Part shown: positions 1 through 49,920 of the stretch, in pieces
Layout: each line of letters opens with the position of its first letter
Position numbering within the stretch: position 1 is the stretch's first letter
From: Patescibacteria group bacterium
GTDB lineage: Bacteria; Patescibacteriota; Minisyncoccia; Phycocordibacterales; WO2-35-19
Assembly (NCBI GenBank): GCA_038064735.1
Contig: JBBTSI010000004.1
Location: 1 to 49,920 of the forward strand
DNA length: 49,920 nt
Reading direction: 5' to 3'
Made by a program: the position numbers and the translations under genes
The notes under the pieces: generated by a model
The model's database searches: none
What the model saw: the letters and a program-made list of their open reading frames with translations, nothing else
What the model was told of the DNA's origin: nothing

Positions 1-128
1 GTTTTGCTTTTGGTTTAAATATCGAAAGTGCCGCTTAGAGATTTGTATCCCTAATATTTGAGAATTCTAATCCCCATTATTCATAAAAATTGCCCCCAAG
101 CAATTTTTTTTGTGTATAACTTTTTATT

Positions 129-1808
129 TTATTCCTCTAAATCTATGACTCGGCCGAGTTCGTTGAGAGAGGTGATGCCTTGCAGGATTTTGATGACACC
201 ATCCTGTTTCATATTCAAAATATTTTGACCTTCAGCGGCTTTGTTTATTTCTCTCTCGCTTGGGTTTTGAATAACCACCGCTTCTATTTTTTCGTCCGTC
301 AAGATAGCTTCATAAATACCTAGACGGCCTTTGAAACCGGTGAAATTGCATTCGGCACAGCCGACTGATTCGAATATGTTACTCATATCCAAACCTTCCA
401 AATATGTTTTATCTGAGATGCTGTCAACAGTATCTTTTATGATTTTATTTTCCACTTCGGTCAAAACTGCTTTCTTTTTGCACTTAGGGCAGAGTTTTCT
501 TAAGAGTCTTTGGGCCATAGTCATATTGATAGCTGAAGTGATGACTTTGGGATTGGCTCCAAGGTCGATAAGACGAGGGAAAGTACCAGCGGCATTGTTG
601 GTGTGCAGTGATGAGAAGACCAAGTGTCCAGTCAAAGCGGAATTGATGGCAATTTCCGCGGTCTCTTCATCGCGGATTTCTCCGACCATTATCACATCAG
701 GATCTTGACGCAGGGCGCTACGCAGACCTTCTAAGAAAGTGTAACCCTTTTCTTCGTCAGTTTGGGTTTGCACGATACCTTTGAGATGATACTCGATTGG
801 GTTTTCTATTGTTATTATTTTTATCTCTGGTGTGTGGATTTTTTTAAGGAAAGCATAGAGAGTAGTAGTTTTACCTGACCCTGTTGGGCCAGTGTTGAGT
901 ATCATACCATTAGGTTTGCTCAATTCACGCATTATTAATTTAAGTAATTTTTCGCTGATACCTAATTCTTCAAGAGGCACAGAAATAGCTTTTGGATTTA
1001 AGACGCGCAACACTACTGATTCACCATATCCTCCAGGTAAAAGGGAAGTACGGATTTCAATTTCTGAATCGCCGAGTTTGATGCTGAAACGGCCGTCTTG
1101 GGCTTTGCTTTTTATATTTAATTTTAAATTAGATATAAGTTTGATACGGGAAAGTAAAAGATTAAAAGTATCTTTGTCTAAATTTAATATGTCGTTCAAA
1201 ACTCCATCCAATCTATATCGCAGTCTGACCGAAGCTTCTTCTGGTTCAATATGGATATCCGAAGCGCCGATAGAAATAGCTCCAGCTAATATTATTTCCA
1301 ATATTCTGGAAATGCGATAACTTTTTTTCTGAGCCAAAATAGTTTCAATAGAAGATTTTATATCTTGTGCGTTTTTAACTTTTTTTACCAAATCTTGGAT
1401 TTCATCACTCTCGATATCAAGGGCGCCACCTTTGGTCTCCATTGAGTAGGAAAGGTCTTTGTAACGGTCCCAAACTCTTTTTAAACTTTGGTGAGAGACC
1501 ATGAAAAGGGTAGGGATATAACCTCGGTCTTTGAGTGATTCAACTATCGCTGTAGCTTTGTTATTGTTGGGAGACAGTATTGCGAGAGATATTTTTTTGT
1601 TCACTATATTAAAAGAAGCCACTTCCGCATCTCTGGCCTCAGTTTCTTTTATTATACGTAGAGCATCAATGTTGATAGGGGTGACAGAAAGGTCAGCGTA
1701 AGGTAGGCCGTATTTTTGGGACATCATCTGAGCCAAACCTTCTTCTTCTTGTTCGCGAAGCTCTCCTATCTTTTGTTTTTGTTTGTCTTCGTTAAATTGA
1801 ATGGTCAT
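129..1808 (-). CDS. pilB: GspE/PilB-family type IV pilus assembly ATPase
   Basis: ASDIHIEP, QDGRF, Walker A GPTGSGKTT, LRQDPDVIMVGEIRD, TGHLVFSSLH, CxxC...CxxC zinc motif. Confidence 0.9.
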   Translation of the reverse strand: MTIQFNEDKQKQKIGELREQEEEGLAQMMSQKYGLPYADLSVTPINIDALRIIKETEARDAEVASFNIVNKKISLAILSPNNNKATAIVESLKDRGYIPTLFMVSHQSLKRVWDRYKDLSYSMETKGGALDIESDEIQDLVKKVKNAQDIKSSIETILAQKKSYRISRILEIILAGAISIGASDIHIEPEEASVRLRYRLDGVLNDILNLDKDTFNLLLSRIKLISNLKLNIKSKAQDGRFSIKLGDSEIEIRTSLLPGGYGESVVLRVLNPKAISVPLEELGISEKLLKLIMRELSKPNGMILNTGPTGSGKTTTLYAFLKKIHTPEIKIITIENPIEYHLKGIVQTQTDEEKGYTFLEGLRSALRQDPDVIMVGEIRDEETAEIAINSALTGHLVFSSLHTNNAAGTFPRLIDLGANPKVITSAINMTMAQRLLRKLCPKCKKKAVLTEVENKIIKDTVDSISDKTYLEGLDMSNIFESVGCAECNFTGFKGRLGIYEAILTDEKIEAVVIQNPSEREINKAAEGQNILNMKQDGVIKILQGITSLNELGRVIDLEE

Positions 1809-1838
1809 GAGGAAATTATATCACAGTGTTTTTGTTTT

Positions 1839-1872
1839 CCCTCCCCTGATCAAGGGGGGGCAGGGTGGGGTT
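1839..1872. repeat. GC-rich palindromic repeat, family C copy 1 (CCCTCCCCTGATCAAGGGGGGGCAGGGTGGGG)
   Basis: C-rich/G-rich hairpin plus G-rich tail; related to 8487-8520, 14696-14780, 46774-46810. Confidence 0.7.
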
Positions 1873-1898
1873 GACAAATTCTGCAGATTTGCTATAAT
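1871..1898 (+). promoter_or_regulatory. sigma70 promoter for 1950..2378
   Basis: TTGACA-16 nt-TATAAT, with extended -10 TGc. Confidence 0.75.
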
Positions 1899-1949
1899 AT
1901 ACACAGATTCAGTTAGGCAATAATTAACCATTTTCTGGAGGATTGTACC

Positions 1950-2378
1950 ATGAAAAAAGCTATGTTTTTGGTCGTTATTTTGGTGTTTTTGGGGATTTCT
2001 TCTGCTTTTGCACAGCAAGATGCAGCAGTGGCAATTGCGGAACAAATTGTTCCCGTGACGGAAAATCTGACAGATAATTTTGTCGGATGTGTCGAGAGGT
2101 TGGTTAAAATCGGAACACCCAACAAGGATGCTCGACGTGATTGCCTGAAAGCAACTGACAAGGTGATTAAGGTGGTAAGTGATGTATCTGATGACGCGTC
2201 TGGTGCAGCTAACGCTAGCCGGCCCATGATTGTGTCAGGCAGTAGATATGGGAGAAGTTACGGCTCCTCTAGTAGTATCGTTGTGGTGCCGAACACGAGT
2301 TCATCTAGAACGTCAACGCCTCGTGTTCCGAAACTTCATACCCCGACTTATCACGAAACCACATATTCTTCTAAGTAA
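1950..2378 (+). CDS. hypothetical secreted protein
   Basis: GGAGG SD upstream; signal peptide MKKAMFLVVILVFLGISSAFA; Ser-rich tail. Confidence 0.7.
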   Translation: MKKAMFLVVILVFLGISSAFAQQDAAVAIAEQIVPVTENLTDNFVGCVERLVKIGTPNKDARRDCLKATDKVIKVVSDVSDDASGAANASRPMIVSGSRYGRSYGSSSSIVVVPNTSSSRTSTPRVPKLHTPTYHETTYSSK

Positions 2379-2402
2379 GGTGAATATGTAGTGAATTCCA
2401 TC

Positions 2403-2443
2403 AAGCGCTCACGGTTTTATACTGTTGAGCGCTTTTCTTTTTG
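2403..2443 (+). terminator. intrinsic terminator
   Basis: AAGCGCTCA...TGAGCGCTT followed by T-rich tract. Confidence 0.65.
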
Positions 2444-2462
2444 TTTATGTTAGGATAAAAGT

Positions 2463-2906
2463 ATGGAATTTTTATCTAAAAACCTTGAAGAGACAGCTAA
2501 AATTGCCTTTGATTTTGGTAAAAATTTAAAGCCAAGCAACAATTCGGCCACAATTGTCGGTCTATATGGAGAGTTGGGGAGTGGCAAGACTACTTTTATG
2601 AAATATTTGGCTGAAAATTTTGGGGTGAAAGAAACGATTCAGAGTCCAACTTTTGTTATTATGAAATTTTATAATATTGCTGAAAATTTTTCATTTTCTG
2701 GTTTCGAGAAACTAGTTCACATAGATGCTTACAGGATAGAAAAAGAAGAAGAAATACTAAATTTGGGCTGGCAGGAAATTATTGCTGATCCTAAAAACTT
2801 GATTTGCGTAGAATGGCCAGAAAAAATTGAAGGCATCATGCCGAGCCATATTGTGATAAAATTCGAACATGAAGGAGAAAACCAAAGAAAAATTAGTATT
2901 GCTTGA
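2463..2906 (+). CDS. tsaE: tRNA threonylcarbamoyladenosine biosynthesis ATPase TsaE
   Basis: GELGSGKTT, QSPTF, HIDAYR, VEWPE motifs. Confidence 0.95.
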   Translation: MEFLSKNLEETAKIAFDFGKNLKPSNNSATIVGLYGELGSGKTTFMKYLAENFGVKETIQSPTFVIMKFYNIAENFSFSGFEKLVHIDAYRIEKEEEILNLGWQEIIADPKNLICVEWPEKIEGIMPSHIVIKFEHEGENQRKISIA

Positions 2907-5280
2907 TGCGCACGCAATAATACATAGGGCATATCACGCCTTGCCGGATTTTGCGACAAGCCTTGGTGAGCCGACGGGAGCCTTGTATGGGCTCGTGACT
3001 ATGATTTTGAAGATTGTGACTGATCTCAAGCCAGATTATGTCGTGGCTTGTTATGATTTGCCCAAGCCGACTTACAGACATGAAGTTTATGAAGGTTATA
3101 AAGCTGGACGAGCTAAAACTGATGATAATTTGGCCATACAGTTGGAAAAATCAAAACAGATTTGTGAAGCTCTCAATATTCCTATTTATTCTCTCGAAGG
3201 TTTTGAAGCTGACGATATGCTTGGTACTATCGTTGAAAAAGAGAAAAAAAATAATGTAGATATTGTGATAGCTTCCGGCGATATGGACACGATGCAGTTG
3301 GTGAGTGATGAAAAAGGAAAAGGAGGCAGTGTCAAAGTCTATACTTTAAAAAAAGGTATCAAAGAAACTATTCTTTATGATGAAAAAGCAGTGATGGAGA
3401 GATTTGGATTTGAACCGGAACTCCTGATTGATTTCAAAGGACTGCGGGGTGATCCATCTGATAATATTATCGGCATTGCTGGTATTGGAGAAAAGAGTGC
3501 TACAGATTTGATTCAAAATTTCGGTACCATTGAAAATATTTATAAAGTTTTGAAAAAAACCCCGGAAAAATTGGAAGAGGTAGGTATCAGAAGGGGGATA
3601 ATAGAGCTTTTGAAAAATGGGGAAGAAGAAGCTAAATTTTCCAAAATGCTCGCTACTATCAGACGAGATGCGCCGATTGATTTTGCCTTGCCAGAGCAAA
3701 AATGGAAAGAAGGTTTGGATTTAAATAAAGTTGAAGCTCTTTTTCAAAAATTGGAATTTAGAAGTATGAGGGCAAGGTTGAAACAAGTTGTAGGTGAAAA
3801 TGGCCAGCAGGAAAAGTTTTCTTCCGAAAAGTCCTCGGGTCTCCTCGCTGATGCTCGGCCAGACTTTTCTCCAGAAAATTTTCCTGCTGGCCTCGAAGAA
3901 ACTAAAATAGCGCTTTGGGTGACAGATTCAAATATTACCGACCCATCTTTGGAAGATATTTTGAATTTTGCTAATACTGACGATTTCGAAAAAGCCAAAG
4001 AAATTATTTTTACTGAGCTAAAAAAAAGAGAAGGGGAGTTTATTTTTGAGGAAATAGAAAAACCACTTATTCCTATAATTAAAAAGATGGAAGAACATGG
4101 AGTTTTGATAGATACTGATTTTTTGAAAAATTTGAATAAAGAATATTCTAAAACTTTAAAGGAATTGGAAAAGCAAATATGGAAGTTAACAGGTGGTATA
4201 GAATTTAATATTTCTTCACCTAAGCAATTAGGAGAAGTACTTTTTGATAAATTGGGGCTCTCTGTTAAATATCAGAAAAAAACTTCTACTGGTGCCAAAT
4301 CAACGAAAGAATCGGAATTGCAAAAAATGAAAGATTTGCATCCCGTCATTCCTCTCATTTTGGAATATCGTGAACTTTCAAAACTCATAGGGACTTATAT
4401 TGAACCGATGCCAAAAATGGTGGATGTTGGTAGTAGATTGCACGCAAGGTTTATTCAGGCCGGTACTACAACAGGTAGAATGTCATCTGAAAATCCTAAT
4501 TTGCAAAATATTCCTACCAGCTCGGAAAACGGGAAAGTAATAAGAAAAGCTTTTTTGGCGCCTTACGGATTAAAACTTTTGGCTTTTGATTATTCTCAAA
4601 TAGAACTTCGTATTGCTGCTTTTCTCTCTGGCGATGAAAAACTTATTGAAATATTCAAATCTGGAGAAGATGTCCATTCGTCTGTAGCTGCTCATGTCTT
4701 TGGTGTACCTATAAATAAAGTAGACAAAGAAATGCGTCGTAGAGCCAAGGTTATAAACTTTGGTATTCTTTATGGTATGGGAGTCAGTGCTCTGACGGTA
4801 AACCTTGGTTCCGACAGGAAAACTGCTCAAGAATTTTACAATACCTATTTTGAAACTTTTGAAGGTTTAGCTAAATATTTAGGCGAAACCAAAGCAGAGG
4901 CTTTGAAGTTTGGATACACGAAAACCTTTTTTGGCCGCCGTAGGTATTTTGAAGGTTTGAAATCAAAACTGCCTTTTATTAAAGCTGCTGCTGAGAGGAT
5001 GGCAATCAATGCTCCAATACAAGGTACCGAAGCGGATATTGTGAAAATCGCCATGAAGAAAGTGGATGAGTTTTTGGTGGTTAATAAATTGGACAAAGAA
5101 GTTCATCTTATTTTGCAAATTCATGACGAGCTTATTTATGAAGTGCCGGAAAATTTGATAAATGAATTGGAACCAAAAATAAAAAAAATAATGCAAGATA
5201 TTATTCCACTTGAAAAAATATTAAATGTGCCTATAATCGTTGATTCAAAATCAGGGTCTAATTGGGGAGAACTTAAATAA
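2869..5280 (+). CDS. polA: DNA polymerase I (5'-3' exonuclease + polymerase; proofreading domain reduced)
   Basis: EADD, GDPSDNI, TGRMSS.NPNLQN, DYSQIELR, KVINFGILYG, QIHDEL. Confidence 0.97.
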   Translation: MKEKTKEKLVLLDAHAIIHRAYHALPDFATSLGEPTGALYGLVTMILKIVTDLKPDYVVACYDLPKPTYRHEVYEGYKAGRAKTDDNLAIQLEKSKQICEALNIPIYSLEGFEADDMLGTIVEKEKKNNVDIVIASGDMDTMQLVSDEKGKGGSVKVYTLKKGIKETILYDEKAVMERFGFEPELLIDFKGLRGDPSDNIIGIAGIGEKSATDLIQNFGTIENIYKVLKKTPEKLEEVGIRRGIIELLKNGEEEAKFSKMLATIRRDAPIDFALPEQKWKEGLDLNKVEALFQKLEFRSMRARLKQVVGENGQQEKFSSEKSSGLLADARPDFSPENFPAGLEETKIALWVTDSNITDPSLEDILNFANTDDFEKAKEIIFTELKKREGEFIFEEIEKPLIPIIKKMEEHGVLIDTDFLKNLNKEYSKTLKELEKQIWKLTGGIEFNISSPKQLGEVLFDKLGLSVKYQKKTSTGAKSTKESELQKMKDLHPVIPLILEYRELSKLIGTYIEPMPKMVDVGSRLHARFIQAGTTTGRMSSENPNLQNIPTSSENGKVIRKAFLAPYGLKLLAFDYSQIELRIAAFLSGDEKLIEIFKSGEDVHSSVAAHVFGVPINKVDKEMRRRAKVINFGILYGMGVSALTVNLGSDRKTAQEFYNTYFETFEGLAKYLGETKAEALKFGYTKTFFGRRRYFEGLKSKLPFIKAAAERMAINAPIQGTEADIVKIAMKKVDEFLVVNKLDKEVHLILQIHDELIYEVPENLINELEPKIKKIMQDIIPLEKILNVPIIVDSKSGSNWGELK
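3802..3892. repeat. 91-bp imperfect palindrome lying in frame inside polA
   Basis: GGCCAGCAGGAAAA...TTTTCCTGCTGGCC outer arms; inner GAAAAGTC/GACTTTTC. Confidence 0.85.
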
Positions 5281-5281
5281 A

Positions 5282-5713
5282 ATGGAAAATCAAAGTTTAT
5301 TTAAAGAATACAAAGGAGTGTTTGAAGAGAAAGAAGAAACTTTTGAAAAAAAGAAAGCAGGTTTTGAATACGCTTATAATCCTTTTGCTTTGCAAGATGC
5401 GATAGGTGAGAAGAGCGCCAAAAAAGCTTGGCTTGAGTACGAAAAACTTAGATTTAGTGGGATAGAAGCAGAAGATTTGATACACAAAATAACAGCCAAA
5501 GTGAGAGATATGGCTGCTATTGTGGCCGGTGCCAACAAAGAAGATCTTGGTATGAAAGATTATCCTTACAATAAATCAAAGAGAGATGCCAAAAATTGGA
5601 AACCTGAGGATTTGAAAAATTTTTATAGCAAACTTATAGAAATATATCATCGCTCAAGAATGGGTGGTGATGAGTTGGATACGGCTTTAGAAAAAATTCT
5701 TCTTAGTATCTAA
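5282..5713 (+). CDS. HolA (DNA pol III delta) C-terminal-domain-like protein
   Basis: F.L.DAIGEK..KKAW and C-terminal K..G.....LE..LL pattern resembles the delta collar domain; start taken at MENQ just after the polA stop. Confidence 0.55.
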   Translation: MENQSLFKEYKGVFEEKEETFEKKKAGFEYAYNPFALQDAIGEKSAKKAWLEYEKLRFSGIEAEDLIHKITAKVRDMAAIVAGANKEDLGMKDYPYNKSKRDAKNWKPEDLKNFYSKLIEIYHRSRMGGDELDTALEKILLSI

Positions 5714-6041
5714 ATCTTTTTGTAGCAAACCAATCGAACTTCATGTTTTTTTGAACTTTTCTAACACCAGAAAAAGCAACTCTCAAAACAAAACCGGCGA
5801 GGAGCGCTTGCAGGATCCAGCTGGTATCTCGCATTGCTACAAATAAAAAATTAAAAATATCCGACAAATTATGTTCGGGCACACTGGCCAAATTGGCAAA
5901 AACATCACGGATAGATACCAACATCACAGCTGTGGCAACAAAAAATGCCGACATAAAATAATCAGGATACTCCAGAAGAGTATTCTTGGTATATTCAAAA
6001 TATATACGGGACATTATTCTTCTTTTTAAATTGTTATTCAT
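5703..6041 (-). CDS. membrane protein, putative anti-sigma factor
   Basis: overlaps the stop of the ECF sigma; two hydrophobic segments. Confidence 0.55.
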   Translation of the reverse strand: MNNNLKRRIMSRIYFEYTKNTLLEYPDYFMSAFFVATAVMLVSIRDVFANLASVPEHNLSDIFNFLFVAMRDTSWILQALLAGFVLRVAFSGVRKVQKNMKFDWFATKRFRY

Positions 6042-6576
6042 AATTATTATATTTCTCATAAATTTGCAAAAATTCTTTTTTTGAGCGGTGGACTCTGACT
6101 CTGGCTGTGCTGTTTTTGATATTCATTATTTTAGCTATTTCTTTAAATGACTTACCCAAAACGTATCTCAAATTTATTATTTCGGCCGTGGCACCACCTA
6201 TCTTCTTTAATACAAACTGCACATAGTTTTTATCACTATTATCTTCGGGTAGTCCTTCGGGGTGCAGACTTGGGGCTATAGCTTCTACTTCATCGGTTAG
6301 ACTGATGGTGGCATTCTTGTATTTGTTTATCTGGTCAGCCATGCAATTTTTCAACACAGTATTAGACCACGGCCTGAACTTTCCGCCGTTTTGGGGGAAC
6401 TTTTTACCATATTTGTAAATTCTGACAAATGTTTCTTGGACCGCATCTTCGGCATCATCTTTGGAGCGCAGTGTTTTTCTGGCAATTGCCATAAAACGCT
6501 TATAATGACGGTCATAAAGCTCGCCAAAACGAAAAGGCTTTTTATACGAAAGCTCCAGAATTTCTTCATCGCTCAT
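6034..6576 (-). CDS. ECF-type RNA polymerase sigma factor
   Basis: DAEDAVQETF region 2; region 4 LRY...SFKEIA.IMNI...T.RVRVHR. Confidence 0.9.
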   Translation of the reverse strand: MSDEEILELSYKKPFRFGELYDRHYKRFMAIARKTLRSKDDAEDAVQETFVRIYKYGKKFPQNGGKFRPWSNTVLKNCMADQINKYKNATISLTDEVEAIAPSLHPEGLPEDNSDKNYVQFVLKKIGGATAEIINLRYVLGKSFKEIAKIMNIKNSTARVRVHRSKKEFLQIYEKYNNYE

Positions 6577-6584
6577 ATCTAATG

Positions 6585-6612
6585 AGACTATCATATCATC
6601 ATAAATGTTACA
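6585..6612 (-). promoter_or_regulatory. putative ECF autoregulatory promoter TGTAAC-N17-AGTCT
   Basis: fits the generic ECF AAC/GTC consensus just upstream of the ATG at 6576. Confidence 0.5.
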
Positions 6613-6892
6613 GCGTAACCTTTGATTTTTATTGTAAGTCATAGATGTTGTATTAGATAATTTAATAAAATGAAAAAAGGTTCTTTAAATTTTGCTCCAA
6701 GTGTACGCCTTTCCAGAGCTCCGCCCGGTGGGCGGTACTACAATTAAACAACATACACATAAATTAGATATTAAATAAGATAAATAGAAAACTCCGCGCC
6801 ATTATATAAAATAAAAAGGTGCGGAGTTTTCGTTACTTGTGCCAAAATATAGCAAGTAGTAGTATTGAGGTATTAAAAATAATCAAAATACC

Positions 6893-8173
6893 ATGGGAAT
6901 GGAATCGTTTAATAGTACTCAAGAACAAGCTCCAGGCCCAGACATTTCTCCAAATCAAACACTGGAATCAACAAGGATCTTAAAAAATAAGGCCATTGAA
7001 AAAATCAAAGCTGACATAGCTGAAACTAAAAAGAGAATGGAGGAAACAGATTTGTCTGATGACGTTGTGCTGATTTCGAAACTGAACATAGCCGAATTGA
7101 CGGAACACGAAGAAAGAATAAAAAAATATGAAGACGAATTGAAACAGGTTGAAGCTGGGGAAATAAGCCCTGAATTTGTTTTATATAAACACTCTGACAC
7201 TGACGAAAAATTGAATTTAGTATTAGAAAAAATACCTGCTGAGTCTGAATTGGCAAATATTCTTAAAAGTGAACAGGAATTAAAATCTTTAAAACCTGAA
7301 GAGGATGATTTTATCAAGACTTACACACAAGATATAAACTTTTTGCGACATCTTTCTGCACGCCACAAAGAGATAGAAAAACAACAACGAGAATGGGGAA
7401 AAGCAGGAAAAGATATTCTTCAAACTGAAGAAGTTTTCTTAAGGGCCCAAAAAATAAATAATGAATCCGATTTCAGAAAAAAAGAGGAGAAATTCTTTAG
7501 AGACATTAGTCCTGAACACAGGAAAGAACTTATGGAAATATCTGCTCGTCTCAGTATGAGAAACGATTTAAAGTCTTGGGTAAGAGATGGCCGAAAGTTC
7601 TCCGATACTGAGGCCACACCGTTCCAAGTTGAGCACAAAGGCACTCACGAACAGGTTTTAACTTATTATGGAGAAGTTGCGAATTTATATTCTGAATTTA
7701 AAAAGAGTGAGACAGAAAATTTTTCCCCTAACTCTAGAACAAAAGAAGGTATGCAAAATGAATCAGATTCTGAATCACAACCCAGCGAAAACCTTGAAGA
7801 TATAGATGAACCCAGTAATTTTGATGGATCAAAAACAGCTGAAGAAATAAGAGAATACGAAAAAGAAAATAATGTAAACCAAGATATCCTTATGCAATCT
7901 TGGCTTACCCACGCGGGGACATATAAAGATTTAATGGAGAAAGTAAGAAAAGCTCAAGAAGGTTATGATTTATTAGTAAAATCTAATGACCCAGAAAATC
8001 AAATTGTTGTTGAAGCTAAGGAAAATTGGAATAATGCCGTATCAGAACAACAAAAAGAAGGAGAAGTTATGGATCCAATGTTCCAGCACTTGAGCAAAGA
8101 AACATTGAGAAAATACAAGGAAGACTTAAAATATCGTGGCGTAGTCAGTGAGGAATTACTCAATCAGCTGTAG
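6893..8173 (+). CDS. hypothetical acidic coiled-coil protein
   Basis: 426-aa ORF, E/K rich, no recognised motif. Confidence 0.75.
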   Translation: MGMESFNSTQEQAPGPDISPNQTLESTRILKNKAIEKIKADIAETKKRMEETDLSDDVVLISKLNIAELTEHEERIKKYEDELKQVEAGEISPEFVLYKHSDTDEKLNLVLEKIPAESELANILKSEQELKSLKPEEDDFIKTYTQDINFLRHLSARHKEIEKQQREWGKAGKDILQTEEVFLRAQKINNESDFRKKEEKFFRDISPEHRKELMEISARLSMRNDLKSWVRDGRKFSDTEATPFQVEHKGTHEQVLTYYGEVANLYSEFKKSETENFSPNSRTKEGMQNESDSESQPSENLEDIDEPSNFDGSKTAEEIREYEKENNVNQDILMQSWLTHAGTYKDLMEKVRKAQEGYDLLVKSNDPENQIVVEAKENWNNAVSEQQKEGEVMDPMFQHLSKETLRKYKEDLKYRGVVSEELLNQL

Positions 8174-8218
8174 AAGAACTTTAAAGAATAAGAAACAACT
8201 CATACAGGTAAGGCTTTT

Positions 8219-8310
8219 GTGGTCACAAATAAATTTACTGACGTAAATTTTTCGCGACCCCGGCTCGCGGTTTTTGCCTTTGCTACGCAAAACAAAAACA
8301 TCGCTGTGCC
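8219..8310 (-). repeat. 92-nt tRNA-associated structured element, copy 1
   Basis: 89/92 identical to 21696-21787; two hairpins. Confidence 0.85.
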
Positions 8311-8355
8311 TCGCACCACGTCAAAAAAACTCCTGCAGAGGAGTTTATTTTTACG

Positions 8356-8431
8356 TGGTGCGCCCAGTAGGAATCGAACCTACGACCATTTGCTTAAAAG
8401 GCAACTGCTCTACCGACTGAGCTATGGGCGC
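8356..8431 (-). tRNA. tRNA-Lys(TTT)
   Basis: cloverleaf GCGCCCA...TGGGCGC-ACCA; anticodon loop CTTTTAA; GTTCGAT T-loop. Confidence 0.95.
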
Positions 8432-8486
8432 ATACCAAACATTAGAAAATATAACACAAAACTTCTAAAAACAAAATTCTTGGTTT

Positions 8487-8520
8487 CCCTCTCTTAAGGT
8501 AAGAGGGGGTCAGGGGGCGA
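8487..8520. repeat. family C palindromic repeat copy 2
   Basis: CCCTCTCTTAAGGTAAGAGGGGGTCAGGGGGCGA. Confidence 0.7.
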
Positions 8521-8527
8521 TATGAAA

Positions 8528-8932
8528 TTAGAGAGGCAGGTCAACAGCAAAGGCACCGGCGCCAGAGAAGAGTAGGGAAAGGGTGATAGCAAAGAGTATG
8601 AAATAAAAGACAAAATTTCTTTTTAGGAATACAGGTTCTTTGTATTCCATATAGCTTTCAATAAAGGTAAATAAAGCCAAAACTAAAGCAGCGATTTGAG
8701 TGTAAAATCCTAAAATAAGCATAATACCACCAGCTATTTCCAAGCAACCTATTATTTTTAAGGCTAACTGAGGTTTGGGAATTTTTAAAAAGGAAAGAGA
8801 AGCTAGCCAGCGTTCCTTTTCATTTTTGAAAACCAAAATTCCCAAGTCTATAAAGATAAGTCCTGCTACCACACGCAAAATAAGAGGTGCTAGTCTTGCA
8901 TAGTCCAAAAGGTCTGGAAATGAATTTAACAT
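8528..8932 (-). CDS. DoxX family membrane protein
   Basis: LILRVVAGLIF..G, LEIAGG..LILGFYT, GAGAFAVD. Confidence 0.85.
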   Translation of the reverse strand: MLNSFPDLLDYARLAPLILRVVAGLIFIDLGILVFKNEKERWLASLSFLKIPKPQLALKIIGCLEIAGGIMLILGFYTQIAALVLALFTFIESYMEYKEPVFLKRNFVFYFILFAITLSLLFSGAGAFAVDLPL

Positions 8933-8950
8933 ACGTGTAGTATAGCAATT

Positions 8951-9427
8951 ATGGCAAAAAATATAAACAGAGTTGTTATATTGAATAATATAAGAAGCAA
9001 CGAGAATGTCGGCTCTATTTTCCGTACTGCAGATAGTGCTGGGATTTCTAAAATAGTTCTTTGTGGTTATACACCGGCGCCACTAGATCGGTTTGGTAGG
9101 GAAAACAAGGGACTCACCAAAGCTTCTTTGGGAGCGGAAAAATCAGTGGAATGGGAAAAGATAGAAAATTTGAAAGAAGCGATTAAAAAACTAAGAAATT
9201 TTGTAGTAGTTGGAATAGAACAAGATAAAAAAGCTATTGATTATAGGGAAATAAAAACTAAAGCTAAGAATAAAAATCTAGCTATAGTTTTTGGTAACGA
9301 AGTAGATGGATTATCAAAAGCAGATTTGAAACTTTGCGATATAGTAGCTGAACTTCCGATGCTCGGCACCAAAGAATCTCTCAACGTCTCCGTCTGTGCT
9401 GGAATTGTTTTGTATTCTTTGATCTAA
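8951..9427 (+). CDS. TrmH/SpoU family RNA methyltransferase
   Basis: NVGSIFRTAD, VFGNEVDG, ESLNVSV. Confidence 0.92.
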   Translation: MAKNINRVVILNNIRSNENVGSIFRTADSAGISKIVLCGYTPAPLDRFGRENKGLTKASLGAEKSVEWEKIENLKEAIKKLRNFVVVGIEQDKKAIDYREIKTKAKNKNLAIVFGNEVDGLSKADLKLCDIVAELPMLGTKESLNVSVCAGIVLYSLI

Positions 9428-10356
9428 TAACTGATTGAATCTACAACTAAATTATTTTGGTCATAAAGAGATATTTTATCGTGAGTAGTTCGCCAGAGCG
9501 GACCAAATTTATTTAGGTAAAGATGGTATTCCTTGCCTGGGAAATCAGTATCGCTGAAATGTAAAGCCACACAAGTGTTGTAGTTTATTTGTCCAGTAAG
9601 ATAAGTTTTACACGAACTCGTAACAGTATCAGGTAGTTTTCTTATGAACTCACTATCTACTGTGGTGCATCGTGATACTCGACGTATAGCTTTCAAACAT
9701 TCATCATTGCTATCTAAGTTGTTACTGAAGACAGGTAATTTTTCGTCTTTTGGTAGTGGACATTGTAAAGAAAGACCAGGAACAAAAGTTCGGTTTTCTT
9801 CAAAATAACCGGTGCATTTGTTTGTACGAAAAGAAACATTTATGGGAGAAAATCCTTTAGTTATGTAAACTTTATCTCCATATTGAAGGAGAACACTACT
9901 TTCATTTTTAGTAGAAGGAAATGGTAAAAGATTGGCTCCACCAATAACAGCATAGTAACCGGTCACATCGCTTTTGAAATACCACCCGGTTATTTTTACA
10001 GTTTCAGTTTTCTTTAGATTGGTGGAAAGAGAAATATATTCACGTTCCGGATCGTTGTTACGAAGCCCGTAAACACTGGACATTTTTATTTTGTTGTAAT
10101 AAGGCGAGTACTGACTCTTTTTGTTTTCTTTTTCAACAGCTGTTTGTAGTTTTTTTACACTTGCTTCTGTTTTTTTAATTTCTTCAGCAACATTTTTATT
10201 CGGAGAAAATTCTAGTTTATTAGTTTGTTTAATAGGAGAACTGTTGCTGCTGGTGGTGGTGTTTTTCTTTACGCTAGTATTTTTGAGTGAACCAAAAGCC
10301 AGTCCGAAAATGGCGAATAAAACTAAAATTATTATGACTGGGTTTGTGTCTTTCAT
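9424..10356 (-). CDS. membrane-anchored, Cys-containing hypothetical protein (lamin-tail-like)
   Basis: N-terminal TM; EYI.L, ITGW, I.LYD....VD motifs. Confidence 0.65.
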   Translation of the reverse strand: MKDTNPVIIILVLFAIFGLAFGSLKNTSVKKNTTTSSNSSPIKQTNKLEFSPNKNVAEEIKKTEASVKKLQTAVEKENKKSQYSPYYNKIKMSSVYGLRNNDPEREYISLSTNLKKTETVKITGWYFKSDVTGYYAVIGGANLLPFPSTKNESSVLLQYGDKVYITKGFSPINVSFRTNKCTGYFEENRTFVPGLSLQCPLPKDEKLPVFSNNLDSNDECLKAIRRVSRCTTVDSEFIRKLPDTVTSSCKTYLTGQINYNTCVALHFSDTDFPGKEYHLYLNKFGPLWRTTHDKISLYDQNNLVVDSISY

Positions 10357-10357
10357 T

Positions 10358-11218
10358 TTATTTATAAATAAGTTGATGGTTAGGGCAGAAATGGGCACTT
10401 CGGCCTTTAATTACCATTCTTTCTATTATACCTCTACATTTCGATTTTGGACATTTGTCGCCTTTACGGCTGTAAACATTGTGGAAATTTTGAAAGTTAC
10501 CTTTTTCACCGAAAGCGTTGCGGTAATCAGATTTGGAATCGCCACCTTCTTTGATTGAAAATTTTAAAATCTTTTGCATGGTCTTAAAAATTTCTGTAAA
10601 TTGTTTTTCTGGAATTTTGTCGGTTCTAGAGAGGGGATGGATGCTGACTTCCCAAAGGATTTCGTCGGAATAAATATTACCGATACCAGATAAAAGATTT
10701 TGTTCCATAAGAGCTGATTTTATCGGATACTTTTTAGTATGAAAAATTTTAAAAAATTTCTTAGCTGTAAATTTTGGGTCCAAAGGTTCGGACCCTAGTG
10801 TACCAATTCTTTTGTGTTGTTTTAGTTCTTCAGTTTTAAAAATATCAACCGAGGCAAATTTTCTCATATCTGCGAGTACCAGATCTTTTTTATCAGAAAG
10901 ATTAAATTTAAGATGGATAAACTTATTTTCCGGATATAAACCATACATGAGATTACCAGTCATCTTCATATGGACCACAATAGTATAATCATTATTTAAA
11001 TTTATTAAAATATTTTTACCTCTTCTTTCTATATCTTTTATATTTGTTCCGGTAACTATCTTTTTAAATTTTTCAAAATATTTTTTATTTTTGATATTCT
11101 GCCTATCGTTGTGTTTGGCACCAATATAAAAATCAGACCAGACATTTTCGATGGTCTTGCCAATAATTACTTTTTTTAAACCTTCAACTGTTGTATGTAC
11201 TTCCGGTAACTCGGGCAT
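10358..11218 (-). CDS. mutM: formamidopyrimidine-DNA glycosylase
   Basis: MPELPEV N-terminus, RRGK, GIGNIYSDE, C-terminal zinc finger. Confidence 0.95.
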   Translation of the reverse strand: MPELPEVHTTVEGLKKVIIGKTIENVWSDFYIGAKHNDRQNIKNKKYFEKFKKIVTGTNIKDIERRGKNILINLNNDYTIVVHMKMTGNLMYGLYPENKFIHLKFNLSDKKDLVLADMRKFASVDIFKTEELKQHKRIGTLGSEPLDPKFTAKKFFKIFHTKKYPIKSALMEQNLLSGIGNIYSDEILWEVSIHPLSRTDKIPEKQFTEIFKTMQKILKFSIKEGGDSKSDYRNAFGEKGNFQNFHNVYSRKGDKCPKSKCRGIIERMVIKGRSAHFCPNHQLIYK

Positions 11219-11219
11219 T

Positions 11220-12521
11220 TTATTTTTTTAAAACTTTTTGGAGTTCTTCGCGAGCTACGGTGGCGTCATCCCATTCTTGTCTGCTTCCATCAGGGCCACA
11301 AATACATGGGTCGGTACCTTTACCTGTGATAAGCACGGCAACTTTGTATTTATCACCACTTGTTTGTTTTATATTCAAAGCATTTTGGATAGCTTTATTT
11401 ATAGCTTCGCGTCTATCCATTATTATCTCAATAGGTTTCTTTTTTATACCTTTTTTCACGTCTTCTACGATTTTTTCCGGATCTTCATCATAAGGATCTT
11501 CGTTGGTCAGAATTATTTGATCGCAATATTTATCGGCAATTTTACCCATCTCCTCTCTTTTCCATTTATCTCGACCTCCACCGGTATTACCCAAAATACA
11601 TATTTTTTTACAGCTGTTGTACGTCTCATAAATCGCTTTAAGGGAATCTGGAGTATGGGCATAATCAACCACTACATCAAAATTTTGTTCTTGCTCAACT
11701 TCGCTATTCGGATAAACATTTATTTTTTCCATTCGGCCTCTTATGAAATTTATTTCTTCAAGGCCCTTTTTTATTTTTTCTTCTGGGATACCAATAAATT
11801 TAGCGTAAGCTATCGCTCCTAACATATTGTAAATATTAAAAACACCTGGCAATTTGCTGTGAATAACCAATTTGCCAACTTGAAAAGATGAACCCTGCTC
11901 GTTAGCTTTCATGGAAACAGTGTCATCGAGAGAGTAGGGGATTTTATTTTCTATATTGAGTGCCAAAAATTTTTCACTTTCTTTGTCATCAATATTTGCA
12001 ATCATTATTTTATCTTTCTTATTTTCTAATTCTTTAGCAATCAGAATTTTAGCATTCACATAATTTTCATAAGAACCGTGGGATTCAATATGCTCCGGTG
12101 CCAAGTTGGTGAAAATTAAAGCATCCGGATAAATGAATTTGTGTCTAAATTGTTTGGAACCCTCACTGCTCATTTCAATGATGGCGTGGGTGCATCCGGC
12201 TTCTATTGCTTCTCGTAAGAATTTTTGGGTGGCAAATCGCCCCGGCATGGTCATTTTAAAAAGATTTCTTTTTTCTTCGTCTCCTATTTTGAAACGTAAA
12301 GTACTTTGCAAAGCAGTTTTGTATCCACCGGCTTCTAGTGTGGCATTTACTAATTCTGTAGTGGTAGTTTTCCCTTTGGTGCCAGTAACTCCTATTACAA
12401 TTAATTTCCTAGAAGGAAAACGGTAGATCAAAGCACCTAAAAGCGCCAAGCTGTAATGATAAGCCGGCTGAAAAAATTCAAATATGGGTTTTGGTATTAT
12501 TTTTTTTAGGGTTCTCAGCAT
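11220..12521 (-). CDS. murE: UDP-MurNAc-tripeptide synthetase (MurE family)
   Basis: GVTGTKGKTT, FTNL..EH, DYAHTPD, ITGKG. Confidence 0.88.
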   Translation of the reverse strand: MLRTLKKIIPKPIFEFFQPAYHYSLALLGALIYRFPSRKLIVIGVTGTKGKTTTTELVNATLEAGGYKTALQSTLRFKIGDEEKRNLFKMTMPGRFATQKFLREAIEAGCTHAIIEMSSEGSKQFRHKFIYPDALIFTNLAPEHIESHGSYENYVNAKILIAKELENKKDKIMIANIDDKESEKFLALNIENKIPYSLDDTVSMKANEQGSSFQVGKLVIHSKLPGVFNIYNMLGAIAYAKFIGIPEEKIKKGLEEINFIRGRMEKINVYPNSEVEQEQNFDVVVDYAHTPDSLKAIYETYNSCKKICILGNTGGGRDKWKREEMGKIADKYCDQIILTNEDPYDEDPEKIVEDVKKGIKKKPIEIIMDRREAINKAIQNALNIKQTSGDKYKVAVLITGKGTDPCICGPDGSRQEWDDATVAREELQKVLKK

Positions 12522-12547
12522 CTTTAAATTTATTTTGCTTATTTATT

Positions 12548-13114
12548 TTATTTTCCTAAATTTTTTAGAGCGTATTTTATTTTTTCATTGGCTCCGGTCA
12601 AAGTTTTTGGCAAAGCTTTGATAGTTTCTTGAATGTCGCGGTCTCTATAACCCAATGATTTTAGAGCTTCAAAGACATCTATATCTTCACTTGATACCGT
12701 TTCACCTTTGCGAGTTGTACCAAATTTACCAGAAAGTTCCAAAACTATTTTTTCAGCAGTTTTTCTGCCGATGCCGGAAATTTTGGTAAGAGAAGTGGTG
12801 TCATTTGTGGCTACAGCTTCTTCAATTGCATTTACTCCAGCTACAGAGAGTATCGCTAGTCCGGATTTTGGACCAACACCAGAAACGGTAATTAAAAGTT
12901 CAAAAACCTTGAGCTCTTCTTCGGTCTCAAATCCGTAAAGGTCTATAGAATTTTCACGTACTGCAGTGTGGGTCCAAAAACTGGCTTCCTGGCCGACTCT
13001 AAGCTTGCTTAAGTATGAGAGAGTACTGTGTACCGAAAAACCAATACCGTGAGCATCTACAATGGTTTTTGTGCCTTTCAAATCAAATATTTTGCCTGTG
13101 ATATGCCCAAACAT
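12548..13114 (-). CDS. ruvA: Holliday junction branch migration protein RuvA
   Basis: VRE...LYGF, VSGVGPK, GIGRKTAEKI.LEL. Confidence 0.95.
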   Translation of the reverse strand: MFGHITGKIFDLKGTKTIVDAHGIGFSVHSTLSYLSKLRVGQEASFWTHTAVRENSIDLYGFETEEELKVFELLITVSGVGPKSGLAILSVAGVNAIEEAVATNDTTSLTKISGIGRKTAEKIVLELSGKFGTTRKGETVSSEDIDVFEALKSLGYRDRDIQETIKALPKTLTGANEKIKYALKNLGK

Positions 13115-13219
13115 AAGTAAGATGAGTTATGAATTAAGAATTATGAATAATGGTAGCTCAAAAACGAAAAATTAGCATTGTTGCAAAAAATATATGAGTG
13201 TGTTAATTTACTGATACAT

Positions 13220-13480
13220 ATGCCAATAACAAGTTCAGCTAAAAAAGCCCTACGTTCTTCCAAGAGGAAGAAAGTTTTTAATTCTCGTCGCAAAAACGAG
13301 ATGAATTCTGTTGTTAAAGAATACAAAAAATTGGTTTTGGCTAAAAAATCTGATGAAGCCAGAAAGCTCATCCCGAAACTTCAGCAAGCTATAGATAAGG
13401 CTAAAAAGAGGGGAATTATCAAAGGCAATACTGCTTCCCGCAAAAAAGCCCGTCTCATCAAAATAACTGTAAAAATATAA
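13220..13480 (+). CDS. rpsT: 30S ribosomal protein S20
   Basis: MPITSSAKKALR, IDKA.KRGII..NTASRKK. Confidence 0.95.
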   Translation: MPITSSAKKALRSSKRKKVFNSRRKNEMNSVVKEYKKLVLAKKSDEARKLIPKLQQAIDKAKKRGIIKGNTASRKKARLIKITVKI

Positions 13481-13484
13481 AATT

Positions 13485-13511
13485 AAAAAGTGGCTAAATA
13501 GCCACTTTTTT
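13485..13511. terminator. terminator-like hairpin
   Basis: AAAAAGTGGCTA-aa-TAGCCACTTTTT. Confidence 0.65.
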
Positions 13512-13534
13512 GTTAATGTTTGATTGTTCCAATT

Positions 13535-13606
13535 GCTCCCATCGTTCAATGGATAGGACATGACTTTGCGGAAGTTAAAATGTAGGTTCGATTCCTACTG
13601 GGAGCA
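13535..13606 (+). tRNA. tRNA-Arg(GCG)
   Basis: GCTCCCA/TGGGAGC acceptor; anticodon loop TTGCGGA; GGTTCGATTCC. Confidence 0.9.
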
Positions 13607-13752
13607 CTACGAAGTAGTGCATAAAAAAGAATATTCGGAGAATACACATAACCAGCAAGCCTAACCTGATTCGTACGTAGTAACGATTAGGCTTACTGGG
13701 AGCACAAATAAAAGAAATTGCCACCCCAATCGAGATCAGGGTGGCTTGAAAA

Positions 13753-14091
13753 CTAAAGAGCAACTCTGGCAAATCTTGTTGTAGCCTCGGTCTTTTTGTC
13801 GTCTATGTTTATAAGTTGTCTTGACGAAAAGACGCCCAAAACAAACCATTCTGGGTATGTGTGTGGCGATTTTGCTCTTTCTGCAAAAATTTTTTTAAGT
13901 AGATCAACAGAGATGGTGGTGTTCATCTGATACGACTTTGGTGCATTTTCAGTTGGGAACCAAGGTGGTAATTGCCAGTGTGTTCCGTTTACTATTGTAC
14001 CGCTATCCATAACACGGCGATCAATTGGTAAACAGGAGCGAATTTCTTGAGTGTTGAAAGACATAATCAGAACAGCATGGTTTTTTGTCAT
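13753..14091 (-). CDS. hypothetical protein
   Basis: ORF with AGGAG upstream of MTKNH; start uncertain. Confidence 0.5.
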   Translation of the reverse strand: MTKNHAVLIMSFNTQEIRSCLPIDRRVMDSGTIVNGTHWQLPPWFPTENAPKSYQMNTTISVDLLKKIFAERAKSPHTYPEWFVLGVFSSRQLINIDDKKTEATTRFARVAL

Positions 14092-14181
14092 CCTCAGATC
14101 TCCTAAAAAGTATAATTTTTCCAAAGAAAAAATACCAAGATAGCAGAATGATGTCAAATTTTCTGTGGAAAAAGGTAGAGA

Positions 14182-14655
14182 TTATTTGGCCAATATTTTA
14201 TCAAACCACTTGTGAACGAGAGACTCTTGCAAAAATTCTTCTTCCAAAAATTCTAAGAGGACATCTCTGACATCGTTGAGATCAACTTCTTCGTTAATGG
14301 GAATAACAACTAAAGGCAAAACAGAATTTACTGAGCGCAATAGTATGCGGGCTCCATGAGTGTGTTCGTCTTCAATCCAAAAAGAGCGGTAAGAGAGCCA
14401 AGGATAAAGGAACTTGCCGAAAATGATGCCTTTACTGGAAACTTGTATCGGAACTATTTTCGTCTCCCTATATGAGAGCATGCCTATGGTGGCTCCGGCG
14501 ATTATTATAAATATACCAAAAAGGAAATTGCCAAAATAAAAAGCCAAGACCGATGCTCCCAAAACAATAGCGCCAAGTATCCAATACCAGTCGTTGGATT
14601 TTTTGTCGAAATGATGTTCGGGCGAATGCCATGCTAAAATAATTTCGTGTTCCAT
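14182..14655 (-). CDS. conserved CPR-type two-TM protein with soluble C-terminal domain
   Basis: W..PE....K..DWYW, two TMs, YRSFWI. Confidence 0.75.
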   Translation of the reverse strand: MEHEIILAWHSPEHHFDKKSNDWYWILGAIVLGASVLAFYFGNFLFGIFIIIAGATIGMLSYRETKIVPIQVSSKGIIFGKFLYPWLSYRSFWIEDEHTHGARILLRSVNSVLPLVVIPINEEVDLNDVRDVLLEFLEEEFLQESLVHKWFDKILAK

Positions 14656-14695
14656 TTAATATATTTTACCACAAAAAATATTTTGCAAAGAGGAT

Positions 14696-14780
14696 AACTC
14701 ACCCTGCCCTCTTTTACAACAAGAGAGGGTTTCCGAAAGCCCCTTCCATTGTTGTAAGGGAAGGGATTTAGGGATGAGTT
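14696..14780. repeat. inverted doublet of family C repeats
   Basis: AACTCACCCT-GCCCTCTT...AAGAGAGGG / CCCTTCC...GGGAAGGG-TTTAGGGATGAGTT. Confidence 0.6.
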
Positions 14781-15150
14781 ATTTTACTTTGGTGCCTGGC
14801 AACACTGTTTCGGGAACTTTAAGGAGAGAGAAAAACCCATCACTGGTTTCAGTTTTGTTTCCGGAAAAAGCCATTATCATCGCTTCGCTTTTTAATCCCA
14901 TCATTTCTCTTGGTTCCAAATTGGTGACGAAAGCGCAAGTGGTACCAACTAGTTCTTCAATAGTTACGAATTTAGCTATACCCGATAAAACTTGCCGGAT
15001 ATTTCTTCCTTCGCCCGCCGAAGCTTCAGCGGAGGCGGGGCCAAAATCTACCGAGAGTTTTAATAATTTCTCCGAACCTTCTACCGGCTCTGCACTTAAT
15101 ATTTTCCCCGCTCTTATTTCTACCTTTTTGAAATCGTCTATGGTTATCAT
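14779..15150 (-). CDS. stand-alone tRNA-binding OB-fold protein (MetRS C-terminal/Trbp111/CsaA-like)
   Basis: ITIDDF.KVEIR.GKI, KLLKL.VDFG, RQVLSGI, NLEPR.MMG..SEAM. Confidence 0.9.
   Translation of the reverse strand: MITIDDFKKVEIRAGKILSAEPVEGSEKLLKLSVDFGPASAEASAGEGRNIRQVLSGIAKFVTIEELVGTTCAFVTNLEPREMMGLKSEAMIMAFSGNKTETSDGFFSLLKVPETVLPGTKVK
15008..15039 (+). repeat. family B short palindrome, in frame in the tRNA-binding protein (PASAEASAGEG)
   Basis: CCCGCCGAAGCTTCAGCGGAGGCGGG. Confidence 0.8.
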
Positions 15151-15151
15151 G

Positions 15152-15237
15152 CGGAGGCGGTGGGATTCGAACTCACGACGCCTTGCGGCGTACCCGTTTT
15201 CAAGACGGGCGCACTAGACCAACTATGCGACGCCTCC
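15152..15237 (-). tRNA. tRNA-Ser(TGA)
   Basis: GGAGGCG/CGCCTCC acceptor; CCCGT-CTTGAAA-ACGGG anticodon arm; long variable arm. Confidence 0.93.
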
Positions 15238-15389
15238 GTATTTTTGTCAACTCTTGTAAATAAATTATGTTTATTCAACTAACTCTGAAATAATTACATA
15301 TTTTGAGTGTTTTTTCAACCTTATTTTAAGGTGTTTTGAACGGCTCAACGCGTTGAGCCGTTCTTGGCAAAGCGTGTTAATATAATTGT

Positions 15390-16100
15390 ATGAGAAAAAT
15401 TATTGTCGATAAAGAAGTATTTGAAAAGTTTCCAGGATTTAACCGCGGGATTATTGTTATAGAAAATTTGGAAAATAAAGATGCTGAGTCGGAAATCCAG
15501 AAAATGTTGGATGAACAGATGCAAAAAAGAGCAGGAGACGGCGAAGGTGTTTTGCAAAGTGAATTTATAAAAGCTTGGGATGATATTTATGTGAAGTTTG
15601 GTGCTAATCCAAACAAATTCCCGCCGTCAATTAAATCTTTATTAAAAAGAGTTTCCAAAGGCGGTCAAATTCCTTTCATAAATTCTGTTGTAGCTTTGTT
15701 TAATATTATCTCACTTAAATATCTGATTCCTTGCGGAGGAGACGATGTGGATACGATTAAAGGTAATTTGAAGTTAGGAATTGCCAAAGGTGACGAAGAT
15801 TTCACTTCTCTCGGTAGTACCGAATTGGAAAATCCAGAAAACGGAGAAGTTATTTATTTTGACGAAGTTACAAATAATGTAATGTGTCGCAGGTGGAATT
15901 GGCGCAATGGCGATTTTTCCAAAATAACTACTAGTACTAAAAAAATTGTGATCAATGTGGATGGTATCGGTCCAGCTAATGAAACTTTGATTGTAGAAGC
16001 TCGTAATGAACTCGCAGATTTGCTTACAAAATATTGTGGCGCCAAGTGTCAGACTGATTTATTGAATAGTGAAAAATCAGAAATAGAAATTGCATTATGA
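15390..16100 (+). CDS. B3/4 domain protein (PheRS-beta editing-like)
   Basis: PPSI.SLLKR, INSVV.L.N.ISL, GGDD, CRRWNWR. Confidence 0.88.
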   Translation: MRKIIVDKEVFEKFPGFNRGIIVIENLENKDAESEIQKMLDEQMQKRAGDGEGVLQSEFIKAWDDIYVKFGANPNKFPPSIKSLLKRVSKGGQIPFINSVVALFNIISLKYLIPCGGDDVDTIKGNLKLGIAKGDEDFTSLGSTELENPENGEVIYFDEVTNNVMCRRWNWRNGDFSKITTSTKKIVINVDGIGPANETLIVEARNELADLLTKYCGAKCQTDLLNSEKSEIEIAL

Positions 16101-16486
16101 AATATTTAGGTATTGATTTTGGAAGCAAAAGAGTAGGAGTAGCGGTCTCTGACGATGATGGTAAAATGGCTTTCCCGTACTCAGTAATTTCTAATAGTGA
16201 AAAACTTTTGAAAGAAATAAAAGAAATAATAAAGAAAGAAAAGATTGAACAAATAATAATAGGGGAGTCCAAAAATTTTCAAGGTGAACCAAACAAAATT
16301 CAGGCTTCAGTTGAAGATTTTAAAAAAAAGCTTGAAGAAAAATTAAATATAAAAGTTTGGTTTGAACCAGAATTTATGACTTCCTCTCAAGCTGAACACG
16401 TACAGGGTAAAACCGAGATGCATGACGCCTCCGCTGCCGCCATTATCCTCCAATCTTTTCTCGACAAAAATCAACATGTGATATAA
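16097..16486 (+). CDS. ruvX: YqgF/RuvX family nuclease
   Basis: LGIDFGSKRVGVAVSD, EF.TS, DA.AAAIILQSFLD. Confidence 0.92.
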   Translation: MKYLGIDFGSKRVGVAVSDDDGKMAFPYSVISNSEKLLKEIKEIIKKEKIEQIIIGESKNFQGEPNKIQASVEDFKKKLEEKLNIKVWFEPEFMTSSQAEHVQGKTEMHDASAAAIILQSFLDKNQHVI

Positions 16487-16493
16487 TTTGGAC

Positions 16494-17456
16494 ATGAAAT
16501 TCGGATTTTTATCCAAACACTTTCCACTAGAAAAATTTTTGAAACCTTCATGTATAGGGATTTCTTTTTCTGACGAAAATATCAAAGCAGTTTTGCTGAA
16601 CAATCTTTCAAGTAAACCTTCTTTAAAAAGCGCCATTATGCCGATAGAAAAAGGATCTATTATTAATGGAAGGATTATAAATGCTGCCGAAGTCACCAAA
16701 AAACTTTCTATTATGAGAAAAGATTTTAATTTGCCATTTGTCTTTTTTACTGTGCCGGATGAATTGGCTTATGTTTTTTCGACAACAATATTAGTTAGTG
16801 AAAAAAGTAATGCTAACGATAATATCGCTTCCATAATAGAAGAAAATGTACCCCTTACTTTAGACGATGCTGTTTTTGATTTTGTACCAATAAAAGTTGT
16901 TCGCTCTGATGTAGAGTACAGTGCTTCTGTTGTTGTTGCGGCCTGTGTCAAACAAGAAGTGGAAAAATTTATACAAGTATTTCGTAAAGCCGAATTTGAA
17001 CCAATAGGTTGTATTCATGAATCCCAGGCCATAACTAATGCTTTGACTTCAAAAAAATCCTCAGGAACATTGTGTATTGTTCACGCTAGAGGTACCAGAA
17101 TTGGTATATATTTGGTTAAGGATAATTTGGTTATCTTTTCAACACTGAGGTCTGTTTTGGAAGAGGATTATAAAAAACAGTTTTTAGATGAATACGATAA
17201 ATTTTTGGAATATTGTATGAAATATGCTACTGATGGGGGACAGACAATAAAATCAGTATTAGTTTGTGGAGAATTTGAATATGCCAAAAAAGTAGTTGAG
17301 GCCATAAATGATTCTAAAAATAACGGAGAAGATGTGAAATTATCAAATGTTTGGACCAATGTTTTTGAAATAAATAAACACCTTCCAGATGTTCCTTATG
17401 AAAAATCTTTAAGTTTTGCTGGTCCAATCGGGGCAGCTTTGTCAGAAATAATATAA
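16494..17456 (+). CDS. pilM: type IV pilus assembly PilM-like protein
   Basis: actin-like pattern GISFSD..IK; EENVPL...DA.FDF; IGAAL end; pilMNO synteny. Confidence 0.7.
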   Translation: MKFGFLSKHFPLEKFLKPSCIGISFSDENIKAVLLNNLSSKPSLKSAIMPIEKGSIINGRIINAAEVTKKLSIMRKDFNLPFVFFTVPDELAYVFSTTILVSEKSNANDNIASIIEENVPLTLDDAVFDFVPIKVVRSDVEYSASVVVAACVKQEVEKFIQVFRKAEFEPIGCIHESQAITNALTSKKSSGTLCIVHARGTRIGIYLVKDNLVIFSTLRSVLEEDYKKQFLDEYDKFLEYCMKYATDGGQTIKSVLVCGEFEYAKKVVEAINDSKNNGEDVKLSNVWTNVFEINKHLPDVPYEKSLSFAGPIGAALSEII

Positions 17457-17457
17457 A

Positions 17458-18009
17458 ATGAATCTTTTACCAGATACAGAAAAAGAGGGTTTAAAAAAGG
17501 GTTTAAAGCTCCGCTCTTTGATTTTGGGAGCGCTTGTTATATCTATTTCTTTTTTGGCAGGCCTCATTATGCTTGTGCCTTCTTATTTTTTAACTTTAGC
17601 AAATATTTCTAATACTAAATCTGAAAATTACTCTTCTGTCTTAAAAGAGGAAGTATCAGTCAAACAAGTCGTAGATTTGCCAGAAGAGATAAATTATAAA
17701 ATGAATTTTTTACAATCCTATAATGAAAATGTTTCGGTGGCGGATTCTATCTCTCAGATAATCAAGTATCTGCCGGCAGGAGTAAAATTAAATTCTGTAT
17801 CATTTGAAAAAAATCAGGTTTACAAAGAAAAAACGGGTATAATTATTTTGGTTTCCGGTATAGCTTTTGATAGAGATTCTTTGGTCAATTTTTCGACATC
17901 TTTAAAAGAGTCCAAACTTTTTTCTGAAGTTAATGTGCCGGTTTCTAGTTTGACTAAAGGTAAAGACCTCCCTTTTTCTATGAATATTTTTATTGAAAAT
18001 GGTAAATAA
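17458..18009 (+). CDS. pilN: PilN-like protein
   Basis: MNLLP start, single TM, G.A..RDSL..F..SL..S..FSEV. Confidence 0.7.
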   Translation: MNLLPDTEKEGLKKGLKLRSLILGALVISISFLAGLIMLVPSYFLTLANISNTKSENYSSVLKEEVSVKQVVDLPEEINYKMNFLQSYNENVSVADSISQIIKYLPAGVKLNSVSFEKNQVYKEKTGIIILVSGIAFDRDSLVNFSTSLKESKLFSEVNVPVSSLTKGKDLPFSMNIFIENGK

Positions 18010-18011
18010 AT

Positions 18012-18539
18012 ATGAATAACTGGATTCCAAAAAACAAAACTGTGAGATGGGCTGTTTCAGCGGTTTTGGTAAGTGTTATTTTATATTTTGTCGGAGTATT
18101 TGTGGTTTTTGTTGAAATGAAAAAATTGGAAAACCTTTATAATGACACTGAATCACAATTTTCTAAAGAAGAAAAATTTCGTGTTATTAAATCAGTTGCT
18201 GATGTAAATCAAGAAACAATCAACAAACTGAGAAGCTTCTTTATTCAGAAAGGTGATGAGGTGAAATTTATAGAGCAAATAGAAACAATCGCTAAAAATG
18301 CGGGCATAAAGTTTGAAATCGAATCCATAGATGTTAAGACTGGGCAAGAAAATTCTGTTTTTAAAGAAGATATAGAAGTAAAAATGAGTATGGAAGGGTC
18401 TTGGGAATCAGCATTATCTTTCCTAAACAAATTGGAAAAATTACCATTTGGAGCATCGGTAAGTGGCGTTAGTTTAAATTCTTCTGGTCTTGGGACGTGG
18501 TCAGGTTCTATTAAATTTATTATTTTCAGAGAAAAATGA
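18012..18539 (+). CDS. pilO: PilO-like protein
   Basis: single TM, coiled coil, EGSW....FL.KLE.LP; synteny. Confidence 0.65.
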   Translation: MNNWIPKNKTVRWAVSAVLVSVILYFVGVFVVFVEMKKLENLYNDTESQFSKEEKFRVIKSVADVNQETINKLRSFFIQKGDEVKFIEQIETIAKNAGIKFEIESIDVKTGQENSVFKEDIEVKMSMEGSWESALSFLNKLEKLPFGASVSGVSLNSSGLGTWSGSIKFIIFREK

Positions 18540-18841
18540 AATTTACTTTTTCAAAATTTAAAAAAGATTTAACACCGTCTCTGAAATCTTTGAGGCCTCC
18601 TATTTTTGATATCGAAACTTTTTGGTTTATGAGTTTGAGTATAGGTTTTATTATTTTCTTAGTAACAGCTTTGGTGGGTTTCAAATTTTTGTATGACCAA
18701 TATTTTGGTAATTACAAAATATCTGTTCCTTCAGAAAATTATGAAAACATCATAAATATAAAAAGTTTGGAGAGTGCCATAAATAAAAGAAATACTTTTG
18801 TAAATCAAGAAACCCTTTTGCCCAGAGACCCTTCTTTATAG
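18536..18841 (+). CDS. hypothetical single-TM protein (pil operon)
   Basis: ATGA overlap with pilO; TM; RDP C-terminus. Confidence 0.65.
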   Translation: MKFTFSKFKKDLTPSLKSLRPPIFDIETFWFMSLSIGFIIFLVTALVGFKFLYDQYFGNYKISVPSENYENIINIKSLESAINKRNTFVNQETLLPRDPSL

Positions 18842-18921
18842 GAAAAATTTGCATTTGCATGAAATCTATTTTTTGGTAGACTATTTTTTGTCGTGTTTAT
18901 TTAATATTAATTTTTGGCTGT

Positions 18922-20973
18922 ATGATAGCAACAATATTTATAATAAGTTTGGTTGGAGTAGCGGTCGCATATTTTTTAGCTAAAAGTATTTTGAAACTCG
19001 GTACCGGTACCGACAAAATGCGGGAAATCGCTAAAGCTATCCAGGAGGGTGCTGAAGCGTTCCTCAAGAGGCAATATACAACAATTACTATCTTGTCAGT
19101 TTCTTTGGCTGTTATTATTTTCTTTATCTATTTCTTTATTGGGAATATTGAACTTGGGTGGAAGACATCGTTTTCATTTATTTTAGGAGCTTTTGCTTCC
19201 GGACTTGCAGGTTATATTGGTATGTATGTCTCTGTCAGAGCCAACATCCGTACAGCAGCAGCCGCTCAAACCAGTTTAAATAAAGCTCTTAGGACGGCTC
19301 TCAGAGGCGGAGCAGTTTCGGGTATTTTGGTGGTTTCTTTATCTCTCTTGGGTGTAGCTGGTCTTTTTGTTTTGTTTGATGGTCTCAGCAATCCTTTGCT
19401 TGTACCCCTTGAAATCGTCGGTTTCGGTTTCGGTGCCAGCTTTGTAGCTCTCTTTGCTCAGCTTGGTGGAGGAATCTATACCAAAGCCGCTGATGTGGGT
19501 GCAGACTTGGTAGGAAAGGTTGAAGCTGGTATTCCCGAAGATGATGCTCGTAATCCAGCTGTGATTGCAGATTTAGTAGGAGACAACGTCGGAGACTGTG
19601 CTGGTCGTGGGGCGGATTTGTTTGAATCTACGGCGGCAGAAAATATCGGGGCTATGATTTTGGGTATTGTTCTTTTCCCAGTCTTTGGTATTTCCGGAAT
19701 TATTTTCCCTCTCGTGGCTCGTGCTTTTGGACTCATTGCATCAATTATTGGTATTTTCTCTGTCAACGCGAAAGAAGATGAGGATCCGATGAAAGCTCTC
19801 AACCGTGGGTATTATCTGACTACCGTTTTGGCTACTCTCGGGCTCTTTTTGGCTACTTACTATCTCTTGCATGCTCACTGGTTATATTTGTTCTTGGCTG
19901 GAGTGGTGGGTATCGCTACAAGCCAGATTTTCGTTCATTTGACTCAATACTATACTGAATACAAGTATCGACCGGTTAGAGATATTGCCGAGGCAAGCCA
20001 GACTGGACCGGCGACAAATATAATTACCGGTTTTGCTGTGGGACTGGAATCTTGTGCTTTGCCAGTAGTGGTTATTTCCGCTGCACTTGGCGGGTCTTAT
20101 TTCTTAGGAAATATGACTGGCATTGTCGGCGGAGGACTCTATGGTACTGCTGTAGCTACTATGGGTATGCTTGCCACCGCCGCTTATATCTTGGCTATGG
20201 ATAACTTTGGACCAATCACTGATAACGCTGGAGGCATTATTGAAATGTCAGACGCTCCGGCAGATGTCCGTAAAAAAACTGACTTGTTGGATTCGGTTGG
20301 TAATACTACTAAAGCTTTAACCAAAGGTTATGCTGTTGGTTCTGCCGCTCTCGCTGCTTTCCTTCTTTTCTCAGCTTATCTTCAAGATGCTCATCTAACA
20401 TCGGTTGATCTTTCAAAACCGATAGTATTTATCGGAGGACTTTTGGGAGCCATGCTTGTTTTCTGGTTCTCAGCTCTTGCTATCAAAGCGGTAGGCAAAG
20501 CGGCTTATTACATCATCAACGATGTTAGAGCACAATTTAAAGAAAATCCGGGTATTATGCTTGGGACTTCAAAACCGGATTATGGCCGTTGCGTTGATAT
20601 CGCTACTCGTGGTGCGCTTAAGCAAATGGTATTTCCTGGCGTGGTGGCTGTTGCTGTCCCGACACTGGTGGGATTTATTCTCGGACCGGAAGCGGTCGGC
20701 GCCACTCTTATGGTTGGTACTATTGCTGGAGTTATTTTGGCTCTCGTCCTTAACACTGGCGGTGGTGCTTGGGATAATGCTAAGAAATATATTGAAACTG
20801 GAGTTTTGGGTGGTAAAGGTTCAGATACTCACAAGGCTGCTGTGGTAGGCGACACCGTTGGCGATCCATTCAAAGATACTGCCGGTCCATCACTCCATGT
20901 CCTTATCAAACTTCTCTCAACTCTCACTCTCGTCCTCGCCCCAATGTTCCTCGCTTGGAATTTGTTGGGTTAA
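18922..20973 (+). CDS. hppA: membrane pyrophosphatase (K+-independent H+-PPase type)
   Basis: GGGIYTKAADVGADLVGKVE, DNAGGI.EMS, GNTTKA, GGAWDNAKK, GDTVGDPFKDT. Confidence 0.95.
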   Translation: MIATIFIISLVGVAVAYFLAKSILKLGTGTDKMREIAKAIQEGAEAFLKRQYTTITILSVSLAVIIFFIYFFIGNIELGWKTSFSFILGAFASGLAGYIGMYVSVRANIRTAAAAQTSLNKALRTALRGGAVSGILVVSLSLLGVAGLFVLFDGLSNPLLVPLEIVGFGFGASFVALFAQLGGGIYTKAADVGADLVGKVEAGIPEDDARNPAVIADLVGDNVGDCAGRGADLFESTAAENIGAMILGIVLFPVFGISGIIFPLVARAFGLIASIIGIFSVNAKEDEDPMKALNRGYYLTTVLATLGLFLATYYLLHAHWLYLFLAGVVGIATSQIFVHLTQYYTEYKYRPVRDIAEASQTGPATNIITGFAVGLESCALPVVVISAALGGSYFLGNMTGIVGGGLYGTAVATMGMLATAAYILAMDNFGPITDNAGGIIEMSDAPADVRKKTDLLDSVGNTTKALTKGYAVGSAALAAFLLFSAYLQDAHLTSVDLSKPIVFIGGLLGAMLVFWFSALAIKAVGKAAYYIINDVRAQFKENPGIMLGTSKPDYGRCVDIATRGALKQMVFPGVVAVAVPTLVGFILGPEAVGATLMVGTIAGVILALVLNTGGGAWDNAKKYIETGVLGGKGSDTHKAAVVGDTVGDPFKDTAGPSLHVLIKLLSTLTLVLAPMFLAWNLLG

Positions 20974-21033
20974 AATATTTTATTAAATTATCAAAACAAA
21001 AACACCTCAGATGGTCTGGGGTATTTTTTGTTT

Positions 21034-21666
21034 TTATTTTTTAGCCAATTCAACGAATTCTTGAAAAACTGCTTCTGGATCTATAGACATTATTGGATCA
21101 TTAGATAATGAATCTAGAGTTTCTTTTACATAATTCATAAAATTATTTGCAATTGTTTCGTCTGGTTCACTGACCATGTCTGATTTTTCGTCGATTTTTG
21201 CAAGTAAGTATTCATATTTTTCTCTATACTTTTCTGGATACATTTCACTAAGTCTTTGATATATAAGTATTGGTTTTTGTTTTTGGACGGGGTCATTTCC
21301 AATCTCATAATAATAAGCAACTAACTCTGCAACTTTTTGTGTGTATGATCTATGTTTTAATTCTTCATTTCGAAGTGTATGAACCATGACTGGTTTTACT
21401 AGGTAGTGCCCTAGTATTTCTGCAATTTCTCCAATAGAGTTTGCTGTTTTTAAGCTTTGTAGACCCGTACTAACGGAAGCTTCAACAGCTTTTATTAAAA
21501 GTTCTTGATTATTATTTTTTTCTAAATTATAACTAATTTGGTATAAAATATGGGCATAACTTTTTATTTTATCTTGCCCAGAATAATCTTTTATATAGTC
21601 AGTCCATTCCAAGATATCTTGTTTTGACTCATTATCTAAAGAAGGGGACTGTTTGAATTCTTCCAT
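21034..21666 (-). CDS. hypothetical protein
   Basis: 210-aa ORF with a -10 box 7 nt upstream; no recognised motif. Confidence 0.7.
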   Translation of the reverse strand: MEEFKQSPSLDNESKQDILEWTDYIKDYSGQDKIKSYAHILYQISYNLEKNNNQELLIKAVEASVSTGLQSLKTANSIGEIAEILGHYLVKPVMVHTLRNEELKHRSYTQKVAELVAYYYEIGNDPVQKQKPILIYQRLSEMYPEKYREKYEYLLAKIDEKSDMVSEPDETIANNFMNYVKETLDSLSNDPIMSIDPEAVFQEFVELAKK

Positions 21667-21695
21667 ATAGAGTATTTTAACATAAAAAATAATTT

Positions 21696-21787
21696 GTGGT
21701 CACAAATAAATTTACTTACGTAAATTTTTCGCGACCCCGGCTCGCGGTTTTTGCCTTTGCTGCGCAAAACAAAAACATCGCTGCGCC
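21696..21787 (-). repeat. 92-nt tRNA-associated structured element, copy 2
   Basis: 89/92 identical to 8219-8310. Confidence 0.85.
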
Positions 21788-21836
21788 CGGCACAAAAGCA
21801 CAAAATCCTGCGCAGGCAGGATTGTTGTGTCTTTTG

Positions 21837-21874
21837 TGCCCCCGGCAGGAATCGAACCTACATCAAAGCCTTAA
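21837..21874 (-). pseudogene. orphan 3' half of a tRNA (Arg-like)
   Basis: TAAGGCTTT-GAT-GTAGGTTCGATTCCTGC-CGGGGGCA; no matching 5' half nearby. Confidence 0.7.
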
Positions 21875-21889
21875 TATATATTTTTAATG

Positions 21890-21962
21890 TGCGCGGTGGA
21901 GGGCTCGAACCCCCGGCATCGTCAGTGTAAATGACGCGCTCTACCAACTGAGCTAACCGCGC
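21890..21962 (-). tRNA. tRNA-Val(TAC)
   Basis: GCGCGGT/ACCGCGC acceptor; CGTCA-TTTACAC-TGACG. Confidence 0.92.
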
Positions 21963-22004
21963 ATAACTAATTTATAACATAAATATGTTAGGTATAAAAC
22001 CTTG

Positions 22005-22076
22005 TCCTCCCGGTAGGAATCGGACCTACATTAAAAGGTTAGAAACCTTTCGTTCTATCCATTGAACTACAGGAGG
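22005..22076 (-). tRNA. tRNA-Arg(TCT)
   Basis: CCTCCTG/CGGGAGG acceptor; AAAGG-TTTCTAA-CCTTT; variant T-loop GTCCGAT. Confidence 0.8.
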
Positions 22077-22728
22077 TATCAAATATTTCTTGAACCCCAA
22101 TTTTCCATCCTGATATTTTTCTAAATAAATCTTTGTCGTTAACAACTACGGAACAGGTACCATTATACAAGATATTTTTCCTTTGTCCAAGAGATGTTTT
22201 TTTGATGTATGGTTTATAAAATTGATTTTTTGGTATGCCAGTTATTTTTGACCAATACTCAATAATATCTTTTCTGCAATGTAAACTGTGCATATGTATA
22301 TGAATTCGGAATTTTTTCTCTGGAACTTTGCAAATTTCACGAAACCACTTCATTATCAAAGCAATCATTTTTTCGTCTGAATTTGCTAGTTTGGCGCATT
22401 CGGTTGAATTTTTTGCTCCTTCTGCCCAATATAGAGCCATACCTACTAAAAACAGGGGATTATTTTTTAAAAGCTGGACTTCTTTTATTCCTAATTCCAT
22501 AATTTCGTTAGTTTTTTTAATTCTGGCCGCCACTTTTCTTTTTGCTACATCGTATATAGCCTGCTCTCCTTTTTTGAAAAGTCGTTTTTTTTGGTATTCT
22601 GTTAATTCTATTTCTCGGAGCCAAATGCTTAAACTAGATTTGGAAACTTTCATTTGTTTCAAAATTTCTCTATAACTGAAGCCTTGTCTTCTTAGTTTTT
22701 GAGCTTTTATTTTTTCTTTAAATTTCAT
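22039..22728 (-). CDS. HTH + LAGLIDADG-like (homing-endonuclease-like) protein
   Basis: N-terminal HTH (LRRQGFSYREI...VSKSSLS.WL); GMALYWAEG; ANSD..MI; YWSKITGIP..QF. Confidence 0.65.
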   Translation of the reverse strand: MKFKEKIKAQKLRRQGFSYREILKQMKVSKSSLSIWLREIELTEYQKKRLFKKGEQAIYDVAKRKVAARIKKTNEIMELGIKEVQLLKNNPLFLVGMALYWAEGAKNSTECAKLANSDEKMIALIMKWFREICKVPEKKFRIHIHMHSLHCRKDIIEYWSKITGIPKNQFYKPYIKKTSLGQRKNILYNGTCSVVVNDKDLFRKISGWKIGVQEIFDTSCSSMDRTKGF

Positions 22729-22793
22729 ATAACTATTATATCATAATATATAACTATCCTAGTTCGTTTCTGTGGATATGTTATACTTGTTAA

Positions 22794-23525
22794 ATGCAAA
22801 TTAAAATTTTATACGAAGATGATTATATTTTGGTCCTGGATAAGCCGTCGGGGCTTATGGTGCATGCTGATGGCCGAAGCAAAGAACCCACACTTTCGGA
22901 TTGGATAAATGAAAATTATCCAAAGCTTGCAGAAGTAGGGGAGGAACAAACTTTGCAAAACGGAGAAAAAATAAAAAGACCTGGGATTGTGCATCGCTTA
23001 GATAGAGATACGAGCGGGGTGATTCTTGTGGCAAAAACCAAGGAATCTTTTGAATTTCTAAAAGAGCAATTTCAAAATAGGAAAGTGCAGAAAATTTATA
23101 ATGCAGTGGTTTGGGACAATTTTTCTGAAGACAAAATGGAAGGGGTAATTGATAAACCAATCGGTAGAAGCGCCAGTGATTTCCGCAGATGGTCGGCTGA
23201 GTATGGCGCTAAAGGTGAAATGAGGGAAGCGGTGACGGAATATAAAGTATTAGGACAAAATAAAGATTTTGCATATTTGGAGGCACGGCCAAAAACTGGC
23301 CGCACTCATCAAATTAGGGTGCATCTCAAAGCAATCAGTCATCCGGTAGTTTGCGATAAACTTTATTCGTCCAAAGAGTGTACACCAAATAAATGTCTGG
23401 GTTTTGAAAGGTTGGCTTTGCATGCTTTTTCAATTCAATTCAGACTGCCAGATAACACTGATATCACAGTAGAATCTCCATTACCAAAAGAATTTGAGGA
23501 AGCCAAGGTTGTGTTGGAGAGCTAA
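22794..23525 (+). CDS. RluA family pseudouridine synthase
   Basis: KPSGL.VH, GIVHRLDRDTSG, TGRTHQIRVH, LALHA. Confidence 0.95.
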   Translation: MQIKILYEDDYILVLDKPSGLMVHADGRSKEPTLSDWINENYPKLAEVGEEQTLQNGEKIKRPGIVHRLDRDTSGVILVAKTKESFEFLKEQFQNRKVQKIYNAVVWDNFSEDKMEGVIDKPIGRSASDFRRWSAEYGAKGEMREAVTEYKVLGQNKDFAYLEARPKTGRTHQIRVHLKAISHPVVCDKLYSSKECTPNKCLGFERLALHAFSIQFRLPDNTDITVESPLPKEFEEAKVVLES

Positions 23526-23603
23526 TTATTGTATAAAGACAGCGGGTTAGTTAGATGTTTTTACAAACATTTTTGAAAATTTGAAAAAGAAAAGGAGACT
23601 GTC

Positions 23604-24269
23604 ATGACGACTAAATTGGTTGTCGCAGACGGAACAGAAAAAAGAGTACCAAATTCTCACGAATGGGAAACTCTGTATAAAAACAAATTTCCAGAATTGA
23701 TTCGCAGATTGAAGGAGGGGAATCTTGACCCTATAGCGATCAACGATACTTTTCAGGCGATGATTGAAGGGAAGGTTATTTTAGATAAAAAACCTGTTTT
23801 TACTCATTGTCTCACTCTGGGTTATAATATTCTTATTGAACAAACTTATCAGAGAAGAATAATCAGTAGAACAGAAAGTGTTTTTGCTGGAGGAATGAGT
23901 TCTAATTTTGATGAATGGGACCTCAATATCAGTCCTCGTAGACCAAATACCTTTGTTGATATTTATGAGTTAATTAGAGATGGAGATTTTAAAACCATCT
24001 ACAACAGTTTTGGTCGAAGTCTGGATAATCTCTGTCTTACACAAGATCAAATTATTGATTTTGTTGAACACCACAGAGAACGACTTTGCAAATATCGTCA
24101 CTACACTTTTTTCTTGATAAAAATAGACGATAATTTTTTTGTCGTGGGTGTAAAATTTTCCAGTGAGTTTGATTTGTATGCGGATGTTTTTCGTTTTACG
24201 GATGATAATTTTTGGTTTGCAGAACACAGACATCGTTTTGTTATTCCAAGGTCATTTCGTACATTTTAG
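23604..24269 (+). CDS. hypothetical protein
   Basis: AAGGAG SD; 221-aa ORF; followed by a terminator. Confidence 0.7.
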   Translation: MTTKLVVADGTEKRVPNSHEWETLYKNKFPELIRRLKEGNLDPIAINDTFQAMIEGKVILDKKPVFTHCLTLGYNILIEQTYQRRIISRTESVFAGGMSSNFDEWDLNISPRRPNTFVDIYELIRDGDFKTIYNSFGRSLDNLCLTQDQIIDFVEHHRERLCKYRHYTFFLIKIDDNFFVVGVKFSSEFDLYADVFRFTDDNFWFAEHRHRFVIPRSFRTF

Positions 24270-24282
24270 TTTTTAGTCTCCG

Positions 24283-24333
24283 AGCCCCCAGACTTTTTAT
24301 GAATTTATAAAAAGTCTGGGGGCTTTTTCTTTT
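24283..24333 (+). terminator. intrinsic terminator
   Basis: GCCCCCAGACTTTTTAT...ATAAAAAGTCTGGGGGC + T tract. Confidence 0.7.
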
Positions 24334-24367
24334 TGAAAAATGGCCAAAAAGCTGGTATTATGAGCCT

Positions 24368-27300
24368 ATGGCAGAAGAAAAAAATACTAAAAGTAAAATT
24401 GACCCCACTTCGCCAGAGGCTACGCGGGGAAAGTCCTTAACGGCTTTAAAAGAAGAGGAGATACTCAAATTTTGGCAAGATAATAAAATTTTTGAAAAAA
24501 GTTTGGAAAAAGAATCGCCAAATGGTGACTTTGTGTTTTATGATGGACCTCCTTTTGCTACCGGCACCCCACATTATGGCCATATTTTGCCAGGCACCAT
24601 AAAGGATGTTATTCCTCGATTTGAAACGATGCGGGGCAAAAAAGTGGCTCGCAAGTGGGGTTGGGATTGTCATGGATTGCCGGTAGAAAATTTGATTGAA
24701 AAGGAACTTGGACTTTCTTCAAAAAAAGATATTGAAATTTATGGAATAGAAAAATTTAATAATGCTGCAAGAAATTCCGTGATGCGCTATGCAGATGAGT
24801 GGAAAAAAATTATTCCGCGTGTCGGCAGGTGGGTGGATATGGAAGATGATTATAAAACGATGGACACTACTTACACCGAGTCAGTTTGGTGGGCTTTCAA
24901 AAATCTTTATGATAAAGATTTGATTTATAAAAGTTTCAAAGCAATGCAGCTCTGTCCGCGTTGCGAAACCACACTCTCAAATTTTGAAGTCAACCAGGGT
25001 TATAAAGATATAGCTGATTTGTCAGTTTATGTGAAATTTAAATTGGTAGATGAAGATAACACCTATCTTTTGGCGTGGACGACGACCCCTTGGACACTAC
25101 CTGGTAATGTAGCGCTTGCAATAAATAAAAATGTTGAATATGTAAAAGTGAAAAAAGACGGAGTATTTTTGATTATGTTCAAGGATTTAATAGAAAAAGT
25201 TTTGAAAGAAAATTTTGAAATTGTAGAAGAGTTTTTTGGCAAAAAACTTTTGGGTAAATCCTATGAACCACTTTTTCCTTATTATAACAATGATGAGCTG
25301 GAGAATAGAAAAAACGGATTTAAGGTTTATCATGGAGATTTTGTAACCACTGAAGACGGCACCGGTATCGTGCATATTGCGCCGGCTTTTGGTGAAGATG
25401 ACTTGAATTTGGGTCAAAAAGAAAATTTGCCTTTTATTCAGCATGTAAATGTTGACGGTACTTTCAAAAAAGAAGTCACTGATTTTGCAGGGACAAAAGT
25501 TAAACCCAAAGATGACCATCAAAAAGCCGATGTAGAAATCATAAAGTATTTGGCCAAAGCCAGCACTCTTTTTGAAAAAGAAAAAATAACTCACTCGTAT
25601 CCACACTGTTGGCGATGCGAAACTCCGCTTATAAATTATGCGACAACTTCGTGGTTCGTTAAGGTAACTGACTTGAAAGAAAAATTGGTCAAAATTAACG
25701 AGAAAATTTCTTGGACACCAAAAGAAATAGGGGAAGGGCGTTTTGGCAAATGGCTTGAAGGCGCAAGGGATTGGGCTATTTCGCGGTCACGTTATTGGGG
25801 CGCGCCACTCCCAGTTTGGGAAAATGAAAAGAAAGAACGTGTAGTTATAGGTAGTATTGAAAACCTCAGGAAACATACCAAAAAATCCGGCAACAAATAT
25901 TTCACGATAAGACATGGAGAAGCGGAACAAAATATTTTGGATACGATAAATTCTGACCCTAAAAATGTTTTTCATTTAACGACGGAAGGACAAAGGCAAG
26001 TAACAATAGTAGCAGAAGATCTGAAAAGTAAAAAAATAGATTTAATTATTTCTTCTCATTTTGTTAGAGCAAAAGAAACTGCAGAAATAATAAGGAAAGC
26101 TATCGGTTTATCCGCTGAATTTTTGATAACAGACGAAAGACTCGGTGAATTCAAAAAAGGTTCTGATTTTGAAGGTAGAGAATGGAATGAATACTGGAAG
26201 TTATTTACAAGTACAAAAGATAGATTTGAAAAAGCACCTGATGGTGGAGAAACTTTGCTTGATTTGAATCAAAGAATGGGTGAATTTTTATATTCTCTTG
26301 AAAAAGAATATTCAGATAAAAATATTTTGTTTGTGAGTCATGATGGCCCAATTGAGGCTTTGTTTATGGTAGCTGAAGGTGCTGATTTGAAAAAATCAAT
26401 TCAAATGAAAGACGATAGAATTCATCGGTCTGATTTTTCTGAATTGGAAGAATTAAATTTTGTGCCATTGCCTCACAACAATAATTATGAAATTGATTTA
26501 CACAGACCATATATTGATGATATTGAACTTTTAGATGAAGACGGAAACAAACTGAAAAGAATACAGGAAGTTTTTGATTGTTGGTTTGAATCGGGTTCAA
26601 TGCCTTACGCGCAATTCCATTATCCTTTTGAAAATAAAAAAGAATTTGAAGAAAAGCATAGTTCGCTTTTTCCTGCTGATTTCATAGCCGAAGGCCTGGA
26701 TCAAACTCGTGGTTGGTTTTACAATTTATTGGTTTTAGGAGTCGGACTTTTTGGAAAGAGTCCTTTTGAAAGTGTGATGGTGAACGGTATGATTTTGGCC
26801 GAAGATGGGCGCAAAATGGCAAAACGTTTGAAAAATTATCCGGAAATTTCTTACATCATAGACAAATACGGAGCTGACAGTTTGCGTTATTACCTCATGT
26901 CTTCCCCCGCAGTGAAAGCGGAAGATTTGAACTTTTCTGAAAAAGGAGTAGATGAAGTTTCCAAAAAAGTTATTCTTAAACTTGAAAATGTAATTTCTTT
27001 TTATGAAATGTACGTAGGTAATAGCGGAGTTAATAAAATAGATGGAGAAAATTCTAAACATATTTTGGATAAGTGGATTCTGACAAGACTCGGTGAAATT
27101 CAAAAAACTATAACCGAATCTCTTGAATTGCGCCGTATCGATAGCGCCACTCGGCCGATTTTAGGTTTTATTGATGATTTTTCCACTTGGTATATCCGCC
27201 GTTCTAGGGATAGGTTTAAATCTGAAGATGTGAAAGATAGAAATAATGCTCTGGCTACTACAAATTTTGTTCTTATGGAATTGGCAAAATTAATAGCGCC

Positions 27301-27892
27301 ATTTATGCCGTTTTTCGCGGAATCAATATATTTGAAATTGAAATTAGGAGATGGTCCTGAAAGTGTGCATCTTTGTGATTGGCCTACAGAGAAAGAAGTT
27401 GATGGCGATGTATTGAAAAACATGGAAGAAGTGCGGAAAATCGTATCCCTAGCATTGGAAAAAAGAATGACCGCTAATATAAAAGTCAGACAACCGCTGA
27501 GTGAATTAAGAATTAAGAATGATGAATTAAAAGGTAAAGAAGAATATTTGGAACTTATTAAAGATGAAGTGAATATAAAAAATATTTCTTTTAATGAAAA
27601 ATTGGAAACAGAAGTAGAGTTGGATGCCAATATTACTCCTGAACTGCAAAAAGAGGGGAATGCGAGAGAATTTGTGCGAGCGGTGCAAGAACTTCGCAAG
27701 AACAAAAATCTGAAACCGCAAGACAGTGTAGAACTTTTGGTAGAAACAGACGATGAGGGTAAAGATTTTTTGCAAAGTGTTGAAAATGAAATCAAAAAAC
27801 CAACTAATATTTCTGAAATCAGGTTTGAAAAAAATGATGGTTCTGGATTGGAAATTGGAAATTGGAAATTGAAAATTGATTTGAAATTTTAA
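24368..27892 (+). CDS. ileS: isoleucine--tRNA ligase (type 2) with inserted histidine-phosphatase domain
   Basis: DGPPFATG.PHYGH, GWDCHGLP, WTTTPWTLP, ISRSRYWG, KMAKR; RHGE...VSHDG insert. Confidence 0.95.
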   Translation: MAEEKNTKSKIDPTSPEATRGKSLTALKEEEILKFWQDNKIFEKSLEKESPNGDFVFYDGPPFATGTPHYGHILPGTIKDVIPRFETMRGKKVARKWGWDCHGLPVENLIEKELGLSSKKDIEIYGIEKFNNAARNSVMRYADEWKKIIPRVGRWVDMEDDYKTMDTTYTESVWWAFKNLYDKDLIYKSFKAMQLCPRCETTLSNFEVNQGYKDIADLSVYVKFKLVDEDNTYLLAWTTTPWTLPGNVALAINKNVEYVKVKKDGVFLIMFKDLIEKVLKENFEIVEEFFGKKLLGKSYEPLFPYYNNDELENRKNGFKVYHGDFVTTEDGTGIVHIAPAFGEDDLNLGQKENLPFIQHVNVDGTFKKEVTDFAGTKVKPKDDHQKADVEIIKYLAKASTLFEKEKITHSYPHCWRCETPLINYATTSWFVKVTDLKEKLVKINEKISWTPKEIGEGRFGKWLEGARDWAISRSRYWGAPLPVWENEKKERVVIGSIENLRKHTKKSGNKYFTIRHGEAEQNILDTINSDPKNVFHLTTEGQRQVTIVAEDLKSKKIDLIISSHFVRAKETAEIIRKAIGLSAEFLITDERLGEFKKGSDFEGREWNEYWKLFTSTKDRFEKAPDGGETLLDLNQRMGEFLYSLEKEYSDKNILFVSHDGPIEALFMVAEGADLKKSIQMKDDRIHRSDFSELEELNFVPLPHNNNYEIDLHRPYIDDIELLDEDGNKLKRIQEVFDCWFESGSMPYAQFHYPFENKKEFEEKHSSLFPADFIAEGLDQTRGWFYNLLVLGVGLFGKSPFESVMVNGMILAEDGRKMAKRLKNYPEISYIIDKYGADSLRYYLMSSPAVKAEDLNFSEKGVDEVSKKVILKLENVISFYEMYVGNSGVNKIDGENSKHILDKWILTRLGEIQKTITESLELRRIDSATRPILGFIDDFSTWYIRRSRDRFKSEDVKDRNNALATTNFVLMELAKLIAPFMPFFAESIYLKLKLGDGPESVHLCDWPTEKEVDGDVLKNMEEVRKIVSLALEKRMTANIKVRQPLSELRIKNDELKGKEEYLELIKDEVNIKNISFNEKLETEVELDANITPELQKEGNAREFVRAVQELRKNKNLKPQDSVELLVETDDEGKDFLQSVENEIKKPTNISEIRFEKNDGSGLEIGNWKLKIDLKF
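24403..24433 (-). repeat. family B palindrome in the ileS 5' end (PTSPEATRGK)
   Basis: reverse complement CCCCGCGTAGCCTCTGGCGAAGTGGGG. Confidence 0.7.
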
Positions 27893-27907
27893 ATTAAAAA
27901 TTTAAAA
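27847..27907 (+). repeat. heptamer tandem repeat (ATTGGAA)n spanning the ileS stop
   Basis: ATTGGAA ATTGGAA ATTGGAA ATTGAAA ... decaying. Confidence 0.7.
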
Positions 27908-27909
27908 AC

Positions 27910-28488
27910 GTGTACCGAAAACATCATACAAGAGGTATTATTATCTGGAGCAAAATTGAAAGCAGTGATAGCCGGCGGGCCAATATTTTCACTGAAAATT
28001 TTGGTTTAATAAATGCTCGGGTGCAGGGGGCTAGAAATCTTCACTCCAAATTGCGCGCTGGTTCGCAAGACTTTTCGTTTGGAGATTTTTCGCTGGTACA
28101 TGGAAAGAGCGGTTGGCGAGTAGTTAGTGTTAGGAGTGAAAAAAATCTTTTTGAAATTTTCCGAAAATCTCCAGAAAAATTAAATATTGTCGGTAATATT
28201 TTAAGTTTGATTAAAAAACTGGTTGCTGAAGAAGAGGCTCATACCAATCTTTTCGATATAATAGCCAAACTTTTTAAATTTTTGGAGAAAGCTAAAGAGA
28301 GTGATATTGCTCTAGCTGAATGTTTGACACTTGTCCGTATTTTGCATTGTCTAGGGTATATGAGACACGACTCGGAATTAATCATTCCTCTTTCGTCTTC
28401 TGAAATAGAAATCGCTGATCTGGAAACCATTGCACCACGTCGGGCTAAAATAGTTAACCTTATCAACGAATCTCTCAAAGCGACATAA
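27910..28488 (+). CDS. recO: DNA repair protein RecO (short form)
   Basis: T.GII, FTE.FGLI.A...GAR...SKLR, L..LGY. Confidence 0.8.
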   Translation: MYRKHHTRGIIIWSKIESSDSRRANIFTENFGLINARVQGARNLHSKLRAGSQDFSFGDFSLVHGKSGWRVVSVRSEKNLFEIFRKSPEKLNIVGNILSLIKKLVAEEEAHTNLFDIIAKLFKFLEKAKESDIALAECLTLVRILHCLGYMRHDSELIIPLSSSEIEIADLETIAPRRAKIVNLINESLKAT

Positions 28489-28538
28489 GTTAGAAATATT
28501 TATTATTGAATCAAATTTACTCGTGGTATAATGTACAA

Positions 28539-30503
28539 ATGCAATATGGTGATGAAAAAAAAGAAAAGCTAAATAATCTTGAAAGGAAACTTTATTCTCG
28601 AAATGCTCCTAATATTATCGATCCCGGCAGATCTGAATTTAAAGAATCCGAGAGAGGAGGAAACAGAGCTGAGACAGAACAAACTAATGAAAGTTGGCCA
28701 GAGGTAAAAGCAAGCAGTTTTGATGAATTGGCTAAAAAAGTATCAAATATGGCTCAGAAAAAAAACCATTTTGTAAAAAATATTTTTATATTCTCTCTAT
28801 TATTTTTTATAGTGGCTGCTGGTGTGGCGGCTTATGTATTTTTTGGTGGTAGCAATTTAGTTTCTTCAAAAAATGTAGATATAAAAGTAGTTGGCCCAAT
28901 ATCAATAGGGGGCGGGCAGGAAGTATCTCTTGATGTAAATATCATAAACAACAACAATGTTGATTTAAGTTCCGCCGCTTTATCGGTGGAATATCCTGAT
29001 GGAACTCGATCTGCAGTGGATCTTTCAAAAGCACTAACTCAAGAAAGATTTCAACTTGACATCATAAAATCTGGGGCAAGTTTCAATCAAAATATTAAAG
29101 CGGTATTTTTTGGAGACAAGGATACAATAAAACAAATTCAACTTTCTTTGGAGTACAGAGTAGAAAATTCAAGTGCTCTGTTTTATAAAGAAAAGGTTTA
29201 TGAACTTTCTATTAGTTCGGCTCCAGTTATCGTCACTCCGACTTACCCTAAGGAAGTTAATTCTGGCCAAGAAATATCTTTTAATATAGAAGTAGCTTCA
29301 AATTCAAAAGATAAGATAAGCAATTTTTTGGTTAAGGCCGAATACCCATTTGGGTTTAATTTTGAAAGTGCTTCACCTAGTGCCGCTTTTGGTAATAATA
29401 TTTGGCAATTTTCCAATTTAAATTCGGGAGAAAAGAAAACTATTGCAATAAGAGGAAATATTGTTGGTCAAGACAATGAAGAGAAAGTTTTCAAAATAAG
29501 CTCTGGTGAAGCCAGCGAAAACGATGAGAGACAGATATCCGTACCTTTTTCCGATCTAATGGAATCAATTTTAGTGAAAAAACCCTTTATAGGTTTGAAT
29601 GTTTCGGTTGGTGGTCAAAATGGCGATTATGCTACTAATGGAGGCAATCGGGTAGAAACTCGTTTTATTGTCAGAAATAATTTGCCATCCAGGATATTTA
29701 ATACTTCTGTAGAAGTTTCATTTAAAGGTGGTGCTTTAAATCAATCCAGTATTAAACCCGGAGAAAATGGATTTTTTCAATCATTCAACAATACTATTTT
29801 GTGGGACAAGAGATCATTGTCTGAACTAACAGATATGGGCCCAGGTTCAGAAAAGCAATTTTCTTTTAGTTTGTCACCACTTTTGTATTCTGAAATAGCC
29901 AGTGGAGCCAAGCCAAATATAGAAATAACCATAACTGTCAAAGGGGAAAGGATATTGGAATCCGGTTCGCCGGAAATGGTTTCTGCTACAGAGACAAGAA
30001 AGATTGTTCTCGCAACAGATTTGGTTTTGACATCAAAAACCACTAGGTCACAAGGCAGTATTGAAAATTCCGGACCGGTACCTCCAAAAGCTGACACACC
30101 GACTACTTATAATGTAGTTTGGAGTATTAGTAATACTTTTAATCAAGTAAGTAATGTTGAGGTCAGAGCGACTTTACCGGCTTATGTGAAATGGACCAAT
30201 TTGAAAAGTCCGGCGGGTGAAATTATATCATTCAATCAAGTTACTAAAGAAATGGTTTGGAATGTGGGTTCGGTTTTGCCAAATACTGGATTCGGTTCAA
30301 ATCCAAAGCAAGTTTACTTTCAGTTGGAATTTTTACCGAGCATTAGCCAAATTGGAAGAGCCCAAAATCTTATTGGCGACACTTATATTTCTGGAGTAGA
30401 TAAAATAACTGGGGTTAAAATAGAGTCAAAAATTTCTGGAGTTACTACTAATTTTTCCGGAGACCCTGATTTTAAAGTGGGAGATGACAGAGTGGTACAA
30501 TAA
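28539..30503 (+). CDS. membrane-anchored protein with Ig-like/DUF11-like beta repeats
   Basis: single TM; repeated YP.GF.F..A.P / W..G.L motifs. Confidence 0.75.
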   Translation: MQYGDEKKEKLNNLERKLYSRNAPNIIDPGRSEFKESERGGNRAETEQTNESWPEVKASSFDELAKKVSNMAQKKNHFVKNIFIFSLLFFIVAAGVAAYVFFGGSNLVSSKNVDIKVVGPISIGGGQEVSLDVNIINNNNVDLSSAALSVEYPDGTRSAVDLSKALTQERFQLDIIKSGASFNQNIKAVFFGDKDTIKQIQLSLEYRVENSSALFYKEKVYELSISSAPVIVTPTYPKEVNSGQEISFNIEVASNSKDKISNFLVKAEYPFGFNFESASPSAAFGNNIWQFSNLNSGEKKTIAIRGNIVGQDNEEKVFKISSGEASENDERQISVPFSDLMESILVKKPFIGLNVSVGGQNGDYATNGGNRVETRFIVRNNLPSRIFNTSVEVSFKGGALNQSSIKPGENGFFQSFNNTILWDKRSLSELTDMGPGSEKQFSFSLSPLLYSEIASGAKPNIEITITVKGERILESGSPEMVSATETRKIVLATDLVLTSKTTRSQGSIENSGPVPPKADTPTTYNVVWSISNTFNQVSNVEVRATLPAYVKWTNLKSPAGEIISFNQVTKEMVWNVGSVLPNTGFGSNPKQVYFQLEFLPSISQIGRAQNLIGDTYISGVDKITGVKIESKISGVTTNFSGDPDFKVGDDRVVQ

Positions 30504-30519
30504 TGGTAATTTAGGGTAT

Positions 30520-31842
30520 ATGAAAGAAAAAGAAGAAAACAATAAGATGGAAAAAATAATTTCCCTTTGTAAAAGAAGGGGATTCATATTTCAAGGTTCG
30601 GAAATTTATGGTGGACTCGCTGGTACTTGGGATTATGGGCCTTATGGCGTAACTCTTAAAGGAAATGCCAAAGATTCTTGGTGGCAGAGATTTGTTACCA
30701 ATAGGGAAGATATGTACGGTATGGATGCAGCTATTTTAATGAATCAAAATGTTTGGAAAGCAACCGGTCATGTTGGTGGTTTTTCTGATCCTTTAGCGGA
30801 ATGTAAAAAATGCAAAAAAAGATTTAGAACTGACCAACTACCTGATAAAAAGAAATGTCCCGAATGTAACGGTGAAATGGGTGAAGAAAGGCAATTCAAC
30901 ATGCTTTTCAAAACTCATGTCGGCGCTTTGGAGGATGAAAATTCTGTTTCGTACCTGCGGCCAGAGACTGCTCAGGGTATGTTTGTAAATTATAAAAATA
31001 TTATTGATTCTTTTCATCCAAAATTACCTTTCGGTATGGCTCAGATTGGTAAAGCTTTTCGAAATGAAATTGCGCCTAGAGATTTTACTTTTAGAGCCAG
31101 AGAATTTGAACAGATGGAAATAGAATATTTGGTTGATCCGAAAGATTGGAAAGAAAACTTTGAACATTTCAGAAAAGAAATGCTGGCATGGATAAAAGAA
31201 ATCGGCATAAAAACTGACGGAGTTTATGAGCATGAAATAAGTGACGAAGACAGAGCTTTTTATTCAAAAAGAACGATAGATTTTGAATTTGATTTTCCAT
31301 TTGGAAGAAGCGAACTTTACGGTTTGGCTTACAGGACAGATTATGATTTGAGTCGGCACAGCGCTTCAAGTGGTGTTGATTTGGTTTATTTGAACGAAGA
31401 AACTAAAGAAAAAATAACACCACATTGTATAGAACCATCTTTCGGTTTAGACAGGACAGTTTTGGCAATTTTGAGTTCGGCTTATACCGAAGATGAACTT
31501 GGTGGTGAAAAACGAGTATATTTAAAATTTGTTCCAAAAATAGCGCCGGTTAAAGTTGCAGTATTTCCGCTTTTGAAAAATAAACCTCAGCTCGTAGAAA
31601 AAGCTAGAGAAGTTTATAAAACTCTAAAGAAAGAATTTGGAGCAGTTGAATTTGATGACAACGGTAATATTGGAAAGAGATATAGAAGACAAGATGAAAT
31701 TGGTACCCCGTTTTGCATCACAGTCGATTTTGATACTTTGGAAAAAAACGAAGGAGTGACTGTGCGTGATAGAGATAGCGGTAAACAGGAAAGAGTTTCT
31801 GAAAAAGATTTAATTTTCTATCTTAAAGAAAAATTGGTATAA
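30520..31842 (+). CDS. glyQS: glycine--tRNA ligase, alpha2 type
   Basis: CKRRGF, YLRPETAQG, FRNEI.PR, REFEQME, IEPSFG.DR, IGKRYRRQDEIGTP. Confidence 0.96.
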   Translation: MKEKEENNKMEKIISLCKRRGFIFQGSEIYGGLAGTWDYGPYGVTLKGNAKDSWWQRFVTNREDMYGMDAAILMNQNVWKATGHVGGFSDPLAECKKCKKRFRTDQLPDKKKCPECNGEMGEERQFNMLFKTHVGALEDENSVSYLRPETAQGMFVNYKNIIDSFHPKLPFGMAQIGKAFRNEIAPRDFTFRAREFEQMEIEYLVDPKDWKENFEHFRKEMLAWIKEIGIKTDGVYEHEISDEDRAFYSKRTIDFEFDFPFGRSELYGLAYRTDYDLSRHSASSGVDLVYLNEETKEKITPHCIEPSFGLDRTVLAILSSAYTEDELGGEKRVYLKFVPKIAPVKVAVFPLLKNKPQLVEKAREVYKTLKKEFGAVEFDDNGNIGKRYRRQDEIGTPFCITVDFDTLEKNEGVTVRDRDSGKQERVSEKDLIFYLKEKLV

Positions 31843-31851
31843 TACAAATAA

Positions 31852-32937
31852 ATGACTACTCGTCACGCTGACAAAATAATTCAGATAAGTTCAGGGACTA
31901 TTATAAAATCCCTGCTTATAGGTGTGTTGTTTTTAGTTTTTTATTATTTGAGAGACGTCGTTTTGGTGGTGATCCTTGCTATTATCATTGCTTCAGCTAT
32001 AGAGCCGGGTACTCAGTGGTTTTTACGTCGTAAAGTGCCTCGTATCCTTGCTGTGCTTTTGATTTATTTCACCGCCGTGGTGGTTTTAGTGGGGGTATTT
32101 TATTTCTTGTTTTTACCTTTACTTAGTCAATCTGCAGCGTTTCTTTCTACTTTACCTGGATATTTGGGAGAACTTCAGATCTGGAATCCTTTGCAAAATA
32201 ATCAACTTCTTTCTTCAAATGCAGTTGTGCAAGGATTTTCTCAAACTTTCTCTTTGTCACAAATCGTCCAGCAAATTAACGGTGCTGTTTCCAGTTATTC
32301 GGAAGGATTTTTCTCTACTGCAAGCATGGTCTTCGGTGGTATTTTAAGTTTCCTTTTGGTTATAGTTTTATCTTTCTATTTATCTGTTGAATCAGATGGA
32401 GTTTCAAGTTTTTTGCGTATAGTTACTCCGGCCAAAAATGAAAAATACGTATTAAGTTTATGGAAGAGATCTCAGCATAAAATAGGCCTTTGGATGCAGG
32501 GTCAGGTAGTGTTGGCTATTATCGTCGCTATGCTGGTGTTTTTGGGTTTGACTTTGTTTGGCATAGAAAATGCTCTTTTGCTGGCCGTGTTAGCCGGATT
32601 ATTCGAAATCATTCCTATTTTTGGTCCGATTCTTGCCGCTATTCCTGCGGTGACGTCGGCCTTGGTCACAAACGGTATGACCAGTGCTCTTTTGGTGGTA
32701 GGTCTTTATGTGATTATCCAGCAATTTGAAAACCAACTTATATATCCTTTGGTAGTCAAAAAAATCGTTGGAGTACCTCCTATTATCTCTATTTTAGCTC
32801 TTATTGTAGGTTATCAGTTAGCTGGGTTTATTGGACTTCTTATATCGGTGCCAGTAGCGACTATGTTTTTGGAATTTCTAAATGATGTAGAAAAAGACAA
32901 AATCGCTCAATCAGAACGCTTGAAAACCAGTGACTAA
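31852..32937 (+). CDS. AI-2E family transporter
   Basis: multi-TM; IPIFGP, QQFENQLIYP, GLLISVP. Confidence 0.9.
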   Translation: MTTRHADKIIQISSGTIIKSLLIGVLFLVFYYLRDVVLVVILAIIIASAIEPGTQWFLRRKVPRILAVLLIYFTAVVVLVGVFYFLFLPLLSQSAAFLSTLPGYLGELQIWNPLQNNQLLSSNAVVQGFSQTFSLSQIVQQINGAVSSYSEGFFSTASMVFGGILSFLLVIVLSFYLSVESDGVSSFLRIVTPAKNEKYVLSLWKRSQHKIGLWMQGQVVLAIIVAMLVFLGLTLFGIENALLLAVLAGLFEIIPIFGPILAAIPAVTSALVTNGMTSALLVVGLYVIIQQFENQLIYPLVVKKIVGVPPIISILALIVGYQLAGFIGLLISVPVATMFLEFLNDVEKDKIAQSERLKTSD

Positions 32938-32955
32938 AAGTGATATTCTTCTCTT

Positions 32956-34398
32956 GTGTCTAAAACATTTTACATAACAACCACTTTGCCTTACGTAAAT
33001 GCTGATTTGCATCTCGGTCACGCTCTTGAATTTATCAGAGCGGATGCAATCGCCAGATATAAAAAACTAAGCGGTTTCGAAGTATTTTTCAATAGTGGGA
33101 CAGATGAACATGGTATGAAGATTTATGAGAGAGCACAGGAGAGTGGTAAAAGTCCACAAGTATTTGTTGATGAAGCTTTCAAAAGATTTAAAGAACAAAC
33201 CAAATCATTTGGCATGTCTCTAGATACACATTATATCCGTACAACCGATGAAGGTCATATGAAATCAGCCCAAAATTTTTGGCAAAAAGTTTCTGATAAC
33301 GGATTTATTTATAAAAAGAATTACGAGGCGAAATATTGTGTAGGGTGTGAAGAGGAAAAAACCGAATCCCAGCTTGTAGATGGTAAATGCCCGATACATA
33401 CCGATAGGGAATTGGAAACGGTAAATGAAGAAAATTATTTCTTTGCTTTTTCGAAATTCCAAAAACCACTTTTGGAATTTTATGAAAAGCATCCTGATTT
33501 TGTTGTCCCCCAATTTCGATACAATGAAGTTCTTGCTTTTGTTAAAAATGGTCTTCAAGATTTCAGTATTTCCAGATTGAAATCAAAAATGTCTTGGGGT
33601 ATAGCGGTACCTGGAGATGAAAAACATGTGATGTATGTTTGGTTTGATGCTTTGACCAACTATATTTCCACTTTAGGTTGGGGTACCGATAATGAAGAAA
33701 ATTTTAAAAAGTTTTGGTTAGAAGGTAATCCAACTCAGTATTGTGGCAAAGACAATACTCGTTTTCAAGCCATAATGTGGCAAGCGATGCTTATGGCGGC
33801 AGAAGTTCCAAATAGCCACCAGATAGTGGTGAATGGTTTTATAACTGCTGAAGGTGGTGTGAAGATGTCAAAATCTTTGGGTAATGTAGTAGATCCGAAA
33901 GAAATTTCTGCGGAGTACGGTATAGACGCTCTGAGATATTTTTTATTGAGAGAGGTTTCTAGTTTTGAAGATAGCCCTTTTTCGAGTGATCGTTTTAAAG
34001 AAGTTTATAATGCTGGTCTAGCCAATGGTTTAGGAAATTTGGTGAGCAGAATAATGAAAATGGCTCAGGATAATTTGGAAAAACCGGTAGAAATTCCGGA
34101 AAAAAGTATTCCGCAAGAATTTTTTGATTATTTGGATAAATTTGAAATAAACAAAGCTTGCGATTTTATTTGGAAAGAAATTTCTGAAATGGATAAATTT
34201 ATCCAAGAAAATCAGCCATTTAAAGTGGTTAAGACCGATAAAGAAAAAGGCCAGCAGATGATTTCTGATTTGGTTGTGAGACTATATTCTGTCGCCAAAG
34301 TGTTAGAACCAATTTTACCTGAGACTTCAGCAAAAATAAAAGAACTTGTTAAAACCAATAAAACTCCGGAAAAACCTCTTTTTGTAAGGAAAGATTAA
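32956..34398 (+). CDS. metG: methionine--tRNA ligase (no C-terminal tRNA-binding domain)
   Basis: YITTTLPYVN..HLGH, GTDEHG, YVWFDAL, KMSKSLGN. Confidence 0.96.
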   Translation: MSKTFYITTTLPYVNADLHLGHALEFIRADAIARYKKLSGFEVFFNSGTDEHGMKIYERAQESGKSPQVFVDEAFKRFKEQTKSFGMSLDTHYIRTTDEGHMKSAQNFWQKVSDNGFIYKKNYEAKYCVGCEEEKTESQLVDGKCPIHTDRELETVNEENYFFAFSKFQKPLLEFYEKHPDFVVPQFRYNEVLAFVKNGLQDFSISRLKSKMSWGIAVPGDEKHVMYVWFDALTNYISTLGWGTDNEENFKKFWLEGNPTQYCGKDNTRFQAIMWQAMLMAAEVPNSHQIVVNGFITAEGGVKMSKSLGNVVDPKEISAEYGIDALRYFLLREVSSFEDSPFSSDRFKEVYNAGLANGLGNLVSRIMKMAQDNLEKPVEIPEKSIPQEFFDYLDKFEINKACDFIWKEISEMDKFIQENQPFKVVKTDKEKGQQMISDLVVRLYSVAKVLEPILPETSAKIKELVKTNKTPEKPLFVRKD

Positions 34399-34403
34399 TG
34401 AAT

Positions 34404-34468
34404 CCCGTTAGAAATTCATTCATATTATAAATATACTCATGATAGATATTAGTAAAATTTCTAACGGG
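34404..34468. mobile_element. start-codon-associated TIR element, copy 1 (tatD)
   Basis: ATGAAT-CCCGTTAGAAAT...ATTTCTAACGGG-ATGAAA. Confidence 0.85.
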
Positions 34469-35311
34469 ATGAAATACATCGATATACATAGTCATTTGGA
34501 CAGAGAGGATTATGGCCCTGATTTTGAGGCAGTTTTGGCACGTATGAAAGAGCAAGAAGTTGGAGCCATAGCTATAGGTGCGGATTTCCAAAGCTCAAAA
34601 AAAGCGGTTGAAATTGCTGAAGCCAATGAAAATGTTTGGGCTTGTATTGGGGTGCACCCCGAAGGAATTTCTCCGAAATCCTACGGGGCAGGTCCAGAAA
34701 CGGCTGAGAATAATAACATTTTAGAATTTGAAAAATTGGTTTCCAATCCCAAAGTAGTCGCCATAGGTGAATGTGGATTGGATTACTTCTTTGGGCGCCG
34801 AAGCTTTAGCGAAGGAGGCTTATCAAATGAAGAACTAAAAAAAATCCAAAAAGAATTATTTAAGAAACATATTGAGTTTGCTATTAAACACGACAAGCCA
34901 CTTATGTTACATATAAGAGATGCCTATGATGATGCTTTAGAAATTTTAAATAATTACAAAAAAGAAGCAGGAGAGACATTGCGGGGCAATGTACACTTTT
35001 TTGCTGGTAATATTGATGTTGCTAAAAAGTTTTTGGATCTAGGTTTTACAATGTCTTTCACTGGAGTCATCACTTTCACTCATGATTATGACGAGGTTAT
35101 AAAATATATTCCGCAAAATTCCATAATGTCCGAGACGGACGCGCCTTTTGTTGCTCCGATACCTTTCCGTGGCAAACGCAACGAACCTGTCTATGTGATT
35201 GAGGTCATCAAAAAGTTGGCGGAAATCCGAGGAGAGGATTTTGAAACTTTAAACTCTGCAATTTTAGCTAATGCTAAGCGAGTTTTTGCTTTTTTGGGAC
35301 AAAAATGTTAG
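34469..35311 (+). CDS. tatD: TatD family hydrolase
   Basis: IDIHSH, GVHP, IGECGLD, HIRDA, SETDAP, RNEP. Confidence 0.95.
   Translation: MKYIDIHSHLDREDYGPDFEAVLARMKEQEVGAIAIGADFQSSKKAVEIAEANENVWACIGVHPEGISPKSYGAGPETAENNNILEFEKLVSNPKVVAIGECGLDYFFGRRSFSEGGLSNEELKKIQKELFKKHIEFAIKHDKPLMLHIRDAYDDALEILNNYKKEAGETLRGNVHFFAGNIDVAKKFLDLGFTMSFTGVITFTHDYDEVIKYIPQNSIMSETDAPFVAPIPFRGKRNEPVYVIEVIKKLAEIRGEDFETLNSAILANAKRVFAFLGQKC
34796..34818 (+). repeat. family B palindrome in frame in tatD (RRSFSEGG)
   Basis: CGCCGAAGCTTTAGCGAAGGAGG. Confidence 0.75.
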
Positions 35312-35395
35312 AGTGTGCAAGTTCAAATCAGAGGCGCTAATTACTATAACTGCCTCTATCTGCCATAGGGTGGACCCATTTGAGCGATAATAATT

Positions 35396-35890
35396 ATGAA
35401 AGAAAAAGACGAAATGTTAGATGATGTTCAGGTTTATGAAGTAGGTTTTCATATTCTGCCTACCGTTCCTGAAGAAAAGTTGCCGGAATTGGTTTTAAAA
35501 ATAAAAGATTCCATAACTCAAAATGGGGGAGAAATCATCAGTGATGATTTTCCCAAAATGAGAGTTCTTGCTTACGAAATAAAAAAGCGCGTAGAAACCA
35601 AATATTCAACCTTCAATAAGGCATATTTTGGCTGGGTGAAATTTGAAATTTTGCCAGTTTTTGTCGCTAAATTAAAAACAGAAATGGAAACCAACCCGGA
35701 TGTTTTGAGATTTATAATAATCAAAACTGTTAGAGAAAATACTATGCATTCTCCAAAAGCTCCAATGGTTATGAAAACCGGAGCTACCGAAGAAGTGAAA
35801 ATACCTGAATTTGTACCAACAGAAAAAGTTGAAATTTCTGAAGCTGATATAGACAAAAGTATCGATGAACTTTTGATCAATGAAAATTAA
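35396..35890 (+). CDS. rpsF: 30S ribosomal protein S6 (acidic C-terminal extension)
   Basis: YE..F.I.P, LAYEIKK, VLRFII; rpsF-ssb-rpsR synteny. Confidence 0.9.
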   Translation: MKEKDEMLDDVQVYEVGFHILPTVPEEKLPELVLKIKDSITQNGGEIISDDFPKMRVLAYEIKKRVETKYSTFNKAYFGWVKFEILPVFVAKLKTEMETNPDVLRFIIIKTVRENTMHSPKAPMVMKTGATEEVKIPEFVPTEKVEISEADIDKSIDELLINEN

Positions 35891-35924
35891 TTAAAAATTG
35901 TTTGAAAATTTAAAATTAACTAAC

Positions 35925-36377
35925 ATGTACATAAACAAAGCGATTCTTTACGGTAACTTGACCAGAGAACCTGAACTCAAATCTTTACCGTCAGGTTCTC
36001 AAGTGTGTGAATTTGGGATAGCTACTAACCGTGTTTGGAAAGATAAAAATGGCGCTAAACAAGAATCAGCCGATTTCCACAATATCGTGGTTTTTGGTAA
36101 GCAAGCTGAACTTATCAAGCAATATTTGCACAAAGGCAGTGGAGTATTTTTGGAGGGCCGTATTCAAACCAGAAGTTGGGATGCTCAAGATGGAACCAAA
36201 AAATACAGAACTGAAATTGTAGTTGATAAATTCCAATTTGGTCCTAAGGGAGGTAGTTCAACTGGTGGTTCTTATGAAAATAATCAGTCTTCATCAAAAA
36301 CTGATAGCAAAAAGGAAGAAGCTCCTGTTATAGAATATCCGGAAGAAGAAATTAGTTCTGAAGATATTCCTTTCTAA
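35925..36377 (+). CDS. ssb: single-stranded DNA-binding protein
   Basis: NKAILYGNLTREPE, EGRIQTRSW, C-terminal DIPF. Confidence 0.97.
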   Translation: MYINKAILYGNLTREPELKSLPSGSQVCEFGIATNRVWKDKNGAKQESADFHNIVVFGKQAELIKQYLHKGSGVFLEGRIQTRSWDAQDGTKKYRTEIVVDKFQFGPKGGSSTGGSYENNQSSSKTDSKKEEAPVIEYPEEEISSEDIPF

Positions 36378-36396
36378 TTAAATTAATTAAAATATT

Positions 36397-36606
36397 ATGA
36401 CAAACAAACAAACTTGTTACTTTAAGCAAAATGGTATCAAATATATTGATTACAAAGATACCGAACTTCTAAAGAAGTTTATCAATCCTCACGCTCGTAT
36501 TCTCGGTAAAAAGAGAACCGGTATCTCTACCGAATACCAAAAGAAACTCGCTATGGCTGTGAAGCGCGCCCGCTTTATGGCTTTGATGCCCTATCTTTCT
36601 AGATAA
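36397..36606 (+). CDS. rpsR: 30S ribosomal protein S18
   Basis: IDYKD..LL.KF, AVKRARFMALMPY. Confidence 0.96.
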   Translation: MTNKQTCYFKQNGIKYIDYKDTELLKKFINPHARILGKKRTGISTEYQKKLAMAVKRARFMALMPYLSR

Positions 36607-36609
36607 AAT

Positions 36610-36638
36610 AAAAAGCCCCGCATTTTGCGGGGCTTTTT
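36610..36638. terminator. bidirectional terminator between rpsR and efp
   Basis: AAAAAGCCCCGC-atttt-GCGGGGCTTTTT. Confidence 0.8.
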
Positions 36639-36644
36639 ATTTTA

Positions 36645-37205
36645 TTAAACTCTCGAAACGTATTCGCCGTTTTGGGTGTTGACGACGATGGTGTCGCCTT
36701 CATTTATAAAAAGGGGAGCGTTGACCGAAGCGCCCGTTTCTACTTTGACGACTTTGTTACCACCTTGAGCGGTGTTGCCTTTCATGTTTGGGGGAGCTTC
36801 GACGACTTTGAGTTCTACTTTGATAGGTGTTTGTATACCTATAATCTTTTCATCAAAAATCATAGCTTTAGCAATGGCATCTTTTTTTAAGAATTTAACA
36901 CCGTAGCCGATTTGCTCTTCTTTTAAAGTAAATCTTTTGGCAGGGTTACCTTCTTCATGGAACCAGTATTCACCTTTTTGAACGTAAATAAATTTTATGT
37001 CTTTATATTCCAATTCGGCTTCTTCTACTTTTTCGGATACATGGAAAGAGTTTTCGGTCACTCGGCCACTAATGAGATTGCGGAGTTTGGTGGCATTTAC
37101 TGGTTTTCTTTGTTGTTTACGAAAGACGTGGGAAGCGATAACTTCCCAAGGTTCGTTTTGGTAAATGATAAATTTGCCGATTGTGATTTCATTGTATTCA
37201 AGCAT
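36645..37205 (-). CDS. efp: translation elongation factor P
   Basis: KLRNL.SG, KGNTAQGG.K, ETGA.V..PLFI.EGD, GEYVSR. Confidence 0.92.
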   Translation of the reverse strand: MLEYNEITIGKFIIYQNEPWEVIASHVFRKQQRKPVNATKLRNLISGRVTENSFHVSEKVEEAELEYKDIKFIYVQKGEYWFHEEGNPAKRFTLKEEQIGYGVKFLKKDAIAKAMIFDEKIIGIQTPIKVELKVVEAPPNMKGNTAQGGNKVVKVETGASVNAPLFINEGDTIVVNTQNGEYVSRV

Positions 37206-37310
37206 GTGACTGATTTTTAAACTGTAAAATTGGTAAATAAAAAATGCCGAAGCAACACAAGTGTAGCTTAAAATCGAGCTTGAATCAAGGCTGGTTAATA
37301 TTTAGGTTTT

Positions 37311-38414
37311 TTATTCTTCTGGAGCTTCGTCGGGTTCGTTAGTAGCTTTTTCGGAGACTGGGACGATGGAGCCGTTGTTTTCCAAAAGTTTTTTGCGGAT
37401 TTGTTTGAGGATTTCTTCGGTCAATTTTTTGTTTTCTTTGGCTTTGAGGAATTGGCGAGTGGCGTCATAACCACGGCCGATGGGGAGGTCTCCGTATTTA
37501 TAAGAAGCGCCAGATTTTGAAATGATGCCCATTTTTTCACCGAGGGCGATGATTTCGCCTTCTCGAGAAATTCCTTCGTTATACATGAGGTCAAACTCGG
37601 TTTGTTTGAACGGAGCGGCGACTTTATTTTTGACCACTTTGACTCTGACTCGGCCACCCATTATCTCATCACCTTTTTTAATTTGAGCGATTCTTCTTAT
37701 ATCCAACCTGACAGATGTGTAAAACTTCAAAGCTTTGCCTCCCGGAGTAGTTTCTGGGTTACCAAACATCACGCCGATTTGCATCCTGATTTGGTTGATG
37801 AAGATGACGACAGTTTTTGATTTGGCGACAATGGCGGTGAGTTTGCGGAGAGCTTGAGACATAAGTCTGGCCTGTTTGCCGACGTGAAAAGCTCCCATAT
37901 CACCCTCAATTTCATCTTTGGGAGTGAGGGCGGCTACCGAGTCGATAACAATGACATCGATTTTGCCGGAACGGACGAGAGAATCTACAATATCGAGAGC
38001 TTGCTCACCGTTGTCAGGCTGGGAAATAAGCAGTTGGTCTATCTTCACACCCAGCCTCTGGGAGTATTCCGGGTCCATGGCGTGCTCGGCATCAATGAAA
38101 GCGCAAACCCCTCCCATTTTTTGAGCTTCGGCTATGATATGCAGGGATAGGGTGGTTTTACCACTTGATTCTGGACCAAATATTTCTATTATTCTACCTC
38201 GAGGGACACCGCCGACACCGAGCGCTGCATCTAGTCCGATAGAGCCGGTAGGAATGGTGTTTACATCTACATGAGGTTTGTCGCCGAGCATCATGATTGA
38301 GTCGTCACCAAATTTGGTTTTTATTTCTCTGATAGCGTCTGCTACTCCTGATTCGGTATCTTTTTTAGCTAAGTCACTCATCGATGCTTTTTTTGTTTTT
38401 TCTTTCTTCTTCAT
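37311..38414 (-). CDS. recA: recombinase RecA
   Basis: [40 protein letters not shown]. Confidence 0.98.
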
Positions 38415-38423
38415 AATTTTAAT

Positions 38424-38804
38424 TTAACTTTCTAAAGTAGTAGTGCTTTGCTTGTAATAAACTCGGATTGTTCTCAAAGTCTCTTTTTTAAAACGATCAT
38501 GAGCTTTTATTTCAATTATATTAGACCCAGGGGAAAGCAGCAATTTTTCTTCAAACAGGCCTTCTTTGTTTACAAAGATGGGTTTTTCGTTAAGACTTAT
38601 ATACGTTATGTTTTTTGCTTTTCCATTTATAGTGATGACATTTTCTTGTGTCTCAATGTTTTTATTAGGACTGAATATTTCTATGGTTGGTCCAATCAAA
38701 AGATTCCTAGAATTGAATAACCCATAAGCGACTAACAAAAAAACAGATAAAGTGATTACGAAACGTTTTATATTGAATCCTCTTTCAAATTTATACTGGT
38801 TCAT
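38424..38804 (-). CDS. membrane-anchored Ig-like domain protein
   Basis: N-terminal TM; G.FE..L.L.PG.N.I.I.A.D. Confidence 0.7.
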   Translation of the reverse strand: MNQYKFERGFNIKRFVITLSVFLLVAYGLFNSRNLLIGPTIEIFSPNKNIETQENVITINGKAKNITYISLNEKPIFVNKEGLFEEKLLLSPGSNIIEIKAHDRFKKETLRTIRVYYKQSTTTLES

Positions 38805-38880
38805 CCCGTTAGAAATCTATTTTTTTAAATTTGGTTATTAAGTTTAAGTATAGTGAGTATATCATGGTATTTCTAACGGG
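38805..38880. mobile_element. start-codon-associated TIR element, copy 2 (also supplies the ftsK stop)
   Basis: minus strand ATGAAT-CCCGTTAGAAAT...ATTTCTAACGGG-ATGAAC. Confidence 0.85.
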
Positions 38881-41020
38881 ATTCATTTTCTGTTTCTTCA
38901 TTATTATCCGCTACAAACCCGCCTTCCGGTTTTATAAGAACTTCTCTTGGTTTGGATCCATTACCGACTCCGACGATTCCATTTTCTTCCAAAATATCTA
39001 TGATTTTTGCAGCTCTGGCATAGCCAATACCCAGCTTTCTTTGCAAGAAAGAAGTGGAGGCTTTGCCGGCGTTTATCACGATATCTTTGGCTTCATCATA
39101 CAAATCATCTTCATCACTACCGCCACCACCAGTCAGTGATTCAAAGAGCACATTTTTGCTGTTATCAGCAGCCATATCTATCTCTGTTGGTATATCGTCT
39201 TCGCTATTCTTTACCAAGTATTCTACTACTTTTTTGACTTCTGTTTCTGAAATAAAAGGGGATTGAAGTCTGACTGGTTTGGACATTTCTCCTGATATAT
39301 AAAGCATATCGCCGGCGCCAAGCAGTTTTTCGGCTCCTGCCGTGTCAAGGATGGTCCGAGAGTCAAATTGGGAAGCTACTTGAAGGGCTATACGGGCCGG
39401 TATATTGGCTTTGATGAGTCCGGTGATGACATTGACCGAAGGTCTTTGAGTGGAAAGTATGAGATGAATACCGACGGCTCGGCTCATTTGAGCTAGACGG
39501 ATAATAGCGGATTCAAGTTCTCTGGGGTATGCCTGCATAATGTCAGCTAGTTCATCAATAATAATTACAATGTAAGGCATTATCTCAGTGGTAGGTGAGG
39601 CAATATTTTTATGATATGACTCTATGTCTCGGACTTTGCTTTTTTCCAAAATATCATATCTACGTTCCATTTCTTTGGCTGCCCATTTGAGAGACATAAT
39701 GACTTTTTTGGCGTCGGTGATGACCGGAGTCAGGAGATGAGGAATTTTATTGTATTGAGTGAGTTCTACTCTCTTTGGGTCTATCATTATAAATTTCAAA
39801 TTTTCTGGTGAATTACGGAAAAGCAGGGAATTAATCAGGACGTGGATAGCGACTGATTTACCACTACCGGTGGCTCCGGCTATGAGCAAGTGAGGCATCT
39901 TGGCGATATTGGCAAAACTGGAAACGCCGGATATGCCTTTACCCAAAGCGACAGTCAAAGCTTTGTCCGAATCAGTATAACCGCTTTGAGAGAGGATGGA
40001 AGCCATACCTACGGTGGTCTTGACGGTGTTTGGTATTTCAATACCTACCAAAGATTTGCCGGGGATAGGAGCTTCTATGCGCACTGGGTGAGCCGCTAAA
40101 GCTAACTCCAAATTATTTTGCAGCCCGAGGATTTTAGAAAGTTTGACTCCTTCGGCTGGTTTGAGGGCATATCTGGTGACCGAAGGACCGATGGATATTT
40201 CATCCATTTCTACAATAATGCCAAAATTCTGCAAAGTTCTTTTTATGATATTTGAATTGGCTTTAATATCACCTACTTCAGGCCTGCCCCTATCTCTTTC
40301 AAGGAGTGATAGCGGGGGAGGAGTATAGGGTTTGAGTGATATGCTATTTCGGCGGATACCAAGTTCGTTGTCTTCTTCTGAAGAGATAGATTTTTTATTT
40401 GAAGATTGAACGGCGGGCACAGCTATTTTGGGTTGGGGAATTTCTTTCGCTTCACTGCTATCTAATATAGTCACTTCTTTTTCTTCAGTTTCTTCTTCCT
40501 CATCTTCTTCGTTCTCGTTTTTCTTCTTTCTAAATATATTAATAAATGAAGAAAAGTTGATAGCGGTATCAAATATTATAAGAATACTGATGACGACGAG
40601 CGCCCCTAAGATGACCGGAGTCCCATAGCCAAACAATTGAGTGAGTGGTTTTTGTATAAAGTTGCCCACCAGACCGCCTTTGTTTGCGAAGGCCAAATCT
40701 AACAAAGCAAGGGAAGAGAGCAAAAAGATGCCGGACCCGATAGCCCTCACGGCTCCAAAAGAGTGTCTTATGGATTTGGCAAAAGATACAGAAAGCAGAA
40801 GTGAAAGAATAGGGAGCAACAAATAGCCCCAACCAAAAAATTTCTCTAACAATTCATAAACAATATTGATACCTCCGGCCATACCAAATCGGGCGAGGAC
40901 CAATATAACAAACAGTACAAAAAATGAGACAGCAAATATCCATGAAGTAGTTTCATCTTTTAATCTTTTCATTTTGGGTTGGTCTGATTTTTTTTCTTTC
41001 TTGTTATTCTTTTTTGCCAT
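38873..41020 (-). CDS. ftsK: DNA translocase FtsK/SpoIIIE
   Basis: N-terminal TMs; PHLLIAGATGSGKS, IDELAD, TQRPS; gamma domain ASTSFLQRKL.IGY.RAA. Confidence 0.96.
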   Translation of the reverse strand: MAKKNNKKEKKSDQPKMKRLKDETTSWIFAVSFFVLFVILVLARFGMAGGINIVYELLEKFFGWGYLLLPILSLLLSVSFAKSIRHSFGAVRAIGSGIFLLSSLALLDLAFANKGGLVGNFIQKPLTQLFGYGTPVILGALVVISILIIFDTAINFSSFINIFRKKKNENEEDEEEETEEKEVTILDSSEAKEIPQPKIAVPAVQSSNKKSISSEEDNELGIRRNSISLKPYTPPPLSLLERDRGRPEVGDIKANSNIIKRTLQNFGIIVEMDEISIGPSVTRYALKPAEGVKLSKILGLQNNLELALAAHPVRIEAPIPGKSLVGIEIPNTVKTTVGMASILSQSGYTDSDKALTVALGKGISGVSSFANIAKMPHLLIAGATGSGKSVAIHVLINSLLFRNSPENLKFIMIDPKRVELTQYNKIPHLLTPVITDAKKVIMSLKWAAKEMERRYDILEKSKVRDIESYHKNIASPTTEIMPYIVIIIDELADIMQAYPRELESAIIRLAQMSRAVGIHLILSTQRPSVNVITGLIKANIPARIALQVASQFDSRTILDTAGAEKLLGAGDMLYISGEMSKPVRLQSPFISETEVKKVVEYLVKNSEDDIPTEIDMAADNSKNVLFESLTGGGGSDEDDLYDEAKDIVINAGKASTSFLQRKLGIGYARAAKIIDILEENGIVGVGNGSKPREVLIKPEGGFVADNNEETENESR

Positions 41021-41096
41021 CCCGTTAGAAATAGGAAATACTATTTCCGTAGTTAATTTATAATCCCATGAATCTCGTTAGTAAATTTCTAACGGG
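41021..41096. mobile_element. start-codon-associated TIR element, copy 3 (ftsK)
   Basis: minus strand ATGGT-CCCGTTAGAAAT...ATTTCTAACGGG-ATGGC. Confidence 0.85.
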
Positions 41097-41120
41097 ACCA
41101 TATATAAATAATATCATAAT

Positions 41121-41173
41121 GAAAAGCCAAGGACGAACCTTAAAAAGTCCCCAAGGTTCGTCCTTGGCTTTTC
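41121..41173. repeat. inverted REP-like doublet related to the RAYT-flanking palindromes
   Basis: GAAAAGCCAAGGACGAACCTT-N11-AAGGTTCGTCCTTGGCTTTTC. Confidence 0.7.
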
Positions 41174-41313
41174 TTGACTTCTTGTAAAGGACAGAATACT
41201 CTTATCTATAAAGACATATAAGTCGTTACTTGACGGCATAAGTCCGATAATGTGTAATGTAAAAGACATATAAAATATATAAGACAAAATAGATTTGTCC
41301 GATATTAAAAAAC

Positions 41314-42045
41314 ATGACCGAAAATATACAAAAAAATAACGATTTTTTAAATATTTATACTAAATCACATAGGCTGGCAGCCGCGGTTTTTATGGTCTCT
41401 AATATAATAGAGCAAAATGAGGGATTAAAGACAAAAATAAAAAATCTGTCTCTTGAGCTAGTTTCTCTGTCTGTTAAATTAAAAGACATAAATTTTCTTG
41501 ACGTTAAGAAATTAATAACAGACATTGAAAAAAATTCTTTAGAACTTATGTCTATGCTCGATATTGCTTGCGCCTCTGATTTGGTTTCCAAAATGAATAC
41601 CGGTGTTATCAAAAGCGAATTTCAATCTTTTATAATAGAGCTCAATAAGTTTGTCGAAAATTTTGAAAGCAATAAAAATATCTCTGTCAAGGGAGTATTT
41701 ACTGAGTCTCCCATTTTAAATATGGAGTTAAGTATTGGTAATAATTTAGAAAAAATAAATCCTGTAAATACTTACACAAATCACAATGGTGCATATAAAA
41801 ATGAGCAAAAAAGTGTACCAATAAATAGCTTCAAAAACGGTAACGGACACAAGAGAAAAGACTTGAGGAAGAACACAATCTTGGATTTTATTAAAGGACA
41901 TAATAACGTCAGTATAAAAGACATAGCTTCAAATATAACCGGATGCAGTGAAAAAACCATACAAAGAGAGCTTATTTCCCTCATAGAAGAAAGGAAGATA
42001 AAGAAAACAGGGGAGAGGAGATGGAGCAAGTATTCCGTATTATAG
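41314..42045 (+). CDS. helical N-terminal domain + C-terminal DeoR-like winged HTH protein
   Basis: RK..ILDFIK....VSIKDI....CSEKTIQREL..L......GERRW. Confidence 0.8.
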   Translation: MTENIQKNNDFLNIYTKSHRLAAAVFMVSNIIEQNEGLKTKIKNLSLELVSLSVKLKDINFLDVKKLITDIEKNSLELMSMLDIACASDLVSKMNTGVIKSEFQSFIIELNKFVENFESNKNISVKGVFTESPILNMELSIGNNLEKINPVNTYTNHNGAYKNEQKSVPINSFKNGNGHKRKDLRKNTILDFIKGHNNVSIKDIASNITGCSEKTIQRELISLIEERKIKKTGERRWSKYSVL

Positions 42046-42161
42046 AAGGGGAATTATGTATGGATCAGAAGTCATTTTTTCACCTCAAATGCGTCTTAAT
42101 TATAGAAGGGGTGTCGGTTTGACCAAAATCTCATAATATGCGATACTTTCTTATACCTTCC

Positions 42162-42207
42162 TTATCCACATGTTTCGTTTGAGAAGCTTGGATTAAGGCG
42201 GTAAAAT
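42162..42207 (+). promoter_or_regulatory. DnaA box plus sigma70 promoter for the surface protein gene
   Basis: TTATCCACA 42162-70; TTGAGA-17 nt-TAAAAT. Confidence 0.55.
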
Positions 42208-42470
42208 TCCTTTGTTACTAAATTTGCGATTTCTTGTCGATTACAGAGATCGTAGAGTTAGTTTAAATTGTTATTTATTTCAACAAATGAGGAGTAAAAT
42301 GAAAATTCATTTTCATTTTGTCCGAATGCAGTTGAAACAAGGATTATTAGTTTAATAATTATTAGTTTAAGTAAGCTTTGTGTTCACAAGACAAAAAGTT
42401 TGCTTAATAATCGTTTGGTACTTCATAAAAAATTTATAATAAAAATGAAGTTTCAAATGAATTCAAATTT

Positions 42471-44408
42471 ATGAATTTAAAATCAAAATTGTTCGCAGGC
42501 GCAGTAGGTGTTGCAATGGTTTTGGGTGTAGCATCTCCAATGATTGCTTCAGCTCAAACTGCTGCTGAACTTACAGCCCAAATCAATAGCTTGCTCGCTA
42601 TGATTGCACAACTCCAGTCACAAATTGCTGGTGGTGCATCTTCTGCTGCAGCTACAACCTTTACTAAAGACTTGACAGTCGGTTCAACAGGAGCAGAAGT
42701 TTCTGCTCTTCAGAGTTTCTTAGTATCAAAAGGTTTCCTTACTATGCCAGCAGGCGTAGCTATGGGTACTTTTGGTCCTTTGACTAAATCTGCTTTGGTT
42801 GCTTACCAAACTTCAGCTGGTATTACTCCAGCCGCTGGTTACTTTGGTCCTATCACTAGAGCTAAAGTCAACGCCGCAGCTCCTGTAGTAGTTACCCCTG
42901 GTACTACTCCATCTGTCCCTGGTGTTATCACTACTCCTGGTGTAGAAGGAACTCTTTCAGTCACTTCAAACAACTCAGGATTGGTTTCTACAGTTTACGA
43001 AGGTGATAGTGAAAAAGCTATCTATGGTTTCAATGTTGAAGCTAAGACTTCTGACATTGCTATCCAAAGAGTAAAAATTAATCTTGGAAGTGCTACTACT
43101 TTGTACAACAAAGGTTATGCAAAGATTTATTTGACCGATGGTTCAAATGTTCTTGCTTCATCTGATCTTAATTCCTCAACTGTTGTAAAAGATGGAGGTA
43201 ATTACTACATAACCTTGACCGGCTTTAACTTTGTTGTCCCTAAGGCTGCAAAGAAACAGTTGGTTATAAAGGCTGATGTTAGGTCTTCAATCGATTCTAC
43301 TGATAGAACAGCTTTGAACTTGCTTGCTGGTATACTTATTCCAGCAAACGGAGTAAGAGGAGTTGATGGTGCAGGTATTGACCAATATGGTGAGTCCGCA
43401 TTGTCTGCTAGAAATGTAACTTTCAGTGCTGATTTGACTGATAGTGCAGCTTTGAAAATCTCTCTTAACAATTCTTCACCTGTAGCACAAGATGTTGTTG
43501 CAGCAGATGGAGCTGAAAATGATGAACTTGATAAATTGACCCTCTTAACCTTTGATCTTAAATCTGAGAAAGATGCGATCACTTTGCAAGATCTCACAGT
43601 TAGATTGACTTATGCTGGTTCCGGAACAGCAACCGCTACTACTGTCTACTTGTATGAAGGTTCAACTGAATTAGATAATGCTTCAGTTGCTGCTACTAGC
43701 GCAACAGCCGCTAGCGCAAGTTTCACTGATTTGGAATACACTATTTCAAAAGATTCTACAAAAACTTTGACAGTTAAAGCTGATATTAGAACTGCTGACG
43801 GAACAATTAGAACTGTTTTGGCCGCAGTTACTGCAGGATCAGATGTTACTCCAGAAAACTCACTCGGTGATACTATAGTTGAGACTGGTTCTGCTACTGG
43901 TTATGCTATGGGTCTTAGAGACTCTGGTGTAGAACTCGCTTTGTCTTCAAAAGGTACTGCTGCAGTTTCTGGTACTAATGGTAATTCTACAGATATAAGT
44001 ACTTCTACTTTGACAGCAACATTTAATGTTAAAATCAAAGCAGTTGGTAACGATGTTATCTTGGGTACTGTTGGTTCAACCACTAACCCTCTGTTCTCTG
44101 CAAATAACTTTGTATTGTACAGAAATGGTGTCAAAGCTGTAGCTAGCGTTGCTACATCTACTTCATTCACTATTCCTTCAGCTTGTACAACCATTGTTGG
44201 TCAAGACAGCTGTACTTTGGCAGAAGGATCAGAAGTTACTATCCCAGTTACCTTCCAGATTCCTGGCAGAACAGCTGCACAAGCTGCTATTGCATCAGGT
44301 ATCTACTCTGTAGCACTTGAAGGAGCTACATGGGGTGTCACTCATCAAACATCAACCTTTATGGCTGGTGAACTTGCTTGGAGAACTAATGAAGTAAGCT
44401 TCCCTTAA
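42471..44408 (+). CDS. secreted peptidoglycan-binding, S-layer-like surface protein
   Basis: signal peptide; L.VGS.G.EV..LQ.FL...GYFGP.TR PG-binding domain; Thr/Ala/Ser-rich; strongly biased codons. Confidence 0.8.
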   Translation: MNLKSKLFAGAVGVAMVLGVASPMIASAQTAAELTAQINSLLAMIAQLQSQIAGGASSAAATTFTKDLTVGSTGAEVSALQSFLVSKGFLTMPAGVAMGTFGPLTKSALVAYQTSAGITPAAGYFGPITRAKVNAAAPVVVTPGTTPSVPGVITTPGVEGTLSVTSNNSGLVSTVYEGDSEKAIYGFNVEAKTSDIAIQRVKINLGSATTLYNKGYAKIYLTDGSNVLASSDLNSSTVVKDGGNYYITLTGFNFVVPKAAKKQLVIKADVRSSIDSTDRTALNLLAGILIPANGVRGVDGAGIDQYGESALSARNVTFSADLTDSAALKISLNNSSPVAQDVVAADGAENDELDKLTLLTFDLKSEKDAITLQDLTVRLTYAGSGTATATTVYLYEGSTELDNASVAATSATAASASFTDLEYTISKDSTKTLTVKADIRTADGTIRTVLAAVTAGSDVTPENSLGDTIVETGSATGYAMGLRDSGVELALSSKGTAAVSGTNGNSTDISTSTLTATFNVKIKAVGNDVILGTVGSTTNPLFSANNFVLYRNGVKAVASVATSTSFTIPSACTTIVGQDSCTLAEGSEVTIPVTFQIPGRTAAQAAIASGIYSVALEGATWGVTHQTSTFMAGELAWRTNEVSFP

Positions 44409-44466
44409 TCTAAGGACTTAAGAGCACTTGTGATTATCAAAAGCTTCGGCTAGCGATAATGCTCAC

Positions 44467-44492
44467 AAAAGCCCCGCGCAAGCGGGGCTTTT
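44467..44492 (+). terminator. intrinsic terminator
   Basis: AAAAGCCCCGC-gcaa-GCGGGGCTTTT. Confidence 0.8.
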
Positions 44493-44517
44493 GCTTTGCC
44501 TATTTTTTGTCTTTACC

Positions 44518-44548
44518 CATAATTCCAAGGACTGTCCTTGGAATTATG
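44518..44548. repeat. REP palindrome upstream of RAYT
   Basis: CATAATTCCAAGGAC-T-GTCCTTGGAATTATG perfect arms. Confidence 0.9.
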
Positions 44549-44561
44549 TTATTATTATTTT

Positions 44562-45218
44562 ATGTATAGAGAATTCAAATTTGCTCCAGAAGAGTATTAT
44601 CATATTTATAACAGAGGTACTGATAAAAGAGAAATTTTTACTAATGAAAAAGATTATGAAAGATTTATACAGTCTTTGTATCTATTTAATTCGGAAGAAC
44701 GAATTGTTTTAAAAATGATTTCAAAAAAGGATCGTTTTTCTTATGAAAGAGAAGAAACACTAGTTGATATTGGAGCATATTGTTTGATGTCCAATCATTT
44801 TCACTTACTCGTAAGAGCTAAAAATGATGAAGGAGTCAGTTCTTTTATGAAAAAATTGCAGACGTCTTATTCTATGTACTTTAATAAAAAATATGAAAGA
44901 AACGGGTCTTTGTTTCAGGGCCCTTTTAAAGCAGAACATGTTGGTAGAGACGAATATTTAAAATATCTTTTTGCTTATATACATTTGAATCCAATAAAAA
45001 TTATTGATCCAGAATGGAAAGAAAATGGTATAGCGGATATGTCAGAATCAAAAAATTATTTAAACTTGTATAAACACTCAAGTTATATAGATTATTTGGT
45101 AGGGGGTAGACAAGAGGCAAATATTTTAAATAAAGCGGTGTTTCCAGAATATTTCGAAGAACCTAAGGTTTTTGATGATTTTATAAATTTTTGGTTAACT
45201 TTCAAAAATAGGGTATAA
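44562..45218 (+). mobile_element. REP-associated tyrosine transposase (RAYT; IS200-like HUH Y1 family)
   Basis: YHIYNRG, AYCLMSNHFHLL (HUH), YFNKKY.R.GSLFQ, YIHLNP catalytic Tyr, SSY. Confidence 0.9.
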
Positions 45219-45241
45219 ATTCCAAGGACTGTCCTTGGAAT
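45219..45241. repeat. REP palindrome downstream of RAYT
   Basis: ATTCCAAGGACTGTCCTTGGAAT, identical to the core of 44518-44548. Confidence 0.9.
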
Positions 45242-45341
45242 AGGTGATAAAATACAGTATTGTTCCTAAAAAGCGGAATAATATGGATTAAAACGCAGTA
45301 TTTAAAGTTGCTGTATTTATAGCTTTTGATATCATTTATAT

Positions 45342-46631
45342 ATGCGGTATTTCGATAAAACTTTTTTTAAATTTACATTAGGATTTTTGGTTATTGTTGC
45401 GGTGAGTTTACTCATAATGTATGCCGCTTCCGCTTATGCTGTTGGAGTAGATAAAATTGTTTTTACCACTGAGCCTCAAACTATTAAACCAAATGAACTT
45501 TCAGGAGCGATAACCATCCAAACTCAAGATTTGGGGGGTAATTCTTTTCAAACTCCGGAAACTTTGGATATTCAGTATATTTCCACTTCCGCCACAGGAG
45601 AATTTTTGGGCAGTACCGGTAATCCAGCGACTACTTATATGAGCAAAAATACTGCCAACAAAACTTTTTATTACAAAGACGTCACTGAAGGCGTTTTTAC
45701 TATTACAATAAATGTAAGAGGCAGAGATACTGGGGTGGAATTAAATACTAGTCAACAAGTCACTGTTTCTTCAGGTACCCCTCAGAGCTCTCAAAATCCT
45801 CAAGGAGAAGTTTTAGGAACTTCAAGTGAGACTTCCTTATCTGGTAGTTCGTCTTCTTCGGGTGGGGGCAATACCACCAGAGTTTCTTCTTTAAATTCTC
45901 AACTGGATATTCAGGCGGGAAATGACAGAGCAACAACACCTGGCAGTCCGATTTGGTTTCAAGCAACTATCAAGAAAAACACAACAGGATTGAGTCCGGA
46001 TTTGAGCTGGTCTTTTGGTGATGGTCATGTCGGGACCGGCCCTTTGGTGAGCCACGAATATAAATATCCCGGGGATTATGCCGTGGTTTTGAGTAGTAGG
46101 GCGGGGGATATGTTTTCGGTCAGTAGACTCAAAGTCAAAGTAGCCAAGTCAAATATTTCAGTGGTGGATAAGGGTGAATATTTAGAAATTGTAAACAATG
46201 GCAGTTCGGAAATAAATCTTTTTAATTGGAAAATAGAAAATCAAGGCAAAGGATTCGTTTTTCAACCTAACACTATAATATTGCCTCATTCTTCTATAAA
46301 ACTAGATAAGAGTCTTTTAACAATGAAAGGTTTTGATAATAGTATGGGAACTTCTCTCAAAAATTGTTTGAAAGAAGAAGTTTTTGCGATTGCGCCGATT
46401 GAAAAGAAGGATTGGAGTGAAGTGGCTAAAAATGTTGATAATATAAAACAACAGGCTTTGGCGATACAAGCTAAGTTGCCAACCCCGAAAATAGAGGTCA
46501 AAAATACAGAAGTGGTTATAAATAACTTATTGGAAGCCACGACTAGTATTGATAATGTTATTTATGAAGTGCCCAAAGAAGAAGGTTTTTTCAAGCGGGC
46601 TTGGGGTTTTATTGCTGGTCTATTTGACTAA
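45342..46631 (+). CDS. secreted PKD-domain / lamin-tail-like protein
   Basis: signal/TM; WSFGDG....VSH.Y.YPG.Y.V.L PKD motif; EI.N.....INL..W. Confidence 0.8.
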   Translation: MRYFDKTFFKFTLGFLVIVAVSLLIMYAASAYAVGVDKIVFTTEPQTIKPNELSGAITIQTQDLGGNSFQTPETLDIQYISTSATGEFLGSTGNPATTYMSKNTANKTFYYKDVTEGVFTITINVRGRDTGVELNTSQQVTVSSGTPQSSQNPQGEVLGTSSETSLSGSSSSSGGGNTTRVSSLNSQLDIQAGNDRATTPGSPIWFQATIKKNTTGLSPDLSWSFGDGHVGTGPLVSHEYKYPGDYAVVLSSRAGDMFSVSRLKVKVAKSNISVVDKGEYLEIVNNGSSEINLFNWKIENQGKGFVFQPNTIILPHSSIKLDKSLLTMKGFDNSMGTSLKNCLKEEVFAIAPIEKKDWSEVAKNVDNIKQQALAIQAKLPTPKIEVKNTEVVINNLLEATTSIDNVIYEVPKEEGFFKRAWGFIAGLFD

Positions 46632-46658
46632 ATTTTAAATTCGGGTATGATGTAAATA

Positions 46659-46754
46659 ACGGCTTCGAAGACCATAGGCAACCATAAGTCCTGTGTTAGG
46701 AGTTTAATTACTCATTCCTTGCCCAGCCGTAGCTTTAGCGAAGGCGGGGGCCGT
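46659..46754 (+). promoter_or_regulatory. putative L10 leader (rplJ autoregulatory RNA) containing a family B repeat
   Basis: ACGGC...GCCGT closing stem; AAGACCATAGG...TAAGTCCTGTGTTAGG resembles the L10 leader; follows TTGACT-16-TATGAT. Confidence 0.55.
46717..46748 (+). repeat. family B palindrome, intergenic
   Basis: CCTTGCCCAGCCGTAGCTTTAGCGAAGGCGGG. Confidence 0.75.
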
Positions 46755-46773
46755 TTGGTCGAATTTTTTATTT

Positions 46774-46810
46774 CCTCCCCCTCTTAAAGTAAGAGGGGGC
46801 AAGGGGGTGA
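46774..46810. repeat. family C palindromic repeat
   Basis: CCTCCCCCTCTTAAAGTAAGAGGGGGCAAGGGGGTGA, close to 8487-8520. Confidence 0.75.
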
Positions 46811-46834
46811 TATTAAATTAAATTAATTATCAAA

Positions 46835-47323
46835 ATGGCAATTACAAAAGAAAAAAAGAAAGAAATTATCGCTGATTTGGAAAAGGTTTTGGCCAAATCC
46901 AAATCGGTAGTCTTTGTGCAATTCAACAAACTGCTCGTCAAAGATGTTTCTGTTATTAGAAGGTCTTTGAAAGAAGAGGGTGTTGGTTACGTGGTAGCCA
47001 AAAAGTCTCTTTTCAAAAGAGTTTTGGCAGCCAGCGGTATCAAAGGCACAGCTCCAAACTTAGAAGGGGAACTCGCTGTTACATACGGAGAAGATACACT
47101 TGCTCCATCTCGCAGTATTTATGAATTTCAAAAGAAGCTTGATGGTAAAGTCTCAATAATGGGAGGTATTTTTGATGGAGAATACAAATCTAAAGAAGAA
47201 ATGGTAAGCATTGCTTCCATCCCATCACTTGATGTCTTGCGTGGTATGTTCGTCAATATTTTGAACTCACCAATACAGAGATTTGCCGTAGCGCTTGGTC
47301 AGATATCAGAAAAGAAGTCTTAA
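46835..47323 (+). CDS. rplJ: 50S ribosomal protein L10
   Basis: MAITKEKK, V.KKSL, GGIFDG, LASIPS-like, upstream of rplL. Confidence 0.93.
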   Translation: MAITKEKKKEIIADLEKVLAKSKSVVFVQFNKLLVKDVSVIRRSLKEEGVGYVVAKKSLFKRVLAASGIKGTAPNLEGELAVTYGEDTLAPSRSIYEFQKKLDGKVSIMGGIFDGEYKSKEEMVSIASIPSLDVLRGMFVNILNSPIQRFAVALGQISEKKS

Positions 47324-47478
47324 TCGTTATTTGAAAATATTTTTCGTATATATTTTGAAATGCACGGATATTTTTCTGCTGAAAAATTCCGACGTAGCAG
47401 GCTCAGTCAAGCTCGCAAGGCATTTCAAAACACATACTCAAATATTTTCTTAAAAATTAAAAAATTAATTAAAATATT

Positions 47479-47886
47479 ATGTCAGAAGAAACAAAAATAG
47501 AAGCAGAAGTGGTAGAAGTTCCTGCTAAATTTGCTAAAATCGTGGAAGAAGTGGAAAAAATGTCCGTTTTGGATCTCAACGAACTTGTAAAAGTATTTGA
47601 GAAAAAGTTTGGTGTTTCAGCTACTGCCGTAGCTTCTGGTCCTGCAGTCGCAGCTGGTCCTGCTGCTGAAGAGAAATCAACCTTTACTGTTGAACTTTCA
47701 GACAGTGGTGCTACCAAAATCGCAGTTATCAAAGTAGTCAAAGAAGCTTTAGCTTTGGGTCTTAAAGATGCCAAAGATAAAGTTGATGCTGCTCCTACCG
47801 TGCTTGCTGAAAACATGAAGAAAGAAGATGCTGAAAATCTCAAGAAACAAATTGAAGAAGCAGGTGGCAAAGTAACATTAAAATAA
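47479..47886 (+). CDS. rplL: 50S ribosomal protein L7/L12
   Basis: ELVK.FE.KFGVSA, EEKSTF.V.L, KI.VIK.V, LGLKDAK. Confidence 0.97.
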
Positions 47887-47914
47887 CAAAAAGTCCCCTT
47901 GCGGGGACTTTTTG
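47887..47914 (+). terminator. intrinsic terminator
   Basis: CAAAAAGTCCCC-ttgc-GGGGACTTTTTG. Confidence 0.8.
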
Positions 47915-47940
47915 TTTTGGGTAGAATGCCTTTTATGGAT

Positions 47941-48007
47941 CCCGTTAGAAATCAGAACCTTCTAATTTACACAGGATTATATTATTAACTTTTTAATTTC
48001 TAACGGG
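47941..48007. mobile_element. start-codon-associated TIR element, copy 4
   Basis: ATGGAT-CCCGTTAGAAAT...ATTTCTAACGGG-ATGGAC. Confidence 0.85.
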
Positions 48008-48625
48008 ATGGACATACTGGAAAAACTTTTTGGAAGCGCCTCAAAAGTCAAAGTCATAAAACTATTTCTATTTAATCCGGAATCTGCTTTTGATTCTGCT
48101 CAGACAGCTGAAAGAAGCAAAATATCTGTCGAGATCGCCAGGAAGGAGATAAACAATCTTTTGGATATTGGTTTCCTTAAATCAAGATCTTATGTAAAAG
48201 AAGTAAAAAGGCAAAAAAATAGAAGCATTCAAATTTTTCGTAAAAGAGTAAATGGCTTCACATTAGACCCAAAATTTCCATATATAGAAGACATAAAAGC
48301 TTTCCTTTCAAACATAAATCCTTTCAAACACAAAGATATTGTTGATAAAATTTCCCGTGCCGGCAAAATTCAACTCCTTATTATTTCTGGTATTTTTATA
48401 AAAGATCCTGATAGTAGAGCAGATTTGCTCGTGGTAGGGGACAATTTGAAACAAGGTCAGCTCGATAACATCATCAAAACTATTGAATCCGAGATTGGCA
48501 GGGAAATCCGTTATGCCGTCTTTGAAACTTCCGAGTTTAAATACCGCCATTCCATGTTTGATAAACTCATCCGCGATATTTTGGATTATCCTCACGAAAA
48601 AATCATTAATAGGCTGGGGATGTAA
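48008..48625 (+). CDS. winged-HTH + nucleotidyltransferase-like protein
   Basis: LFGS..KVK...LFL.NP; ISGIF....S.ADLL.VGD; GREI.Y. Confidence 0.75.
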   Translation: MDILEKLFGSASKVKVIKLFLFNPESAFDSAQTAERSKISVEIARKEINNLLDIGFLKSRSYVKEVKRQKNRSIQIFRKRVNGFTLDPKFPYIEDIKAFLSNINPFKHKDIVDKISRAGKIQLLIISGIFIKDPDSRADLLVVGDNLKQGQLDNIIKTIESEIGREIRYAVFETSEFKYRHSMFDKLIRDILDYPHEKIINRLGM

Positions 48626-48715
48626 TTATCCACAATACCTATTGCTTAAGGGTTTAATAGGTGTATATTTTATGTTGTAATTGAAAGTTATTATTAATAA
48701 TTTAACAAGTAATAT

Positions 48716-49402
48716 ATGGCAATAAATACATGGAGTAATATCCTTTCGCTGTCATTCACAAATTTGTGGGTGGGTGTAATCGGTTTTGTTCCAAATCTGA
48801 TTGTGGCTATCGTGATAGTACTTTTGGGTTGGGGCATAGGAGTTCTTTTTGGCAGAGTAGTTTCTCAAATTATAAAGGCTATCAAAATTGATGAAGCTCT
48901 AAAAAGAGCCGGAGTAGAAACTTTCCTCAACAAAGGAGGAATGAATCTCAATGCTGGCAATTTCTTAGGAGGCCTCGTACGTTGGTTTATCATATTGGTG
49001 TTCTTGGTAGGAGCTCTTGATGTCTTGAAACTTTCTCAAGTGACTATGTTTTTGCAAGAAATCCTTAATTACCTGCCTCAGGTTATCGTAGCTGTCCTTA
49101 TCCTCATCGCAGCTGGTTTGGTATCTGATGCTATGAAGAAAGTAGTGCTTACTTCCGCTATGACTGCTGAGATTTCTTCTGCTGGTTTCGTAGCTACCGC
49201 TACCAAATGGGCTATCTGGATCTTTGCAATCCTCGTTGCTCTTTCTCAACTCGGTATAGCTTCAGGATTCATTCAGACTATATTTACTGGTTTGGTAGTA
49301 GCTCTTTCTTTGGCTCTCGGTTTGTCTTTTGGTCTCGGTGGCCAAGAAGCAGCTGGAAAAGTCATTGAAAAAATGAGCAAAGAAATATCAAACAAAAAAT
49401 AA
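48716..49402 (+). CDS. TM-helix-repeat (MscS-associated type) membrane protein
   Basis: two P.LI.A..I...G repeats; L.FGLGG end. Confidence 0.8.
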   Translation: MAINTWSNILSLSFTNLWVGVIGFVPNLIVAIVIVLLGWGIGVLFGRVVSQIIKAIKIDEALKRAGVETFLNKGGMNLNAGNFLGGLVRWFIILVFLVGALDVLKLSQVTMFLQEILNYLPQVIVAVLILIAAGLVSDAMKKVVLTSAMTAEISSAGFVATATKWAIWIFAILVALSQLGIASGFIQTIFTGLVVALSLALGLSFGLGGQEAAGKVIEKMSKEISNKK

Positions 49403-49431
49403 TTTTGTAAAAAATTTTAAAGTTTGTAAAG

Positions 49432-49463
49432 AAAAATGCATCCCCAAAAGGGGTGCATTTTTT
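49432..49463 (+). terminator. intrinsic terminator
   Basis: AAAAATGCATCCC-caaaa-GGGGTGCATTTTT. Confidence 0.7.
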
Positions 49464-49502
49464 GTTATTCACAACCTTTCCACATCTAAATTTAGTATTG
49501 AT

Positions 49503-49530
49503 TTGACAGGGTTTTAGGGTTGTGTATACT
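49503..49530 (+). promoter_or_regulatory. rRNA promoter
   Basis: TTGACA-16 nt-TATACT with extended TG. Confidence 0.7.
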
Positions 49531-49850
49531 GTTGATACGTATGTTTTTGAAGTATTTAACCGTGAAGCGTAAGAGAGGGTAAGATGCCCTCTGGCTTGTT
49601 GTGAGCCCGCTTCCAAAAGAAGCGGTTTTTCTTTTAAAAATACGGGTACTTTGACAATTTAAAGCCACTCTAACATCGCTTTTCCTTAGGCTGTTGTAAG
49701 CCGAAAGGAAGGGGTCTTTGTTTGTTGGAAGTGGAAAAAGCGCCGTATGAGACAATAGTTTTATGCGGCAGGAGAAAATTAAAAAGAAAAATCTCAGCAG
49801 TAATGCTGAGCTCTGTCACTTCAATGACGGAGGTGGTTTTTGAATTTCCT

Positions 49851-49920
49851 AATAGGAAATTTAAGAGCGTATGGTGGATGCCTTGGCTAGAAATAGCGAT
49901 GAAGGACGTGGCGTGGCGAC
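49851..49920 (+). rRNA. rrl: 23S rRNA 5' end (truncated by the window edge)
   Basis: AAGAGCGTATGGTGGATGCCTTGG...GCGATGAAGGACGTG matches the conserved 23S 5' region; exact start approximate. Confidence 0.9.

Follow-up and report, generated by a model that had tools for sequence, protein, structure and literature searches.

Four short inserts on start codons

The window, i.e. the whole 49,920-nucleotide stretch of DNA that was analysed, holds eight exact matches to CCCGTTAGAAAT (0 mismatches), arranged as four inverted pairs (34404-34468, 38805-38880, 41021-41096 and 47941-48007; 65, 76, 76 and 67 bp), which confirms the four copies with perfect arms of the original prediction; shuffled versions of the window gave a mean of 0.22 matches, and eight were reached in 0/100 shuffles. 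Measured with the 13-bp ends defined below, the inserts are 67–78 bp long, and each lies exactly on a gene start codon. The hosts of copies 1–4 encode TatD, a 126-aa Glucodextran_B-like protein, FtsK and a 205-aa protein without a family, respectively. The terminal inverted repeats (TIRs), target duplications (TSDs) and start codons are as follows.

34403..34469, + strand: copy 1 (tatD), TIR to TIR, T34403 to A34469, with a 41-bp AT-rich interior
34398..34402, + strand: original ATG of copy 1 (34398-34400) and left TSD TGAA (34399-34402); right TSD 34470-34473
38804..38881, − strand: copy 2 (126-aa Glucodextran_B-like gene), TIR to TIR; rebuilt ATG 38802-38804
38882..38886, − strand: original ATG of copy 2 (38884-38886) and upstream TSD TGAA (38882-38885); downstream TSD 38800-38803
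41020..41097, − strand: copy 3 (ftsK), TIR to TIR; rebuilt ftsK ATG 41018-41020
41098..41101, − strand: original ATG of copy 3 (41099-41101), after a leaderless-type -10 box; TSD TGG 41098-41100 and 41017-41019
47940..48008, + strand: copy 4 (205-aa gene), TIR to TIR; A48008 opens the rebuilt ATG
47935..47939, + strand: original ATG of copy 4 (47935-47937), 7 nt after a TAGAAT -10 box; TSD TGGA 47936-47939 and 48009-48012

At copy 1 the original ATG overlaps the metG stop TAA (34396-34398), the ORF at 32956-34398 (MetG by Pfam) ending on the A of ATG 34398, and the rebuilt tatD ATG begins at A34469. Copy 2, read on the minus strand, keeps a frame of 25 codons open from its original ATG to a TAA in the downstream TIR, 7 nt short of the rebuilt ATG; its other TIR supplies the TAG (38873-38875) where the ftsK frame now ends. 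The TAATG overlap at metG and the -10 boxes ahead of the upstream ATGs of copies 3 and 4 are as originally described.

In copies from many genomes, the bases outside the two arms are complementary (T..A or C..G) in 140/147 cases, and a perfect 4-bp direct repeat, present in 94/147, occurs solely in the register just outside this thirteenth pair (0–5/147 in six other registers tried). The family ends are therefore 13-bp TIRs, Y-CCCGTTAGARRT...AYYTCTAACGGG-R, with a 4-bp TSD, not a 5-bp duplication plus a T. The direct repeats noted earlier (ATGAA.T/ATGAA, again at minus-strand 38804, ATGG.T/ATGG and ATGGA.T/ATGGA) are present, but the extra T is the thirteenth TIR base, and the supposed 5-bp duplication of the host start is replaced by TSDs of TGAA (copies 1 and 2), TGGA (copy 4) and, at ftsK, the 3-bp TGG (copy 3). 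TGAA, more generally T-N-N-A, is preferred, TNNA types making up most of the 94 perfect TSDs. For insertions into the TG(A/G)N of a start codon, the original ATG stays with the left TSD copy in its native initiation context, and the last base of the repeat, A or G, joins the duplicated TG to rebuild the host start as ATG or GTG; changes from ATG to GTG (L088, L098, L171) and from TTG to ATG (L154) are therefore possible.

Predicted RNA folds have energies of -21.5 (z -4.27), -17.1 (z -3.90), -23.2 (z -3.56) and -19.1 kcal/mol (z -3.11) for copies 1–4, respectively, and no Rfam 15 family matched the hairpins. The smallest form (locus L049; 30 bp, TSD TTTA) consists of two TIRs and a 6-nt loop. 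The interiors of the four window copies are indeed unrelated to one another, but three have subfamily relatives elsewhere: that of copy 4 is identical to C3:105424 at 38/43 positions, five other copies match that of copy 3 at 42–46 of 52–54 positions, and six match that of copy 2 at 35–44 of 53; copy 1 is without a close relative (best 68%). Orientation relative to the gene, counted by eye, is uniform within each of five subfamilies, whose copies lie at different genes. The idea that selection acts on the stem alone is partly right, in that the arms co-vary (two variable positions identical in 143/152 copies versus 66 expected), but one subfamily, the c2-like, keeps a frame from the host ATG open in 9/9 copies (0 stops versus 2–6 and 1–3 in the other frames), closed at an overlapping TGA in eight and at the TIR's TAA in one. 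Simple stop-start coupling cannot account for most short copies, since in these the frame that opens at the original ATG is closed 18–83 nt ahead of the rebuilt start. An internal outward promoter is unsupported, distal -10-like hexamers occurring in 13/41 copies on the gene strand versus 8/41 on the opposite strand.

Empty sites and position relative to genes

That the elements insert is shown by empty sites, by copy number varying between species and by the occurrence of one subfamily at different genes. For 4/4 window copies, congeners have the orthologous site empty and with one start codon only, as the original prediction required of relatives. The copy 1 site is element-free in G010 and G001. 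At the copy 2 site, eleven congeners show a single ...GAAAATGAAC.. where the ftsK stop overlaps the start; the site is filled in G001, and the orthologous G000 and G001 copies are identical at 12/12 arm and 37/53 interior positions. A single ATGGC or ATGAC follows ..tgtgatattatttagat at the copy 3 site in G001, G004, G014, G015 and G009, and at the copy 4 site a single ATGGA is present in G013 and, after ggtagaatgcg.., in G016 and G011. Across the genus (17 genomes), the number of arms per genome runs from 0 to 79. A pattern blind to other TIR variants and to longer interiors detected the exact TIR pair in 30/301 genomes of the order; the pair is also present in at least 120 stretches of genome_contigs, with record titles naming many Patescibacteria classes, Planctomycetota, Delta- and Gammaproteobacteria, Nitrospirota, Omnitrophota, KSB1, WOR-3 and Elusimicrobia; the phylum assignments are those of the depositors, and a MAG bin may be mixed. 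Checked non-Patescibacteria loci have a GC content of 0.32–0.57, versus 0.37 here.

In the window's genome, 21/26 paired copies sit on start codons, adjoining an ORF of at least 93 codons, with the duplicated start codon kept upstream in 20 of the 21; in four congeners the proportion on start codons is 19/20. Copies are thus non-randomly placed, and with the empty sites this supports the original interpretation overall, including its start-codon specificity, which is however not exclusive: five of the 26 adjoin no ORF, at least three of these lying directly upstream of -35-like hexamers, and a cross-phylum sample of 114 short copies has a duplicated ATG or GTG in just 28, adjoining TTGAC/TTTAC hexamers in 22 and positions elsewhere in 50. 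Every listed paired copy with a TGAA TSD in the window's genome adjoins an ORF start; TGAA sites there number 153 at predicted starts, 674 in intergenic and 8195 in coding sequence.

A full-length form encoding a GIY-YIG nuclease

The same TIRs bound elements of 266–281 bp, intact in three congeners, broken in a fourth, and found also across the order and in records labelled Planctomycetota. One gene, for an 86–95-aa GIY-YIG (UPF0213-like) nuclease, fills the whole interior. Longer elements with the same ends, for which the original prediction suggested a search, exist, with a nuclease as their product, whose role as the mover is proposed below. The nuclease of copies L185, L186 and L187 matches Pfam GIY-YIG (E 6.2e-17); its nearest solved chains are UPF0213 BH0048 (1zg2, E 1.2e-8) and EF2693 (1ywl, E 0.078), and the NCBIfam group I intron endonuclease model stays below cut-off (E 0.006). 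It consists of the catalytic domain and a short basic tail alone, and the conserved catalytic-type residues Y14, Y25, G27, R35, H39, N40 and E59 are invariant in 20 homologues. Modelling supports self-pairing as a dimer, with a score of 0.73 versus 0.21 for the best of three controls (a mark reached by 20/30 proteins solved as same-chain pairs and 1/23 solved as single chains), contact agreement of at least 81% between runs and partner pLDDT of at least 82.

In most full-length copies the nuclease frame runs from the host's duplicated ATG, giving M-x-P-V-R-D, in which the host's second codon supplies x and the left repeat supplies PVRD. The C-terminus ...S-L-T-G is encoded by the right repeat, and the stop is the TGA of the right TSD copy, overlapping the rebuilt host start (A-TGA). 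Among 37 close homologues (36 genomes), both TIRs were found by pattern in 28, with a perfect TSD in 17 and ATG or GTG next in 23; the other nine have variant or damaged arms, read by eye (both arms in seven, one in two). Of the copies labelled Planctomycetota, L222 has an exact TIR with TSD TAAA, and L223 lies at an ATGAA start. In the best 120 of 3942 database homologues, 74 begin M-x-PVRD (x = N 63, S 7, T 2, Y 1, G 1) and 110 finish ...LTG.

Short and full-length elements are alike in TIR, TSD and site behaviour. The c3-like, 102-nt and, marginally, c4 types have sub-terminal and internal matches to the full-length element. The copy 3 interior contains CTACGGAAAT..ATTTCCT, which matches two inverted segments of the 279-bp element (13/15 at par82-96 and 17/18 at par262-279; score 63.9 versus a shuffle maximum of 60.3), and the first nine interior bases of copy 4, CAGAACCTT, match the sub-terminal CAAAACCTT (18/20 at par2-21, marginal). 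For c1, c2 and most short copies, interior likeness to the full-length element does not rise above shuffles.

Proposed mechanism of movement and alternative explanations

Because protein-coding elements of 266–281 bp share their ends, the short copies appear non-autonomous, as had been surmised. We consider it probable (roughly 0.7) that the four window inserts are non-coding, MITE-like members of a very small, GIY-YIG-based family of mobile DNA driven by its nuclease. The nuclease, probably dimeric on the two identical ends, would move full-length and short copies. Ribosomes starting at the original ATG may enter the element, open the 13-bp stem and pass to the rebuilt start by termination-reinitiation, and it is this proposed handover that would make insertions on start codons tolerable. 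The start-codon bias would reflect two filters acting on top of a preference for TGAA-type sequences: at the host level, only insertions preserving gene expression would survive in a genome that is 89% coding, and at the element level, expression of the nuclease would require both fusion to a host start and closure by TGA.

The window's own genome (92% complete) yielded no nuclease gene flanked by the TIRs. In the order sample, co-occurrence of nuclease and short copies is no better than chance: homologues at E ≤1e-30 occur in 4/30 short-copy genomes versus 34/301 overall (3.4 expected), and at E ≤1e-20 in 10/30 versus 69/301 (6.9 expected). Within the genus there is a weak association with arm number, a TIR-flanked nuclease copy being present in 4/10 genomes with at least six arms (one broken by TAG) and 0/7 with at most two. 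We know of no GIY-YIG enzyme that catalyses transposition.

TIRs with a fixed-length TSD are a hallmark of DDE transposition, and the ends could belong to a conventional cut-and-paste family, with the short copies as its MITEs and the GIY-YIG gene as cargo or hitch-hiker. PiggyBac has a TTAA target and CCC ends, and IS1380 a 4–5-bp TSD and CC ends, which the CCC ends and 4-bp T..A-type targets resemble; the predominance of TNNA fits, and the 30-bp form without any interior shows that only the ends are needed in cis. Yet IS1380 matches number 0 in 17 genus genomes, with two weak sub-threshold matches in 41 relatives; IS1380, DDE_Tnp_1, DDE_3, rve and TnpB were not found in element-rich G000, G001, G016, G307 and G181; and about 150 scanned loci revealed no arm pair at IS distance around a transposase. 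Moreover, these ends or variants occur on 37/37 closest nuclease homologues examined, with the ORF spanning TIR to TIR, and we regard a DDE origin as unlikely. REPIN-like movement via single-stranded DNA by local RAYT/IS200-like Y1 (HUH) proteins is very improbable. Y1_Tnp/RAYT-like genes are the sole classical transposase-like genes found (G000 4, G001 3, G016 4, G307 10, G181 4), one of them in the window (44538-45218; NF047646 E 2e-12, below its cut-off), and the elements can form long hairpins with fixed orientation relative to genes. HUH transposition (IS200/IS605), however, leaves no target duplication. Three of the four RAYT-like genes in the window's genome are flanked by different palindromes of their own (AATTCCAAGGACTGTCCTTGGAAT at 44521-44544 and 45218-45241 for the window's gene) and none by these TIRs. 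Such genes are equally present in congeners with 0–1 arms (G011 7, G004 4, G003 1), and the suggested RAYT link does not hold.

Insertion might instead be aimed mechanistically at translation or transcription start regions, e.g. melted leaderless promoters, rather than arise from a short sequence plus selection. All TGAA-TSD copies lie at starts despite the excess of intergenic TGAA, the second niche (the first four bases of -35-like hexamers) is also a polymerase-bound edge, and the window's genome has SD-like motifs in only 61/611 genes and -10 boxes at leaderless distance in 256/611. Such boxes are nevertheless not enriched at targeted genes (11/20 versus 42% genome-wide), copies 1 and 2 occupy starts that overlap an upstream gene, not promoters, and short copies in other phyla mostly lie elsewhere. 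Full-length copies are more often on start codons, judged by their N-termini, as selection for expression predicts; targeting of this kind seems to us a minority possibility. The perfect, co-varying arms, conserved between G000 and G001 above a divergent interior, could also suggest an immobile cis-regulatory operator or leader. That reading is refuted by the empty sites: copy 2 is absent from eleven congeners with an exact, undisturbed junction, and the other three sites are also element-free somewhere. The flanking 4 bp change with the host gene, and Rfam holds no counterpart; an operator is scarcely tenable.

The nuclease-driven family we favour resembles several known systems. Like bacterial IS-derived MITEs, the inserts are short, non-coding and multi-copy, with TIRs, a fixed short TSD, presence/absence among relatives and a longer coding relative; here, in contrast, that relative is ~280 bp and encodes a GIY-YIG nuclease rather than a DDE, HUH, serine or tyrosine transposase, the 13-bp ends are identical across phyla while interiors vary by subfamily, and the copies occupy start codons in a single orientation. 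Homing endonuclease genes of the free-standing GIY-YIG type (phage T4 seg genes, I-TevI) are likewise small selfish genes with the nuclease as sole product, but they home by repair copying into one cognate allele, with no TIR or TSD, whereas the present element combines TIRs and a 4-bp TSD with a wide choice of unrelated target genes. The UPF0213/YhbQ-like proteins BH0048 and EF2693, of the same size and domain, are annotated as proteins of unknown function, and we know of no report of such genes bounded by inverted repeats or fused to host starts. REPIN-RAYT systems share two conserved inverted arms, a freer spacer, hairpin formation and long persistence, but REPINs flank their RAYT and lack a TSD, whereas here the RAYT-like genes have other hairpins and are present regardless of the element. 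PiggyBac and IS1380 share CCC-starting ends and a 4-bp duplication with T first and A last; no such transposase was found here, an extra Y:R pair lies between TSD and CCC, and the target is TGAA rather than piggyBac's TTAA. Rickettsia palindromic elements and Magnusiomyces mitochondrial 'byp' elements are also small palindromic inserts with matching codons on either side, tolerated since translation copes, but those are read through or bypassed inside an ORF, whereas these insert at the first codon, duplicate the start and have a nuclease-encoding parent. As the original prediction held for the targeting, no description of such a mobile element was found in the literature searched, and an element whose nuclease gene borrows both the start and the stop codon of its host is apparently an undescribed kind of mobile DNA.

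Ends, target-site duplication and mobility of the elements

The 12-mer CCCGTTAGAAAT occurs exactly eight times in the window, in the four inverted pairs described by the original prediction and with 12/12 matches in all four copies; dinucleotide-preserving shuffles of the window gave a mean of 0.22 matches, and 0/100 reached eight. The host genes encode TatD (copy 1, with MetG upstream), a 126-aa Glucodextran_B-like protein (copy 2), FtsK (copy 3), and a 205-aa protein without a family (copy 4). Among 147 copies pooled from the window's genome (G000; 618 kb, 12 contigs, 37% GC, the window being its contig C4) and 120 public stretches, the base immediately beyond the 12-mer is complementary in 140 (T..A in 67, C..G in 73), while 94 copies have a perfect 4-bp direct repeat and 112 have one that matches at three or more of its four positions. 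The repeat is confined to the register outside the 13th pair, six other registers tested yielding 0–5 perfect repeats per 147 copies. The complementary 13th pair and single-register repeat imply an element with 13-bp terminal inverted repeats (TIRs; one TIR is an arm) and a 4-bp target-site duplication (TSD), laid out as A-TGAA-[T-CCCG...CGGG-A]-TGAA. The original prediction had read the flanking sequence correctly, but its 5-bp duplication plus a T is replaced by this layout. TSDs among the pooled copies are TGAA (32), TAAA/TTTA (17), TTGA/TCAA (12), TGGA (9), TGAG (6), and rarer others; those of copies 1–4 are TGAA, TGAA, TGG (3 bp, copy 3), and TGGA.

The elements insert with a 4-bp TSD, retain the native initiation context upstream, and regenerate the start through the terminal purine of the TIR: the new start codon consists of the right TIR's last base and the duplicated TG. 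That this base is the element's own is proved by loci in other genomes where the codon changes, from ATG to GTG in ATGAA-C...G-TGAA cases (L088, L098, L171) and from TTG to ATG in a TTGAA-T...A-TGAA case (L154). A minimal form of 30 bp with only a 6-nt loop (L049) indicates that the ends suffice in cis.

G000 contains 26 paired copies of 60–104 bp plus a few degenerate ones, and arm counts across 17 genomes of the genus range from 0 to 79. Empty orthologous sites with a single start, sought as a test of insertion, are present in congeners for all four window copies. At the copy 2 site, 11 congeners have an undisturbed junction with a single ...GAAAATGAAC.., the ftsK stop overlapping the next gene's start, and in G001 the site is filled (arms 12/12, interior identity only 37/53). 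The copy 3 site is empty in five congeners, where the shared -10 box is followed by just one ATGGC or ATGAC, the copy 4 site is empty in three, with a single ATGGA, and short junctions without the element occur at the copy 1 site in G010 and G001. These empty sites refute a fixed cis-regulatory operator, which the original prediction had named as the alternative. Subfamily copies of other species are 75–88% identical to window copies and lie at quite different genes, those around the sites being ~66–77% identical between species. Tandem elements at L227, L268, and L270 are each inserted in the preceding copy's rebuilt ATGAA, and a similar arrangement occurs at G000 C10:62009–62090, the new copy lying on a start or target rebuilt by an earlier one; a regenerated site therefore stays a target. 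Contigs from four DNA runs, compared over window positions 34000–48300, bridge copies 1–3 unchanged, with no element-removing joint among those listed, contigs being unable to reveal rare variants. Insertion of copy 2 also altered the FtsK C terminus: the frame ends at a TAG within the TIR (38873–38875; ...ENESR, stop), and the congener empty sites imply an FtsK ending ...ENEPV/I without copy 2.

Insertion sites at start codons and elsewhere

In G000, 21/26 copies lie immediately 5′ of an ORF of at least 93 codons, and 20 of these 21 retain a start codon at the upstream TSD position. Combined, four congeners (G001, G008, G009, G015) have 19/20 copies at start codons. Of the TGAA sites in G000, 8195 lie within genes, 674 between genes, and 153 at starts, on crude gene calls that give 632 genes and a coding fraction of 89%; all its copies with a TGAA TSD adjoin an ORF start in the copy listings. 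The remaining five of the 26 copies adjoin no ORF; of these, at least three directly abut the leading bases of -35-like hexamers (e.g. TTGACG-17-TATACT, TTGAAA-17-TATAGT, TTAACA-17-TAGAAT). Across phyla, 114 copies with sufficient flank were classified: a duplicated ATG or GTG precedes an ORF of at least 60 codons in 28, such an ORF follows without an upstream start in 14, TTGAC/TTTAC-like hexamers adjoin 22, and 50 lie elsewhere. The original prediction was of near-universal start duplication; with only 28/114 in the cross-phylum sample, the preference for start codons is most pronounced in this genus and its small genomes.

In all five subfamilies compared, copies of one subfamily at different genes share a single orientation relative to the gene, as judged by eye. 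Close to the left TIR there is a right-TIR-like 8-mer in 14 strong cases, versus one in the reverse sense. Since symmetric ends cannot fix orientation, the interior or selection must do so. An internal outward promoter is unsupported, a -10-like hexamer within 12 nt of the distal TIR occurring in 13/41 copies on the gene strand versus 8/41 on the other. One short-copy subfamily has an interior of two hairpins (CCG....CGG, CA, a second hairpin, TT), the stems of which vary between genomes with apparent compensating changes by eye (e.g. G081, G084, G161, G198, G174); its copies lie just upstream of -35-like hexamers rather than at start codons (C9:15831, C10:62009, and C3:50783 in G000).

RNA folding gives the window stems energies between -17 and -23 kcal/mol (z -3.1 to -4.3). 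By crude gene calls and criteria, Shine-Dalgarno-like motifs precede only 61/611 G000 genes and a -10-like hexamer lies 5–9 nt before the start codon in 256/611, which suggests that leaderless or Shine-Dalgarno-independent initiation may be widespread in this genome.

The coding relative and its GIY-YIG nuclease gene

Arm pairs ~265 bp apart in the congeners G015, G009, and G014 enclose a single ORF that fills the interior and reads MNPVRDQNLMWYVYVIKS...YTGSTNDLRKRFNQHN...LIYYE...KRFLSLTG, stop. Its product is a GIY-YIG catalytic domain (PF01541, E 6.2e-17, 62.1 bits versus a cut-off of 22.6), the closest solved sequences being the UPF0213 proteins BH0048 and EF2693. Residues Y14, Y25, G27, R35, H39, N40, and E59 are invariant across 20 homologues; those which we take to be catalytic were assigned by analogy with I-TevI. 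Both the start and the stop of the nuclease gene are supplied by the duplication: the ORF begins at the host gene's duplicated ATG, the left TIR is translated as P-V-R-D and the right TIR as (S)-L-T-G, and the stop is the TGA of the right TSD copy, overlapping the rebuilt host start (..GGA TGA A..).

Among 37 close homologues (the 30 top matches from the order, four from the genus, and three from two Planctomycetota-labelled records), both TIRs were found by pattern in 28, with element lengths of 266–281 bp, a perfect TSD in 17, and an ATG or GTG next in 23. The other nine have variant or damaged arms by eye, both arms being present in seven and one in two; the variant pairs CCCGTACGAAAT/ATTTCGTACGGG and CACGTTAGAGAT/ATCTCTAACGTG carry compensating changes on both sides. 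Of 3942 database homologues at E ≤ 1e-10, the best 120 comprise 74 that begin M-x-PVRD, eight with PVRD behind a start further upstream, and 38 starting from an internal Met, and 110 of them end ...LTG. The x residues (N, S, T, Y, or G) are those expected from TGAA, TGAG, TGAC, TGTA, and TGGG duplications. As 62% share the host ATG frame, versus at most one-third if the frame were free, N-terminal fusion to the host start is, on these sequence comparisons, a built-in feature of the nuclease gene.

A dimer model of the nuclease scored 0.73, the best of three controls reaching 0.21; the score mark was reached by 20/30 proteins solved as same-chain pairs and 1/23 solved as single chains. The model runs agree in at least 81% of contacts, with pLDDT of at least 82. 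A predicted dimer fits two identical ends, although it proves nothing. Other small GIY-YIG genes, 39–43% identical to the TIR-bounded one, occur at L198, L199, L201, and L208 (congeners G011, G008, G016), where they adjoin tRNA-like sequence and lack these TIRs; a stretch upstream of the gene is partly repeated downstream at L208 and a shorter stretch recurs at L198, as if inserted at tRNA genes.

The short copies match the coding form in their ends, in their TSD, and in how they behave at insertion sites. Copy 3 and related copies retain CTACGGAAA...TTTCCT+TIR, both segments being inverted repeats in the coding element, and this type aligns to a 279-bp element with a score of 63.9 versus a shuffle maximum of 60.3; a 102-nt type also beats its shuffles. 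Copy 4 retains a sub-terminal CAGAACCTT (18/20 including the TIR) with a score marginally above shuffles; in nucleotide alignment to the 279-bp element no other type of short copy, copies 1 and 2 included, exceeds its shuffles. In the subfamily resembling copy 2, the frame from the host ATG is open in 9/9 copies (MNPVRNtMxYxLYLKL...KFLTG, stop), with 0 stops versus 2–6 and 1–3 in the other two frames; eight copies close it with the overlapping TGA, and the ninth, copy 2 of the window, with a TAA in the TIR, 7 nt short of the start. Most other short copies have a stop in this frame 18–83 nt ahead of the rebuilt start. Exact TIRs, a TSD of fixed length, multiple copies without coding capacity, and insertion polymorphism are all observed, and the longer same-ended relative expected of a MITE, for which the original prediction had asked with a transposase inside, exists, but its product is a GIY-YIG nuclease, only a putative transposase. 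The best classification of the window copies is as unusual MITEs.

A sample of 301 genomes from the order includes 30 with the exact TIR pair, and a collection of species-representative genomes has it in at least 120 stretches. By record title, these stretches are assigned to many lineages of Patescibacteria and to Planctomycetota, Delta- and Gammaproteobacteria, Nitrospirota, Omnitrophota, KSB1, WOR-3, and Elusimicrobia; GC content ranges from 0.32 to 0.57 at fifteen of the loci, of which thirteen come from records outside Patescibacteria. A check for phage carriage in a viral contig collection returned only three stretches.

Source of the transposition activity and implications

We give about even odds (0.5) to the reading that the coding relative represents a new class of prokaryotic transposable element and, at ~280 bp, the smallest autonomous one. 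Its sole protein, a ~90-aa GIY-YIG nuclease dimer, would be the transposase acting on the 13-bp ends; the long form would take both start and stop from the 4-bp TSD at a host A-TGA-A start, take over the host initiation signals, and pass ribosomes to the rebuilt start, and the family with its MITEs would be spread over Patescibacteria, Planctomycetota, and other phyla. The nuclease would move the elements, and ribosomes from the old ATG would unwind the 13-bp stem and start again at the new ATG. Against this reading, G000 has no TIR-flanked nuclease gene, and in the order sample short copies co-occur with close homologues (E ≤ 1e-30) only at chance (4/30 versus 34/301). Within the genus, TIR-flanked nuclease copies occur in 4/10 genomes with at least six arms and 0/7 with two or fewer.

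A conventional DDE parent, such as an IS1380/piggyBac-like element, might instead supply the transposase, but none was found: IS1380-family matches number 0/17 in genus genomes, with two sub-threshold in 41 relatives, DDE_Tnp_1 (PF01609) is present in 0/5 genomes, and DDE_3, rve, and the TnpB zinc ribbon were not found in the genomes searched. Orphan arms at ~30 loci are degenerate partners, chance within-gene matches, or tandem copies, none enclosing a transposase. Among five element-rich genomes, a tyrosine recombinase is present in G000, G307, and G181 and was not found in G001 and G016. Mobilisation as REPINs by RAYT, with which the original prediction had proposed testing co-occurrence, is rejected, although RAYT-like genes (Y1 transposase-like) are present, including one in the window. 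In REPIN/RAYT systems the repeats flank one RAYT and share its hairpin, whereas here the RAYT-like genes are flanked by other palindromes of their own; they also occur irrespective of the element (seven in G011, four in G004, and one in G003, genomes with one arm each). HUH transposition, moreover, makes no TSD, unlike these elements. The RAYT-like gene and other repeats in the window are:

44538–45218, ORF: RAYT/IS200-like Y1 gene (PF01797, E 2.4e-12; NF047646 below cut-off)
44521–44544 and 45218–45241: identical 24-nt palindromes AATTCCAAGGACTGTCCTTGGAAT bracketing this gene
42272–42355: a further non-coding repeat, GTTTCAAC...GTTGAAAC, which has a hairpin inside; 93% identical copy at C3:42982–43049, 88% copy in congener G008
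41121–41173: terminator-like inverted repeat, perfect over 21 bp (GAAAAGCCAAGGACGAACCTT / AAGGTTCGTCCTTGGCTTTTC), located upstream of the ftsK promoter and having CCAAGGAC in common with the palindromes that bracket the RAYT-like gene

The stretch 44521–45241 resembles a small unit of the IS200 type and seems to have no relation to the start-codon elements; G000 has three other RAYT-like paralogues, of which two are flanked by palindromes of their own (..CAAAGATGCCC.TTG..) and one, on C1, shows none.

Active targeting of initiation regions would be another account of the site bias, but leaderless-type promoters occur at 11/20 targeted genes versus 42% of 611 genes, which is no enrichment; the bias may rather reflect a preference for TGAA-type sites that selection has strengthened at the levels of host and element. 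A homing endonuclease gene, with one cognate site and neither TIR nor TSD, is contradicted by the many unrelated host genes and by the TIR and TSD. Translational bypass is unnecessary given the rebuilt start. Rfam 15 (E ≤ 10, window 34000–48500) gave only sub-threshold hairpin/miRNA matches on the copies and nothing on the elements at eight loci with GC-rich or two-hairpin interiors, and a hammerhead-like ribozyme has no Rfam support. In an integron attC hairpin the 5′ arm contains R'' (RYYYAAC) and the 3′ arm R' (GTTRRRY); GTTAGAA and TTCTAAC are present in the arms of the window copies but in the opposite order on both strands. A full-text search, with subscription journals and supplements outside its scope, returned no published account of these repeats or of a TIR-bounded GIY-YIG element.

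If the nuclease mobilises the elements, the chemistries used by transposases would include GIY-YIG besides those of the DDE, HUH, serine, tyrosine, and Cas1 enzymes, and the element using it would be several-fold smaller than IS200; a function would also follow for the thousands of proteins annotated as "GIY-YIG nuclease family protein" or as UPF0213-like; if autonomous, the coding relative would be a new class of transposable element. Gene callers will misplace starts at these loci (compare the 95-aa and 86-aa calls), and the elements are usable as ready-made markers of strain history. Regardless of the transposase, a TSD that gives a parasite gene its start and stop codons while rebuilding the host start is a new lifestyle in an 89% coding genome. 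It shows that essential genes (ftsK, tatD) tolerate a 13-bp stem against the start codon where there is very little Shine-Dalgarno usage, and the element loci render leaderless initiation and termination-reinitiation in Patescibacteria directly testable.
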